From Octopus sinensis (Eukaryota), in assembly GCF_006345805.1 (NCBI RefSeq), contig NC_043014.1:36208001-36272000 (forward strand): 64,000 nucleotides of DNA, given 5' to 3'. Position numbers and translations under genes: made by a program. The notes under the pieces are model-generated. The model was not told the DNA's origin and made no database searches. It saw only the letters and a list, made by a program, of their open reading frames with translations. Numbering within the stretch: the first letter of the stretch is position 1; each line of letters starts with the position of its first letter. Positions 1-64,000 of this stretch are shown one piece after another.

Positions 1-1030
1 TTGAGAGGTATTCTTTGGGGTTTGAATAATTCACCTCTGGAAACATGGGTGGTTCTTTCAACATCCTTAAACAACCCTTACTCAGGGACCATGTCGCGCA
101 CATATGGTTTGGATGCATGTGCCTAGTGTACCCTTATCAGACGGGTAGTCATGATGGGTATATGGGGCTTCGTATAATTTACCCCAGTGGTCACTTTGAT
201 GCATGAATGCTCTCTCACCAATAGTAATAATAATACTAATATAATAATAATAGTAATAATATCCAGACAGTGGCTCTCATGGCTTCTGATCTTAACTGAT
301 TGGAAGTGTTATCATGTACATTGTTTCGTCTTGGTATAAAAGATGGGCTACAGCAAATATTCTGCTCAATACCACAGATTTGCTTGTCAGTTGTTTGACC
401 TTAACCAGTTGACCATGTCCCTTAGTGGCTGACGATATGTGCATCTCTGATCGCCAGCAGAGGTAGTGGGGGAGCATCATAGCCGTTTGTTGAAAGGAAT
501 TCTTAGAGGTTGGGATAATTCACCTTTGGAGACATGGGTGTTTCGTTCAGCATCCTTAAACAATCCTTATTCAGGGGACCTTTAGCTGAATGGGCTACTC
601 AACCAGAAGAAAATTCTACTGGCCCTTGACCTTAACCAGTTGACCATGTCCTTAGTGGCTGACGATATGTGCATCTCTGATCGTCAGCAGAGGTTGTGGG
701 GAGCATCATAGCCGTTTGTTGAAAGGAATTCTAGAGGTTGGATAATTCACCTTTGGAGACATGGGTGTTTCGTTCGCATCCTTAAACAATCCTTATTCAG
801 GGGACCTTTTAGCTGAATGGGCTACTCAACCAGAAGAAAATTCTAACTGGGCCCCACCTGCAAGGTCATATGCTGCTTATCTTGATATGAGATCACCATG
901 TTGTCCACATATGGTTGTGATGCATGTGCCTAGTGTACCCTTATCAGACGGGTAGTCATGATGGGTATACTGGGCTTCGTATATTTTAACCAGTGTCATT
1001 TTGATGGCATGCACTGCTCTCTCAACCAAC

Positions 1031-1060
<30 letters not shown>
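1..1060 (+). mobile_element. Two partial copies of a non-autonomous retroposon-like repeat ending in (AAT)n tails, with an internal tandem duplication
   Basis: The 3' block cttatcagacgggtagtcatgatgggtat...tgctctctca followed by (aat)n occurs at about 130-260 and 940-1060; about 395-626 is repeated at about 627-858. Confidence 0.6.
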
Positions 1061-1063
<3 letters not shown>

Positions 1064-1774
1064 CTTTGGAAGGAGTTATAAATATTAACTCTTTAGCCTA
1101 CCATCTTGTAGTTTCTCTCTTAGTTAATCATATCTTTCAGCCTACTCTTAAAGCAAAACCATTATATCTACACTTGGATAATGAAAATAAAACTTTTACT
1201 GTTTCTAATGGAAATCTATTTATAACCTTTTCTGAACTATATCATTAATTTTAAATATAGCTTCTACCCTTTTCAGATGAAGATTTGTATACATATCGTA
1301 GGAAAAATCATACAAATGCACGAGTCGAACTACTACTATAATCTTTTGCAGCTTTCTTAATAATTCGCACACTAGACTCATTACTCCAAAACGAGCTGCT
1401 GCCCGAATCGTATAATTCCTTTGCAATAACTCATAAAGGACGACCTTTTTTGTTTGTCTCATTGGTTCTACCATTAGTAAAACGACAGTTTTACTAATGG
1501 TAATATGGACAGTTGTTTATTGGTATACTTTCTGGCACTCACAATAAATCTATTCTTATATGGGACGTTATAAAAGTTTTTAATCTGTCCCACCTCCACC
1601 TCGCAAAAAATTACTTTGGAATAACTTTGTCCTTCTCTTCTACGCTGATGAAATGACTCACATCAGGCATTAACTTCCTTATCAAATCATTCATACTGCC
1701 AGATAATACCATTGATTGGTGTTCTTTTACAAATAATTACAAAATTCGCTTCAGCCTATTCCGTTGGTACTATA

Positions 1775-2085
1775 ATGTGGCTTAGTGGTTAGGGCATTCG
1801 GCTCGTGATTGTAAGGTCTGAGTTCAATTCCCGGCGACGCGTTGTGTCCTTGAGCAAGTCATTTTTTCACGTTGCTCCAGTCCACTCAGCTGGCAAAAAT
1901 GAGTAGTACCTGTATTTCAAAGGGCCGGCCTTGTCACACTCTGTGTCACGCTAAATCTCCCTGAGAACAACGTTAGGAGTACGTGTGTCTGTGGATTGCT
2001 CAGTCACTTGCACGTTAATTTCACAAGCAAGCTGTTCCGTTGATCGTATCAGCTGGGACCCTCATCGTCGTAACCGACGGAGTCC
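1775..2085 (+). mobile_element. tRNA-derived SINE (family C)
   Basis: A-box/B-box-like head gtggcttagtggttaggg...gagttcaattccc; body and 3' end (cgtcgtaaccgacggag) shared with 56221-56600. Confidence 0.7.
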
Positions 2086-2384
2086 TCCTATAATGTATTT
2101 ACCTTGCAATACCTTAATATATTACTTAAGTTCCCGCTTACTAAAATCTGATCCTTCTCCTATCATCTATTTCATCCTTCTAACTCTTTCCAATGATAAT
2201 CCAGTTATTCGTTTCCTCCAGTTTCCAAAATTTTCCATTATAACTTGGTTTTTAAGATTTACCCTAAATATAAACTCGACAACCTATTTGAAGATAACCT
2301 CCTCTAATTCTTATCTTACCCGGTTCCCTGCATTTGGTATCTTGCTCATTCATTCATGCATTCATTCATTCATTCATTCATCAT

Positions 2385-2560
2385 TCACTTTCCATGGTGA
2401 CACGGGTTGGATGGTTTGACGGGAGCTGGCCAGTTGAAGACCTGCCCAGGCTCTATTTTGTCTGTTTTGGTATGGTTTCTGCAGCTGGGTGCCCTTTCTG
2501 ATGCCAACCGCTTTACAGAGTGTACTGAGTGCTTTTTATGTGGGACAATTATCCTTTTTA
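2385..2560 (-). mobile_element. SINE/LINE-tail repeat fragment (family D)
   Basis: Reverse complement resembles 58730-58860 (ggaagggcatctagccgtagaaacc...cccatgccagcatg). Confidence 0.5.
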
Positions 2561-2759
2561 AATACTCATTTGTAATATTTAAATCCCACGTATAAACATA
2601 TCCCACCCCAAAGTAGCAGAACTGGGACTTTACACAATAAAAATTTCTCAGGCAAGTGCTTCCGAAGCCTTTCAAGTTCCACAGACATTTGCTATAATTA
2701 AATAACCTTTCACCTATAGTGCGACCAAGTTTATAACTAATGCATGCATTTGTACTCTT

Positions 2760-2860
2760 AGCGTATATACATACATTCACACACTCATAAATACATATAT
2801 GTATACACACATATATACGTATATATACATACAGTATGCATACATAAATACGTATTTGTA

Positions 2861-2895
<35 letters not shown>

Positions 2896-3024
2896 CAAGC
2901 ATCCCAAAAATATATATACGCAGAGAAGCTATACAATAGCGTCGTATTTATTACGATTGATATTTCCAGTAAATATTGGTGCCTTGTTATACCATTTATC
3001 TACTTTATACGTATATAATATATA

Positions 3025-3068
<44 letters not shown>

Positions 3069-3300
3069 GTATATATATGTATATATATGTATATATATGT
3101 ATATATACGTATATATATGTATATATACGTACATATATGTATATATACATATTGTATACATACGTACATACATACATATATGTATATATACTTACATATA
3201 TGTATACATACGTACATACATATATACATATATGTACATACATATATATGCATACATATACATATATATATATATATATATATATCTATATATATATGTA
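2760..3300. repeat. Compound (TA)n/(TATG)n/(TACA)n microsatellite
   Basis: Directly visible; accounts for the YI/CV-rich ORFs here. Confidence 0.95.
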
Positions 3301-3694
3301 CGGTGCTTGGTCACTTCAAACGAACTTTCGCAAGCATGATGGGGGAGAATGTTAGTAGTTATTTAGTTGGCGGACATTGGCTGATGAGAAATCACACGCC
3401 TAGGTGGCGCTAAATTTCGGAACCGGTACCAGGCTGACCAGCATTTACTTGTTCTGACCCATTTGAGGTAAGTCATTATTATTGTTCACTGATATTTTTC
3501 CTATCTTGTCTGATTTGTGACTATTCGGTGGTACAGAAGTATTTTTTGACTTCTATCATTAGCGGTATAGGTACTCATGTAGTACCCTTGTGTATATATG
3601 TACATATCTAATATTGTATGTATATATTTTATTAATTTGCCTGTACGGCTGATAATTCGCTTACCACTTGTGATGGTATTTTAATAATACCATC

Positions 3695-3696
3695 CC

Positions 3697-3734
<38 letters not shown>

Positions 3735-3849
3735 CATACATATATACACACACACACATATATATATACACACACACACACATATATATATATACATACA
3801 TATATACATACACACACACATATATATATATATACATACACACACACAG

Positions 3850-3882
<33 letters not shown>

Positions 3883-3957
3883 CATACATATATACATACA
3901 TATACATACATATATACATACACACACACATATATATATATACATACATATATACAT

Positions 3958-3990
<33 letters not shown>

Positions 3991-4219
3991 CACATATATA
4001 TATACATACACACATACATATATACATACACACACACATATATATATATATACACATACATATATACATACACACACACACATATATATATATTATACCA
4101 AACATACATATATACATACACACACACACATATATACACACACACACACACCCCACACACGCACACACACACACACCACACACACACACACACACACCAC
4201 ACAAACACACACATACAAC

Positions 4220-4252
<33 letters not shown>

Positions 4253-4255
4253 ATA
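3695..4255. repeat. Compound (TA)n/(CA)n microsatellite
   Basis: Directly visible. Confidence 0.95.
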
Positions 4256-4425
4256 ATCATTTTTTTAGAAAAAACATAAATTCGTGGAAGAAGCACACTC
4301 AACTGCCCTAACAACAAATTTTTCGGCAAATTTAGGGTATGTAAATCGTAATTTGAATTTAACGTACAATAGCGTCTTATAAAGTGAGATTTATACATCC
4401 TGAATTTGCAGAAGAATTTGTTATT

Positions 4426-4498
4426 GCAGCAGTTTAGCTTAAAGGTAGAGCACTGTGACGCGTAATCACAGGAGTGTGTGTTCGAGTTTCATGGCTGT
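4426..4498 (+). pseudogene. Decayed tRNA-Thr(CGT)-like sequence or SINE head
   Basis: 73 nt; D-loop-like tagcttaaaggtagagc, anticodon stem tgtga/tcaca around loop cgcgtaa, T-loop ttcgagt; acceptor and T stems have mismatches. Confidence 0.45.
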
Positions 4499-5397
4499 CT
4501 CCCGACACATTTTCTGCAAAATATGGATTGTTTATCCTGTTCATGCTATTTTATTAGTATTATCCTGGGCACGAGAATAAAGAATTACTTCTTTAATATG
4601 TGTTGGAACACCTACATTGCTAGAAATAAGAGCTGACGAGCTCTGTTGCTGCTGTGAACGCACAAACACCATCAGTCATATTTAATGACAACTATTGTCT
4701 TCCTTTTTGGTGAAACTCTGCTAACTAGCTGCCTAATTTAATTAATATATAATATAACTAATTCTAAGTGAATTACACTATTTTATAACCAAAAGTTAAT
4801 AATTAAAAGACTCCATACGTATTAAATATTCGTTATCCTTACTTACTTTAATGTTAAACTTATACCAGTAATTTAATAGATAATACTAAAATATCCGTAT
4901 TAAATCAGAAACTAATAAAAGAATATCTATAATTATCAATTAATAATAAAAAAAACCTTGTTACGATTAACGCTAAATATATAATTGCTTAAAAGATTAA
5001 ATAAAATATAAAGTTTTTTTAGTTGCTTTTTTCAGAAAGGTGTATTCCTGCAGCTCATTAGAAAAGCTCATATAAACAGATAATCTCGTCATGATCATAT
5101 CTTGCGTTCACCCAGATGTCCATACCACACAGACGGATCGAACTTGCATTGCGCCGCTACCATCTTGAAGATTCTGATATGAATCTCTACAATAATTTTC
5201 TGCTGAGGGTCACCTCTCGGTCAGAAATATCAGACACGTATCGGCTTGAAAAATAAATAATAATTGGATATACTGTCTTTGCTCTTTCCATTGACATAGT
5301 GGCCAAGTTAACCGAGTTAGAATGTAGAGACCTTAATCAAATCCCGCGCCCAGCAGCCAAAGATGAGTATTTATGGACGACCTTAACATAAAAACAA

Positions 5398-5760
5398 CGG
5401 ATCTTTTCGGTTTGAACGGCAGTTTTTTCTAGCGGTGTCATATGAAATTGTCACCCATAATTATGACCCTAGAATCGATCTATTGCATTTCAATCTCTTT
5501 TAGGGTTAGGGGTGGGGGAAGGGTATCTTTTTTTCTTTACAAATGTAAATAAACCCAATCTGTTTCTTAAACGAGGGACATATTCATATAGCACAGAATG
5601 CTTTTTAACTCAATAGACGTCACTAACTGGTTGAAATTGCAGAAATTGAAGAAAAAAAAACAACAAATATCTTACAAACTATAGAATTTTCGCAATAAAG
5701 CCAAGAGAAAAAGATGTTTTATAAACACATTCTACCAGTATACGAAGTTTAAAATTTGTA
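5398..5760 (-). mobile_element. Partial copy of the Merlin-like MITE
   Basis: Starts with TIR ggatcttttcggtttgaacggcagtttt; body is the reverse complement of 9492-9921. Confidence 0.75.
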
Positions 5761-6119
5761 CTCATAAATATTGCCTGCGCGCTCACGCACACACACATGC
5801 ATACACACGTTTATATAATATGTTTTCAATAACAAAAATCAATGAGCAGAAACTGAATAAAGCACTGAATATAAGTTGCTGAGTTAAATATTTATTTCTC
5901 GGAATCTGTGATTTGACTGTAACTTGGAAATTTCGCAGAAGGTGCTTATCAGACAGTAACCTGCAAAAAGGAAAGCGTTGTCAAATTAGAAAGAAACATG
6001 TATGTATGTATGTATGTATGTATGTATGTATGTATGTATGTATGTATTTGACTTCAGCCAGCACTTGACAACCGGTGTTGCTTGTATACGGTCTCATAAC
6101 ATAGCGGTTCAGCAAAAGC

Positions 6120-6360
6120 AACCTATTTCTTTATTACCCACAAGGGGCTAAACATAGAGGGGACAAACAAAGACAGACATAGGTATTAAGTCGATTACAT
6201 CGACCCCAGTGCGTAACTGGTACTTAATTTATCGACCCCGAAAGGATGAAAGGCAAAGTCGACCTCGGCGGAATTTGAACTCACAACGTAACGGCAGACG
6301 AAATACCGCTAAGCATTTCGCCCGACGTGCTAACGTTTCTGCCAGCTCTCCGCCTTTCTG
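6120..6360 (-). mobile_element. tRNA-derived SINE (family B)
   Basis: Reverse complement of ggcggagagctggcagaaacgttagcacg...gggtaataaagaaatagg; further copies at 15879, 20700, 27862, 34384, 39350, 46645 and 62990. Confidence 0.85.
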
Positions 6361-6644
6361 CCAGCTCTCCGTTCAGCAAAAGCAACCGACAGAATAAGTA
6401 CCTAGACTTAAAGATGAGTAGTGAGGTGTATTTGTTTGATATTTCAAGGTTATGGCCAAGCATGGTCACAGACTGAAACCAGTGAAGGATCTACAAAATG
6501 ATGGGATGTCCACTGCTCGAATGCTTTTCCCGATGAATGCTAATCTGGACGTTATAGAACGATGATGACAACAAGACATCATTGAGATTTCAAAAACAGT
6601 AAGCAATGCAATAAGCACAAACTAAATCAATAATATTTTACATA

Positions 6645-7030
6645 GGCGCAGGAGTGGCTGTGTGGTAAGTAGCTTGCTTACCAACCACATGGTTCCGGGT
6701 TCAGTCCCACTGCGTGGCATCTTGGGCAAGTGTCTTCTGCTGTAGCCTCGGTCCGACCAATGCCTTGTGAGTGGATTTGGTAGACGGAAACTGAAAGAGG
6801 CCTGTCGTATATATGTATATATGTATGTGTGTGTCTGTGTTTGTCCCCCTAGTATTGCTTGACAACCGATGCTGGTGTGTTTATGTCCCTGTTACTTAGC
6901 GGTTCGGCAAAAAGAGATCGATAGAATAAGTACTGGGCTTACAAAGAATAAGTCCCGGGGTCGATTTGCTCGACTAAAGGCGGTGCTCCGGCATGGCCGC
7001 AGTCAAATGACTGAAACAAGTAAAAGAGTA
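6645..7030 (+). mobile_element. tRNA-derived SINE (family A)
   Basis: ggcgcaggagtggctgtgtggtaag...gactgaaacaagtaaaagag with internal (TA)/(TG) tract; about 11 copies in the window. Confidence 0.9.
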
Positions 7031-7567
7031 TAGAGATAAAAAAAAAAATCACAGGGAAGAAAATGAAAAACAAACTAACCTGGTTGATTCTTTTATTTTT
7101 GTTTTGAGCTCCTTAACGTAGATTGCTAATAGAAAGCAGGAATGTTGCAAATGTTAAAATCTTAGTAATATTTGCATCATACAGTTTTTCTGTAATAGAA
7201 AGAAACAAAATATTTCATTATAATTTTGTTACAAAGCCAGAAATTTTAGGGAAGGGGGAAATCTATTACGTCCACTCCAGTGCTCAACTCGTACTTATTT
7301 TATCGACCCCCGAAAGGATGAAAAGCCGAGTCAACTTCGGCGGGGTTTGATTTCGGAAAGTAAAGCCGAACAAAATGCTGTTATGCATTTTTTTTTTCCT
7401 GCGGGCTCACGTTTCTGCCAGAACTCCGCTTCAGAAAAAAATTATCAAGGATATTGGGAATTTACATAAACATGTGTAAAAAATGAAAAAAAACCCCAAA
7501 AAAACTATAACAACAGGAAAATTATGGCAACCGAGTAACCCTACAGATCTTGAGTCACCTTGCTCAC

Positions 7568-7830
7568 CATGGTAAATGCTTCGGCAGGATGCCCGAGACG
7601 CCAGCCTAAGACGCCGTCAGCCCGGCGGCAGGCCGCCGCCTTCACGCCATCTTGCTTTCCCCGTTCGTCCACGCGCCGCGGGGCCGTTAGCGGCAGGCTT
7701 GCGCCGGTCGCTCGTTCCTCCGCCGCGCTACCGTGCCCGAAATAGAAAGAACGAACCTAAGCTCGCGGTATGGCCATTTTAGCTATATTCATCCACCGTC
7801 CAATAAATGTGCCGGGAAGAAGTACCTCTG
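7568..7830 (-). promoter_or_regulatory. GC/CpG-rich promoter and putative first exon (5'UTR + ATG) of an unidentified minus-strand gene extending off the left of the window
   Basis: The only strongly GC/CpG-rich stretch in the window (7580-7770). Minus strand reads ...aagcatttaccATG|gtgagc (ATG 7570-7568, donor 7567). YY1-type AAGATGGCG at 7653-7645. Confidence 0.55.
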
Positions 7831-8154
7831 TCTCCAGAGTTCAACTTTCCGATCGTTCATATCGCATGTCAACATTGATTTGCGTCACGATTTTTTTATT
7901 TTACTTACAGAACGGCGATACGTTCGTGTCTATTTCTGAATATTTACACTTTTAAGACTTTAACCGACAAAGATTTACACAGGAGTGCGCCTAAGGACAT
8001 ATGGACTAACATCTACACGATCGAAAAGTTGAACTGTGATCTTTTATGCTTCTTTTTACTTCACTTTCTTCTTTTTCTTCATCTCCTTATTGCTTTTCTC
8101 CTCTTCTCTATGTCACCATTTCATTAATCTATACCCTTCTCATTTTTCCTATTT

Positions 8155-8210
8155 GTCTCCGATGACAGAATATCCCATTCTCTTGGCTAACCCAGAAACA
8201 GCTGTAAGAC
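8155..8210 (+). ncRNA. Degenerate type-I hammerhead-ribozyme-like motif
   Basis: gtct-CCGATGA-...-GAAAC-agct-GTA-agac: stem I gtct/agac, palindromic stem-III loop, core has C at U4. Confidence 0.4.
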
Positions 8211-8430
8211 TTAGAATTTTTCCATTAATAATAACGTATATGACTTGAGATGTTTGTCTTGCCTTAACATTTGTTGTCCTCTTTAACAATTATATATCCA
8301 CTATATCGGAAATCTACAATGGTTCCATAACTCACGTCTCGGCTATAATATTCGAACCCTGGTAATCTGTTACAGGTCTAACCCAGCGTAACTAGTCGGT
8401 TAGATCACCGTAAATTAAATCCCCATATTT

Positions 8431-8468
<38 letters not shown>

Positions 8469-8474
<6 letters not shown>

Positions 8475-8673
8475 ACAATTACTCAATAGTCAAGATAAAA
8501 CTCTGAGTTTCAGATGCCGAAGTGGAAATCTACAACACCATCTCTTCGGTTATCTGGCCATCTGAAAAAACCTTTTTCAGATGGCCAGATAACCGAAGAG
8601 ATGGTGTTGTGGATCTCCACTTCGGCATCTGAAACTCAGAGTTTTATCTTGACATATGAGTAATTGTAACATA
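8469..8673. repeat. 205-bp near-perfect palindrome
   Basis: Arms 8469-8569 and 8573-8673 with 3-nt loop acc; about 5 mismatches by eye. Confidence 0.95.
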
Positions 8674-8777
8674 TTATTTTATAGATTAATTTCCTCTATT
8701 TACATAATATGAGGTCTCTTTCTTCTCTTTGGTTATCTACCGTTTTACCAATATATATATATGTATATATATATATA

Positions 8778-8810
<33 letters not shown>

Positions 8811-9200
8811 GGGGGGTGTGTGGGGAAGAGAGAGAGAGAGGGTGCATGTGTGTGTATACATGTATGTATGAATGTGTCTTCGTGTTTGTTCCCCTACACA
8901 CACGTAACTTATCAGTTCAGCAATAAAGAACGATAGAATAAGTTCCAGTCACGATTTGTTCAACGGAAACCATTTAAGGCCATGGTCCAGCATGCTCTCA
9001 GTCCAATAGTTGCAAGAAGCAAAAGTTAAACTATATAAGATACCTGCATTAGCTGTTTGTGGGAGATAGTCTTTCAGCCAGTCTAGAAAGAAAAAAATTA
9101 AAAACAAAACTATAATATATAAACATTATAATTAAGGATTTATCTTAGTTTCCAGTGGAGTTTTGAAAATCCAAATTAGAAAGCGAAATCAAAGCAAAAT

Positions 9201-9234
<34 letters not shown>

Positions 9235-9491
9235 CTCGAGCAACAACCGAAAAGTATGACCAAAATTCGATCTTGAACATAAATTCAATCAATAATTTTG
9301 TGTTGTTGTTTTATATAAATCTTTAATAATTGCATTGTAAAGATTTTCTTTGTAGAAGGTATTTTAAAAATTTATTTGTGAATTTATTCGCCGCGCTATA
9401 TTTTCATACTGCTAGCTCCTCAACTCTGAAATATGAACTGGTACTTATTCTATGTCAACCAGACAAACTGAAGTACTGTCGTGAAGTAGTG

Positions 9492-9921
9492 GGTTTTTTT
9501 CGGTTTGAACGGCAGTTTTTAACATAATTTCTAGGTAACTAAAAAATTTAAACTTCGTATACTGGTAGAATGTGTTTATAAAACATCTTTTTCTCTTGGC
9601 TTTATTGAGAAAATTCTATAGTTTGTAAGATATTTGTTGTTGTTTTTCTTCAATTTCTGCAATTTCAACCGATCAAATACGTCTGAGGTAAAAAAGCATT
9701 CTGTGCCGTATGAATATGTCCCTCGTTTAAGAAACACATTGGGTTTATTTACATTTGTGAAGAAAAAAAGATACCCTTCCCCCCACCCCTAACCCTAACC
9801 CTAATTAACCCTAACCATAAAATAGATTGAAATGTAATAGATCGATACTAGGGTCATAATTATGAGTGACAATTTTATATGACACCGCTAGAAAAAACTG
9901 CCGTTCAAACCGAAAAGATCC
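9492..9921 (+). mobile_element. Merlin-like MITE, near full length
   Basis: TIRs ...ttcggtttgaacggcagtttt / aaaactgccgttcaaaccgaaaagatcc; internal (ccctaa)n. Confidence 0.8.
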
Positions 9922-10317
9922 CAGACATGTTTTAAATATTAACCAGAGTTACACAAAATTTTTAATATGTTGTATTTGGAGGAATATTTAATTGGATGGT
10001 TTTCCACTTACTTTATTTAGTAGAACGTCATCGTCCAATGTAACTTCCTTTTACCAAGACAAGAGAACGGGATTTTTCAGAAAGGTTTACCTGCTTTTTA
10101 TCACTTAGAAACTTGTTCGTGATGTAGTGGTTACAGCATGTAGTGGTTACATCATGAGTTCGAATTACACCGAAGTCATCTTTTCACTTTTCTCTTGCTG
10201 TTTAATTTCAGGTCTATCTGCTCAAACAGACCTGTGGTCAACCTCATCGTGACATTGACGAGCATAACAAATAGTACGCTTGACCACGACAACAGCAATA
10301 TCATTAAATATTAATCA

Positions 10318-10703
10318 GGCGCAGGAGTGGCTGTGTGGTAAGTAGCTTGTTTACCAACCACATGGTTCCGGGTTCAGTCCCACTGCGTGGCACCTTGGGC
10401 AAGTGTCTTCTACTGTAGCCTCGGGCCGACTAAAGCCTTGTGAGTGGATTTGGTAGACGGAAACTGAAAGAAGCCCGTCGTATATATGTATATATGTATA
10501 TGTATGTGCGTGTTTGTGCGTCTGTGTTTGTCCCCCTAGCATTGCTGGTGTGTTTACGTCCCCGTTACTTAGCGGTTCGGCAAAAAGAGACCAATAGAAT
10601 AAGTACTGGGCTTACAAAAGAATAAGTCCCGGGGTCGAGTTGCTCGATTAAAGGCGATGCTCTAGCATGGCCGCAGTCAAATGACTGAAACAAGTAAAAG
10701 AGA
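10318..10703 (+). mobile_element. SINE family A
   Basis: Matches 6645-7030 end to end. Confidence 0.9.
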
Positions 10704-11629
10704 GAGAAAGAGAGAAATAACTACGTACATAGCAAAATGATACATATCATACTAAGCAAACTCAATCGTTCGAAAGCATTGTTTCAAAGATTCATTGTTC
10801 TCAAAAAAAAAAAATAATAAATAAAGCTTAGTGACATTTTGTTCCAAGGGGTGGTAGCTGTCTTTGTTTTATCTTAGAAAGATTTGGAGACAGTACAGGC
10901 TGTCACACGAATTGCTATATTGTGAGAGAGAGGGTGTACAACACCATTTTTGTGTTATCTTTAGAAAAAAAGTATGTGGCAATGCACAGAACCAGAATCA
11001 CCATCAAGGACATTGTTGACGGCATCGAAACCTAGCTCATAGTTACCTTCGTTAAACAATATAAGTACGTTGATCTTTGCCGACTTAAATTTCGGTGATA
11101 TACGGTCAGAAGTAATTTCTCAGAAATTCGCATTATCACAAAATAAAATCAGATTTGCGTCTTGCAGAAAATGATGATAAAAAGACATTGAAGTTCACCA
11201 TTTTGGGCAGAGAGATCAGTTAATAAACACATGGTAGATAGAGAAACTTGAGAGATTTCTGTAAACAAAACCAACAGCTACAAATCATGGATGATGCTGG
11301 TCCTATGTTTGTACAAAACACAAGTGCACCTCCAATGAAGAGAAGACGCTCTACTCTGAGATACCAATCTCTTATGAAAGAGCCCATCCCACGTGAAGAA
11401 TACATACTGGGTGAGAAAGACCCATCTTATGTGAGAGACGAAATATACTATACATATTTATGTATATGTGTGTGTTTGTGCGTGTGCATTGGTGCGAGTT
11501 GATATGTATGTATGTATGTACGTATGTATAAAGAGAAAGTCCTCTTCTCTGCGCTTGTCCGAGACTTTTCCGTTACAATTCCCACCATAAGGTAGATTTT
11601 ATTCAGCCCATAAAAAATGGAATGTATTT

Positions 11630-13430
11630 GGTTAATGCATGGCACTTACAAGAAGCAGCTACTTATGTCAATTAAATGTATTCAGAATCGTAAAAAGCAA
11701 AATATATAGACTTGGTTAATCATAATAATATAGCTGACAAGGACAAATATACTCGTGAAGAAAACCGTGGTTGGATGCACAAATTCATTGGAAGGTATAA
11801 CTTAACCAGAAATATTGTTCCAAGAGAAGCGGCATCTGTAGACAATGAGGCTGCACCGTGTTAACCTGAAGAATTTCGTGGTGGCTGGGGGTAGTTATCT
11901 ACCTCATCAACTTTTTAACGCAGACAGAACAGCCCACTATTGAAAAAATGCTGCGTAGCTAAAGAGAACAAAGTTTTTCAATCCGGTTTTAAAACAGCAG
12001 AGACTGAGTGCTTATACAGTTCTGTGTTGACAACACCAGAAGCTTTATTACTAGACCGCTATTAATACACCGTTCCACTCGACCTCGTCCTTCCAGTCAA
12101 GAACGTGAGCACTTTAGTTTACGTGGCCACTGGCGTTCAAAAGAATATGGGTGGCTGACTAAATTGATCTTTGAAAAGTGGTCAATGACCCACTCCTGTG
12201 TTGATGTGAAACATTATTGTCCGGCAAAGTACACTTCTTTTAAAATAATGTGTGAGACAACTTTTCTGACCACGCTACACGCTTAAATGAACTCCAAAAC
12301 AAAATCAAATGTAATTTGTTCAGCGCCAAGCACCACATTTTGCTATACAGCAAGGAGTAAAGGCCACGTTTAAGCTACTTCATCTTCCCCTTATCTTTGA
12401 GGTCATGATAGAGAAGGCACTGGTAACTGATAAAGAACTCACTGTGCAGCATTATTGGACACAGTCAAACAGTCTTCATAGTGTTCACTTCATCGGCAAC
12501 ACCTGGTCCGATGTAAATTGAGCTTGCCTTTTGAATGACTGACGCAGATTCAGACTTCTTTAAGTTTCAAAAGGATCACATGACTAGAGTCCTGAATAGG
12601 CCAAGAACATTAGCTGGTGATTTTTTGCAGGAGCTAGGGCAAAAAGGGGTGCTTGTTGTATGCTTCTGAACGTGAAAATTTCAGACAAAAGTTTTGGTAT
12701 TCGTCGACATGGAGCAGAATGATATGGCTATAGAAAACGAAATGAAGATTATGAACGTGGCGCAGGAGTGGCTGTGTGGTAAGTAGCTTGCTTACCAACC
12801 ACACGGTTCCGGGTTCAGTCCCACTGCGTGGCATCATGGGCAAGTGTCTTCTACTATAGCCTCGGGCCGATCAAAGCCTTGTGAGTGGATTTGGTAGACG
12901 GAAACTGAAAGAAGCCCGTCGTATATATATATATGTATATATATGTGTGTGTGTGTGTTTATGTATCTGTATTTGTCCCCCCCCCCAACATCGCTTGACA
13001 ACCGATGCTGGTGTGTTTAGGTCCCCGTAACTTAGCGCTTCGGCAAAAGAGACCGATAGGATAAGTACTAGGCTTACAAAGAATAAGTCCTGGTGTCGAT
13101 TTGCTCGACTAAAAGGCGGTGCTCCAGCATGGCCGCAGTCAAATGACTGAAACAAGTAAAAGAGAGAGAAGGAGAACGTGCAGAACTTCACGTAGCATAA
13201 ACCATGTCAAACCTAAAGAATAAGAAAAGGTAAATAATAACCCTCTATTAGCAGTTGACTGAACACCTGCATGAAGGAGACACACTTTTTGAGAGATCGA
13301 AGTCTGTGATTGTCATTTCAGCTCTTGGTGTTACACCCTGCTACGAAATTTATGAGGAACAACAAACATCAGATAGGCAGTCAATGATTAACTACTTTTC
13401 TCAGTAGTTTTTCTAATTCTCCAGCACCAC
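11630..13430 (+). mobile_element. Decayed pogo/Tigger-type DNA transposon, split by a SINE
   Basis: Broken frames give RGWMHKFIGRYNL (CENP-B HTH-like), GYLPHQLFNAD, SGFKTAE, RPLLIHRSTRPR, HWRSKEYGWLT and C-terminal YEIYEE...RQSMINYFS, matching Tigger DDE_1 motifs. Confidence 0.8.
12759..13167 (+). mobile_element. SINE family A with probable TSD gaacgt
   Basis: atgaacgt|ggcgcagg ... gga gaacgtgcag. Confidence 0.9.
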
Positions 13431-13564
13431 TGCCAGCTCCTTCATCTAGATCGCAGCAAGTAAAACCAGTAACCGGCCATTCTAACCCTCATGTTAGTGA
13501 CTATGACTTTCCAGGCATTCCCTCTCTACAGCAATCTCTATGAACTAGAGATAATAACGACGCT

Positions 13565-13925
<361 letters not shown>

Positions 13926-13949
13926 GATACATATTAGGGGGAGAAGGTA

Positions 13950-14150
13950 AGGTATTACAGGTCAGTAATAAAGTCTAGTTTTTTTGTAGTAAGAGCTTCA
14001 TGAACAGATTCCTAGGTGGAGTTATTTATCTGAGTGAAGTCTATAGGTAACGCTTAACCGAATAAAGAGTATAGAGTCAACAGATGCGATGCAGAGCTCC
14101 TCAATATGGAAAACACTTTGCGCTCAAATAATTTGAACTAATACTCCGAA

Positions 14151-14186
<36 letters not shown>

Positions 14187-14345
14187 ATGTTTCCTATACT
14201 GAGCATCTCTGGATCGCATCTACTGACTGTATACCCTTTTACTCGACTGAGCGCTACCTATAGATCATATTCCTGGATAAAATATTCTTGGGCACATCTA
14301 CAAAGAATATCTCAATTCCACGAGGGGATTTCTACATGGAGCTCT
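13950..14345. repeat. Segmental duplication block, paralogous to about 34615-34985
   Basis: Shared ggtattacaggtcagtaataaagtct ... ttcttgggcacatctacaa(a/g)gaatatctcaattccac. Confidence 0.8.
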
Positions 14346-14368
14346 TACTACATGAAAACTAACGACCT

Positions 14369-14436
<68 letters not shown>

Positions 14437-14714
14437 ACACACACACACACACGCATATATATATATATATTAGACACACGTACATATATATGACGAACTA
14501 ACTGTTACTTTCTTAGATGCAGCACGGACTTTGTCAGTGAACAGGTCGCGGATTTTAGCGACGAAAATATTTTGACAAATTAAACTTAAATGTTGAAGTG
14601 AATCGAACGGCTTTTGTGTGTTTCTTAAATGGCTTATAAACACCTTCCACGCTGCAATTGTTTTCGTTTCAGCACACGATCTCAGATCAAATTACTTGCT
14701 ATGCGAGTACATCT

Positions 14715-14757
<43 letters not shown>

Positions 14758-15169
14758 TACATATGTGTGTATGTGTGTAAAATACAAATGTAACCTATTA
14801 ATGTGTGTCATGTAACTACAAAATTTTGTGTTCAAATTAACATCACTATGATGTAGCTCTGAATTCCATTATTTTCTGAACGAATTTTCACTTTAAGCAA
14901 ACAATGTAAATATAGATATATTTGAAATGGTCAGAAAATATTGTATTTTAAGAACATAATTTTCATTTTTATACGCTTATGCATTTGTCCACAAGTGACG
15001 GGGAATCATGGGTTACTGAATAGTAATGAAGCCACTGCTGGCATAATGTTGAAATTAGAGTTTGTGAAGATACAAATAGTGAGTGAGTGCGTGAATTTAA
15101 TCTATATACATGTGTTTGTGAATGTATGTGTATCTGTGTGCGTGTGTGTATGTCTTGATTATTTTGATT

Positions 15170-15760
15170 CTTAAAGAGCTTGCAGTTCTACTTACAGATT
15201 TTATTTGTAAGGTGCGAGCTGGTTGGTTTCTTTCTTTTTTTTTTAAACTCTAGCTTATCCGGACTGTTACTTAGGCATTTACTCACAAAACCAAGTGCCT
15301 CAATTATTATTGGGAGAAATGAGAATTTATAATCTTTGTACATAAGCTGGGGTTTGGAAGCAGTTATCCACAGTTATCCGCTTTCTCTCTCAGTTTCAGA
15401 AAGATATTCACATGAGCGGGTCAGCAGACCTCTACGACGATACATACGTTGTTTCTTGTTGTCCCCAATAACAATATCTGTCCTGTTATGTTTACACTCG
15501 ACAGAAATTTTGATGGAAATTATCCACCAGTATTCCTTGTGTTGATGTTTGTCTATATAATCATTAAGAGGGCAATTCACTATATTAATTCCAGAACAGT
15601 CCTTTTCTTTTTTCGAATGGCCATTGTATATTACTTTTGCGACAAAGTTGAGTCGCATGAGGGTGGGGTATTGCTTTGATGATATTTTCGGCAGCTGTCT
15701 ATCAGAGCTAGTTACATCATATATTCTTTCGACTTGTTTTCTGGGGAATATGGTTTGCGT
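15170..15760 (-). mobile_element. Relic of an RLE-endonuclease non-LTR retrotransposon (R4/Dong-like), 3' part
   Basis: RLNFVAKVIYN (RHD.VAK motif), KHNRTDIVIGD (RPDIV motif) and IIIEALGFVSKCL; paralogous to 52880-53400. Confidence 0.75.
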
Positions 15761-15878
15761 ATATTAGAATACGATGTATGAACGCCCATATACATACAAA
15801 ATATACAGAACCTGAAGCTTACGAAGAAAAAGATACAAAAACAAAACAAAACGGGCATTTACTCGGATTTATTTATAA

Positions 15879-16105
15879 GGCGGCGAGCTGGCAGAAACGT
15901 TAGCACGCCGGGCGAAATGCGTAGCCGTATTTCGTCTGTCGTTACGTTCTGAGTTCAAATTCCGCCGTGGTCGACTTTGCCTTTCATCCTTTCGGGGTCG
16001 ATAAATTAAGTACCAGTTACGCACTGGGGTCGATGTAATCGACTAAATCCCTTTGTCTGTCCTTGTTTGTTTCCTCTGTGTTTAGCCCCTTGTGGGTAGT
16101 AAAGA
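15879..16105 (+). mobile_element. SINE family B
   Basis: ggcggcgagctggcagaaacgttagcacgccgggcg...gggtagtaaaga. Confidence 0.9.
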
Positions 16106-16184
16106 TATATATATATATAAATAAAAAATTGTCTACGTTCACACAATGACACACTCATGAACATGTTTTAAAATTATGGATACT

Positions 16185-16614
16185 CTTTTACTCTTACTTG
16201 TTTCAGTCATTTGACTGCGGCCATGCTGGAGCACCGCCTTTAGTCGAGCAAATCGACCCCAGGACTTATTCTTTGTAAGCCTAGCACTTATTCTATCGGT
16301 CTCTTTTGCCGAACCGCTAAGTTACGGGGACGTAAACACACCACCATCGGTTGTCAAGCGATGTTGGGGGGAGGGAGACAAATACAGCTACATAAACACA
16401 CACACACACACACACACATATATATGCATATATATATATATATATATTTACGACGATCTTCTTTCCGTTTCCGTCTACCAAATTCACTCACAAGGCTTTG
16501 GTCGGCCCGAGGCTACAGTAGAAGACACCTGCCCAAGGTGCCACGCAGTGGGACTGAACCCGGAACCCTGTGGTTGGTAAGCAAGCTACTTACCACACAG
16601 CCACTCCTGCGCCT
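16185..16614 (-). mobile_element. SINE family A
   Basis: Reverse-complement match to 6645-7030. Confidence 0.9.
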
Positions 16615-16619
16615 ATAAT

Positions 16620-17235
16620 TTTTTTCGAATGGCCATTGTATATTGCTTTTGCAATAACGTCGAGTCGCATGGGGGTGGTAGACAGTTTTTGCCACTTGTT
16701 AGTTAGAGCTAATTACACTATACACTACGTCAACATGCATACCGGAAAATATGGTTTGCAAAACATGCTTGTGTATATTAGAATACAATTTATGAATGCC
16801 CACATACATATGTAAAACCTGAAGCTTACTAGCAAAAGAATATAAAAACCAAACCAAAGCGTGGACGCCCACACAGTGACACGTGCCTGAACACACTTAT
16901 TAACACGTATTGAAAATATGGATACATACAGATGCATTGAGATATAGCAGTAATTAACATTACGTATGAGGAACCTCTTCAGGGCATTTCGATCTGTGAT
17001 AAATAGCAGCGAACGCTTCATCATTTCTTATACGTCGTCTTAAAAAAATGGGCATATTTGATGTTATAGTCCTAAATGTACTTTGATTAAAAAAAAAACA
17101 TATCTGAGATTGTCACTGTTGGAATGTATTTGGTTATATGTCTGCTCAATCTGAATCGGCTTTATCATCAAAGACTTGAAACTAAAGAGCAACAACAACA
17201 ATAAGAAGAGGTAAAAGTGCTAATCAAGGCAACAC
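16620..17235 (-). mobile_element. Upstream part of the same RLE-type retroelement relic, immediately 3' of Ig gene A exon 3
   Basis: Colinear with 37190-37495 and 53300-53740. Confidence 0.65.
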
Positions 17236-17288
17236 ACACGCGCGTGCACACACCCACCCACCCACACACACACACACAAATTGCTTAC

Positions 17289-17591
17289 CTGGTGGGATGA
17301 GTCTTTCAGAGAGTGTTTCGCCGTCCAGAAAGCATGTAAGAGTTGTTGAGCCAGCATTCCTGAAATTTAACGTATAATTAAAAATTGACACAGCTACATT
17401 GATACAATGGTCATATTGATCAACGCTCACGGAACGTGGAAATGCATTTACCCTAATGCGGGTTCTTTCAAACCATACAAAGTAAGTGGAATTTCTTGGT
17501 ACACCGATAAATGCTGTACATCTGAAGATCAATGTCTTGTTCACTTCAATTGGTGGGTTAAGAAGTTTCAGTTTACTTATGAAAGATCCCA
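17289..17591 (-). CDS. Ig gene A exon 3: C2-set-like Ig domain
   Basis: Acceptor ttcttttcag|tg, donor cca cca g|gtaagc; 303 nt, phase 1-1. VGSFISKLKLLNPPIEVNKTLIFRCTAFIGVPRNSTYFVWF...DHCINVAVSIFNYTLNFRNAGSTTLTCFLDGETLSERLIPP; C..W..C pattern and three N-x-T sequons. Confidence 0.88.
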
Positions 17592-18242
17592 CTGAAAAGA
17601 AAACGAATCAAAATATGTAAATTTTTGTACAACGAACTTTACAATAATAGATTAGATGGTTTCATTAATAGAAACTATAATCTTCATTATTTCATATAAT
17701 TTGCCACAAGGGCATCACACAGATGGAAGCTTTGCGGGCTGGATATGGACATTAATGGTATGAATGATGGTGATGCAAAAATGATGATGATGGGAGAAGA
17801 CGAAAAGCGCCCGCCGACTTTCGCCTCTCTAAAACAATGTTCTTTTTTCCCTTTTCCCTCCAAAACACAATGAGGCAATAAACCTCTTACTTAAACAACA
17901 TAATGTTCAGAATTCTTTTTTCTGTTTGAAAACACACACACAAAAAAAAGTCACATGTTTCACATTTTCTAGACTCGTTCAGGTTATCCGGCCGACCAGT
18001 ATCCTTGCTTCATTGAAGCATGCACCCGGTTCCAGGCCGAACCACACAGGTATATATTACTATATAACTATAATCTTCATATTAAACTAAAACGTTTAAC
18101 AACGCTCCAACTATTCTTAATGCTGGACTTGGTGAACTGGTGCTTCGAAATTTTCGACTGTCAAACTTTTTAGTAAAGCAGCGCGAAGGCTACGTGGAGC
18201 CAAGTCAATAGCAACAACTACACAACAAATTAATGATACACC

Positions 18243-18596
18243 ATAGGCTGCAACCGTTTGACTTCTGTCTTTAAGGAAGTCCTGCAGCCACTCTCCCAGA
18301 TTACCAGCAATCCCAAGGTCTCGCAGCTTATGACATATCATGCCATGATTTACCTTACCAAATGCTTCTGGGATGTCAAAAAATATCACATTGACATTGG
18401 AATGGTCAAGCAGCAGTTTCAAAACCCAGTCATAGGCGCAGGAGTGGCTGTGTGGTAAGTAGCTTGCTAACCAGCCACATGGTTCCGGGTTCAGTCCCAC
18501 TGCGTGGCATCTTGGGCAAGTGTCTTCTGCTATAGCCCCGGGCCGACCAAAGCCTTGTGAGTGGATTTGGTAGACGGAAACTGAAAGAAGCCTGTC

Positions 18597-18693
<97 letters not shown>

Positions 18694-19330
18694 TGTCCCC
18701 CTAGCATTGCTTGACAACCGATGCTGGTGTGTTTACGTCCCCGTAACTTAGCGGTTCGGCAAAAGAGACCGATAGAATAAGTACTGGGCTTACAAAAGAA
18801 TAAGTCCCGGGGTCGATTTGCTCGACTAAAGGCGGTGCTCCAGCATGGCCGCAGTCAAATGACTGAAACAAGTAAAAGAGTATAGTGCTGTAAAAGCTGA
18901 GTGAGGCAGCTTGTTCCTGGATGAAAGCTATGCTGTGTATTGTTTAGTAAGTAATCTTAATCTAGGAACATTATCAGTTTCTTTCTCATGATTTGTTCCA
19001 TGACTTTACTGATATGTGAAGTTGGAGAGATTATCCTGTAGTTTTGGGCCTCTGCCCTGCCCTCACCTTTGCGGATAGGGCATATAATGCTTTCTTTTAG
19101 CATTTGAGGAAGTTTACCACTTGCAAGGAAACTCTGGAAAAGCATTTGACGTGGTTTCGCTTAGGGTTGCATATATGACTTGAGGAGAATAGCTAAGAAG
19201 CCATCAAGACACGTTGCTGAACTTGAGCTCATTTCATCGATTACCACTATTGCATCTGTCTCCTCAATATTGATGTAATCAATAGCCGGCGCCTTCTTTT
19301 GTAGGGCTGCAATATTAAAGAATTCAGCTG
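18243..19330 (-). mobile_element. CR1/L2-type LINE reverse-transcriptase relic, split by a SINE
   Basis: LPQMLKESIICPIRKG...NYRIISPTSHISKVME and SCLTQLLQH|YDWVLK...VIFFDIPEAFGKVNHGMICHKLRDLGI. Confidence 0.85.
18435..18882 (+). mobile_element. SINE family A nested in the LINE
   Basis: Removing it restores the LINE reading frame; ata is duplicated on both sides. Confidence 0.9.
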
Positions 19331-19885
19331 GATTTTTTTAGCTGCACGATACTGGAGTGATTGAATTTAATTATTTATGTAAAGAATAATTTATATCATT
19401 AGCGTATTGAATTTTGATTAATATTTTTTCTCTTATTTAAGGCGACGAGGTGGCAGAATCTATAACACGTCGGTCAAAATGCTTAACGGCGTTCTGAGTT
19501 CAAATTCCACCATCAAGGACTCTGATTTTCATCCTTTTGGGTTCGATGAAATAAATACCAGTTGAGCACTGGGATCGAAGTAATCGACTTACTCCCTCCT
19601 CCGAACATACTGGCCTTGTGCCAGAATTTGAAACCAATATTTGTTGCCTTACTGCATCAACTGTCTCAGTCTACAGAAAATTATCCAACCAGATACTCTA
19701 CACAGTACGTAAAGTAGGTTCATTACAATAGAAAATACAAAAGCAAAAATAAATATTGCGCATATGAAAAGCTATAAACCTGTGTTCGATAGTGCAATGA
19801 AAACATTCCATAGAAATGAAATGAATGATAATGGAGATGAATAAGTGAAAAAAAAAAAGAAGTAAAAAATACTAGTAAAACTGAC

Positions 19886-20209
19886 CTTCAAAAGTCTTAG
19901 ATGGTGATGATTCTTCATTTGTTTTACATGAATAGTGTGTCGCATCTTCGCAACTAGCAACAAATTTCCAGCAGGTAATCTCACCTTTAGGACCAAATTT
20001 AGCTGGAGTACAATCGAAACCCTTTCGCTTGACTACTGGCTTAAACCTTTTTTCCGACCGGTCGAAATCACTTTGGAAAATAATGTTATCGTTTTGCATG
20101 AGAAAAAACTGAACGAAAAGATTTTTTACATAATACTGACAGGTTATACTTATTCCAGTGGAAGGTCCAACCTCAATAGTTTCAGGTTTCATTTTTATAA
20201 TCTTAATCC
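19886..20209 (-). CDS. Ig gene A exon 2: V-type Ig-like domain
   Basis: Acceptor tttatttatacag|gg, donor gaa g|gtcagt; 324 nt, phase 1-1. (W)IKIIKMKPETIEVGPSTGISITCQYY...KGFDCTPAKFGPKGEITCWKFVASCEDATHYSCKTNEESSPSKTFE; D-x-x-x-Y-x-C motif. Confidence 0.88.
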
Positions 20210-20269
20210 CTGTATAAATAAAAAAAAAACATAAATCCGAGATAGATTTTATAAAAAAAACCCATAAAT

Positions 20270-20410
20270 TTAGGAGGAGTAGAAGGAGGAGAAAATAAGA
20301 AAAGCAGGAAAAAAAGAAGTGCAAAGATGAGAGGAGAAAGAGAATGTAGAGTAAACAAAAGAGAAAAACAATGTGAAGAAGAAGAAAAAGAAGAGTAGGA
20401 AAAACAAAAC
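20270..20410. repeat. Purine-rich GA/GAA tract (pyrimidine tract on the gene strand) just upstream of the exon-2 acceptor
   Basis: Same position as 40250-40440 and 55468-56135. Confidence 0.8.
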
Positions 20411-20699
20411 CAAAAAATGACGAGTGCTCATTTGAGTATGAATTACATTTATCCACAGATAAATTTTAGTATTTAGTTTTTAATATTTATTATTATACAA
20501 GCATACATATGTCATAATAAATTCGACAGTTTTATTGATAGCAAAAGGTGCATCAACATAGCGTGAGAAACCGATGATGAGAGAAATCGGTCTAGTAAAT
20601 ATATGTACATACACAGAAATGAAGCATTTGAAGAACTAGATACGGTTGTAACGTCTCAGTTGAAAATATCGCCCACATAATGTATGTGTATGTATATAT

Positions 20700-21112
20700 C
20701 TCATTACTACCCACAAGGGGCTAAACACAGAGGGAACAAACAAGGACAGACAAACGGATTAAGTCGATTACATCGACCCCAGTGCGTAACTGGTACTTAA
20801 TTTATCGACCCCGAAAGGATGAAAGGCAAAGTCAACCTCGGCGGAATTTGAACTCAGAACGCAGCGGCGGACGAAATACCTATTTCTTTATTACCCACAA
20901 GTGGCTAAACACAGAGGGAACAAACAAGGACAGACAAACGGATTAAGTCGATTACATCGACCCCAGTGCGTAACTGGTACTTAATTTATCGACCCCGAAA
21001 GGATGAAAGGCAAAGTCGACCTCGGCGGAATTTGAACTCAGAACGCAGCGGCGGACGAAATACCGCAAAGCATTTCGCTCGGCGTGCTAACGATTCTGCC
21101 AGCTCGCCGCCT
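20700..21112 (-). mobile_element. Tandem double SINE family B
   Basis: Two head-to-tail partial copies (about 20700-20880 and 20880-21112). Confidence 0.85.
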
Positions 21113-21234
21113 TAATGTATGTGTATGTATATATAGACACACACAGACGCGCGCGTACACACACACACACACATACATACACATATGTATGTACATATAC
21201 ATACATATATATTCGTGCACATGTATATATATTT

Positions 21235-21640
21235 TTGGTGAGAGAAATGTGTGGGGTGAAGCTGTTTGATAAAAGGAGAACTGGGGATTTGATGGGGATG
21301 CTGGAATTGGAGGAACGGTGGAACAACTGGTAAGGGCGAATGGAGTGGTATGGGCATACGTTGAGAAGGAATGGGGAGCTTGTTCTGAGGAGGGTGCTTG
21401 AGTTTTGAGTCAAGCGAGCCACGAACGTGAGGTAGACCGAGGAAGATGTGGACGGGACAGGTGGAGGAGGAGATTGGAAAGGTTAGCTTGAGAAGAGAGG
21501 ACGCCCCAAACCGGGCAAGATGGCAAAATGGTGTGAAGACGGTTGCTATGGCACTGAGATAGATCCGGCCATCCCCGTTAACGGGGACAAAACCCGGATT
21601 TAAAACGCTGGGTGATGATGATGATGATGATGATGATGGC
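21235..21640 (+). mobile_element. RTE-clade LINE 3' end with (GAT)n tail
   Basis: REMCGVKL...WYGHTLRR...RGRPRKMWTGQVEEE...REDAPNRARWQNGV* then (gat)n. Confidence 0.8.
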
Positions 21641-22419
21641 GATGTATATATATATATATATATATTATGAGTTTGATCTGAGAACATAGACTTTTTGTGG
21701 AGAATGGCGATTTGACGTCTATATCTAGCATGTTGACTGTCCACTTTTTCGTGTTCAGTCCTTAATTGGTATATATATATATATATATATAAGTAGGTGA
21801 ATGAATTATCCTAGCATGGAAAATTCGTTTAACCGATACCTGGGTAGCAAATTCACGTCAGAAAACACGGTTGAAGCGACCTGTCAAGGGTAGAAACTCC
21901 GGGTTCTTGTGTGGAAATTTGTGTGTTTTTTATATGAATAAATGAAAGAATTTTGTTAAAATCTTCGTTCGACTCCATTCTTTCATTTATTCATATATAT
22001 AATTTAAAATAGGATAAAATCTTTATAAGAATTTATCAAGTAGTTAGCGTAAAAACCTCGTCACGGACAAGTGAATTTTGGAAGAGAGGCCTTACAAGTC
22101 TACCAGAGATATGGAAGGGCATTGTAGACAATGAAGGAGAGTATATTTTAGATTAAAGAAGAAATTCATCGTAATTTTTAAAAACAAAAATTTATAATTA
22201 TTCCCTTTAAATGTATTTATTTATATTAAGGGTATTACTACACGTAAATGCCTCACGTTATTAGGGACTCTTAAAGTCAAACCTATCATAATAAATGCAC
22301 AGTGTATCGAACGCGAGGGAAACCTAAAACCCAAATCTATTATAGTTGGTCTAGCATGTCCTACTCACCGTCTATGCAATTTTATTAACATCATTTAAAA
22401 CCATTATGTGCCCACACAC

Positions 22420-23810
22420 CTAGTTTCATCAAAGAATGACATCGTCTTCCCAAAACAACGAAATCGTATTCACTTTTACTTAGTTTTGATGTAATACACC
22501 ATTACACCAATATTCTACATGATTTAGGAATAAAGGCGATTAAACTCTGGGTAGAAAACCACTGAGAAGCGATTCCCAGTAGACTCACCGTGCCATTTAT
22601 ACTAGATGCAGTCAAACATATCCTTGGAAATAACACATTCTTTTTCAGTGGAAAGATTTACAAGTTTGAGGCAAAACGATGAGAACGAGATTTGCTCCTA
22701 TTTATGCGATGTCTGTAAAGGTATACTTAGAAAAAAACTCTATGAAAGGGTAGATGAAAACAACAGCACTTTATTTAGAAGATATACTGCAGATGCATAG
22801 AAGAGATACCTTGACGATTGCTTCATAATTTGGACAAAATCTTTAGATACTCTGCAAGAGTCTAATATCCTCCTGAAAAATCTGCACTCAACTCTCCAAT
22901 TTTCAAAGAAGAGTAGTACCAAATAATCATTTTTAGACATAATGGTAATTAAAAATAATACCACCTTCACCACTGATATATACTATAAACACATACGCAT
23001 CAATACCTCAACTTTAAATCGTGTCATCCAACACATAAAAAAAAACTCAATATCCCATACTGCCTAACCAGAAAAAAATTTGTAAATACCAGAGACAAAC
23101 GCCTAACAGAACACAAAGAATTTCTCCTCAAACAAAAATATCAATCCCTACTTGCAGTAGATCGTATACAGCGTACTATAGAAACGCTCATACAAATGAG
23201 GGCAACCACAAAAAGAGGAAAACAAGAACAGGTCATACCATTTATAGTGACACTCAATCCGGGTCACCAAAATATCTTTAACATCGCCAAGGTAACCTTG
23301 CCGATCATTGCTCAAAGTAATGAATTAATGGATATAAACACACATGGGCTATGATTCTTAGTTAAGGACAGGCGAAGTACTTGAAACAATTATTTACAAA
23401 GGCAAAGTTTGACCTAAGTAACAATGACGAATCATTCATTGTATTTAAATGTAATGATAATCAATGTGGTACATCTCAGATCATAGATACCGGACAATAT
23501 ATAAACTCAAAAACGGAAGAATATTTACAAATGCAAATATGAACTGCAAAAGCAGGAATTTAATTTACTGCATCAAATTCCCTACATTGACCAAACTGGG
23601 AATGCATTATCGGAATGCTCACGAGTACACCGACAGCAAATTAGGGAACCTGATGTCTGTCAGATACCTTTAAGTAATCATCTGGCAACATGTGGCCAGA
23701 AAAAGTTTATAATACTCTCATTCTTCAAACTACAGAGCTCATGTGGAATTGAGAGGAAAGACAGAGAAAAGAATTTTATTGATAAATTCAAACCCGTTTA
23801 AATGGACAGT
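22420..23810 (+). mobile_element. Penelope-like element relic (RT + GIY-YIG)
   Basis: RYLDDCFIIW, SFLDIMV, TDIYYK...HQYLNFKSCHP, NIPYCL and NMNCKSRNLIYCI, in broken frames. Confidence 0.88.
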
Positions 23811-23879
23811 TATAATAACGGTAATAAATATAATGATAATGGTGAGAATAATAGCTATTATTACTGCTACATCGCCAGT

Positions 23880-24752
23880 AACGTCCTGCAAGCCTTGGTG
23901 GAACAAAATCTCATTGTAACTGCCGAGGAACTATCAGAGAAGCTTGGATTTGGTCATTAACCATTCATCGACACCTGCGTGCCATTGGAAAAGTATGCAA
24001 ATTGGGTCAATAGGTTCCTCACAAACTTTCCGATTTTAATCATGCACAGAGAGTGAATGTGTGCTCTACTTTACTGACACGTCTTACGAATGTACTTTTT
24101 TTGGACTGAATAGTGACTGGTGACGAGAAATGGGTTCTCCATAAAAATATGAAGCGCTGAAGACAGTGGGTAGGGAAAGGAGAAACACTGGTACCACAGG
24201 CTAAAGAAGGACTTCACTCACAAGGTGTTCTTATCCGTTTGGTGGGATATGAAAGGTTTAGTGCACGTTGAATTTTTAAACCTAAACCAAACGATAACAA
24301 CGGAGATCTAATGCAAACAGCTTGGGCGGCTTAAGTCAGCGATAAACGAAAAACGACCATCTTTGGTTACAAAACAAAAGGTGTTCTTTTATGAGTATAA
24401 TGGTCGGTCACATACACCAGGAATGACATTCCAATGGCTTGAGCAGTTTGAATGGAAAACGATGCCCTACTCATCATATTCGCCGGACATTGCCCCATTT
24501 GATTATCATTGATTCCGCATTGGACAGAAAAATCATGTTGTGTATACGACGTCAGAACAATCTTGGAGGAGTATTTTTCGTCACGGACAAGTGAATTTTG
24601 GAAGAGAGGCCTTACAAATCTACCAGAGATATGGAAGGGCATTGTAAACAATGAAGGAGAGTATATTTTAGATTAAAAAATAAATTTATCTTAATTTTTA
24701 AAAACAAAAGAAGTATAAAAAAAACCGCATTATTTATGGGATGACCCAATAC
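23880..24752 (+). mobile_element. Mariner (DD34D-type) transposon relic with right TIR
   Basis: VPHKLS, IVTGDEKWV, VWWDMKG, YSPDIAPFDYH; ends ttatgggatgacccaata, complementary to the left end at about 36170. Confidence 0.9.
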
Positions 24753-24927
24753 ATACATATGTATGTTCAAGACATAAAACAAAGTATCTGCACTTATACA
24801 TACATACATTCATACATTCTACAACTTCAATATCCCTACATATCTCACATCTATTTTCTTTCCTCCACTTCACTCTCTATTTTGTATCCTATCTAAATTA
24901 AGTATTACTTAACCATCCTCTCACACC

Positions 24928-24979
24928 ATCTCCGATGAAGGGATATAATTGATAAATATCCTGGAAACAGCTGTAAGAC
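24928..24979 (+). ncRNA. Hammerhead-ribozyme-like motif in a Penelope-type terminal repeat
   Basis: atct-CCGATGA-agggatat..atatcctg-GAAAC-agct-GTA-agac. Confidence 0.45.
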
Positions 24980-25191
24980 CTTCTATCTATAAATGTTCTG
25001 ATATCTACACAGTCTTGGTTCTTTATCTCATTACGCAAAAACTTCTTATATACACACGCTGACATATAACCAACGTTGAACCCCTTATTCGCAAAATTAC
25101 CGAACCTAGAACTTAACTATGGGGTGTCTATAGCACTTATTCAGCTTTACCTGACACCTTTGGGTCTCAATGACACCATTACCTCTTATAA

Positions 25192-25228
<37 letters not shown>

Positions 25229-25478
25229 CAATAATAACTATAATAATATATAATAATAATAATAATATATATTCTCCGATTTAAAGCGACATTGATATAT
25301 ATATATATATATATATATATGGGTATACGCATGTGTGTGAGTGTGTGTGTGTGTGTGCGCATGTCTGCATATGTGTGTGCGTATAGTGCGTCTTGCGACG
25401 ATCAAAGTATGATATCTAAGACAAGAAGATCTAATACTATAACTGAAAAATGTATTATTTTACTTAATATTAACTTAC

Positions 25479-25527
25479 AGGCCGAAGTGTAAGAAGCCAT
25501 CATCAGCATCATCATAGCTAACAACAT
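25479..25527 (-). CDS. Ig gene A exon 1: signal peptide MLLAMMMLMMASYTSA
   Basis: ATG at 25527, donor gcc t|gtaagt (phase 1); hydrophobic 16-mer ending in S-A; two paralogs at 47076 and 61606. Confidence 0.85.
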
Positions 25528-25706
25528 CGTTGATCTTGAGCAACAAGTATAAAGCAAAAGGGAAAATGATCGTCGGCTCCCAGAACCTAGAAATATTACG
25601 AAAAGATGTGTCTGGTACCAAAATTGAAGTCGAAATGGCCAAACACAACAAAAAAAAAAAAAAATAGAGAGAAAAGCGCAATATATGTAAGTGGGAATGG
25701 GAGGGG

Positions 25707-26047
25707 GAGTGAAACTTGAAGTGTGAGTGAAGCTGAGATAGTTCCATCCTTCTTTTTACTTCTCTTTCTCTCTCCTCCCTCTCTCCTCCGTCTCTCTCTC
25801 TCTCTCTCTTTTGCTCCGAGAAGACAAGTAGAATATAGAGAAAACAGTTTCACAGAAAGTAAAATTCACACACACACGCACACACACATATCAATACACG
25901 CACACACACATATCAACACACGCACACACACACACACACATCAAAACGCACACACACATATCAACACACGCACACACATATCAACACACGCACACACACA
26001 TCAACACACACACACACACATCAACACACACATACACACACACGCGC

Positions 26048-26083
<36 letters not shown>

Positions 26084-26215
26084 ACATGCATACATACATA
26101 CAAATAAAGGGGGAAAATGGAAGATAGAAAAATTCAGAGTGAGGGAAGTATTGTGATTTAGAAAGAGACGCCGACTAAGAACGCGGGAGGAGAAAGTGAG
26201 GGAAAGTTGAAAGGA
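25707..26215 (-). promoter_or_regulatory. Putative core promoter / 5' region of Ig gene A
   Basis: Blocks gagtgaaacttgaagtgtgagtgaagctgagatagttccatc and gagacgccgactaagaacgcggg are kept upstream of all three signal exons. Confidence 0.5.
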
Positions 26216-26274
26216 AGTGAAAATGAGAACGAGAGATAAGGAAGAAGTTTTACAAGGAAATGTTAGAATGACAG

Positions 26275-26315
<41 letters not shown>

Positions 26316-26387
26316 AAGAGAAAGAGAAAGAAAAAAGTGAGAGAGAGAGAGAAACGGTCAAATATTTTCTTTTGTTACATTTTATTA

Positions 26388-26787
26388 TTTTACTTGTTTC
26401 AGTCATTTGACTGCGGCCATGCTGGAGCACCGCCTTCTAGTCGAGCAAATCGACCCCGGGACTTATTATTTTGTAAGCCCAGTACTTATTCTTCTATCGG
26501 TCTCTTTTGCCGAACCGCCAAGTGACGGGGACGTAAACACACCAGCATCGGTTGTCAAGCAAAGCTAGGGGGACAAACACAGACACACAAACACACACAC
26601 ACACATATATATATACATATATACGACAGGTTTCTTTCAGTTTCCGTCTACCAAATCCACTCACAAGGCATTGGTCGGCCCGGGGCTATAGCAGAAGACA
26701 CTTGCCCAAGATGCCACGCAGTGGGACTGAACCCGGAACCATGTGGTTGGTTAGCAAGCTACTTACCACACAGCCACTCCTGTGCCT
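26388..26787 (-). mobile_element. SINE family A
   Basis: Reverse-complement match to 6645-7030. Confidence 0.9.
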
Positions 26788-27080
26788 ATATTTGTTTATA
26801 TTTTTCGTAATTGATTTTTCACTATGACACTACACTGGACACTGGTTGTAGAGGCTGATCTAGCTGCCTTAACAACTTCCTAAGCTTTCTTCCGACTCGA
26901 TTGTTTAATGTGAAAGTGAATCGTTGGGAGTACTGGACTCATCAGGGTTATATGATGTCCAAGTTCCTTCTTTATTGCAGGGTCACCCAGGCAGTTGAGA
27001 AAAAAATCGAACGTTAGTGAGCAAGTATAAGTTATAAAAATTGATAAAGTGGACAGCAAACATTATTCAAGTAAGCTAAA

Positions 27081-27470
27081 TCAATATATATAAAGCTGAA
27101 GTTGTCTGTGTATCGCAAGTTTGGTAGCCTTAAACTAATACTATCTCCTCCGAGACCCTGCGGCGCAAGTTGACCAAAATTGAGAGTATGATAGAAAAAG
27201 TCTTGCTCTTCATTCCGTAGAAGATAAAATTCCAGTCGGATCATGTTAACACCAAAAATTATTTACATCAAAAAGGTGCTATTTTTTTAATGAAAATCCC
27301 TATTTTTACGATTTTTTGACAACTGTGTCGCCATTTTTCGGTGTATTTCAACCAGAAAATTGTTCACTTAAAGAGAATAACAAGCTACATAATGCAAAAG
27401 TTTTACTTTTCAAAAATTCCAATTCTAAAGGGTCGAAACAAAGCCGAGTAATGCCGGGCGATACTGCTAG
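27081..27470 (+). mobile_element. Non-autonomous Helitron
   Basis: A|TC start, subterminal hairpin-like gccgagtaatgccgggc, CTAG|T end, no TSD. Confidence 0.8.
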
Positions 27471-28166
27471 TCTATGATAAAAAGTCAGCGTACGATAAAT
27501 ATCTGTTGGGGGGGGGGGCTTCAATTGAACGGCGCGCACGGAGAGGTAAAAATTTGTTTTTGAAATAGTTTATATAGTAAGTCTGGCTGACGAGCCTTGA
27601 CTGGTGGTTCAACACAGGTGAAATCAATTGATCACAGAATTTCTATGAATTTATTTGTATTTTACTATATGTATTATTACAAATAAGAAGACTGTTTCGG
27701 AGAAATAGGCTTACTATATTCTCCGTACGTGTTTACATTTAGTGAGAGACGAGTGGTTTTGGAAGATTTTAACTCCTCTTTCAAGCAAACAGGTATTTAT
27801 CGTACCCTTACTTTTTATTATACCACAGATGGTAAGGGTTTACATAGGAAGTACTACTGATTACGCCGGGCGAAATGCTTAGCAGTATTTCGTTTGTCTT
27901 TATGTTCTGAGTTCAAATTCTGCCGAGGTCGACTTTGCCTTTCATCCTTTCGGATTCGATAAATTAAGTACCAGTTGCGTACTGGAGCCGATCTAATCGA
28001 CTGGCTCCCTACCCGAGAATTTTGGGCCTTGTGCCTAGAGTAGAAAAGATATATATATATATATACACACATTCAGGGTGTGGTGTAAGTAAGTATCATT
28101 CAAATTGAACGATTTTTTATTGGGAAATTTATAAAAAAACGATGTTTTAAATACTTTTGCTACCCA

Positions 28167-28228
<62 letters not shown>

Positions 28229-28233
28229 CATAT

Positions 28234-28840
28234 ACAGGGTGCGGTGTATAAACTGTCGCCTTAATTACGCAAAAATGAAAATAACACTGATATCTCATTT
28301 TAACAGATATATTTACCAAAATTGCCTAAAAATATCTTGAAATAATAAAGAGCAAGTATGTTCAATAAAATCGCCATTGGCTTCAACCACAGCCTCCAGA
28401 CGACTTCAGAATCTCCTGCAACTCTTCTGGACCGTCTCCTTGTTCAAGTTGGTGAATGCTGCCATAATCTTTGCCTTCAGTTCATCTCTGGTGTTACAAT
28501 GAGTTTTATGGTCTCTCGCTCAACTACACTCCACACATAATAATGAAGAGTGTTGCAGTGTGGGGAGTTAGGTGACCAGATGTTAGGGGTTATGAGGTCG
28601 CAGAAATTGTTTGACAGCCATGACTCGCTTCACCTCCATCTGTGGCATGATGCAGAGTCATGTTGTCAGATACAGGGTCGTCCAGCAGCCACCCTCTTCA
28701 CCCAGGGCAACACTACCTCCTCCACGCACTTGATGTAGACCTCCGTGTTGAGTGTGAGTGGAAGATGAATGGAAGCATAACGTCACCATCACTAGTAACC
28801 ACTCCAAATACCATGATGTTGACTGGATGTTTGATTTTTA
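28234..28840 (-). mobile_element. maT/DD37D-type Tc1/mariner relic
   Basis: KHPVNIMVFGVVTSDG, QHDSASCH...WLSNNFCDLITPNIWSPNSP, YYVWSVVE, RLEAVVEANGDFIE. Confidence 0.8.
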
Positions 28841-28992
28841 TCCCTCTCGGTACATATCTTCTCGATACTTGTCCTCAGATCCATGTCCTCGGATTGACAC
28901 GAAATGTTCGTACTGTTGTCAAACCGCGCAACATGTCATTTTCAAATTTCTGGCAGAGTGAATCGAGTCATGGGGCTGTTTTTCTCAAATAC

Positions 28993-29055
<63 letters not shown>

Positions 29056-29267
29056 GTCATTCGAAGGCTAAAACAATGCGAACGCATTGTGACCAGCGAT
29101 GTATAACTACATCTGATGGACTGGTCGGTCACGTGATGGTGATGGTGATATACACACACACATATATATATATATATAGGTTAGTACAGTTAGCGGTTGG
29201 AATGACCGTCGAAGAGATAAGAATATCCGTTTTAATACTGGTATAAATTATACAGTGTGTTCAAAAA

Positions 29268-30270
29268 GTCTCTCCGCAGTAAGTATTTTATTGCGAAATA
29301 AATATCTATAAGTTAGTATAGAACTACAAAACATTATACTAGACTTTACAAGACTTTAAAAAACTTTATAAGAGGTGTTGAAAGTGTTGTCCTTCATTTT
29401 CAGTACATAAGTTGACTCTTCTACACATGTTTTGAAATAAACCTTGGAGAGTCTGACACGTTTGGAGATTATGATTGAGGCTTTTAGCTCATTAATGGTT
29501 TTCGGGCGATTCTTGTACACTGATCCTTTACTCGCTCCCCAGTAAAAATGTCTGGCGGTGTTAAATCAGGTGATCTTGGTGGCCAAAGTCCCTTCGAAAT
29601 AATCCGTTCACCGAAAAACTCTTGAAGTAGCGCCATGATGATGCGCGAGGTATGTGTTGTAGCTCCGTCTTGTTGAAAGTGTGCATTATTAATTTCGCTT
29701 TCAGTGAGTTGGCCCACAAATGGATAGACAACATTTGAGCAATATTTCTCGGTGTTGATGGTGTCTTAAAAAAAAAATGTCGGTCCCACAATACGGTTTC
29801 TCGAAATTGCTATCCATATTCGACTTTTTCGGGATGCCAAAGTTGCTCATGCATCGCGTGTGGATTCTCAGTGCTTCATAACGTTGTGTTTTGCGAATTT
29901 ATGTGTCCCGACAGATGAAACCAAGCCTCATAGGTGTAAAAACACCCATCCAGCACTTCTATGCCTTTTTCGGCAACAACATTTTGGAACCAAGGACAAT
30001 AATGAAGCCTTTTAGCATGATCCGTAGTTTTCAATTCTTGAATGGCCAGCATTTTGTATGGAAAGAAATTTAATTTATTTTTTACTGTTGTGTGAGCACT
30101 TTGTAGGCTGATTTCCGTTTCCTGTGACAATATTGATATCCTTTTTTTTTTTACAACATTCATGTGCTATGTCTCTACGTAGATATTTATTTTCAAAAGG
30201 GGACTCATTTTCCCTTCCAAAGTTGCATCTTTTTATAACTATTATTACTTTCAGCATAACAACTATAATT
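29268..30270 (-). mobile_element. Tc1/mariner relic (WPPRSPDLTP type)
   Basis: FFPYKM..IQEL, YEAWFHLSGHINSQN, FQQDGATTH...WPPRSPDLTPPD (38 residues between the last two Asp in this copy). Confidence 0.85.
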
Positions 30271-30379
30271 ATACCCGCTATTTGACTGTTACAAATTTTA
30301 CTATTTTTATGATATTTCTATCATTATTATAATAATTAACACTGACAGAGTCTAAGTCCCTCGTTGTTCTTAGTACTTA

Positions 30380-31740
30380 TTGTTCCTGCGCATCTTCCAC
30401 GCATGAAAGCGATCTTATCTGTTAGCCTAACAGCGATTCCACTATATCTCTTATGCGTCTGTAGCAATATTGCTTTCTTCATTGCTATCTTCACTGTTTG
30501 AGAAAAATATTAAGAATGATCTCGTTTGAGATTACAAACATCTTTGGCTAGTCTAACGTTGTTGTGTCCACTATTTTGATTGGTTAGCATCTAAGCACGG
30601 TCTGTCTCTCTACTTATTTCGCGCCAGTGTGTAAACTGACCAATCACGGCTTTCGGATAGGACTTTTCATTTGAGCCATCTTAACTCTTTAAATAGGCTG
30701 ATCATATCACGATTCATGTCTTTCGGCTTAAGACCTTTTAAGGTCTTGGTCGGAGACCACACAGAGCTTACTCAACCATGTTCCAGTTCGAAAGGCAGAC
30801 GACAGCCAAGCCAACCATAATATGAAGACGCTATTGTAAACCAGCGACAGACATAACGTCATCACCATCATCGTCTCCATCTACGAAGATTTCCACTTGT
30901 ACACAAGATAAATACAGATTCAACTCATGCTGTTAGTGTGAAAATCTCACCACGGAAAAACAGTTGCAGTATATATATCTGAAAGAATATCTATATCAAG
31001 AGAAAAATATGCACAACAAGTGACTCAACTAATCTCTGCTCTGAGACTCAAATCTTGTATAGAACTCATTATCGTGTACTACATGAACTGGTAAAATAAC
31101 TCTAAAGTAACTTTATATAAACTAAAAATGTTGAGACTTCTCTTATGTTCTGTTGTATTTCTTTCGCACGCACGAACACACAGATACAAATATTATAAGC
31201 ATGCATTCATGACACAACAATACGCATCACTGTACACTGTGAAATAAATCTATCTTCTCTTTATAAAAGTAGAACGGTTTTTGGCGTCCCTTTATTCATT
31301 TACTTTGGCACTGTATATTAAACATGTATTATGGCTTATATAACATTATGTTATGATATGCTGGGATGCGGCCGGACGCTGTTGAACAAGAGGAGAAATA
31401 TGTCACCGAAACTCCTCACGCACGGTCGTATACTAACACGTCCATAGCTTATACGTGGCGTAGCAAATGGAATTACGTCCCACTCCTTTCCTACGTATTG
31501 AACAAGGCCATTTACCTGGCGGAAAGATAGTCTTATCTGCTTTCTTGGAAACAACAAATTTAATCTTTGCTAGGTTAAATTTAAGGCCCTTTGTTTCCAG
31601 GTTTCGCTTCTAAACCATGAACCTCTCCAATTTTGCTTCAGATTCTGCAATAAGAGAAAGATTATCAGCATATGACATTTCCCATGGGCACCCAATTTTG
31701 AATTCCTCTGTTATGGCCTGGAGAACTATGGTGAATAAGA
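30380..31740 (-). mobile_element. RTE-clade LINE RT relic in two pieces (about 31390-31740 and 30380-30500) separated by an insertion
   Basis: SPLLFTIVLQAITEEFKIGCPWEMSYADNL...GKWPCSIRRKGVGRNSI, then HKRYSGIAVRLTDKIAFMRGRCAG. Confidence 0.75.
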
Positions 31741-32129
31741 GTGGACTAACAATTGATTATTCTGTATTATTTCTTACTTACGTAAAAGTTTTCCCATTTT
31801 ACTATTATTCTTTTAAACTACTATGTGCAGTGTTCTGCCTATCGTAATTTATGCCACTACCTAAGGTTGTCTTTGTACTGCTGCTCCATCAGGCTCCGTT
31901 AATTAAATTATTTCTTTCCCTATTTCTTACTATCCTTGCATTTTCATCCTTTCCCTTCTATCGCTATTACTTAGAGTCAAAATATCGATTCTGCTAATGA
32001 GCCCCTCATAGTATCAGATCTGACATTTATAACCCTATTTCTACAATCGCTCTTATTGTTATTTATATCGTCATTAATTCCCCCTCTAGACTTACCATTT
32101 TCATCTTCCAATTGTGGACCTTACAATTA

Positions 32130-32515
32130 TAATAATTATTTTATAGAGTTCACGGGTTCGTGCAAGCAGGGTTGCAAACTACCTCATTACTTTGGATGTA
32201 ACTAATTTTCCTGTATATCCCACTCTAGCCAGTGCTGCCTTTTACAACCCTATTCGACATAAAGATTTCCTTGACTGCAGACGATTTTGAAATTCTATGC
32301 GAAACGTTATTAATAATAGAGTTTATAATTGCAAGGGGATGATTTGAGGATGTTCTAATGTTCCTAAAATTCTCGCTTGATTTATGGTAAGGTATATATA
32401 ATCTTACATTGAAGCTCGATATATCTAGAAAATTAACTGATCTGTTATCTGCTTCTATAGTGATGGATAAGCCAAAATTTCCGAAGAATTTAAATAACAT
32501 TTTCCTATACATTTC
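32130..32515 (-). mobile_element. Penelope-like (Naiad-type) RT C-terminal relic
   Basis: FGLSITIEADNRSVNFLD...YIPYHK...SNHPLAIINSI...RISKSS. Confidence 0.8.
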
Positions 32516-32639
32516 TAGTTCCGCTACGCTATACCTGCCAGCATAAGAGACTATGTACCTACATATAGGTGAAAATTTATTTTATGATATCTATATTGAT
32601 GCATGTGTTTGAGCGTGTATGTACACAAATATATTGTAC

Positions 32640-32932
32640 GCACACACACACACACACACGAACACACACACAAACATTCATATGATATGTTTTCAATAAC
32701 AGAAGTCAACGAGCAGTAACTGGAGAAAGCACACAAGAGAAGGTGTTGAATCTAATATTTATTTCCGGGAAAATGTGAGTTGACCGTAACTAGGAAGTTT
32801 CGCAGAAGAGGTTCATCAGGCAGTAACCTGTAAAAAAGAATGCGTTGTCAATTTAGAAAGAAACTATGTATGTATGTATGTATGTATGTATGTATGTATG
32901 TATGTATGTATGTATGTATGTATGTATGTATG

Positions 32933-32976
<44 letters not shown>

Positions 32977-32992
32977 CATCCATCTATCCATC

Positions 32993-33023
<31 letters not shown>

Positions 33024-34110
33024 CTAAGTAGGTAGGTGTGTATGTATGACTATATGTATTTGTTTATGTATGTATGTATGTATGTATGTATGTATGTATG
33101 TATGTATGTATGTATATATGTATGTATTTGTCCCTAGCCAGCGCTTGACAAACGGCTTTGCTTGTATAAGGTCCCATAAGATAGTAGTTCAGCAAAAGCG
33201 ACCGGAAGAATAAGTACCAGATTTAAAGTTAAATAGTGATGCGTATTTTTCGGTATTTCAAGGTTATGGACAAGCATGGTCGCAGTCCAATGACTGAAAC
33301 AAGTAAACGGTCTATGTCCGAAATGGTGAGATGTTCAGTGTTCGAATGCCTTGCTTGATGAATGCTGATCCAAACATGAATGAATGATAACAACAATGGG
33401 ATTTGTTAAGAAAAGCAATGCAGTAAGCACAAACTAAATCAATAATATTTTAATATAAGAATAACAAAATCACAGAAAAGAAAATGAATTATATAATACG
33501 AACCTGGTTGATTCGGTTTTTCTTTTCCGAGATACTTCATGCAGATTGCTAATAAAAAGCAGGGCTGTTGCAAATATTAAAATCTTAGTAATAATATTTG
33601 CATTATACAATTTATCTGTAACAGAGAGAGAAAATATATTCCATTATAATTTTGGTACAAGGCCAGAAATTTTGGAGAAGGAGGAAATCGACTACATCAA
33701 CTCCAGTACTCAATTGGTACTTATTTTATCGACCCCGAAAGGATGAAAAGCCAAGTTAACTTCGGTGGCGTTTGAACTCAGAAAGTAAAGCAGGATATAA
33801 TGCTGTTAAGAATTTTTCCTGCGTGCTCACGATTCTGCCAGATCTCCTCCTCAGAAAAAAAAATAATCAGGGATATTGAGAATTTACATAAACATGTATA
33901 AAAAAAGAAAAATAACTATAACAGCAGGAAAATAATTATGGCAACAGATTTCCTTACTTAGGGGGAAATGCTCACCAGTAGTACCATGGTAAATGCTTTT
34001 CTCTCTTCTATGTTACTCAAACTACAGGCGCATGCTCATTTTAGGGCAATTCACTCGCGCCATTCATTCACCGCCTAATAAATGTACTGGGAGTAAACAG
34101 CTCCCTCTCC
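32640..34110. repeat. Second copy of the 5760-7830 block, including a decayed copy of the neighbouring gene's first exon
   Basis: Colinear similarity; aagcatttaccATG present at 33987-33985 (minus) with 9 extra nt before gtgagc; GC-rich core absent. Confidence 0.8.
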
Positions 34111-34279
34111 ACGCTTACTTTCCTTCCTAAGTGAAATTTGAAAAGTCATGAGGGTTTGGTTAAAAAACAACAACAAAGAAACAAGTGTCTGCCTTCAGGC
34201 ATATCAGTCGCGTGGACAAAGTTCCGACACACGATCTCAGATCAGGTCACTTGCTACGCAAGTACATCTCCGTAATGTA

Positions 34280-34315
<36 letters not shown>

Positions 34316-35061
34316 TGTATGTATGTATATGTGTATTATATACACAAATTAAGGAGAGGCGGTAAGGTATTATAGGCCAGTAAGGCGGAGAGCTGGCAGA
34401 AACGTTAGCACGTCGGGCGCAATGCTTAGCGGTATTTCGTCTGCCGTTACGTTGTGAGTTCAAATTCCGCCGAGGTCGACTTTACCTTTCATCCTTTCGG
34501 GGTCGATAAATTAAGTACCAGTTACGCACTGGGGTCGATGTAATCGACTTAATACCTATGTCTGTCCTTGTTTGTCCCCTCTATGTTTAGCCCCTTGTGG
34601 GTAATAAAGAAATAGGTATTATAGGTCAGTAACAAAGTCTTTAGTTTTCTGTAATAATCTGTGTTCCTCCATGAGTGTGGTCTACGGGTAGTGTTTAGCC
34701 GAGCAAAGGGTATAGAGTCAAAAGATGAGATGCAGAGATGTAGCGCTCAAATAATTTGAACTTACACTCCGAAATTTTTTGTTTGCGTGTGTGTATGTGT
34801 GCTAATGTTTTCTATATTGAACATATCTGGATCTCATCTGCTGAATCATTACCCTTTGCTCAGCTGAGCGCTACCAATAGATCACACTTCTGGATATATA
34901 ATTCTTGGGCACATCTACAAGGAATATCTCAATTCCACCCTGGGATCTCTACATGAAGGTCTTACTACAGGAAACCAACGACTATATTACGGACCTTCGC
35001 CATGATAGATCGCTAGCCACTAAACCTTTTTTAATTTCTCTCCCTGTTTATTTCTGTGTTC

Positions 35062-35097
35062 CTTTCTGACGAACAGCATAGGCACGAAACGTAAAAG
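35062..35097 (+). ncRNA. Minimal type-I hammerhead-ribozyme-like motif
   Basis: cttt-CTGACGA-acagcataggcac-GAAAC-GTA-aaag: intact core, weakened stem II; same repeat family as 44815-44850. Confidence 0.5.
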
Positions 35098-35120
35098 ACT
35101 TTCTCACTTCCTGAGCGTTA

Positions 35121-35176
<56 letters not shown>

Positions 35177-35325
35177 AAGAAAATAAGGTGGCTTATTTTC
35201 TTTACTATATACTGAACCTTACAAAGGTCCTGACAATTAATTTGTCGTATTTACATACCGAAATTTACCGGTAAATAATTGTTGGTTACATGAAAAACCA
35301 CAGGAAAATTATTTACCATTTTTAT

Positions 35326-35368
<43 letters not shown>

Positions 35369-35484
35369 AAATATATATATATATCGTAGCTCTTCGCTCT
35401 GACATTTGAAACACCGAATACTATAACATATAAAAATAATTCTCTATTTCTTTAATATCAAGGTCTCATTCTTTTGTTGTTATT

Positions 35485-35528
<44 letters not shown>

Positions 35529-36167
35529 CATTCACACACTGTCGTGTGTTACTAAGTCAATTTCTACTCACACGGGGCCAATTTAACGCTTTCGCATTAA
35601 TTTAGTTTTAGCTCAATCTTAATTTGCACTTACATTTTGACATAAATTAATCGAAGTCTTGTTCAATAGAAAAATTTATGATAAAAGATGTTGGACTAAA
35701 AACGTTAGTATAGTTATTTAAAAGAAAAACTATACTTGGATTATAACTATTTAAAAGAACTCAATGTGTAGAATCATTTGGTGAAAACTTTGTTAAAAGA
35801 TAGAGAAAACTTATGCAACTTTAAGTGATAAAAAGTGATAATTTGTTGTTAGGTTTTTATTTGTTTACACCTACGTTCGGAGAGTGACTGCTGTGACAAC
35901 TGACTACTACTGTTATAAAATGCTTGGGATTTGAATGGGTTAACGGACCTACATAACTGGGCATTTTTCAGACGGTTTTTCTTACGAAGATGGGCCCTTG
36001 CGACTAAAATATAATGGACTTTTGAACTTACCGCTTGTTGGAAGCTCTCTATTTTCTCTCATTTCACATTCTTCGATATCACAATGTTCAAGCAAACCAC
36101 AACGCTCTTATTGCCCTAAAAATATTTTGTCATTCCCTTAGCATTATTATTATCTATTTTTTCTTTA

Positions 36168-36600
36168 TATATCAAGGTCATCCCATGAATTCTGTCCAAT
36201 TTTACCTTTTTAAAATTGAATGAAATTTACTAGCATTTTAGAATGTCTAATGGAATTTAAAATTATTTTTATGCATTTGTGTACATTTAAACTAATTAAA
36301 TATTATTTTACAGAATAATAGAATTAAAATTTCTTTGATGAAAACCCTTTCTAACATGGAAGTATCCAAAGAGCATTTAAGGCACATAATGCTTTATGAG
36401 TACAAAAAAGGAAACTCTGCAGCCGAAGCGACTCGAAACATACACTCAGTTTATGGGAAAGAATGCTTGAATGAAAAGAACTTGCAGAAGATGGTTTGCA
36501 AAATTCAGAAGTGGAGATTTCAGCCTTGAAGATGAAGATCGAACAGGACGTCCAATTGAGTTTGATGATAAGCTCCTTGAAGCATTACTTGGAGAAAATC
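36168..36600 (+). mobile_element. Mariner 5' half (left TIR + HTH region)
   Basis: ggtcatcccatgaat terminus; MEVSKEHLRHIMLYEYKKGNSAAEATRNI...RRWFAKFRSGDFSLEDEDRTGRP. Confidence 0.9.
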
Positions 36601-37076
36601 TTTATAAGAATTTATCAAGTAGCGTGAAAAACCTCATAAGAGAAAAAACATAATTTTTTCTCTTAAATATATTCATTTATATTATATAGAGGGCATTACT
36701 ATACATAAATGCTACACGCTATGAGGGACTCTTAAAGTAAAAACTACTAAAATAAATAAACACATAGTATCGAATGCGAAGGAATGCAACTGTCGAAGTG
36801 AGCCTTTTAAAAACAGAATTCAGTTCCAAATCACATGATTTCACAATTCGTGCAGAAATGCACATTTTAATCATCAGTGCAAGCATAATTCAAGATTTAT
36901 AACGAATGAACAAAAATCAACATACCAGATGCACATCCAATGTATCCAGCGTAGCATATACAAATGTTCAATCTTTATACATCTATGTAAAAGACGGGCT
37001 TTTTCGAATTGCAACATGTTTATTATGAATAGCAATTCAGTACTGAACATACCCCGGTTAAATTTACAATTTAAAA

Positions 37077-37120
<44 letters not shown>

Positions 37121-37189
37121 ATAATATATATATATATAAAGTCCTCGCCCCCTCCCCAACAGTGTCATGTATATGAACGCACTCATGAA

Positions 37190-37495
37190 CGCGAATTAAG
37201 TATATGGATACATACAAATGTAGAGGCGATTAACATATAGGTATGAGGAACCTCTTTAGGGAATTTCGACCTGCGAAAAATAGCAGAGAAATCGCCATCA
37301 TTTCTCATACGCTGTCTTAAAAGAAAAAAATGGGCAGATTTGATATTACAGTCCTCAGTGTACTATGATTTAAAAAACATCGGAATGTATTTGGTCATAG
37401 GTCTACTCAATCTCAATCAAATCCATCATCAAAGACTTGAGACAAAATAGCAGCGACAAAATTAACAAGAAGCGGTAAAAGCGTTAATCAAAGTA
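37190..37495 (-). mobile_element. RLE-type retroelement relic 3' of Ig gene B exon 3
   Basis: Colinear with 16900-17235 and 53480-53740. Confidence 0.6.
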
Positions 37496-37504
37496 ACACA
37501 CACA

Positions 37505-37575
<71 letters not shown>

Positions 37576-37583
37576 CTTACCTG

Positions 37584-37882
37584 CTAAATGAGTTTTTCAG
37601 TGATTGTTTTACCGCCCAGAAAACATGAAATGCTTGTTGTGCCATTATACGTCTTTTCTAAAGTATAATTATACACTGATACTGCTGCAGTGAAACACTT
37701 GCCATAATGTGTGATATGTTGAAACCTTTCAAAAACATCTACTCCAAATTTTGTTCTTACAAACCATATAAAATAAGCTTCACGAAGTGGTGCACCGACA
37801 TATGCAGTACATCTCAAGAACATTGTCTTGCCCTTTTCAGCAGGTGGGTTAAGAACTTGCAGCTTGTTTATGTAAGATCTCG
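37584..37882 (-). CDS. Ig gene B exon 3: C2-set-like Ig domain ending in TAG
   Basis: Acceptor ttcttttcag|cg; ARSYINKLQVLNPPAEKGKTMFLRCTAYVGAP...WF...GKCFTAAVSVYNYTLEKTYNGTTSISCFLGGKTITEKLI*; donor cag|gtaagt 3 nt after the stop. Confidence 0.88.
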
Positions 37883-38196
37883 CTGAAAAGAAAGAATCAA
37901 AATATGTAAAAGAATCGATATATGTAAAGTTTAGAACAATGGACCACACAATAACAGACTACGAGGTTTCACTGAATAAGCTACAAGGTTCAGACTAAAC
38001 AAAAATGTTTATCAGCGCTCTAAATATTCTTAATGCCGAGCCTTGTGAACTCGTGTTTCGAAGTGTTCAACCGTCGAACTTTTTAGTGAAAGCAGTGCAA
38101 AGGCTATTCGGAGCCGAATCAATAGCAATAAATACACAACACATGAAGGACACATTCATACGCATGTATATTTACACACACACGTATGTACGTACG

Positions 38197-38700
38197 TAGT
38201 ATGATCGATAAGTATCCGGACTGTTGCTAGAGTAACGAACTTAAAGTATGCAGAGTAAAGCTGCTTGACACAGATTGACCTTGAACTCTGCCGTGCATCT
38301 GCACTAAGTTTCAATGTTCTAGCTCACTTCCGGTGTTTACATCAGTGCTTGGCAGTAACGTGTGTAGCGTGTGTTCGTCGTCTTGACAATGACAGAGAAA
38401 GTTGAGCAGAGAATCTGCATCAAATTTTGCCAAGAGCTTGACGATACCTGCTCACAGGCCTACGCAAGTTTTCAAAATGTTTTCATCGCTCTCCACACAA
38501 TCGTGGAGATCTTGTGCAACTGAAACCCGAGTGTCTTTTTGGTCAACTGAAAGCAGTTTTGGCGCAAACTTGGCAGACACATGTTTCATGCCCAAATCTT
38601 CAGTGATAATGGAATGAACCGAACCGTAACTAATCTGCACATACTCTGATAACTCATAGATGGTGATTCGACGATTTCCTCTCACAGCTGCATGCACAGT
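38197..38700. mobile_element. Mariner relic with internal inversion
   Basis: Plus strand MTEKVEQRICIKFCQEL... up to about 38478, then minus strand NRRITIYELSE..ISYGSVHSIITEDLGMKHVSAKFAPKLL. Confidence 0.8.
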
Positions 38701-38739
38701 GGTGTACTAATGCCTGGAACTAGGTTTCTAATTACAGGT

Positions 38740-39330
38740 TTCTTATCATTCTCGGCCAATAGAGAGGTCTTCCCCTCTACAATGATGCTTTGGCCAGGAG
38801 CGGGTTTACTGAGAAGCTCACGTATGTTGATGACCCCCAAACACTCTCAGTATTAGGAGAAGGAGAACTATATGGTATAATCCCCTTTCAACCTAGACGA
38901 CTCCACCAACGTAGCTAGGGGCTTTCTGTCATTAATTAAGAAGTACTTCCCCAGAGGCCATAAGTATTACAAACTATTCAACCCCCATAATGTCATGGTG
39001 AGCTACTCTTACTTAGACAACATCGCATCTAAAATCGCACGCATCAACAGACGTAAACATACACCCACACTACCCCAATCCCCAACCTGCAACTTCCGAA
39101 ACACCACAATATGCCCTCTAGAAGGCTCTTGTCTTTCAAGGGCCGTAGTATACAGAGCCACCCTTACACCATCCGATGGCATTACTATATGGGTATGACA
39201 GCTAATGATTTCAAAGGTAGATACTCCCAGCATATGCACTTGTTCAGATCCAGGGATAGAGAGAACTCTACTTACCTGTCTCGTTTTCTCTGGGGACTCC
39301 GTGATCTCCGAGATGAATACCAACTACTAG
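38740..39330 (+). mobile_element. Penelope-like (Naiad-type) linker + GIY-YIG relic
   Basis: YNDALARSGF, IWYNPPF, VMVSYSYLDN, CNFRNTTICPLEGSCL..VVYRA, YMGMTANDFKGRY..H...NSTYLSRFLW. Confidence 0.85.
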
Positions 39331-39852
39331 CTCGGTCTCCGCGAAAATCTGTATTAAGTCGATTATATCGATCCCAGTGCGTAACTGGTACTTATTTAAG
39401 TGATCCCGAAAGGATTAAAGGTAAAGTTGACCTCGGTGGAATTTGAACTCAGAACGTAAAGACAGACGAAATACTGGTAAGCATTTCGCCCGGCGTGCTA
39501 ACGTTTCTGCCATCTCGCCGTCTTTAAATACCTATTTCTTTACTACCCACAAGGGAATAAACGCATAGAGAACAAACAAGGACAGACAAACGGATTAAGT
39601 CGATTATATCGGCCCCAGTGCGTAACTGGTACTTATTTAATCGACCCCGGAAGGATGAAAGGCAAAGTCGACCTCGGCGGAATTTGAACTCAGAACGTAG
39701 GGGTCGACTTGCTCGACTAAAGGCGGTGCTCCAGCATGGCCGCAGTCAAATGACTGAAACAAGTAGAAGAGTAAAAGAATACATCATTGATCTAAAATCA
39801 ATGGTGGAAAAAAAAAAGGAAAAAGAAAAGAAAAATAATTAGTAAAACTGAC

Positions 39853-40176
39853 CTTTTAAAGCTTTAACCTTTGAAGATTCGAGATTTGTTTTACATGAGT
39901 AATATGCCGCATCATCGCAAGTTGGATTAAATTTCCAGCAGGTAACCTCATCATTTTTAATATGATCTAGAGTACAGTCAAAACCCTTTCGCTTGATCAC
40001 TGGCAGAAACTTCCTTTCCTCCTCGACATAATGAGTTTTGAAAACGATATAATTCAGATTTTGAACGAGAGCAAAGTAAAGAACATTTTTTAGATTATAC
40101 CGACATGTTATAGTCATTCCAGTCGTGTATCCAAAATCAATAGTTTCAGAAGGTTTCGTATCTACAATCTCCATAG
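39853..40176 (-). CDS. Ig gene B exon 2: V-type Ig-like domain
   Basis: Acceptor tttctctacag|ct, donor aaa g|gtcagt; 324 nt. (P)MEIVDTKPSETIDFGYTTGMTITCRY...KRKGFDCTLDHIKNDEVTCWKFNPTCDDAAYYSCKTNLESSKVKALK. Confidence 0.88.
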
Positions 40177-40249
40177 CTGTAGAGAAAGAAACATACATCA
40201 GAGACAGATGTTATAAAACAATATATATATATATATATATATGTAGTTA

Positions 40250-40440
40250 CAGAAGAGAGAGGAAGGAAAAAAAGGGAGAAAGAAAAGAAGGAGGAGGAGG
40301 AGGAGGAGGAAGAGGAAGTGGAAGAGGAGGAAGAGGAAGAGGAGGAGGAGGAGGAGGAGAAGAAGAAGAAGAAGAAGAAGAAGAAGAAGAAGAAGAAGAA
40401 GAAGAAGAAGAAAACGGAAGATGAGGAGAAGAAGGCAAAA
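40250..40440. repeat. (GGA)n/(GAA)n tract upstream of the exon-2 acceptor of gene B
   Basis: Directly visible. Confidence 0.9.
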
Positions 40441-40528
40441 CAGGACTAATTAAAAATAACGGGTGTTCATTTGAATATAGATTACATTTATCCACAAATA
40501 AAACTTTGTAGTTAGTTTTTAATATTTA

Positions 40529-40919
40529 CTAGCAGTATCGCCCGGCGTTGCTCGGGTTTGTTTCGACCCTTTAGAATTGGAATTTTTGAAAAGTAAAAAA
40601 ATTTGCATTATGCTGCTTGTTAGTCTCTTTAAGTGAACATTTTTCTGGTTGAAATACACCGAAAAATGGCGACAATGCAGTCAAAAAAATCGTAAAACAT
40701 AGGGATTTTCATAGAAAAAAAAGCACCTTTTTGATGTAAATAATTTTTGATGTTAACATGGTCCGATTTGAATTTTTTCTTCTCCGGAAAGAAGAGCAAG
40801 CCTTCTATCATACTCTCAATTTTGGTCAACTTACCCCGCAGGGTCTCGGAGGAGATAGTGTTAGTTGAAGGCTACCAAACCTGTCAGACACAGACAGACT
40901 TCAGCTTTATATATATAGA
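40529..40919 (-). mobile_element. Non-autonomous Helitron
   Basis: Minus strand A|TC...cccgagcaacgccggg...CTAG|T; the empty site is seen in gene A at about 20485. Confidence 0.85.
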
Positions 40920-41148
40920 TTATCATAATAGCATACATGTGCCGTCAAAAATGCCGACAGTTTTATTAATGATGGAAAATGGTGCATCAACACAGTGGGG
41001 AAACAGTTGAAAAGCAGAAAACAATCTAGTATATATATGCACATACACAGAATTGATGCACTTGGAGAATTAGATACGGTCGTAGCGTCTCAGTTGAAAA
41101 TATCAGCTACATAATGTATCGGTGTGTATATGTATATATACAAACACA

Positions 41149-41191
<43 letters not shown>

Positions 41192-41198
41192 CACACAC

Positions 41199-41248
<50 letters not shown>

Positions 41249-41259
41249 TATATACATAT

Positions 41260-41290
<31 letters not shown>

Positions 41291-41574
41291 GCATTTATAT
41301 ACTTGGATACATAGATAGATACATATCTTTTATTTATGTATATACATAAATATACATTTATTTATAGATATTTCTCTCTCTCGCTCTCTTGCTCACTCAC
41401 TCTTCCTCTCTCCCTCTCTCTCTCTCTCTCTCTCCCTCTCTCTCTATATATATAGACATACACACACACACACACATATATATACATAAAAACACATAAA
41501 ATAAGAATGAAAAACACGTTAATGACAATTATCAGGTAGTCAGCATGGAAAAAGCAATTTATATATTAAATTAG

Positions 41575-41616
<42 letters not shown>

Positions 41617-41617
<1 letters not shown>

Positions 41618-42118
41618 TAGCAGTATCGCCCGGCGTTGCTCGGGTTTGTAAGGAAATAACTATATAAGCATTTTTAGAGAGTTACTTCCCTTATAGATGC
41701 CAATTCGGGCTTTCTTAGCCATTTCTGTTTTGGTGTCTTCAAACCATGAAGTCGTTGTTCTAAAAGAACGCTGGTCTCCTTGACAACGCATTACGACGTT
41801 GATTTCTTTACACTCCCTTCCCCACAGCTTCACGAGGGAGGGAAGGGGGAGAAGCAAACAGGTGCAGCTGTGAGCGTGGACGCCAACTCCGCCGCCATCG
41901 ACACACGAAAAATTATGCATTAAAATGGAATAAAAAATGATGTTAAATTATTTTTAAAATCGTAGACTCATTGTTGACGCGCGCTAATAGCCAGACGGGC
42001 TCGATATGAATCACGACTATAAGATACCCGAATTTGGTTAAACTGCACCGCAAAATGTGGGAGGAGTTAGGAATCTAAATCGAAGGGGACAGACACTCAC
42101 ACAACTAGAGTTTTATAT
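41617..42118 (-). mobile_element. Non-autonomous Helitron
   Basis: Same 3' terminus ctagcagtatcgcccggcgttgctcggg; 5' end runs into a TA tract. Confidence 0.8.
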
Positions 42119-42173
<55 letters not shown>

Positions 42174-42279
42174 ATTTTAAGGGAGAAAGTCAAAACAAGA
42201 CTTATCACCTCCATATTGAATTAATGTCCAAACATTACGAATCTACCGAAACGACTCCATAAATACATGCGATTGAAAG

Positions 42280-42630
42280 CGGGCTAGTGAGAGGATATTT
42301 AAAAAGACACCACATCAATTGCAAATTAGCTAATTTCGAGATTAATATCTTAAAATCTTATGGAGTTTTTACGGTAACTTCGTAATGCTTAGACATCAAT
42401 TCAGTATGTACCCGAACTCTGTCATGTAGTCCCGTTCCGGTTTCGCCATATAGTACTCTTTACATTGTCGACAAGTTGTACAGTAAATTAAGTGTTTTGT
42501 TTTACAGTTCATGTTTGCATTGATTTTGAAAAGCACATTGCTTTTAAAAGAAATTTGTCCACCATCTTCAATGTATTCACAGGTTCCGCATCGAGGGTGC
42601 CTGCAGTTTTTAACTTACATTGTTTCAATG
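42280..42630 (-). mobile_element. Penelope-like GIY-YIG endonuclease relic
   Basis: CRHPRCGTCEYI...NANMNCKTKHLIYCTTCRQCKEYY.GETGTGLHDRVRVH. Confidence 0.85.
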
Positions 42631-42651
42631 TTAGATGTTAATTTCACCTTC

Positions 42652-42889
42652 ACTCTTTTACTCTTTTACTTGTTTCAGTCATTTGATTGCGGCCATGCTG
42701 CAGCACCGCCTTTATTCGAGCAAATCGACCCCCAGGACTTATTCTTTGTCAGTCTAGTACTTATTCTATCGGTCCCTTTGCCGAACCGCAATGTTACGGG
42801 GACATAAACACACCAGCATCGGTTGTCAAGCGATGTTTGGGGTGGGGGTAGACAAATACAGACACACAAACACACACACACGCACACAC

Positions 42890-42922
<33 letters not shown>

Positions 42923-43012
42923 CATATACGGTCTTCTTTCAGTTTCCGTCTACTAAATCCACTCACAAGGCTTTGGTTGGCCCGAGGCTATAGTAGAAGA
43001 CACGTGCCCAAG
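42652..43012 (-). mobile_element. SINE family A, head truncated
   Basis: Reverse-complement match ending at gcccaagg. Confidence 0.85.
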
Positions 43013-43055
43013 GTGTTAGTTGAAGGCTACCAAACCTGCCATACACAGACAACTT

Positions 43056-43133
<78 letters not shown>

Positions 43134-43147
43134 CATACATACATACA

Positions 43148-43177
<30 letters not shown>

Positions 43178-43178
<1 letters not shown>

Positions 43179-43671
43179 CTATACATATAAAACTCAACTT
43201 GTGTGTCTGTGTGTATATCTGTGTGTGTCTGTGTGTTTAACTTCCCGGCACATCTCCTAACTAACAAATCGTAGAACCACCAAAAGTGGGTCACTTAAAG
43301 TTTAGGCGAATGAAAATTGAACTGCGCTATTTCCGTTCCGAAATTCATTTCGCAAGTGCAAAAATCGATAATGTGTTTGTTATCCCATGCATTGAATAGT
43401 GAACTTTACTCAGTCAGCTGTTTGACGTGAACTGTGTTCACCACGCGTGCAAGCATGCGTAAATTACATGAAAAATAAAAAATCAATATATAAAAACGAA
43501 TCGCCGTAAACATTGTAGAAATTCGGCAAAGAAATGAATTTTCGGGATGTAGCCTGGAGGGTTTTTCGTATTAATCGTTTTGACTTTGTGAACACATACC
43601 AATTGTTTTCATTAAATTTTTAACGCTTTGAATTAAATGTGACCATTTTGCAAAGCCGGGCAATAATGCTA

Positions 43672-43672
<1 letters not shown>
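43178..43672 (+). mobile_element. Non-autonomous Helitron (different subfamily)
   Basis: A|TC start, gcaaagccgggc..CTAG|T end. Confidence 0.7.
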
Positions 43673-43751
<79 letters not shown>

Positions 43752-43764
43752 ACTCTTTTACACT

Positions 43765-44142
43765 TTATACTCTTTTACTTGTTTCAGTCATTTGACTGCG
43801 GCCATGCTGGAGCACCGCCTTTAGTCGAGCAAATCGACCCCGGGACTTATTCTTTGTAAGCCCAGTACTTATTCTATCGGTCTCTTTTGCCGAACCGCTA
43901 GGTGACGGGGATGTAAACACACCAGCATCGGTTGTCAAGCAATGCTAGGGGGACAAACACAGACACACAAACATATACACATACATATATATACATATAT
44001 ACGACAGGCTTCTTTCAGTTTCCGTCTACCAAATCCACTCACAAGGCATTGGTCGGCCCGGGGCTATAGCAGAAGACATTTGCTCAAGATGCCACGCAGT
44101 GGGACTGAACCCGGAACCATGTGGTTGGTTCACTCCCGCGCC
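43765..44142 (-). mobile_element. SINE family A
   Basis: Reverse-complement match with a short deletion in the head. Confidence 0.88.
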
Positions 44143-44657
44143 TATATATACATATATATATGTATATATACATATTTATAAAAGAACGATATTATTTCTG
44201 AAAATAATAACGTTAGTGGCCGCGAGCGTAAAGACGTATAGGCAAATTAATAATCATGTATATAAGATATATAAATATATTCATTTTTCTGATATAATTA
44301 TTAATTAGGGATCGTTTAATTTGTCTCACAGATTTTTTAATTATTTTTTTTATGCAAACACTTTGAAATTTTGTATACTGGTGGAATTTCTCACCTAGAA
44401 CACGGTCTACATTGAACATTTTTGGCAATATTTTGTATTTCAGAAGATATTTCGTGTTTGAGTTGTCGGATTTTGGGTAATTTTTGCCAATCAACGACGT
44501 GTATTCAGTTGAAGAAAGCTACTGCTGTTTGCGATAGTCATCGAAGAGGAACAGCTTTCGGGTTATCTCTATTAAATTTAACCACTCTGTTCTGTTTGTA
44601 TGTCGAGCGATGTATGTAGATATATGTAGATGTATGCACATTATACATGTGCATATG

Positions 44658-44728
<71 letters not shown>

Positions 44729-44814
44729 AGAGTTCACGAAAAAAACAAAAGACGAAGATAGGTGGTGTAGAAAACAAACAGATGTATTAGTATAACGCTC
44801 AGGAATTGAAAAAT

Positions 44815-44850
44815 CTTTTACGTTTCGAGCCTACGCTCTTCTACAGAAAG
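44815..44850 (-). ncRNA. Minimal type-I hammerhead-ribozyme-like motif
   Basis: cttt-CTGTAGA-a-gagc gtag gctc-GAAAC-GTA-aaag: perfect stems I and II, one core change (A6 to U). Confidence 0.5.
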
Positions 44851-45837
44851 AACACAGAAAGAGACGAGGAGAGAAAAAATTGTGTGTAGTGGCTACCGAA
44901 TGTGCGTGTGTGTGTATGTGCATATATGTATGTATATATATATATATATATATAACATAAGCATATATACATATATATAACATATGCATATATACATATA
45001 AATAATATAAATTTCTATTTGAAATATATATTTTATATAGATAGATTGAAAGATATGTGTGTGTGTTTGTGTCGTCGCGCGCGCGTATAATTTTTTTGGC
45101 ACAATGAGAATATGACAATTATTGTGTAGGATGAAACGCATTCATATTTGGTCTCATCCACATTTGGTATATATATTTGCCCTGGATCAACATCAAGAAA
45201 TTCCGCTGCGTACACACACGCACGCAGCCGTTCTAGAATTTGGACCTTGAGATCTCCATTTCCAGCGACTTCGAGGGCCACCTCCCAGTGGTGTCGGGCG
45301 TCAACGAAGAGCCCTCGACTACAACAAAACGACCAAAGTTTTTCTTTTTCCAAGGTCTGGGGTCTCCCGCCCCTAAGCCCTAGACCATCACCTAGTTACC
45401 CTTACCCGTCTTGTTGCTTAACAACAACAACAACAAACACGCACGCATACACACACACATACACACATACACACACAAACACATACGCACAAATGTACAC
45501 GGGTGCCGTAAATTAAAATCATAGAATCACACACCTGTATGAATTGGATGCCCAACCTTCCCTGTTAACTTAAATGTAATCTTTCTTCGACGGGTTCTAC
45601 TCTCTATATTTTATGATTAAGAGTTTAATTTTTTATTATATATTCGCGGACAACCGTGGCTATCCCCATTAGCTCGTTATAACCAAAATACATTGAGCAT
45701 GAACAACTTGACTGGAAGAACTCAGTATATCTAGAGTGACATCATCTTTTTTATGCATGTACTTTGATGTATCACAAAAGGCACAGTTTGATGGAACACA
45801 ACTAGATGCACAAAATCCTACCTATAAGAGACAGTTG

Positions 45838-46271
45838 GGATCTTTTCGGTTTGAACGGCAGTTTTAAATTTTTTTCCACGTAACTAAACACTTTTAAACT
45901 TCGTATACTGGTAGAATGTGTTTATAAAACATCTTTTTCTCTTGGCTTTATTGCGAAAATTCTATAGTTTGTAAGATATTTGTTGTTGTTTTTTCTTCAA
46001 TTTCTGCAACTTCAACCAATCGATGACATCTATTAAGGTAAAAAACATTCTGTGCCGTATGAATATGTCCCTCGTTTAAGAAACAGATTGGGTTTATTTA
46101 CATTTGTTAACAAAAAAAAGATAACCTTCCCCCCACCCTTAACACTAACCCTAACTAACACTAACCCCAAAACAGATTGAAATGCAATAGATCGATACTA
46201 GGATCATAATTATGGGTGACAATTTCATATGACATCGCTAGAAAAAACTGCCGTTGAAACCGAAAAGATCC
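45838..46271 (+). mobile_element. Full-length Merlin-like MITE with 8-bp TSD
   Basis: gacagttg|GGATCTTTTCGGTTTGAACGGCAGTTTT ... AAAACTGCCGTTGAAACCGAAAAGATCC|gacagttg. Confidence 0.88.
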
Positions 46272-46338
46272 GACAGTTGCAGAATGGTTGTCGAAATGAT
46301 CGTCACACTTGTGATAAATCTATCTTCCGTTTCCTTCA

Positions 46339-46414
<76 letters not shown>

Positions 46415-46644
46415 CATATATATGGGAATATGTATGTATGTATGTATGTCGAAGAAAGAGAAAGAGCCGGTTTCTAACCTAGATCTAAGGCTCCTTCATT
46501 GGAATTTCAACATCGACAACAGGAAGTTTTTGTATGTATGTATCTATGTGTGAATGTGCATATGCAGATTTGTTTGTTTTGCTTTATGTATTATTCTAAT
46601 GCATATAGTTGCATATCTAGACATGCTCATATGTATATATATAT

Positions 46645-46868
46645 CTCTTTACTACCCACAAGGGGCCACAGAGAGGACAAACATGGGCAGACAAACGGAT
46701 TAAGTCGATTATATCGACCCCAGTGCGTAACTGGTACTTAATTTATCGACCCCGAAAGGATGAAAGGCAAAGTCGACCTCGGCGGAATTTGAACTCAGAA
46801 CGTAGCGGCAGACGAAATACCGCTAAGCATTTCGTCCGGCGTGCTAACGTTTCTGCCAGCTCGCCTTA
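46645..46868 (-). mobile_element. SINE family B
   Basis: Reverse-complement match to 15879-16105. Confidence 0.88.
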
Positions 46869-47075
46869 TATATGTATATATATATATATGTATGTATGCA
46901 TATGTATATATATATGTATGTATGCATGCAAGCATGTATGTGTGTGTATATGTGTGTGTATGTGCACGCGTGCGTACGTATAGTGCGTCTTGTGACGATC
47001 AAAGTGTGATATCTATGACAAGAAGGTTCAATGTTGTAATTGAAGAAAATATTATTCCTCTTGATATTAACTTAC

Positions 47076-47124
47076 GGGTCGAAATGTGAGAAGCCATCAT
47101 CAGCATCATCATAGCTAACAACAT
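47076..47124 (-). CDS. Ig gene B exon 1: signal peptide MLLAMMMLMMASHIST
   Basis: ATG at 47124, donor acc c|gtaagt (phase 1). Confidence 0.85.
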
Positions 47125-47790
47125 TGTTGGTCTTGAGAAACAAGTATAAAGCAGAAGGAGAAGTGATTGTCGGCTTCCAGAAACCGGAACTGTTACGAAA
47201 TGATGTGTCTGATACAAAAAGTGGTGTCGAAATAGTCAAACACAACAAAAATAGAGGAAAGCGCAATATATGTAAGTGTGAATAGGAGTGGGGAGTGAAA
47301 CTTGAAGTGTGAGTGAAGCTGAGATAGTTCCATCTTTCTGTTTCTTTCTCTTTTTCTCTTTCTTTCTCTCTCTCTCCCTCTGTCTCTCTTCTGCTTCGAG
47401 AAGAAGGCAGGTAGAACATATAGAAAACAGTTTGACAGGAAGTTTAAGTCAACACACACACACACGCACACATACAAGTACACACACATGCACGAACGCA
47501 CACACGCACGCCTACACACATACGCACGTACAAATGATGAAAAGGAAGATGGAGAATTTCAAAGTATTGAGAGAGTGAGTGAGAGAAGTATTTTGGTCAA
47601 AAAAAAAAGAAGAAAAAAAAAAGACGCCGACTTAGAACGCGGGAAAGGAAAGTGAAGGAAAGTTATAAGGCTATGAAAATAAGAAAGGGAGAGAAGAAGG
47701 AAGATTGACAAGGAAGAGTTACAGTAAAAGATTATGAAGAACGTCATGGAAAAGGGAGAGGGAGAGAGTGAAAGGGAGAAAGATAGATCG

Positions 47791-47841
<51 letters not shown>

Positions 47842-48137
47842 AAGAGAGAGAAAGAGAGAGAGAGAGAGTAAGAGAAAGTGAGAGAAACGGTAAAAAACAT
47901 CTGCTTTCTTTTACTACAGTGGGTAGGTATTTTTTGCTAATTGATTTTTTTTAGTATGGCACTACACTGGACACTGGATGTAGAGGCTGATCTAGCTGCC
48001 TTAACAAGTTCCTGCCTTTCTTCCAACTCGGCTGATTCATGTCAAAATAAATCGTTGGAGGTGCTGGGTTTATCAGGATTTTGTCCAAGCGCCTTCTTTA
48101 TTGCTGAGTCACATAGGCAGTTAGGTAAAAATGTATT

Positions 48138-48500
48138 GGATCTTTTCCTGTTGAACGGCAGTTTTCAACACAATTTCTAGTTAACTAAACACTTTTAAAC
48201 TTCGTATACTGGTAGAATGTGTCAAAATATAAACATTATTTTTCACTTGGCTTTTTTGAGAAAAATTGTAATTTGTAAGTTTTACACGTAGTTAATTTTT
48301 CGAATTTTAACCAATCCTATCGCCTCAAATAAAACCTTTTTATCACTTGGCTTTTTTTTGAGAAAATTGTAATTTGTAAGTTTTCACGTAGTATTATTTT
48401 CGAATTTTAACGCAATCCTATCGCCTCTATTGAGCTAAAATCATTTGCTGCGTCTAACTGAGACAAACACCTGTCACTAACCCCTAACCCTCACCCTCTA
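48138..48500 (+). mobile_element. Diverged Merlin-like MITE copy with internal tandem duplication
   Basis: ggatcttttcctgttgaacggcagtttt terminus; about 48235-48330 repeated at 48335-48430; ccctaa repeats. Confidence 0.65.
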
Positions 48501-49034
48501 CCCTAAATTTATAGCCTTCGTTTTTTTTCTTAATTGCTAACACGTGTCACCAAGTAAACTTACTGTTGAAGCAGATTAGGTTGAGAATGAAAGCTGTACG
48601 TTTATCGGCTCCTTTCTCTTCGAAGTATATGACACTGTGTTCAGCGACGAGCTCTCAGTTTCTTCCTCAGAATATTTAATATCTCTGCTTAGTTGATTGG
48701 CATTCCTTTTCGCTGGATCCCTTATACTACTTCTTGAATGTTCTCAGTTCATCCTGCCACAGCTGTATTTGGTAACCGAACAGACTTAGCTGTATGATTT
48801 ATTGATGTTACATACTTCAATGAAGCTGAATTAACACTAATTAATAGAAAAATAGATTATAAACTTTACTGGACTATAACAGACTCGGGATCTTTTCCTT
48901 TTGATGGACGGAATTTTCTAGTTAACTAAACAATTTGAAACTTCGTATACTAGTAGAATGTGTCAAAAGAAAACATTATTGTAAACAAAATTGTAATTTG
49001 TAAGTTTTACGTAGTTTAATTCTTCGAATTTTAA

Positions 49035-49900
49035 CCAATGAAATACCAGGTACCCCATATCAGGGCCAACACTCTAGTTTGTAGACTTTGCTTAAAAGAC
49101 GCTCTCAAAATTCTAACCCACTACTCACCACATTTGCTTAATAAATACAACGGGGCCTTCAATCCGTGTAAGCACAAATTCTTCCGCACTTTTAAATTCT
49201 TTCATAAATCTAAATGTAAGCTCCCCTCTACAAATAGTACCCGCATACATACCCCTATGTTCATTAACGCATACCCCTTCTATATCTCTATAACACTTAT
49301 TTCTATCTTATGTCTTACCTCATATCTATCTATCGTACCTCATCACACTATAAGATAAATATTAATTCTTTGATTTATCCTGAATTTATTTTAAACCTTA
49401 ACCCCAAAAATAACTCTACAGCCACAGACCTTAGCCAGGACGGACACAAGCAATTACTACCGAATTTCCTCCCCAACAACTTTAGACTTTGAAACTACCA
49501 GACTACTCTCTTTAAATTCCTTTTATTTCGCTCTATTTTTTAACCCTATTTTCTTTTACTCTATCTTCCTCTACCTCCTTATCCTCTCTCTTATCTTCTT
49601 GGCTACCCCTTACACAATTCTTAGACATATACACTTTACTTTATCATATAGCCAATCCTTAAAATCTTCCCTACTTCACTCTGTTATTGTTATTGGATGT
49701 ATTCCACTGAAACTAGGTAAATATAAGCCTTCGAACAGAGACGTCAGTGGCGACACCTGCGGGGTCTGACTGCGCTACATTGACAAGGGGCAATACTCCG
49801 AAACGCGTCTGTAGCTGTCGGACTGGCAGTGTGAAGCGGCTGACCTCCTTTGTTCGAAGGTTATAATGGATACAGATCGTGTATCAATAGCTATCTTAAG
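49035..49900 (+). mobile_element. Penelope-like (Naiad-type) 3' end: end of GIY-YIG plus terminal repeat
   Basis: CRLCLKDALKIL...LLNKYNGAFNPCKHK, then a pyrimidine-rich tract and a hammerhead-like motif. Confidence 0.7.
49774..49815 (+). ncRNA. Degenerate type-I hammerhead-ribozyme-like motif
   Basis: gctaca-TTGACAA-gggg caata ctcc-GAAAC-gc-GTC-tgtagc: 6-bp stem I; core differs from CTGACGA at two positions. Confidence 0.5.
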
Positions 49901-50042
49901 GCGGTGGCCTCATGGAGCTGACCAGCGGCAGCGATTATTCTTATATCTAGAATGTGCCATATTAATATGGCGATAACAATTAATTTCCAGTAAACGCTGT
50001 CGTAATCTCTTTTATAGAGACTTATAATTTTAATATTTCTAA

Positions 50043-50088
<46 letters not shown>

Positions 50089-50226
50089 CATATAGATACA
50101 CATATATATAGATAGATACATACATACATATATCCACGTATATCATATATGTACATGTATTTATAAAGATTTTATATGTGTGTATATGTAGATATTTATG
50201 CATACATATATATATGCATATGTATT

Positions 50227-50257
<31 letters not shown>

Positions 50258-50318
50258 CTCTCTCTATATAATTATATATATATTATATATATATATATGT
50301 ACACCACACCACACACAG

Positions 50319-50357
<39 letters not shown>

Positions 50358-50712
50358 GATAGATACATACATACATACATACATACATACATACATACAT
50401 ACATACATACATACATACATAGATGCGTATATGTGTACATGTTATTTAGATTAAGTTTAATTAGGTATTACAATTGAGGCATCTTGTTAGAACGAAATTA
50501 TGTGCACACTCAAGCAATATTAGGTGAGTATCAAACTACATAGAATTTTTCCCACCCGATATTCATGCAGTGTATGCAGATGGCATGATCCAACTTAGTG
50601 AATAAATTCGCTCTTGTTTCTTCGGCACATGCTTTATATAAAGATACTTTTCCTAATACCACCGAAGTGCAGATTCCAGGGTAGGTGAGAATAATATAAA
50701 TGAGTAGCAAAG

Positions 50713-51226
50713 ATGTATAAGTGTCAATTAATTGTGGCCGTTTTGAGCGACTCCTTCAATTTATTAATGAAAGCATTACCTCATTATAAAGAAAACTGTT
50801 CTCATCAGATGACCACACAGACCTCAAACATAGAGGAAAAGTTAGATATTTAAACTTATTAATATCATCAATAGAGAACAAATATTTACAATGATTCTAC
50901 AGCTAAATTATTTGGCAGATTCTGCTATAAGCTTTAAGCTTATCTTATAATAATTTTACTTGTTCCGTTACTTAGCCCGTCGGTAACGTTTTCATGTGAT
51001 TAGAGAAAGGGAAGCAGATTCTGCCAAAAACATCAGCGGTGGAATCATTGTAAATATTTGCTCTCTATTGATGAGATTAATATGTTTAAATATCTAACTT
51101 GTCTTTTATGTTTGAGATGTATGTGATCATCTGATGAGAACGGTTTACTTTCTAAAGATGTAATGCTTTCATTGATGAATTAAAAGAGTCGCTCGAAACG
51201 GCCGTAATGAATTAACACTTATACAT
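50713..51226. mobile_element. Foldback element / MITE with about 214-bp inverted arms
   Basis: 50713-50926 is the reverse complement of 51013-51226 with scattered mismatches; 86-bp spacer. Confidence 0.85.
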
Positions 51227-51304
51227 ACATATACATACACGCACACACATAACACACACACACACACACACACACGCACATATATATATATATATATATT
51301 ATGG

Positions 51305-52270
51305 TTGTGGAAATATTGAGACCACCCCTCAAGTGACTAAAAGGTGGTCTAACTCATTGATATAAAGCAAAGAACTCTGGGTGATTGACAGATTGGGTTG
51401 GTAAGCAGTGCACTGTGAGCCGTGGTTGAGAGCGTTGAATCTTGTGAAACAGTAATAGTAGTGCGTCGTGTAAATAATTTCTTTCTTCCCTGCTTCGTTA
51501 TATATAATACAAAAATAAGTGGCACGAGTTGTTCATAGCTTGCGTTACACGTTTAAAAAAAATTTTTGATACGAAACCAAACGAAAAATTCGTTTAACAT
51601 AGAGAACTTATTGGCCTCTGTTGTGAAGTTGCAATAGCAATAGCAACAACAACAACAACTACAGCAGTAGCAACAGTTACAGCAGCAGCTGCAACTACAA
51701 GAGCAGTAACAGCACTTGAAATCCGAAAATACTTCAAGATCGTACTCGCCGGACAGCGAAGCAAATTCAATTGAAGAATTCAGCTATAATCCAGAAGAAG
51801 GGATTACCTTCTCTGCGTATTTTCGTAGATACGAAGAAATCTTCAAAACAGTTGGTGCGACGAGAAAAAAACTACTACTACTTTTAAGAAAGTTATCCCC
51901 CGCAGAACACGAAAAATATTGTAATTATATTCTGCCAAAAACTTCAGGTGATATTTGCTTCGACGACATAATTAATTCTTTATCAAAAATTTTCGGTGAA
52001 AATAGTTCCCTCTTCAATACTCGCAGGCAATGTTTAAATTTTGTAGAAAAAGATGAAGAATTCGCCGGAGTCCTTAATAGAGAGTGTGAGAAATTCAAAT
52101 CGAATGAATTGACCCCGGACATGTTCAGAAGTTTAATTTTTATTCAAGAGCTTACTGCAAGTAAAGATGCAAATATACGTTCCCGGATATTAACAAAATT
52201 AGAACAGGACCAAATATTAACTCTGCAGGCAGTAGCAGGAGAATGTCAGAGGATTATAAGTCTGCGACAT
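51305..52270 (+). mobile_element. Gypsy-type LTR retrotransposon 5' relic: LTR, PBS-like site and gag
   Basis: tgt...aca segment (about 51305-51510), tggcacgag PBS-like motif, ORF 51716-52336 with FSYNPEEGITFSAYFRRYE...LLRKL..AEHEKYCNYILPK...IRSRILTKLE typical of K02A2.6-like gag. Confidence 0.8.
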
Positions 52271-52789
52271 GACATTATCTTTTCGCCAAATTTCCACTTC
52301 AATAACATGAAACGCTGTAAATTTAAATATACTTAGCCTTGCCATATAGAATAATGTATTTTAATGCATTTTTTTTGCTCTTAACTACTATTCAGTTGTA
52401 CATGAGATTTACGATCACCTGGCCACATTACTACACAAATACTTGGCTAAATACCTTCTGTAAGGCCTTTCTTTAATAGGAAGTAGTCCACAAGTGACGG
52501 AGTTTCGTGGGTTATCGAACTGAGCCCCCAACAATAATGAAGCCACCGCTTTTAGATGCAAGACAAAGTCGTCTTGTATAATTTGAACCCGAGAAGTAAA
52601 CGGACATGACTAAATTTACAAAACATTTTCTACACCACTCTTATTCATTTTCCTATTCTACCGCCCTTTTTATCCATAAGACTAAACTTATATGTTTCTT
52701 AGCAGTCACATTGATGCCATAATACTGAAATAGGAAGTTGTCAAACTATAAATAGAGTGTGTGTGAATTTAATTTATATATACATGCGC

Positions 52790-52836
<47 letters not shown>

Positions 52837-52879
52837 GTGTATTCTCTTCTGTTGTTACTTATTTTAATTCTTGTTCTGA

Positions 52880-53740
52880 AGAAGGAGCTTGCTGTTACGC
52901 TAACAGATTTTTATATTCATAATGTGCAAGATATTTGTTTGATTTTTTTTTCTGAAAGCCCTAACTTATCCAGATTGTCACTTAGGCATTTACTCACGAA
53001 ACTTAGTGCACCAATTATTATTGGTAGAAATGCGAACCTTCATATGTAACCTGGCTGCTTCGGAGAACTTGTCCATAGTTATCACTATTCTCTTTCATTT
53101 TCAAAAAGATATTCACATGAACGGGTCAGCTGACCTCTACGACGATACATACCTTGTTTCTTGTCTGTCCCCAATAACTATATCTGGCCTGTTACTTTTA
53201 CAATTGATAGATGTTTTGATGGGAATATTCCACCTGTATTCCTTGTGTTGATCATAGTCTATGTAATCAATAAGAGGGAAATTCACTATATTTATTCCAG
53301 GACAGTTTTTCTTTCGAAAGGCCATTGTATATTTTTTTGCGACAATATCGTGTCGCATGTGTGTGCGGGTGGGGGTGGTGCTTCGGTGACACTTTTTGGC
53401 AGTTGTTAATCACAATTGATTACACCATACATTACGTCGAACTGTATACCGTAGAATAAGGTTTGCAAAAAATGCACTGAGATGTAGCAGTAAATTAACA
53501 TATAGCTATTAGGAGACTTTTCGAGGCTTTTCGACCTGCGAGAAATGGCAGCAAAATCCCAATCTTTTCTGGACATATTTGATATAGTCCTAATTGTACT
53601 CTGCTTTAAAACCATAGTCGTGATTGCCACAGCTGGAATATCTTTAGGTATAGGTCTGCTCAGACAGATCAAACATCAAAGACGTGAGACTAAATAGCAA
53701 CAATAATAACAAGAACATGCAAAAGCGCTAATCAAAGAAA
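52880..53740 (-). mobile_element. RLE-type non-LTR retrotransposon relic 3' of Ig gene C exon 3 (best preserved copy)
   Basis: RHDIVAK, WNIPIKTSINCKSNRPDIVIGD, VVEVS*P, PIIIGALSFVSKCLSDNLDKLG. Confidence 0.8.
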
Positions 53741-53754
53741 ATTTACTTACTTGC

Positions 53755-54056
53755 TTAGTTGAAGAGTAATTTAGTTAGAGTTTGGCCATTCACAAAACAT
53801 GTGATGTTTGTTACGCCAAAGTCCTCCTGTTTTACAGTGTATTTATAAATTGACGCTACTGGAGTTAAACACTCGTCACGAGATGGAACTTTAATGTTAT
53901 CCTCATGTAAACTTGTATCATTACGCTTTCTTTTAAACCATAGAAAGTCTTTAATGCCAAAAGGTGCTGGGACATATGCTAAACATCTGAAGATCGCTGT
54001 CTTGCCCACTACAATGGGTAGGTTAACAACTGTTAGTTTATCTAGGTGAGATCGCG
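53755..54056 (-). CDS. Ig gene C exon 3: C2-set-like Ig domain ending in TAA
   Basis: Acceptor ttcttttcag|cg; ARSHLDKLTVVNLPIVVGKTAIFRCLAYVPAP...LWF...DECLTPVASIYKYTVKQEDFGVTNITCFVNGQTLTKLLFN*; donor gcaa|gtaagt 4 nt after the stop. Confidence 0.88.
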
Positions 54057-54591
54057 CTGAAAAGAAAACGAATCAAAATATGTAAATCTTAGAATAATAG
54101 ACGGATCATTTCGGTTTGAACGGCAGTTTTTTCTAGCGGTGTCATATGAAATTGTCACCCATAATTATGACCCCTAGTATCGATCTATTGCATTTCAATC
54201 TGTTTTAGGGTTAGGGTTAGGGGTGGGGGAAGGGTATCTTTTTTTCGGTTATCTTAGACCTTAATTGTAATTCATAATCTTACTTTAACAGAAAGATCGT
54301 TGAACCATGCAAAAAATATAGATTTTCTGTGAATGAATGCGGAGTGGAATAACTCAAATTTTGTCCGTTTTAAATTTAAGTTACACTAGGGTCAACAATA
54401 CCTATCATCCTTTCGGGGTCTCTCCCCGAACATGCTGGCCTTGTGCCAGAATTTGAAACCTATATTTCTTGTCTTACTGTTTTAATTATCCTAACGACTT
54501 TTTCAGAAAATTGCACGACCAGGTATTACACGCAGCATGTAGAGTAGGTTCATTACAACAGAAAACATAAACCACAGAAAAATATGTTACA

Positions 54592-54965
54592 CTAGCAGTA
54601 TCGCCCGGCGTTGCTCGGGTTTGTAAGGGAAATAACTATACAAGCATTTTTAGAGAGTTATAGCCCAAAAAATAGCAAAAAAAAATGCATTAAAAATGGA
54701 AAAAAAATTATGGTAATTTTTTTTTAAATCGTTGACTCATCGTAGACATTTTTAGAGAGTTACTTCCCTTATATGATAGCGAAAAAATGCATTAAAATGG
54801 AAAAAAAATGATGGTAATTTTTTTTTAAATCGTAGACTCATCGTAGACGCGCGCTAATGCCCAGAAGATACCCGGTTTTGGTTAAACTGCATCGCAAAAT
54901 GTGGGAGTAGTTAGGAATCTAAATCGTAGGAGACAGACACACAACTTGACTTTTATATATAAAGA
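54592..54965 (-). mobile_element. Non-autonomous Helitron in intron 2 of gene C
   Basis: Same termini as 40529-40919; the empty site is seen in gene A at about 19760. Confidence 0.85.
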
Positions 54966-55079
54966 TATCAAAGGTTATAGATCTGGGTTCGATAGTGCAA
55001 TAGAAACGCGCCATAGAAATATAATGAGTGATAATGGAGATGAATAAATGAAAAGAAAAAAAAAAGAAGTAAAACTGAC

Positions 55080-55397
55080 CTTTTAAAATCTTAGTTTCTG
55101 AAGTTTGGGCATATGCTGTAAATGAATAGCTTGCGGCATCCTTACATGTGGGGTTAAATTTCCAGCAGGTAGTCACACCTCTATAATCAGTGATTGTAGA
55201 ACACTCGAAACCTCTACGCGCCTCTTTATAATATGAGCGTGCATCCCAATGATATCTAAATGTGAAAACAATATCGTTGTTTTGCATGAGGTGAAAGTTA
55301 ATAGGACCTAGCAGCTTAAACTGGCATATTATAGTTATTCCAGCAGTGTTTCCAAATTCAATATAATGAGGAGGTGAGATGTCTAGAATTCTAATAT
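55080..55397 (-). CDS. Ig gene C exon 2: V-type Ig-like domain lacking the F-strand Cys
   Basis: Acceptor tttactacatag|at, donor aaa g|gtcagt; 318 nt. (Y)IRILDISPPHYIEFGNTAGITIICQF...RRGFECSTITDYRGVTTCWKFNPTCKDAASYSFTAYAQTSETKILK. Confidence 0.86.
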
Positions 55398-55467
55398 CTA
55401 TGTAGTAAAAAAAGAAAACAACAACAAAAAACAGATAGTTTTTATGAAAAAAGTATAAATGTAGTTA

Positions 55468-56135
55468 TGGAACATGAAAGAAGAAGAAGAAGAAGAAGAA
55501 AGAGGAGGAGGAGAAGAAGAAGAAGGAGAAGAAGAAGAAGGAAGAAGAGAAGAAAAAGAATGAAGAAGGAAGAGGAGGAGAAGAAGAATGAAGAAGAAGA
55601 AGAAAGAGGAGGAGGAGAAGAAGAAAGAGGAGGAGAAAAAGAAGAAGAAGTAGAAGAAGAAAGAGGAAGAGAAGAAGAAGAATGAAGAAGAATGAAGAAG
55701 AAGAAGTAGAAGAATGAAGAAGAAGAAGAAGAAGAAGAAAGAGGAGGAGAAGAAGAAGAAGAAAGAGGAGGAGAAGAAGAAGAAAGAGGAGAGAAAAAGA
55801 AGAAAGTAGAAGAAAAAGAAGAAGAAGAAGGAAAGAGGGGAGAAGAAGGAGGAAGGAGGACAGAAGGAGAGGAGAAGAAGAGAAGAAAAAAGAAGAGGAA
55901 GAAGAACGAAGAAAGGAAAGAGGAGGCGGAGAAGAAGAAGAAGAAAGACAAGGACCCAGATTTAGAAGAAGAAGAAGAAAGAGAGGAGAAGAAGAAGAAG
56001 AATGAAGAAGAAGAAGAAAGAGGAGGGAAGAAGAAGAAGAAGAAAGAAGAGAAAGAGGAGGAGGAGAAGAAGAAGAAGAAGAAGAAGAAGAAGAAGAAGA
56101 AGAAGAAGAAGAGCAGGAGGAGCAAGAGGAGGCGG
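55468..56135. repeat. About 670-bp (GAA)/(GGA) purine tract
   Basis: Directly visible; accounts for the poly-F/S and poly-E/R ORFs. Confidence 0.95.
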
Positions 56136-56220
56136 GGGGGTGTTGATTTGGATATGGATTACTTTTCCATAAATTGTGTTTTTTTAACGTTTATTGCTAT
56201 ATGTGTAATGGTGCCGTTGT

Positions 56221-56600
56221 GGAGGCGCAATGGCCCAGTGGTTAGGTCAGCGGACTCGCGGTAGTAGGATCGCGGTTTCGATTCCCAGACCGGGCGTTGT
56301 GAGTGTTTATTGAGCGAAAACACCTAAAAGCTCGACGAGGCTCCGGCAGGGGGTGGTGGTGATCCTTGCTGTACTCTTTCACCACAACTTCTCTCACTCT
56401 ACTTTCTGTTTTTGTTGTACTTGTATTTCAAAGGGCCGGCTTGTCACTCTATGTGTCACGCTGAATACCCGAGAACTACGTTAAGGGTAACACGTGTCTG
56501 TGGAGTGCTCAGCCACTTACACGTTAATTTCACGAGCAGGCTGTACCGTTGATCGGATCAACCGGAACCCCCGTCGTCGTAACCGACGGAGTGCTTCCAA
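56221..56600 (+). mobile_element. tRNA-derived SINE (family C)
   Basis: ggaggcgcaatggcccagtggttagg...gtttcgattccc head; tail shared with 1775-2085. Confidence 0.75.
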
Positions 56601-56912
56601 TGGTGTCGTGATTTACAGCACAACGGAACCCTACCTTATCCTCTCTTTTTCGTTTCCCTTTTCTCTCATCCAAGCACCCCTACCACCAAAATTCATCATG
56701 TTCACACATACTTACCCACACATACATGCGTGCACACACACACATTGCGCGCGCGCGCATTCACGTATGTACACACGTAAATACACACACACATAGTTTC
56801 AAAATAATGAAGAACATCTCAAACACTCTGAAAATATAATCGTCCCAAAGCCCAAGAGAACAAACCGAACGTAGTTTTTTCAACTAACTCACATATGTAT
56901 GTATGTGTGTAT

Positions 56913-56961
<49 letters not shown>

Positions 56962-57001
56962 ATAGGCGTTCGATTAGTACCCTTCTCTAGTGATACGTGA
57001 T

Positions 57002-57046
57002 ACACACAGATCCGGATTTCTGGTGGTTACTCGTCTTCAGTGTGTG
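57002..57046 (-). ncRNA. Type-I hammerhead-ribozyme-like motif
   Basis: cacaca-CTGAAGA-cgagtaaccacca-GAAAT-ccgg-ATC-tgtgtg: intact core, perfect stem I, palindromic loop III, poor stem II. Confidence 0.5.
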
Positions 57047-57106
57047 TCAATCACTGGCTAGTGATGAAGAACTCATTCCACTCGCAAAATACTATATCCT
57101 GTGTAT

Positions 57107-57485
57107 AGGCGCAGGAGTGGCTGGTGGTAAGTAGCTTGCTAAACCAACCACATGGTTCCGGGTTCAGTCCACTGCGCTGGCATCTTGGGCAAGTGTCTCT
57201 GCTATAGCCCCGGGCCGACCAATGCCTTGTGAGTGGATTTGGTAGACGGAAACAGAAAGAAGCCTGTCCGTATATATGTATATATATATATGTGTGTGTG
57301 TGTTTGTGTATCTGTGTTTGTCCCCCTAGCATTGCTTGACAACCGATGTGGTGTGTTTACGTCCCCGTCACTAGCGGTTCGGCAAAAACAGACGATAGAA
57401 TAAGTCCTGGGGTCGATTGCTCGACTAAAGGCGGTGCTCCAGCATGGCCGCAGTCAAATGACTGAAACAAGTAAAAGAGTAAAGA
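57107..57485 (+). mobile_element. SINE family A with many single-base indels
   Basis: Matches the other copies apart from scattered 1-2 nt gaps. Confidence 0.85.
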
Positions 57486-57501
57486 GGTATATTATATATT
57501 A

Positions 57502-57543
<42 letters not shown>

Positions 57544-59444
57544 GATACGAATTTTCTATTAAAAACAATCACTCATTACAAATCTCTCAAAAGGGATGAA
57601 AAGTGGAGATAATAAGTTGTGAACCCAATTGCTTAAGTATACTCAGAAAAAAAGTATAGCTTTAAATTGTCTCCCTCTGTCAGTTATTGTTTTAGTAATA
57701 GCGTAACGAAAACTCCAACTTCTAATAATGTCTGAGAAATTGTTATAACAGAATATTTTTGATTAGTGTAGCTTCAGGCCATCTCGAGAAACGATCAATG
57801 CAGAGATTTATCATTATATATACACTATATATATATATATATATATATATATCATATATATATATATATCCGCTGAAAAACATTTTTTAACATACTGGTT
57901 AACAGAAAATTTTACAGAAAATAAAGGGAGATATAAGTTATATTAAATCTCTGAGAGAGATGAACACTAACAGAACGGAATAGTCAATATATATTTGCCA
58001 ACTTAATGTGGGGGTCCTATAGAGAGAGATAAGTTATATTAAATCTCTGAGCGAGTGATAAACAGTAACAGTCCGGAATGGTAAAATATATTTGCTAACT
58101 GAATGTGGCGGTCCTATAGAGGACGGTGTTACTGTTGTTCTTAACCCCAGGAAGAAATCTCCTCCAGCTGGCCAAGGACACACAATCTTTGTCTGATTAC
58201 TATTTGCGAGGGGAAATTAGGGAAATTATTCATATTAACAAATATTCAGCCAACTTGCGCGGGAAATGCACCAGTCTCCCATATTTTGTTACTGTGGATT
58301 TATTTTTTGATGTATCCTTCAATATTGATTTTCTATTATTGATGTTAACATTTTGTGACAGGGATCATATTGCCAACCTAGTTCGACTAAGTCATTAGTA
58401 AGAAAAACCTTTATGAAGTGGTGAAGACGAATGGCCACAAGACGTTGAGATTCTCCTTAAGAGTTGATGGGAAGAGACTTCTTGAATGGCCATTTACTGT
58501 GTTTGAGAAGACCTGTCCTCATCTCTCTCTCTCTCTCTTTTCTCTCATCCCTTCTAAGTGCACAAGCAATTAATTCAACTGTGTATCAACCACCTGCTCT
58601 TTTCGCTCCGTCTTAATTTTGCAATCACTATTAATATGCATGATTCAGTTGAGGTGTCTTATGTTGCAGGTACTTATGAACCTCACAATTGCCATTGCCA
58701 TTGCGACAAAAGATTCCCCCCCCGGGGACTCTGAGAAGCAGTTGGAGTCAGGAAGGGCATCTAGCCGTAGAAACCAGTCCAAAGCAGACACTGAACCTCG
58801 GCGTACCTCTCTCAGGGGGCTGTTCATGTCGAACCGTCCAGCCCATGCCAGCATGCAAATATAACGTTCTAGTGGGCGCAAAGTCCCATGAAATTATACA
58901 TGGCTGGATGGCATTTGCATGAAAATGTATGTTTTTATGAGTCCCGAAGATCACAAGACTATTTTTTGATTCCCTAAGATCACAGAACTATTTTCACTCA
59001 GCTTGTAGAAATGGGTTGCGACCTCACAAGTACCATGCTGCATCAGCATTTGGCTTTCCCTTGGATAACATCAGTGGCGTGGAGAGGGGAGGTCGACATG
59101 GATGGTCGATCACTGGTCTTCGATAAACAACCTCGCCCGGACGTGAGCCGCGGAGAGCAACTTTCCAGTTGCATTTGAGGGCGCATGGACCAGTGGTTAG
59201 GGTGTTGCACTCACGTTCTAATGATCGTGATTTCAATTCCTAGACCGGGTGGTGCACTGTGTTCTTGAGCAAAAAATTAATCTCATGTTGTTCTGTGATC
59301 ACTTCGATACCTGACGCATAGTACACAGTGACCTCGATTTGATGGAGAAAATTAACTAATGTACAGCGCATACATTTGATCACCATAAACAAACAATTTG
59401 TGCACGTAGTTCGGCAATTTGCTGAACACTCGTACATCATCTTT

Positions 59445-59680
59445 GACGGGAGAACCATCATATATCATATCAAATCGTATCGTATCGTATCATATCATAT
59501 ATATCATATCACATCACATCACATCACATCACATCACATCACATCACATCACATCATATCATATCATATCAATCATATCATTCATCTATCATATATATCA
59601 TATCATATCATATCTATCATATCATATCATATCATATCATATCATATCATATATATATCATATATTATATATATATATTA

Positions 59681-59727
<47 letters not shown>

Positions 59728-59740
59728 TATATATATATAT
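59445..59740. repeat. (ATATC)n/(ATCAC)n pentamer and (TA)n repeats
   Basis: Directly visible. Confidence 0.95.
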
Positions 59741-59779
59741 GATATTGAAAAACACGGAATGTTCTTAATCTGACCAGAC

Positions 59780-60636
59780 TGAAACTAAAAACGGTTTTTA
59801 CTTCAGTCATTAGGGAACTTTCGTACGCTGACGATTGTGATCTTGTCAGTCATTCTGATACAGGTCTGCAATCTCTTGTATCTGCGTTTGTTGGCTTGGA
59901 GTCACGCGTTTGGTGCCAGCGACATATAAATAAGAATACAAAGCTGGCTCTTTACAAATCATTTGTCTTACCATCCCTGTTGTATTCTTGTGAAAGATGG
60001 ACTTGTTATGAAAGGCATTTTCAATTGTTAGAACAATTCCTCCAAAAATGCCTTCATCGCATTTAAAACGTTAAATAGAGATATTTTACTCTAAAAACAG
60101 ATCTCCTTGTACCTGCTGGCATCACCTCAATTAAATCTATGATTTTGAGGAACCAAATGAGATGGTGGGCCGAAACAACTGTTTTATGGTGAGCTTCCAG
60201 AGGGGAAACGCTATAAGCGTAAGCCTAAAAAAAGGTTTAAGGACGGTATAAGGACTACTATGAAGTCATTTGGAATGGATCCATAAGACATAGAAATCCC
60301 TGCTTCGAACTGAGTTGGATGGTGAACAAAAGTGTGGAGTGGAGTAAAAGCATTTCTAGAGACCAGGACAACACACGTAAGTCTCAAAAGAGATCTAAAA
60401 AAGAATGTTACAATCGAGAAGGTGAATGACAATGACCTTTTTCTGTGTACAGTTTGTGACAGACCATACTTTTCTTTAGCTGGGTTTAAATTTCATTTGC
60501 GATCATGGAAAACGAACCTCCACCAACAATTCTGCCTATATATCTGTGCATACCTTTGAATGTAGTGTATGCCAGAAGGTCAGCAAATCTAACGGAGGCC
60601 TCAAAAGACATGTTAAGATCCACAAAGATTAGAACT

Positions 60637-60718
<82 letters not shown>

Positions 60719-60720
60719 TG
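59780..60720 (+). mobile_element. RTE/BovB-type LINE 3' part with two C-terminal C2H2 fingers and (TAGA)n tail
   Basis: RELSYADDCDL, KLALYKSFVLPSLLYSCERW, PKQLFYGEL..GKR..RKPKKRFKD, FLCTVCDRPYFSLAGFKFHLRS, FECSVCQKVSKSNGGLKRHVKIHKD*, then (taga)n. Confidence 0.88.
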
Positions 60721-61129
60721 TTTCTTTATTAGTCACACAGGGCTGCACACAGACGGGACAGATTACTAAGTAGAGCTTTTCTTTTTGGGGAAAGAAAAAA
60801 AAAAAGGTGGGGTAGGTTTTCGATCAAAAGGGATCGTAAAAGGGAAAGAAGAAAAAAAAAAGGAAAAGAGACAAAAGAAAAAAAAACGATCAATAGGGAT
60901 CGTGTATCACAGAAAAGCCTACGGAAAAGACCACGGTAACCTCGGTCTTGTATTGTTACATGTTACCACATTTGTTTGCAAGTAGGTAACCCTCTGTTTT
61001 ACATTTCCGGGTTCATAGAATTATGCTGAAGGTGGCTTCGTCATTCATACGTGCCATCCTTGCTATATTCATCCATCTTTTTTTAAAACATTCGCTAGAA
61101 AAAACTTGCCTCTCTACTCTCACTTACCT

Positions 61130-61174
61130 TTTCAAGATAGATAGATAGATAGATAAATAGATAGATGAAGATAG

Positions 61175-61238
<64 letters not shown>

Positions 61239-61520
61239 GTAGATAGATAGATAGATTGACAGATAGATAGATAGATATGTGTGTATGTATCTATGTATAT
61301 ATTTATGGTAGCATGTATGTATGTATGCATGTATGCATGCAGGTCTGTATGCATCTATGAATGCTTGCATGTATGCATGTAAGCATGTATGTATGCATGT
61401 ATGTATGCATGCATGTATCTATGTAAGCATGTATGTATGTATGTATGTATGTATGTATGTATGTATGTATGTATGTATGTATGTATGTATGTATGCATGC
61501 ATATATGTATGTATGTATAG
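61130..61520. repeat. (GATA)n and (TATG)n tetranucleotide microsatellites
   Basis: Directly visible. Confidence 0.95.
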
Positions 61521-61605
61521 TGCGTCTGGCGACGATCAAAGTATTAAATCTGAAACAGATTCAGTGATGGAAGCGAAGAAAATATTTTTCTTAATATTAA
61601 CTTAC

Positions 61606-61654
61606 AGGCCATAGTGTAGGAAGCCATCATCACTATCATCATAGCTAGCAACAT
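61606..61654 (-). CDS. Ig gene C exon 1: signal peptide MLLAMMIVMMASYTMA
   Basis: ATG at 61654, donor gcc t|gtaagt (phase 1). Confidence 0.85.
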
Positions 61655-61895
61655 CGTTAATCTTGAAAGACTATTGTAAAGCAGAAGTAGAAATGATTGT
61701 CGGCTCCCAGACGAAAAGATGTGTTTGTTACAAAAAGTTCAGTCGAAATGATAAAACAACAAAAAATTAAGAGAAAAACGCAATATATGTGTGAATGAGA
61801 GAGGGAGTGAGACTCGAAGTGTGAGTGAAGCTGAGATTGTTTCATCTTGCAGTTTGTTTCTCTCGGTCTCTCTCTCTCTCCCACTCTGTATTCCC

Positions 61896-61935
<40 letters not shown>

Positions 61936-62349
61936 CACTCACTTCATTTATACTTCGAGAAGAATTCATTTATATCACATAGAAAACAGTTTGGTAAAAA
62001 GTAAAGACCAAACACACATACAGACGCCGCGTGCACACACCACAAACACACACACACACGTATACACACACACACAACACACACACACGCGTGTGCAGAC
62101 ACACACACACACACACACGCACACACGTATACACACATACAAACAAAGAGGGAAAAAGAAGATAGTGAGTATCAATATATTAAGCGAATGAGTGAGTAGA
62201 AGTATTGTGATTAAGAAAGAGACGGTCACTAAGAACGCGTGTGAGTAAAGTGACGACGGAAGATAAAAGTGAAAGTGAAAAAGGGAGATAAGAAAAAAGA
62301 TTGACAAGGAAATGTTAGAGTGAGAGTATAAAAAACGCTATGAAAAAGA

Positions 62350-62393
<44 letters not shown>

Positions 62394-62412
62394 TAGACAA
62401 CGTCAGAGGGAA

Positions 62413-62469
<57 letters not shown>

Positions 62470-62509
62470 AAAAACATTCAAAAATTCTCTTTTTTAATAC
62501 AGTTACTCT

Positions 62510-62737
62510 CTTTTCTCTCTTTCACTTGTTTCAGTCATTTGAGTGCGGCCATGCTGGAGCACCGCTTTTAGTCGAGCAACCCGACTGGCGAGACTTATTC
62601 TTTGTAAGCCCAGTACTTATTCTATCGGTCTCTTTTGCCGAACCGCTAGGTGACGGGGACGTAAACACACCAGCATCGGTTGTCAAGCGATGCTAGAGGG
62701 ACAAACACAGACACACAAACATACACACACACACACA

Positions 62738-62777
<40 letters not shown>

Positions 62778-62783
62778 GTATTT

Positions 62784-62842
<59 letters not shown>

Positions 62843-62960
62843 TACGATAGGCTTCTTTCAGTTTCCGTCTACCAAATCCACTCACGAGGCTTTGGTCGGC
62901 CCGAGGCTATAGCAGAAGACACTTGCCCAAGATGCCACGCAGTGGGACTGAACCCAGAAC
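62510..62960 (-). mobile_element. SINE family A, head truncated
   Basis: Reverse-complement match; same relative position as 26388-26787. Confidence 0.85.
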
Positions 62961-62989
62961 CAGTTAGTTGGTATTTTATCTAAATGAAA

Positions 62990-63225
62990 GGTGGCGAGCT
63001 GGCAGAAGCGTTAGCACGCCGGGCGAAATGCTTTGCGGTATTTCGTCTGCCGTTACGTTGTGAGTTCAAATTCCGCCGAGGTCGACTTTGCCTTTTATCC
63101 TTTCGGGGTCGATAAATTAAGCACCAGTTACGCACTGGAGTCGATGTAATCGACTTAATACCTATGTCTGTCCTTGTTTGTCCCCTCTATGTTTAGTCCC
63201 TTGTGGGTAATAAAGAAATAGGTAT
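62990..63225 (+). mobile_element. SINE family B
   Basis: Matches 15879-16105. Confidence 0.88.
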
Positions 63226-63412
63226 TTTATCTAAATGATTTTTCAATATGGCCCTGAGTGGAGAGGCTACCTTAAGTTCCTGTTGTGGTCGCAATGGTAC
63301 ACCCCATCCCACGGGACAAGTAATATGAATCGGCCACTATAAAGTGAGACGACGTCAACCAATGCACAGAGTCTTTTGTCCGTCGTTGTACAAGTTCTCG
63401 GTCGTAGGTAAG

Positions 63413-64000
63413 GGATCTTTTCGGTTTGAACGGCAGTTTTTAACATAATTTCTAGGTAACTAAAAAATTTTAAACCTCGTATACTCGTAGAATGTGTTTA
63501 TAAAACATCATTTTCTCTTGGCTTTCTTGAGAAAATTCTGTAGTTTGTAACATATTTCGTCTTTAATTTCTTGCCTTTCGGCAATTTTAACCAATCAATG
63601 ACATCTATTGAGGTAAAAAGCATTCTGTGTCGTATGAATATGTCCCTCCTTTAAGAAACAGATTGGGCTTATTTACATTTGTGAATAAAAAAAGATACCC
63701 TTCCCCCACCCCTAACCTTAACCCTAACCCTAACTAACCCTTAATCGAAAATAGATTGAAATGCAATAGATCGATACTAGGGTCATAATTATGAGTGACA
63801 ATTTCATATGACACCGCTAGAAAAACTGCCATTTTCTCTAGCGGTGTCATATGAAATTGTCACCCATAATTATGTTCCTAGAATCGATCTATTGCATTTC
63901 AATCTATTTTAGATTTAGGGTTAGTTAGGGTTAGGGTTAGAGGTGAGGGAAGGGTATCTTTTTTTCTTCACAAATGTAAGTAAACCCAATCTGTTTCTTA
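63413..64000. mobile_element. Two Merlin-like MITE copies joined tail to tail (foldback)
   Basis: 63413-63830 forward, missing the outer part of the right TIR, followed directly by an inverted copy from about 63833. Confidence 0.8.

Follow-up and report, generated by a model that had tools for sequence, protein, structure and literature searches.

In the B7/butyrophilin (BTN) exon layout, a short leader exon is followed by one domain per phase-1 exon. The Beat and Dpr-DIP families comprise small proteins of one to three Ig domains, which in Drosophila include secreted or GPI-linked forms and serve as recognition labels (PMC10084454). The amphioxus VCBPs are secreted-type proteins with diversifying N-terminal V-like Ig domains (PMC13428168).

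The window analyzed here is a stretch of 64,000 nucleotides of Octopus sinensis, identical (100%) to CM016876.1 over 25,268 bp. Three separate IgSF genes, A, B, and C, lie in tandem on its minus strand and are tandem duplicates of one another, with a protein pairwise identity of 38-50%. In each, a leader exon of 49 nt is followed by exons of 318-324 nt and 302-306 nt, joined at AG/GT phase-1 junctions. The initial annotation had described three 3-exon sets with uninterrupted frames, and its junctions were confirmed to the base; the exon sizes (49 nt; 324, 324, and 318 nt; 303, 302, and 306 nt to the donor) and product lengths (at least 225 aa for A, whose frame is open, 223 aa for B, and 222 aa for C) were exact. 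This three-gene pattern is far beyond chance. In the copy count, tblastn over the whole window detected three V-type and three C-type exons and no others. The coding exons are as follows:

25479..25527, minus strand: gene A exon 1, leader MLLAMMMLMMASYTSA, ATG plus 16-residue hydrophobic leader, 49 nt, phase 1, donor GTAAGT
19886..20209, minus strand: gene A exon 2, V-like Ig domain, 324 nt, acceptor tatacAG, donor G/GTCAGT
17289..17591, minus strand: gene A exon 3, C-like Ig domain, 303 nt, acceptor ttttcAG, donor G/GTAAGC, frame open
14832..14890, minus strand: gene A exon 4, coding part (V)KIRSENNGIQSYIIVMLI plus TGA, acceptor ttaaAG, exact match to the XP_036366490.1 tail
47076..47124, minus strand: gene B exon 1, leader MLLAMMMLMMASHIST, 49 nt
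39853..40176, minus strand: gene B exon 2, V-like Ig domain, 324 nt, identical in O. vulgaris CAI9737731.1
37584..37882, minus strand: gene B exon 3, C-like Ig domain, ending at the in-frame TAG 37586-37584
61606..61654, minus strand: gene C exon 1, leader MLLAMMIVMMASYTMA, 49 nt
55080..55397, minus strand: gene C exon 2, V-like Ig domain, 318 nt
53755..54056, minus strand: gene C exon 3, C-like Ig domain, ending at the in-frame TAA 53757-53755

Gene A corresponds to RefSeq LOC118766814, a partial model that begins at an internal Met and includes the fourth exon. From that Met, exon 2 matches XP_036366490.1 at 100%, the exon 2-3 junction is exactly as in the same model, and RefSeq models the O. 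bimaculoides paralogue P0001 with the same leader as gene A. In gene B, the junction between exons 2 and 3 is also present in O. vulgaris CAI9737731.1, and the leader-V and V-C junctions of gene C are found in its O. bimaculoides orthologue (XP LOC106880713 X2), which terminates at the same stop codon. The initial annotation had given three exons per gene, with A left open. B and C stop just before a relic GTAAGT donor (exon 3 to donor, 37882-37581, 302 nt, with the donor at 37580 in B; 54056-53751, 306 nt, with the donor at 53750 in C), and A continues into the fourth exon, reaching 244 aa; no copy of that exon, paralogous or orthologous, was found in B, C, or O. bimaculoides.

The leader/5' blocks of the three genes match one another at 70-80% and are presumed to represent the 5'UTR/promoter region, duplicated along with each gene:

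25295..25998, minus strand: conserved 5' block around the gene A leader, also conserved in O. bimaculoides paralogues
46867..47877, minus strand: conserved 5' block of gene B, 82% to O. bimaculoides L001 23769-24751
61397..62472, minus strand: conserved 5' block of gene C, 84% to O. bimaculoides L001 9585-10258

Further shared non-coding blocks, which the initial annotation had reported and which proved to be real, pair 16868-17621 (A) with 37155-37910 (B), 19848-20492 (A) with 39812-40531 (B), and 39821-40434 (B) with 55051-55659 (C). The microsatellites said to surround the exons were also recovered, as five adjoining tracts:

25867-26087: (CA)n
37496-37574: (AC)n
40289-40412: (AGG/GAA)n
55478-56112: (AAG)n
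61276-61518: (TATG)n

Gene B was found only within CAI9737731.1 (P0003), a fused 726-aa O. vulgaris model that spans 144 kb and joins several units, B, and part of A, as if a single long transcription unit used the three as alternative exon cassettes. We consider this extremely unlikely, because the units are individually equipped with an ATG leader exon and a duplicated 5' block (0.7-1 kb), B and C contain in-frame stops, and RefSeq holds separate genes for both O. bimaculoides and O. sinensis. Moreover, the fused model omits half of B domain 2 and joins repeat-derived exons, like run-on predictions.

The cluster is syntenic with O. bimaculoides in the same gene order, with LOC106880713, LOC106880714, and LOC106880708 as the positional orthologues of C, B, and A, respectively. 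The family entries comprise O. sinensis LOC118766814-816, O. vulgaris CAI9737731-738, and O. bimaculoides LOC106880708/709/713/714/715 and LOC128250265-272. All are labelled "uncharacterized" or "hypothetical", and none of the loci is mentioned in any paper found. The earlier statement that no named gene is recognizable therefore holds, except that gene A already had a RefSeq locus. When 1.84 billion representatives were searched exhaustively with an HMM, 44 relatives emerged, mostly on one chromosome; when 30 clusters were looked up, all 26 named relatives belonged to Octopus or Argonauta (O. sinensis, O. vulgaris, O. bimaculoides, and Argonauta hians). The family is uncharacterized and, as found so far, restricted to octopods, which upholds a lineage-specific, locally expanded IgSF family and narrows the proposed "cephalopod" range. 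Homology searches returned no O. sinensis protein model matching B or C and, together with the representative search, no protein matching C, which could reflect low or no expression. Gene B is identical in O. sinensis and O. vulgaris over approximately 150 aa and, therefore, gives no sign of extreme polymorphism.

Pfam did not recognize the A, B, and C proteins (best match "ig", E = 0.5), and the Ig fold proposed in the initial annotation emerged from structure prediction instead. The AlphaFold model, built from a 38-sequence family alignment, was of high confidence, with a pLDDT of 93.3 and a pTM of 0.82, with nine strands in domain 1 and seven in domain 2. Foldseek against the PDB gave 464 matches at E <= 1e-3; the best 50 of the 464 were all Ig-domain chains, namely BTN3A1/BTN2A1 IgV-IgC ectodomains, antibody chains (including light chains), and TCRs. 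The lowest E among the matches listed was 6.5e-6, for the BTN3A1/BTN2A1 ectodomains, and TM scores reached 0.56. Weak profile matches of domain 1 were only to V domains (TCR-alpha V and PD-L1 V) and CRTAM, those of domain 2 only to antibody constant domains (kappa), and UniRef labels paralogues as "Ig-like" or "V-set domain-containing". The claimed order of a signal-type leader, a V-like domain, and a C-like domain, one per phase-1 exon, was thus borne out, with "C2" to be read as C-like without a C1 or C2 subtype: on the model, domain 2 is a seven-stranded C-type Ig.

Signal peptide and secretion calls were made by eye from the sequence. The A, B, and C products have no membrane span, B and C stop after domain 2, and the tail of A is short, from which we infer small, secreted two-Ig-domain proteins, probably N-glycosylated, with 2-3 N-x-S/T sequons each. 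Each gene consists of its own 5' block, a 49-nt leader exon, a V-like exon, and a C-like exon, with B and C terminating right after domain 2 and A carrying a short, non-conserved 19-residue tail. In distant relatives, the same phase-1 donor is followed by a stalk and either a transmembrane or a GPI-like tail: in P0020 (O. vulgaris LOC115221679) and P0036 (Argonauta), the stalk leads into a transmembrane region and a cytoplasmic tail, and P0021-26 and P0038 have hydrophobic C-terminal tails. The window genes, hence, look like soluble derivatives of what may have been an ancestral V-C-TM surface protein.

These same relatives raise the possibility of cell-surface or neuronal wiring molecules, tethered via alternative 3' exons or acting as ligands of membrane-bound paralogues, in a cell-cell recognition code like Beat/Side, Dpr/DIP, or JAM/CAR. 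P0036 ends in -SAV, which we take to resemble the class I PDZ ligands at the ends of CAR and JAM; every copy keeps the phase-1 donor that follows domain 2, and gene A uses it; and LOC106880715 and similar paralogues have several isoforms with differing tails. However, B and C stop ahead of that donor, the C orthologue at the very same codon, the tail exon of A, at 19 residues, could not span a membrane, and wiring receptors are usually under purifying selection, at odds with the omega of at least 1 found here. We regard this role as rather unlikely.

For the evolutionary rates, the window genes were compared with their syntenic O. bimaculoides orthologues, exons against flanking introns. Exons differed at 17.7% of positions and flanking introns at 9.7% (JC ratio 1.94, Fisher p = 5.7e-15); exons that outpace their own introns are the behavior of recognition genes under diversifying selection. 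The pooled omega (dN/dS) was 1.09-1.31 across four estimators, an overall value near 1 that relaxed constraint also predicts. The genes might accordingly be read as decaying or functionless duplicates, diverging because constraint is relaxed and because of gene conversion or an elevated local mutation rate. Consistent with decay, omega is approximately 1.0 outside residues 45-77, synonymous divergence there (~0.16-0.18) exceeds the intron value, a paralogue is the nearest neighbor in a few 45-nt windows, gene C has lost a canonical Cys (Phe in place of the F-strand Cys, YSF), and B and C lack an O. sinensis protein model. Nevertheless, neutral decay cannot yield exon divergence twice that of introns (p = 6e-15), nor can it move the ts:tv ratio from 1.9 in the flanks to 1.0 in the exons (p = 1e-4). 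The frames are intact, with a probability of 7e-5 that random substitution leaves five exon pairs without a stop, 26 of 26 Cys/Trp and all splice sites are conserved against the orthologues, exon indels are few and all in frame, and the orthologue is the nearest neighbor almost everywhere. Decay is, therefore, very unlikely.

The changes are clustered (permutation p < 5e-5) in one segment of the V domain, comprising the end of the BC loop and strands C, C', and C'':

20028..20129, minus strand: gene A hypervariable segment
39992..40093, minus strand: gene B hypervariable segment
55219..55314, minus strand: gene C hypervariable segment

Within this hot spot (residues 45-77), 61% of positions differ, compared with 22% in the leader, and dS (0.13-0.16) is close to the intron value. 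Omega was 4.8 (YN00) or 6.1 (ML), values inflated to some degree because the boundaries were set post hoc and only 95 codons from three gene pairs were pooled. The C-C'-C'' face may, on this sequence pattern, bind a fast-changing partner, in which case the proteins would be extracellular recognition or binding molecules; the rate analysis adds support to the recognition role that had been suggested as a possibility. Small, secreted, lineage-restricted, tandemly expanded proteins with omega above 1 on one surface are also typical of reproduction, and the products might be seminal, spermatophore, egg-coat, or gamete-recognition proteins under sexual selection or conflict. No sequence feature suggests the gonad, however, and the Ig V-C architecture is commoner in immune and adhesion roles, which makes a reproductive function clearly improbable.

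We lean towards tandem octopod IgSF genes encoding secreted recognition proteins under diversifying selection as the probable explanation. The family would evolve by local birth-and-death duplication with diversifying selection, the Ig scaffold (Cys/Trp, open frames, and splice sites) being held constant while the remaining ectodomain would change no more slowly than neutral sequence and the C-C'-C'' edge several times faster. An immune-type role is our first guess, with self/cell-cell or reproductive recognition as alternatives.

Compared with known systems, the best structural neighbors among the Foldseek matches listed are the B7/butyrophilins (BTN3A1 and BTN2A1; PDB 4f9p, 8zyr, and 9jqq), with an N-terminal V domain followed by a C domain and, behind a short leader, a separate phase-1 exon for each domain. 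The BTN cryo-EM chains align with the octopod model at TM 0.5-0.56 and E = 6.5e-6, with an identity of only 11-14%; B7/BTN is a vertebrate family, and orthology is not implied. Unlike them, the window genes have no transmembrane segment or B30.2 domain, and their V domain lacks the C-strand Trp and has three extra Cys. The CTX/JAM/CAR proteins (V + C2 + TM + PDZ-binding tail) share the two-domain V-C architecture and resemble P0020 and P0036 in stalk, TM, and cytoplasmic tail; however, they are conserved, whereas the window genes are fast-evolving and without membrane or cytoplasmic parts, and profile searches gave no sequence-level link between the two. Drosophila Beat and Dpr-DIP are likewise locally expanded small IgSF families, but they have no detectable sequence relationship to the octopod family; they are conserved across insects and mostly under purifying selection, whereas the octopod family is octopod-only with omega of at least 1. 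In contrast to amphioxus VCBPs and snail FREPs, the window proteins end after the second Ig domain, with no chitin-binding or fibrinogen domain, and the octopod family is known here from sequences rather than from polymorphism, somatic change, or immune expression; what it has in common with them are lineage-restricted, tandemly expanded, secreted-type proteins with diversifying N-terminal V-like Ig domains.

With a G+C content of about 37%, the window is AT-rich, and it is dense in microsatellites and interspersed repeats; its minus strand carries all the Ig-like reading frames. Gene models were obtained by inspecting exon boundaries and scanning for ATG-N46-GT exons, which resulted in the following three genes.

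Gene A, minus strand: leader exon 25527-25479; exon 2 (domain 1, V-like Ig) 20209-19886; exon 3 (domain 2, C-like Ig) 17591-17289.
Gene B, minus strand: leader exon 47124-47076; exon 2 (domain 1) 40176-39853; exon 3 (domain 2) 37882-37581.
Gene C, minus strand: leader exon 61654-61606; exon 2 (domain 1) 55397-55080; exon 3 (domain 2) 54056-53751.

The exon coordinates and sizes (leader 49 nt; exon 2, 324/324/318 nt; exon 3, 303/302/306 nt in A/B/C) agreed exactly with the three gene models of the initial annotation. Every internal junction is of the AG...GT type in phase 1. The frame of gene A stays open through to the donor after exon 3 (225 aa or more), whereas those of B (223 aa) and C (222 aa) end at in-frame stops, TAG at 37586-37584 and TAA at 53757-53755, respectively, each a few bases ahead of a conserved GTAAGT. 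A tblastn search of the window returned three exons of each Ig type and no more. Each unit contains a duplicated block of 0.7-1 kb surrounding the leader, and the intron blocks adjoining the Ig exons are common to the three units. A, B, and C are thus three real, separately initiated genes for proteins with two Ig domains in V-C order; that they are cassettes of a single gene is unlikely, and each has its own leader exon.

Window positions 4832-30099 showed 100% identity to O. sinensis GCA_006345805.1 CM016876.1, so that the window lies at roughly 36.208-36.272 Mb on this chromosome. Gene A corresponds exactly to RefSeq XP_036366490.1 (LOC118766814, 191 aa), a model that starts from an internal Met and reproduces the exon 2-3 junction. 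After ...ERLIPP, this protein carries the tail VKIRSENNGIQSYIIVMLI, encoded by a fourth exon of gene A at 14890-14832 on the minus strand, after an AG acceptor; the gene A product is therefore 244 aa long. Gene B is identical over about 150 aa to part of a 726-aa O. vulgaris model, which spans 144 kb, joins several family units, and has terminal exons within repeats. The best database match of gene C was an O. bimaculoides sequence with 65% identity, and database homology searches found no O. sinensis protein model for B or C. LOC118766815, the family gene whose locus number follows next, is about 290 kb distant. The annotation of these genes thus calls for correction: the O. sinensis model is partial for one gene and none was found for the other two, and the models from O. 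vulgaris and O. bimaculoides are either fused or cut off at N runs of the stored O. bimaculoides sequence. The database entries of the V-C family are all "uncharacterized", and queries of the literature by locus name, accession, and topic returned nothing on it.

On O. bimaculoides CM046620.1, the gene order is a 263-aa member, LOC106880713, LOC106880714, LOC106880708, and another 263-aa member, and the three named loci correspond to C, B, and A of the window. LOC106880713 shares with gene C the leader-V and V-C junctions and the stop. The models of LOC106880714 and LOC106880708 look odd, with repeat-derived tails and no leader. The stored O. bimaculoides sequence has N runs (L002 17179-19144 and 24076-29869) that cover the expected sites of the B orthologue's domain 2 exon and the A orthologue's leader, and these probably explain the truncated RefSeq models; the other two stored loci, L001 and L003, contain further N runs. 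A loss in O. bimaculoides of the C-domain exon (LOC106880714) and of the leader (LOC106880708) was dropped as an explanation because both sites are N runs, and a shifted donor in the B exon was rejected, the difference being a mere AAG|GT to AAA|GT change. The fourth exon of gene A sits in a 7.5-kb stretch (9138-16668) downstream of the gene. No counterpart of this stretch was found at the junction orthologous to it in O. bimaculoides (L003 13589-13601, which has no N run), and a search in B and C for a paralogous copy of the exon found none. The conserved unit is therefore leader plus V plus C, and the sequence past the donor is labile in evolution. Part of the stretch (15033-15758) resembles 52709-53466, downstream of gene C.

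The tails of several family models map to repeats, which indicates that their terminal exons are repeat-derived or prediction artefacts. The last 48 residues of LOC106880714 matched 33473-33616 (minus strand) at 96%, with a second copy at 7116-7187 (minus strand); the former lies within an interspersed repeat at 33055-33946, which also occurs at 7042-7531. The tail of the fused O. vulgaris model maps to repeats at 9042-9083 and 7071-7112, and that of LOC106880708 to repeats at 32754-32849 and 5887-5964. Two further repeat families were recognized. The first is a SINE-like element of about 400 bp with at least 10 copies (77-94% identity), several of them inside introns of A, B, and C, and it is also present in the O. 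bimaculoides loci. The second, of about 235 bp (88-98% identity), includes two copies in tandem (period 184) immediately upstream of the gene A V exon.

SINE-like copies: 6642-7028, 10317-10702, 12759-13164, 16191-16616, 18432-18880, 26388-26789, 42659-43015, 43763-44129, 57105-57483, 62517-62973.
Copies of the second repeat family: 6121-6360, 15877-16109, 20697-21113, 34378-34617, 39351-39699, 46642-46865, 62986-63223.

Other features of the window lie outside the Ig genes. Between B and C, a 206-aa ORF at 51716-52336 (plus strand) matched Pfam DUF7083 (E = 2e-15) and is taken to be of retroelement type. ARAGORN called a tRNA-Thr (CGT) at 4428-4502 (plus strand), either a gene or a tRNA-derived repeat. 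At 8534-8608 (minus strand), an Rfam mir-9/mir-79 match scored 58.7 bits against a gathering score of 58.6; the site is a perfect 38-bp palindromic hairpin (dG -78 kcal/mol, z = -17.9) whose arm departs from the family consensus within the seed region, and a transposon-type inverted repeat is more likely here than a true miR-9 gene.

The curated Ig HMMs considered were Pfam ig, V-set, I-set, C2-set, and Ig_3. Pfam searches with the spliced A, B, and C proteins gave nothing significant, the best being "ig" with E = 0.5 and 11.1 bits (cut-off 21.8), and only two of 38 relatives matched "ig" at E <= 0.01. The initial annotation had proposed structure prediction with Foldseek as a check, and this check came out in favor of the Ig fold. 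AlphaFold, applied to the O. bimaculoides orthologue of C, gave a confident model only with the 38-row family alignment (pLDDT 93.3, pTM 0.82; pLDDT 38.6 with a 7-row alignment). In this model, DSSP assigned nine strands to domain 1 (residues 17-24, 36-44, 50-55, 58-66, 71-77, 81-83, 90-98, 107-111, and 116-124), and domain 2 has seven. Foldseek returned 464 PDB matches at E <= 1e-3, and the best 50 were Ig-domain chains, with the BTN3A1/BTN2A1 IgV-IgC ectodomains on top, followed by antibody chains and TCRs. By structure comparison, the model and its matches show the two-sheet beta sandwich of the Ig fold.

Profile searches against the PDB gave a twilight-level sequence signal, yet a consistent one. 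The whole-protein family profile matched antibody light chains and Fc-gamma-RII weakly (E from 6e-4); the domain 1 profile matched V domains only (TCR-alpha V, PD-L1 V, and CRTAM), and the domain 2 profile matched antibody kappa constant (C1-set) domains, again weakly. Domain 1 shows the V-set features: its nine strands include C' and C'', and a D-x-A/G-x-Y-x-C motif (EDATHYSC, DDAAYYSC, and KDAASYSF) precedes strand F; the UniRef label of the paralogue P0041 is likewise "V-set". The B- and F-strand Cys pair of this domain is kept in A and B, whereas in gene C the F-strand Cys is replaced by Phe, as in the paralogue LOC118766815, and the C-strand Trp is absent in every copy (F/L instead). The Cys/Trp/Cys triad of domain 2 is complete in all three genes (C149/W164/C211, B numbering). 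On the strand counts of the model and the Foldseek and profile matches, domain 1 is classed as V-like and domain 2 as C-type (C1 or C2). For the "IgC2" label originally given to domain 2, this supports a seven-stranded C-type domain whose nearest sequences were kappa constant and Fc-gamma-RII domains, all of them weak matches.

Membership in the octopod V-C family (the LOC118766814/LOC106880713 group) was defined by the leader, a motif, extra Cys residues, and HMM E <= 1e-10. The leader reads MLLAMMxLMMASY; the domain 1 motif, G-F-D-C ... C-W-K-x(3,4)-C-x-D-x(3)-Y-x-C, adds three extra Cys, and domain 2 has one extra Cys ahead of strand E. The alignments, the HMM search, and the identity of A with XP_036366490.1 place the window genes in this family. 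Judged by loop position, an inter-domain disulfide could link the E-F-loop Cys of domain 1 to the D-E-loop Cys of domain 2. An exhaustive HMM search resulted in 44 relatives, and 30 of the 44 representative clusters were looked up. All named entries among these 30 came from O. sinensis, O. vulgaris, O. bimaculoides, or Argonauta hians, and the four entries without a name were from raw read assemblies. Family members lie mostly on one chromosome, with several runs of consecutive loci. The family, initially described as a local cephalopod IgSF expansion, is indeed clustered and lineage-specific, but its range is narrower, being restricted to octopods among the named relatives of the 30 clusters. 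Several family gene models run through the conserved G|GTAAG donor ("...GKQ..."), which indicates that the donor is common to the whole family. Beyond the two domains, the relatives P0020 (O. vulgaris LOC115221679) and P0036 (Argonauta) have a stalk, a transmembrane segment, and a cytoplasmic tail; P0021-26 and P0038 have a hydrophobic C-terminal tail, and P0004 and P0016 have Thr-rich mucin-like stalks. The ancestor may have been a V-C-stalk-TM gene, of which the window genes would be soluble derivatives.

We compared the rates of A, B, and C with those of their O. bimaculoides orthologues in five exon pairs (516 codons). Amino-acid identity was just 58-71%, and Nei-Gojobori omega (dN/dS) ranged from 0.91 to 1.25. 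Exons differed at 17.7% of sites (278/1569) and the aligned flanking introns at 9.7% (342/3521), a Jukes-Cantor ratio of 1.94 (Fisher p = 5.7e-15), and the excess was individually significant in four of the five exons. Transitions outnumbered transversions 1.9-fold in the flanks, and the ratio in the exons was 1.0 (p = 1e-4). That A, B, and C are decaying copies is unlikely: under the observed number of random substitutions, the probability that all five exon pairs stay free of stops is 7e-5, Cys and Trp are conserved at 26 of 26 positions, and the single exon-length difference is 3 nt, in frame.

The changes concentrate in a hot spot at residues 45-77 of the mature V domain, comprising the BC-loop end and strands C, C', and C''. 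In this small segment, which was delimited post hoc, differences affect 61% of positions, compared with 31% in the remainder (permutation p < 5e-5), and omega is 4.8 (YN00) or 6.1 (ML), whereas the protein outside it has an omega of about 1.0. Hot-spot dS was 0.13-0.16 by YN00 and ML, near the intron value; the Nei-Gojobori estimate of 0.335 is therefore mostly a path-averaging artefact, and gene conversion or old alleles were set aside as its main cause. Conversion among A, B, and C was excluded as the cause of the rate pattern because in almost all 45-nt windows the orthologue stays closest, in a test confined to these three genes. Outside the hot spot, the Ig exons compared with L001 and L003 showed a dS of about 0.16-0.18, above the flanking-intron divergence of 0.10, with omega about 1; candidate causes of this excess are conversion from other paralogues, mutation bias, and old alleles. 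The O. sinensis and O. vulgaris copies of gene B are identical, which gives no hint of extreme polymorphism. The results show a conserved scaffold with faster-than-neutral change centred on one side of the V domain, that of strands C, C', and C''.

The products of A, B, and C are probably secreted, as suggested by a 16-residue leader that is hydrophobic and has small residues at -3/-1, two to three N-glycosylation sequons per protein, eight Cys, and the lack of any membrane span. Many V-C surface proteins bind their ligands through the CC'C'' edge of the GFCC'C'' sheet, and by analogy the C-C'-C'' edge of the octopod V domain may be a binding face. The proteins would then be extracellular recognition proteins chasing a changing partner. 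Among possible roles, we would place an immune-type function first, cell-cell recognition with membrane-bound paralogues second, and reproductive recognition third. Cephalopods are large and long-lived for invertebrates, with complex behaviour and heavy parasite loads; to our knowledge, little is known of their non-self recognition, and we know of no diversified recognition receptors in them. The octopod-confined family, clustered on one chromosome and made of the classic V-C immunoglobulin module, offers a concrete candidate for such recognition; its exons change at about twice the intron rate, and the hot spot falls on the face that usually binds ligands. A cell-cell or reproductive recognition system that evolves equally fast would also fit. 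A more far-reaching proposal, which we regard as possible at rather long odds, is a germline-encoded tandem repertoire of soluble V-C proteins in octopods, in which strong diversifying selection would act on C-C'-C'' as a CDR-like, hypervariable patch for binding, forming an independently evolved cephalopod immune-type or self/non-self system with a logic like that of VCBPs and FREPs.

Dscam-like cassette and Beat readings were weighed and then set aside. On the structural model, the butyrophilin/B7 IgV-IgC ectodomains appear to be the closest solved structures, and the window proteins match their ectodomain layout at 11-14% identity; however, the window genes encode no transmembrane or B30.2 part. 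The ancestral form would be similar in architecture to CTX/JAM/CAR proteins (V + C2 + TM + short tail, PDZ ligand), but the window genes lack the TM and tail, which only distant paralogues have together, and no HMM link to that group was found. The proteins end after domain 2, and the 38 members gave no fibrinogen-related or chitin-binding Pfam match, which sets them apart from mollusc FREPs and amphioxus VCBPs. Without the extra domains or sequence links that define BTN/B7, CTX/JAM/CAR, VCBP, and FREP proteins, the V-C family is an IgSF family of its own, and in evolutionary behaviour it is alike to the amphioxus VCBPs and the snail FREPs.

Follow-up and report, generated by a model that had tools for sequence, protein, structure and literature searches.

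In mammals, the CEACAM/PSG family forms a tandem array of immunoglobulin superfamily (IgSF) genes that combine an N-terminal V-like domain with further Ig domains, and its members are GPI-anchored, transmembrane or secreted according to their last exons, evolving fast and in a lineage-specific manner. LILRA3 and similar genes represent a related situation, namely a secreted paralogue lying within a cluster of membrane Ig receptors, its anchor lost and its ectodomain intact. The locus considered here, hereafter called the window (the whole stretch of 64,000 nucleotides of Octopus sinensis DNA that was analyzed), bears likeness to both. Its genes A, B and C are tandem family neighbours on the minus strand and share with CEACAM/PSG the array organization, the V-like first domain, the dependence of the tail on the last exon and the fast, lineage-specific evolution, while they differ in having no detectable sequence relationship with that family and in carrying extra cysteines in domain 1. 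Since the octopus family was found here solely in octopods, its likeness to CEACAM/PSG would reflect convergent architecture. Gene C is comparable to LILRA3 as a presumably anchorless paralogue with an intact ectodomain amid putative surface Ig genes, but it differs in lineage and in domain number, and its truncation is a stop at the boundary of the last ectodomain exon. The reading that we favor, to which we assign a probability of about 0.62, is that C is an old secreted form, that B carries a separate stop and that the position of both stops reflects a filter acting at the end of the ectodomain.

Gene architecture and predicted fold of the family

The family includes 44 representatives at E <= 1e-3, and the members whose names were looked up belong to Octopus species and Argonauta; judged from these sequences, it appears to be an octopod-only and uncharacterized family. 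Gene A is matched at 100% by O. sinensis LOC118766814 (P0001) and has its direct orthologue in O. bimaculoides LOC106880708 (P0002). LOC106880709 (P0003) of the latter species is a further paralogue, for which no orthologue was seen within the window. The O. bimaculoides proteins P0002, P0003, P0004 and P0016 have the same exon structure and are all annotated just as "uncharacterized protein". In this structure, the signal peptide is encoded by exon 1, the two Ig domains, the first of them V-like, by exons 2 and 3 and, in intact members, a stalk of 12-13 residues by exon 4, followed by one of two alternative last exons: 5a, encoding a hydrophobic, GPI-signal-like tail without cytoplasmic part, or 5b, which is hydrophilic. 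In A, C and the O. bimaculoides genes, exons 2 and 3 each encode one domain and have phase-1 boundaries on either side, and exon 3 of A, B and C is paralogous by both blastn and tblastn. With every intron in phase 1, the folded ectodomain ends precisely where exon 3 does.

Table 1. Exons of genes A, B and C, in positions of the window
Gene	Feature	Positions	Strand	Remarks
A	Exon 1, signal peptide MLLAMMMLMMASYTSA	25479..25527	-	Absent from NCBI model
A	Exon 2, Ig domain 1	19886..20209	-	
A	Exon 3, Ig domain 2	17289..17591	-	303 nt, open, phase-1 donor
A	NCBI-model last exon, VKIRSENNGIQSYIIVMLI then stop	14832..14890	-	
A	Exon 4, stalk DWLKDYLPQTANA	9044..9082	-	Sole exon-4 copy in window
A	Last exon 5a, EKLYDANITKILTFATFLLSISNLR then stop	7113..7189	-	Hydrophobic GPI-signal-like tail
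A	Alternative last exon 5b, GYCLISTFCEISKLQSNHRFREINI then stop	5884..5960	-	Hydrophilic
B	Exon 1, signal peptide MLLAMMMLMMASHIST	47076..47124	-	
B	Exon 2, Ig domain 1	39853..40176	-	324 nt; orthologue O. bimaculoides L007 12899-13234
B	Exon 3, Ig domain 2	37581..37882	-	302 nt; TAG 37586-37584
B	Last exon 5a, DKLYNANIITKILIFATALLFISNL plus basic extension HEVSRKRKTESTRFVLYNSFSFL then stop	33470..33615	-	
B	Alternative last exon 5b, GYCLMNLFCETS then stop	32790..32827	-	Hydrophilic type, cut by early TAG
C	Exon 1, ATG and signal peptide MLLAMMIVMMASYTMA	61606..61654	-	Phase-1 donor gtaagt; aligned with exon 1 of O. bimaculoides genes
C	Exon 2, Ig domain 1	55080..55397	-	318 nt; phase-1 boundaries on either side
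C	Exon 3, Ig domain 2	53751..54056	-	306 nt; TAA 53757-53755, 4 nt ahead of retained gtaagt donor

In O. bimaculoides, paralogues and orthologues alike are spliced from this phase-1 donor to an exon 4 of 12 residues and a hydrophobic last exon of 26 residues, which supports the original inference of an anchored or longer ancestor and indicates that its C-terminus was hydrophobic. Exon 4 is found in the open members P0002, P0003, P0005 and P0007, and the peptide that it encodes in A recurs in the O. vulgaris model P0010; a search in the B and C lineages found none, the corresponding B interval of O. bimaculoides being partly an assembly gap. Exon 5a of A, P0003, P0005, P0007 and P0008 reads D/S-A-N-x-x-T-K, followed by approximately 14 hydrophobic residues and a final R before the stop, and is a candidate GPI-type tail. 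The last exon of A in the NCBI model sits instead within about 7.5 kb of sequence that the O. bimaculoides orthologue lacks. Since A has both the anchor-type 5a and the hydrophilic 5b, soluble forms would already be a family trait. The proposed division into a receptor (A) and soluble decoys (B and C) is conjectural, and A itself carries a soluble-type last exon.

Sequence profiles hardly recognize these proteins. No Pfam family scored above threshold with A, B or C (the best was ig, with E = 0.46), Ig family profiles gave no match at E <= 0.01 in any of the 21 members scanned, and the family profile retrieved weak FcgammaRII and Fab matches among PDB sequences (E ~0.006). Modelled with AlphaFold2, the C orthologue P0004 consists of two all-beta domains (pLDDT 91.6), the last strand spanning residues 215-220 of 223. 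Foldseek matched this model to 796 PDB entries at E <= 1e-3, the top ones being all two-Ig chains, many with a probability of 1.00, including Fab, TCR, CD4 and butyrophilin. The best structural matches are the IgV-IgC part of butyrophilins (BTN2A1/BTN3A1), CD4 D1D2 and Fab chains, with butyrophilin ectodomains giving the best global fits (TMq 0.50-0.58). However, the octopus proteins share only 8-15% identity with these chains and have no B30.2 or cytoplasmic domain; the match shows fold, not orthology. Consistent with such a fold, the Ig signature of a B-strand Cys, a C-strand Trp and an F-strand Cys is present: C148, W163 and C210 of domain 2 are invariant in 21 members, while C41 and the DAAxYxC110 motif of domain 1 are nearly so, the exception being O. 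sinensis C, in which the canonical F-strand cysteine C110 is replaced by Phe (SYSF). By predicted structure, therefore, the family is one of two-Ig-fold proteins, as had been proposed from the DNA.

The stop codon of gene C

Direct reading of the minus strand verified the three exon 3 ends as first described, open in A and closed by TAG in B and by TAA in C. The tail of A is 'aga ctc atc cca cca g/gtaagc' (the slash marking the donor junction), with 17289 as the last exon base, and that of C is 'ctc ttc aac TAA gca a/gtaagt', with 53751 as the last exon base. The C orthologue of O. bimaculoides, LOC106880713 X2 (P0004), has 223 residues and ends with ...TLTKLLSN at the same TAA, which in the genomic sequence (L004 18673-18978) is found in the context 'aac taa gca a/gtaagc'. 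C and P0004 cluster together with 99/99 support and lie in collinear flanking sequence (88-93%). The stop of C thus passes the check in a second Octopus species and, being common to O. sinensis and O. bimaculoides, is on sequence grounds real and old. The predicted product of 223 residues starts with ATG and a hydrophobic leader, comprises the two Ig exons and terminates directly after the last strand, an arrangement confirmed in O. bimaculoides.

Before the divergence of O. sinensis and O. bimaculoides, a nonsense change, most simply from CAA or CAG to TAA, would have turned C into a two-Ig protein that is secreted constitutively, and the gene would have remained a working one, as suggested by the intact frame in both species and by Ig exons that change faster than introns. 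Exons downstream of C exon 3 were sought in O. sinensis and none was detectable; in the favored reading, this species lost the anchor exons of C later. The argument that a stop so close to the last junction would escape nonsense-mediated decay is consequently questionable when applied to O. sinensis C.

The stop codon of gene B and the independence of the two stops

The tail of B reads 'aaa ctc att TAG cag/gtaagt', with 37581 as the last exon base, and its exon 3 is 302 nt long versus 303 nt in A. If the stop is real, a two-Ig protein would be secreted from exons 1, 2 and 3; the predicted product has 224 residues, with ATG and hydrophobic leader, two Ig exons and a stop directly after the last strand, in this assembly alone. 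This stop appears to have arisen in a different sequence context from that of C, with a change in length of 1 nt. In the family tree, B groups with A and P0003 (91/88, 93/98), whereas C pairs with P0004, this pair being joined next by P0005 and P0012. The tail of C belongs to a four-codon context, represented in open relatives by 'aaa cag gca g' and 'aac ata aca g', whereas that of B belongs to the three-codon, A-type context 'atc cca aca g', from which it differs by three substitutions and a deletion of 1 nt. These different contexts do not support the common ancestral 'tta gca g' that had been postulated for both genes, even if the view that different mutations produced the two stops holds.

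A single origin, either in a common ancestor of B and C or by a short gene-conversion tract from C to the end of B exon 3, would account for the T..A..GCA common to both tails, for the fact that 'taa gca g' less one A gives 'tag cag', and for the donor gtaagT of B and C in O. sinensis, all other members having gtaagc or gtaaac. However, B and C are not sister genes, since forcing them into one clade costs 34.9 lnL and is rejected by the AU test (p = 0.011), and the C tail is one codon longer than the B tail. Moreover, a conversion tract of 13 nt would still require two later changes, and the T at donor position +6 is missing from the O. bimaculoides orthologue of C, hence recent in C. We consider a single origin very improbable and, on the basis of the tree, the AU test and the tail contexts, regard the B and C stops as independent in origin.

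The B stop itself is less secure than that of C, because its exon 3 orthologue falls in a gap of the O. bimaculoides assembly and its TAG is known from the O. sinensis assembly alone. A run of TTT (37588-37586) lies ahead of the TAG and a 68-nt (TG)n microsatellite (37573-37506) starts 8 nt beyond the end of exon 3, directly after the gtaagt donor; the caution originally expressed about a homopolymer or assembly error in B therefore stands. Such an error, or else a very recent or polymorphic allele, would mean that the true B reads '...att tta gca g/gt', keeps phase 1 and is joined to 5a like any other anchored member of the family, leaving C as the only truncated gene. One added T indeed restores phase 1 exactly, and the remaining splice sites and reading frame of B are intact, as are exons 1 and 2, the sole ones comparable with O. 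bimaculoides. Exon 5a of B is identical to the O. bimaculoides copy at 177 of 180 positions, with a core at 100%, against a background of approximately 91% (p ~1e-4), as expected if exon 3 to 5a were the normal coding path. Because the usual TAA reads GAA in both species, this exon has a basic extension of 23 residues. On the other hand, three Ts make a short run for an error of homopolymer type, genuine indels are frequent here (about one gap event per 100 nt in orthologous introns) and the B tail departs from the A-type consensus at 4 of 10 positions even with the added T. Exon 5a may also stay in use through an isoform without exon 3, of the kind modelled in O. bimaculoides as P0016 and P0009; were the stop real, 5a would be translatable solely in this way, exon 2 joining it in frame. 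P0016, a 242-residue model and the direct orthologue of B, skips exon 3 because this exon lies in the assembly gap. The conserved anchor exon is a better fit to an intact, anchored B than to an old truncation and, together with the adjoining microsatellite, indicates that the B stop may be recent, an assembly error or bypassed via exon 3 skipping. An erroneous or merely allelic stop in B seems to us somewhat unlikely, yet it is the alternative to be taken most seriously.

B and C carry exactly one lesion each. Were a single stop placed at random in a coding sequence of 264 codons, it would strike the final three codons of exon 3 in both B and C with a probability of approximately 1e-4; the shared position exceeds what chance would give. 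We attribute it to a filter, the end of exon 3 being the sole site at which a stop would spare both domains.

Rates of change and possible significance

C and P0004 are 96% identical in exon 1, 78.3% in exon 2 and 85% in exon 3, versus about 92% in introns. The ectodomain exons evolve at roughly double the rate of neighbouring introns, a difference that is significant for C, and the Ig exons of the intact gene A likewise exceed their flanks. Over 666 aligned nucleotides, C and P0004 differ at 120, with zero stops (chance under random placement of the changes, 0.007) and one in-frame indel, where the intron rate predicts about six gap events. Besides the terminal stop, no lesion of pseudogene type was found in C in the two species.

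These data bear on the possibility that B, C or both are pseudogenes, their stops being the first lesions of dead copies whose proteins are not made. Protein searches found no NCBI proteins for B or C in O. sinensis, where C is without both its canonical cysteine and its downstream exons; B lacks exon 4, and its exon 5b is cut short by a stop. The dN/dS ratio of about 1 might suggest the same, but it is found in every pair, including intact A and its orthologue, so that this usual test of constraint is uninformative. The loss of the cysteine could reflect relaxed constraint in O. sinensis C. Conversely, after the stop arose C retained in two species its 223-codon frame, the signal peptide and every splice site, with fewer stops and indels than chance would produce. 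Its Ig exons outpace neutral flanks, while those of a dead gene should diverge just as introns do, and its O. bimaculoides orthologue is modelled as protein-coding by NCBI. Random decay would also be unlikely to place stops at a domain boundary in both genes. We thus hold the pseudogene explanation to be quite improbable and retain the reading of C as an old secreted form and of B as a separate case.

A stronger proposal is that the array constitutes an octopod-specific, positively selected recognition system of two-Ig proteins, in which anchored members have been repeatedly converted under selection into secreted partners, with C as an old and B as a young case and the choice between 5a and 5b as the same switch within single genes. 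This proposal is tentative and, in our judgement, rather unlikely; the faster divergence of the exons could partly result from gene conversion among paralogues and not from positive selection. If it were true, innate immunity, self/non-self recognition and gamete recognition would be the candidate roles. Antibodies are not known from cephalopods, whose diversified recognition molecules are poorly understood.

The locus thus presents a lineage-specific family of two-Ig-fold proteins that escapes Pfam, with anchored-type members and at least one that is probably anciently anchorless, and its analysis has corrected several public gene models. If currently expressed as predicted, C would bring to octopods a theme that is familiar in animals, that of a soluble paralogue within a cluster of surface Ig genes, and the family may provide a candidate gene set for work on immunity or cell recognition in octopuses.

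Gene plan and family of the array

The window lies on Octopus sinensis chromosome CM016876.1, and gene A is a 100% match to the NCBI protein LOC118766814 (P0001). Protein searches at a cut-off of E ≤ 1e-3 gathered 44 representatives of the family, and those with names looked up come from O. sinensis, O. vulgaris, O. bimaculoides and Argonauta hians; exons 3 of A, B and C are paralogues. O. bimaculoides proteins, mapped onto their own loci and onto the window, yielded a common gene plan: exon 1 encodes a signal peptide (MLLAMM...) and ends in phase 1, exon 2 encodes domain 1, exon 3 domain 2 and exon 4 just 12-13 aa, followed by either of two alternative last exons, the hydrophobic 5a without cytoplasmic tail (e.g., DKLCGANTITKFFIFATYLVFIGICR, then stop) or the hydrophilic 5b (GYCSMNTFCETSKLQSTHSFPEINI, then stop). 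True transmembrane segments and cytoplasmic tails are found in more distant members of the family (P0024 and P0038). Exon 1 is intact in all three genes of the window, with its start codon ATG, leader sequence and gtaagt donor. In A and B a conserved block that precedes exon 2 was also considered as exon 1 and was rejected, as it contains no clean signal-peptide ORF; the real exon 1 is located 5-7 kb upstream. In the stretch of the window downstream of exon 3 of C, neither exon 4 nor 5a nor 5b was found; an AATAAA at 53296, within what was formerly an intron, might serve as poly(A) signal of C. A literature search on the LOC numbers, the UniProt identifier and octopus IgSF expansions returned nothing specific.

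The NCBI model of A (191 aa) seems to be incomplete: its first residue is a Met internal to exon 2, it lacks the signal-peptide exon, and it places its last exon inside a stretch of about 7.5 kb that is missing from the O. bimaculoides orthologue, and the conserved exons 4, 5a and 5b of A lie further downstream than its end. Separate tandem paralogues are also fused in public gene models, since the "isoforms" X1 and X2 of O. bimaculoides LOC106880713 are distinct adjacent genes and the isoforms of LOC106880715 present the same model-merging problem. An intact O. bimaculoides paralogue, LOC106880709 (P0003, positions 10001-17016 of locus L002), is flanked by the A orthologue on one side and a MORN-repeat gene on the other. 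The O. vulgaris model carrying A's exons ends just 7.6 kb short of the MORN gene, so that this paralogue may be absent from the O. vulgaris/O. sinensis lineage; the window stops short of that site.

Short interspersed repeats of two families (about 400 and 240 nt, copies 80-98% identical) fill introns and spacers of the array and occur likewise at the loci from O. bimaculoides and O. vulgaris; a Pfam scan of the repeat-derived intron ORFs gave nothing usable. Long low-complexity tracts of the CTT/AAG type in intron 1 of C and B, just upstream of exon 2, produce long spurious Ser/Leu/Phe ORFs.

Coordinates of features in the window (a slash marks the exon-intron junction)
Feature	Gene	Position	Strand	Remark
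Exon 1	A	25527-25479	minus	
Exon 1	B	47124-47076	minus	
Exon 1	C	61654-61606	minus	
Exon 2	C	55080-55397		
Exon-3 end	A	last base 17289	minus	aga ctc atc cca cca g/gtaagc; 303 nt
Exon-3 end	B	TAG 37586-37584, last base 37581	minus	aaa ctc att TAG cag/gtaagt; 302 nt
Exon-3 end	C	TAA 53757-53755, last base 53751	minus	ctc ttc aac TAA gca a/gtaagt; 306 nt
Exon 4	A	9082-9044	minus	not found in B
Exon 5a	A	7189-7113	minus	
Exon 5a	B	33615-33470	minus	
Exon 5b	A	5960-5884	minus	
Exon 5b	B	32827-32790	minus	cut down by early TAG
Last exon of LOC118766814 model	A	14890-14832		
Stretch missing from O. bimaculoides orthologue	A	16669-9139		
Conserved block upstream of exon 2	A	20483-20697		rejected as exon 1
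Conserved block upstream of exon 2	B	40913-41131		rejected as exon 1
CTT/AAG-type tract	C	55445-56190		
CTT/AAG-type tract	B	40250-40450		
Repeat, about 400 nt		6642-7030, 10317-10702, 12759-13164, 16191-16616, 18432-18880, 26388-26789, 42659-43015, 43770-44129, 57105-57483, 62517-62973		
Repeat, about 240 nt		6121-6358		about 10 related copies

Position of the stops relative to the fold

Direct reading of the reverse complement confirmed the exon-3 ends as originally described, open in A and closed by stops in B and C. Exon 3 ends in phase 1 in A and C and is one base short in B, there is no N anywhere in the window sequence, and a 68-nt (TG)n repeat follows just beyond the donor site of B.

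That these are two-Ig proteins was also part of the original prediction, and this reading is now supported by modelled structure. The O. bimaculoides orthologue of C (P0004), used as the head of a 21-sequence family alignment for AlphaFold2, was predicted to form two all-beta domains (mean pLDDT 91.6, pTM 0.79), and a Foldseek comparison of the model with the PDB gave 796 matches at E ≤ 1e-3, the best being Fab and TCR chains, CD4 D1D2 and butyrophilin ectodomains (TMq 0.50-0.58 for the butyrophilins). Domain 2 has an invariant Cys-Trp-Cys set and domain 1 contains C41 and the motif D-A-A-x-Y-x-C, plus additional cysteines. At the sequence level, Pfam returned nothing in A, B or C, curated Ig profiles gave no match and the PDB matches of the family are marginal. 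The last strand of the model spans residues 215-220 of 223; the stops of B and C fall just after it and so spare the ectodomain in its entirety.

The exon-3 end is the border of the folded ectodomain with the stalk and anchor. Each of B and C carries a single lesion, and random stops would have a chance of about 1e-4 of landing in the last three exon-3 codons in B and C alike. Since only stops at the exon-3 end would leave a whole, secretable protein, the coincident position in B and C is best viewed as the outcome of a survivorship filter.

Probable independent origin of the two stops

C and P0004 (LOC106880713 isoform X2, 223 aa) are orthologues: they form one group with 99/99 support in the tree, and the sequences flanking them are collinear, with 88-93% identity. 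P0004 terminates in ...NITCFLDGKTLTKLLSN and C in ...NITCFVNGQTLTKLLFN, and the DNA of the O. bimaculoides gene reads agc aac taa gca a/gtaagc. The stop of C is therefore real and older than the split between O. sinensis and O. bimaculoides, so that an assembly artefact is impossible. To judge from the tails of open relatives, namely aaa cag gca g/gt in P0005 and aac ata aca g/gt in P0007, its simplest origin would be a change of CAA or CAG to TAA within a four-codon tail. Since the split, C and P0004 have come to differ at 120 of 666 aligned nt, with one indel, which is in frame, and neither contains further stops; when the same substitutions were placed at random the frame stayed open in just 0.7% of trials, and gap events in orthologous introns amount to about 1 per 100 nt. 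C looks maintained. Two features specific to O. sinensis suggest that C is now obligately anchorless in this species, and perhaps drifting: the canonical F-strand Cys of the domain-1 motif DAAxYxC, present in the O. bimaculoides orthologue and nearly all other members, is replaced by Phe (SYSF) in exon 2, and between C and B the window lacks an equivalent of the 5a-type exon that O. bimaculoides has 4.1 kb downstream of P0004 (at L004 23097-23174).

In a maximum likelihood tree of 24 family members, B groups with its O. bimaculoides orthologue P0016, then with A, the A orthologue P0002 and P0029 (91/88), and next with P0003 (93/98), whereas C and P0004 group with P0005 and P0012. As these relatives of B and C are all open at the exon-3 end, two changes are required. 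A constraint, picked once the tree was known, that unites B, C and their orthologues in a single clade cost 34.9 lnL (AU p = 0.011). The tails after ctc also differ, having three codons in the A/B type and four in the C type, and three substitutions and a one-base deletion separate B from the A-type consensus atc cca aca g. The independent truncation originally proposed is thus supported, securely for C and provisionally for B; the common ancestor tta gca g proposed with it finds no support in these separate groupings and tail types. A micro-conversion linking the two stops would account for a small motif that B and C have in common (T-A-GCA, plus gtaagT in O. sinensis); set against the same groupings and tails, it is of low probability.

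The provisional status of B reflects that its stop is known from the O. sinensis assembly alone. P0016, a 242-aa model, is the orthologue of B with 100/99 support and introns collinear at 90-93%, and probably omits exon 3 owing to an assembly gap, since a run of N in O. bimaculoides (L007 17179-19144, about CM046620.1:16308929-16310894) matches window positions 38015-36600 and hides that exon. The retrieved O. vulgaris loci L006 and L008 contain solely upstream copies resembling P0008, another family protein. The sole model with B's exons, P0010 (O. vulgaris GCA_951406725.2), has a gene range of 144 kb and is a chimera of several paralogues, stringing together several P0008-like copies, B exon 2, half of B exon 3 and half of A exon 3; it splices a cryptic donor in B exon 3 to a cryptic acceptor in A exon 3 and does not inform on B's exon-3 end, which in O. 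vulgaris falls within the P0010 range on OX597833.1. A search of the protein collection for exon-3-sized proteins or read-derived ORFs of B or C turned up P0029 alone, an A-like Logan contig.

Exon 5a of B is identical between O. sinensis and O. bimaculoides at 177 of 180 positions, with a core at 100%, against a background of about 91% (p ~1e-4). The usual 5a stop has been lost in the B lineage of both species (TAA to GAA; L007 20812-20955), adding a conserved basic extension of 23 aa (HEVSRKRKTESTR...). This identity and the shared stop loss imply that the exon has been coding in the B lineage, and the extension could convert a GPI-signal-like C-terminus into a membrane-spanning segment followed by a short cytoplasmic tail. 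The junction of exon 2 with 5a is in frame in B, and its stop in exon 3 adjoins the long (TG)n repeat. These facts fit a recent and real stop; they also fit an anchored isoform that skips exon 3, produced beside a secreted product of exons 1, 2 and 3. They fit, too, an assembly in which a T is missing and exon 3 is in truth open, a reading with a chance of about one in four.

Rates of change and likeness to known systems

Exons 2 and 3 of the three window genes were compared with the O. bimaculoides loci L003, L007 and L004. In every orthologue pair these Ig exons are less alike (78-85% identity) than the introns and flanks around them (88-94%), an excess of change with p from 2e-4 to 5e-13; the signal-peptide exon of C is 96% and exon 5a of B 98% identical. 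The ectodomain exons have thus changed about twice as fast as non-coding DNA between the two species, which points to diversifying selection acting on the truncated C as much as on the intact A. Alternatively, the pattern may stem from gene conversion between paralogues. Pairwise dN/dS is around 1 throughout (0.73 to 1.29) and was discarded as a pseudogene test, having this value even in the intact pair of A and P0002.

The model of a receptor (A) with soluble decoys or ligands (B and C) is not supported by our results, and A itself could in principle give rise to both anchored (5a) and soluble (5b) forms. The mammalian CEACAM/PSG and LILR clusters are tandem arrays of rapidly evolving IgSF genes whose products are GPI-anchored, transmembrane or secreted. 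The octopus array resembles these clusters in architecture and dynamics, a likeness that is one of analogy, given that no sequence relationship is detectable. The array of B, C and A represents an uncharacterised example of a well-known type of system.
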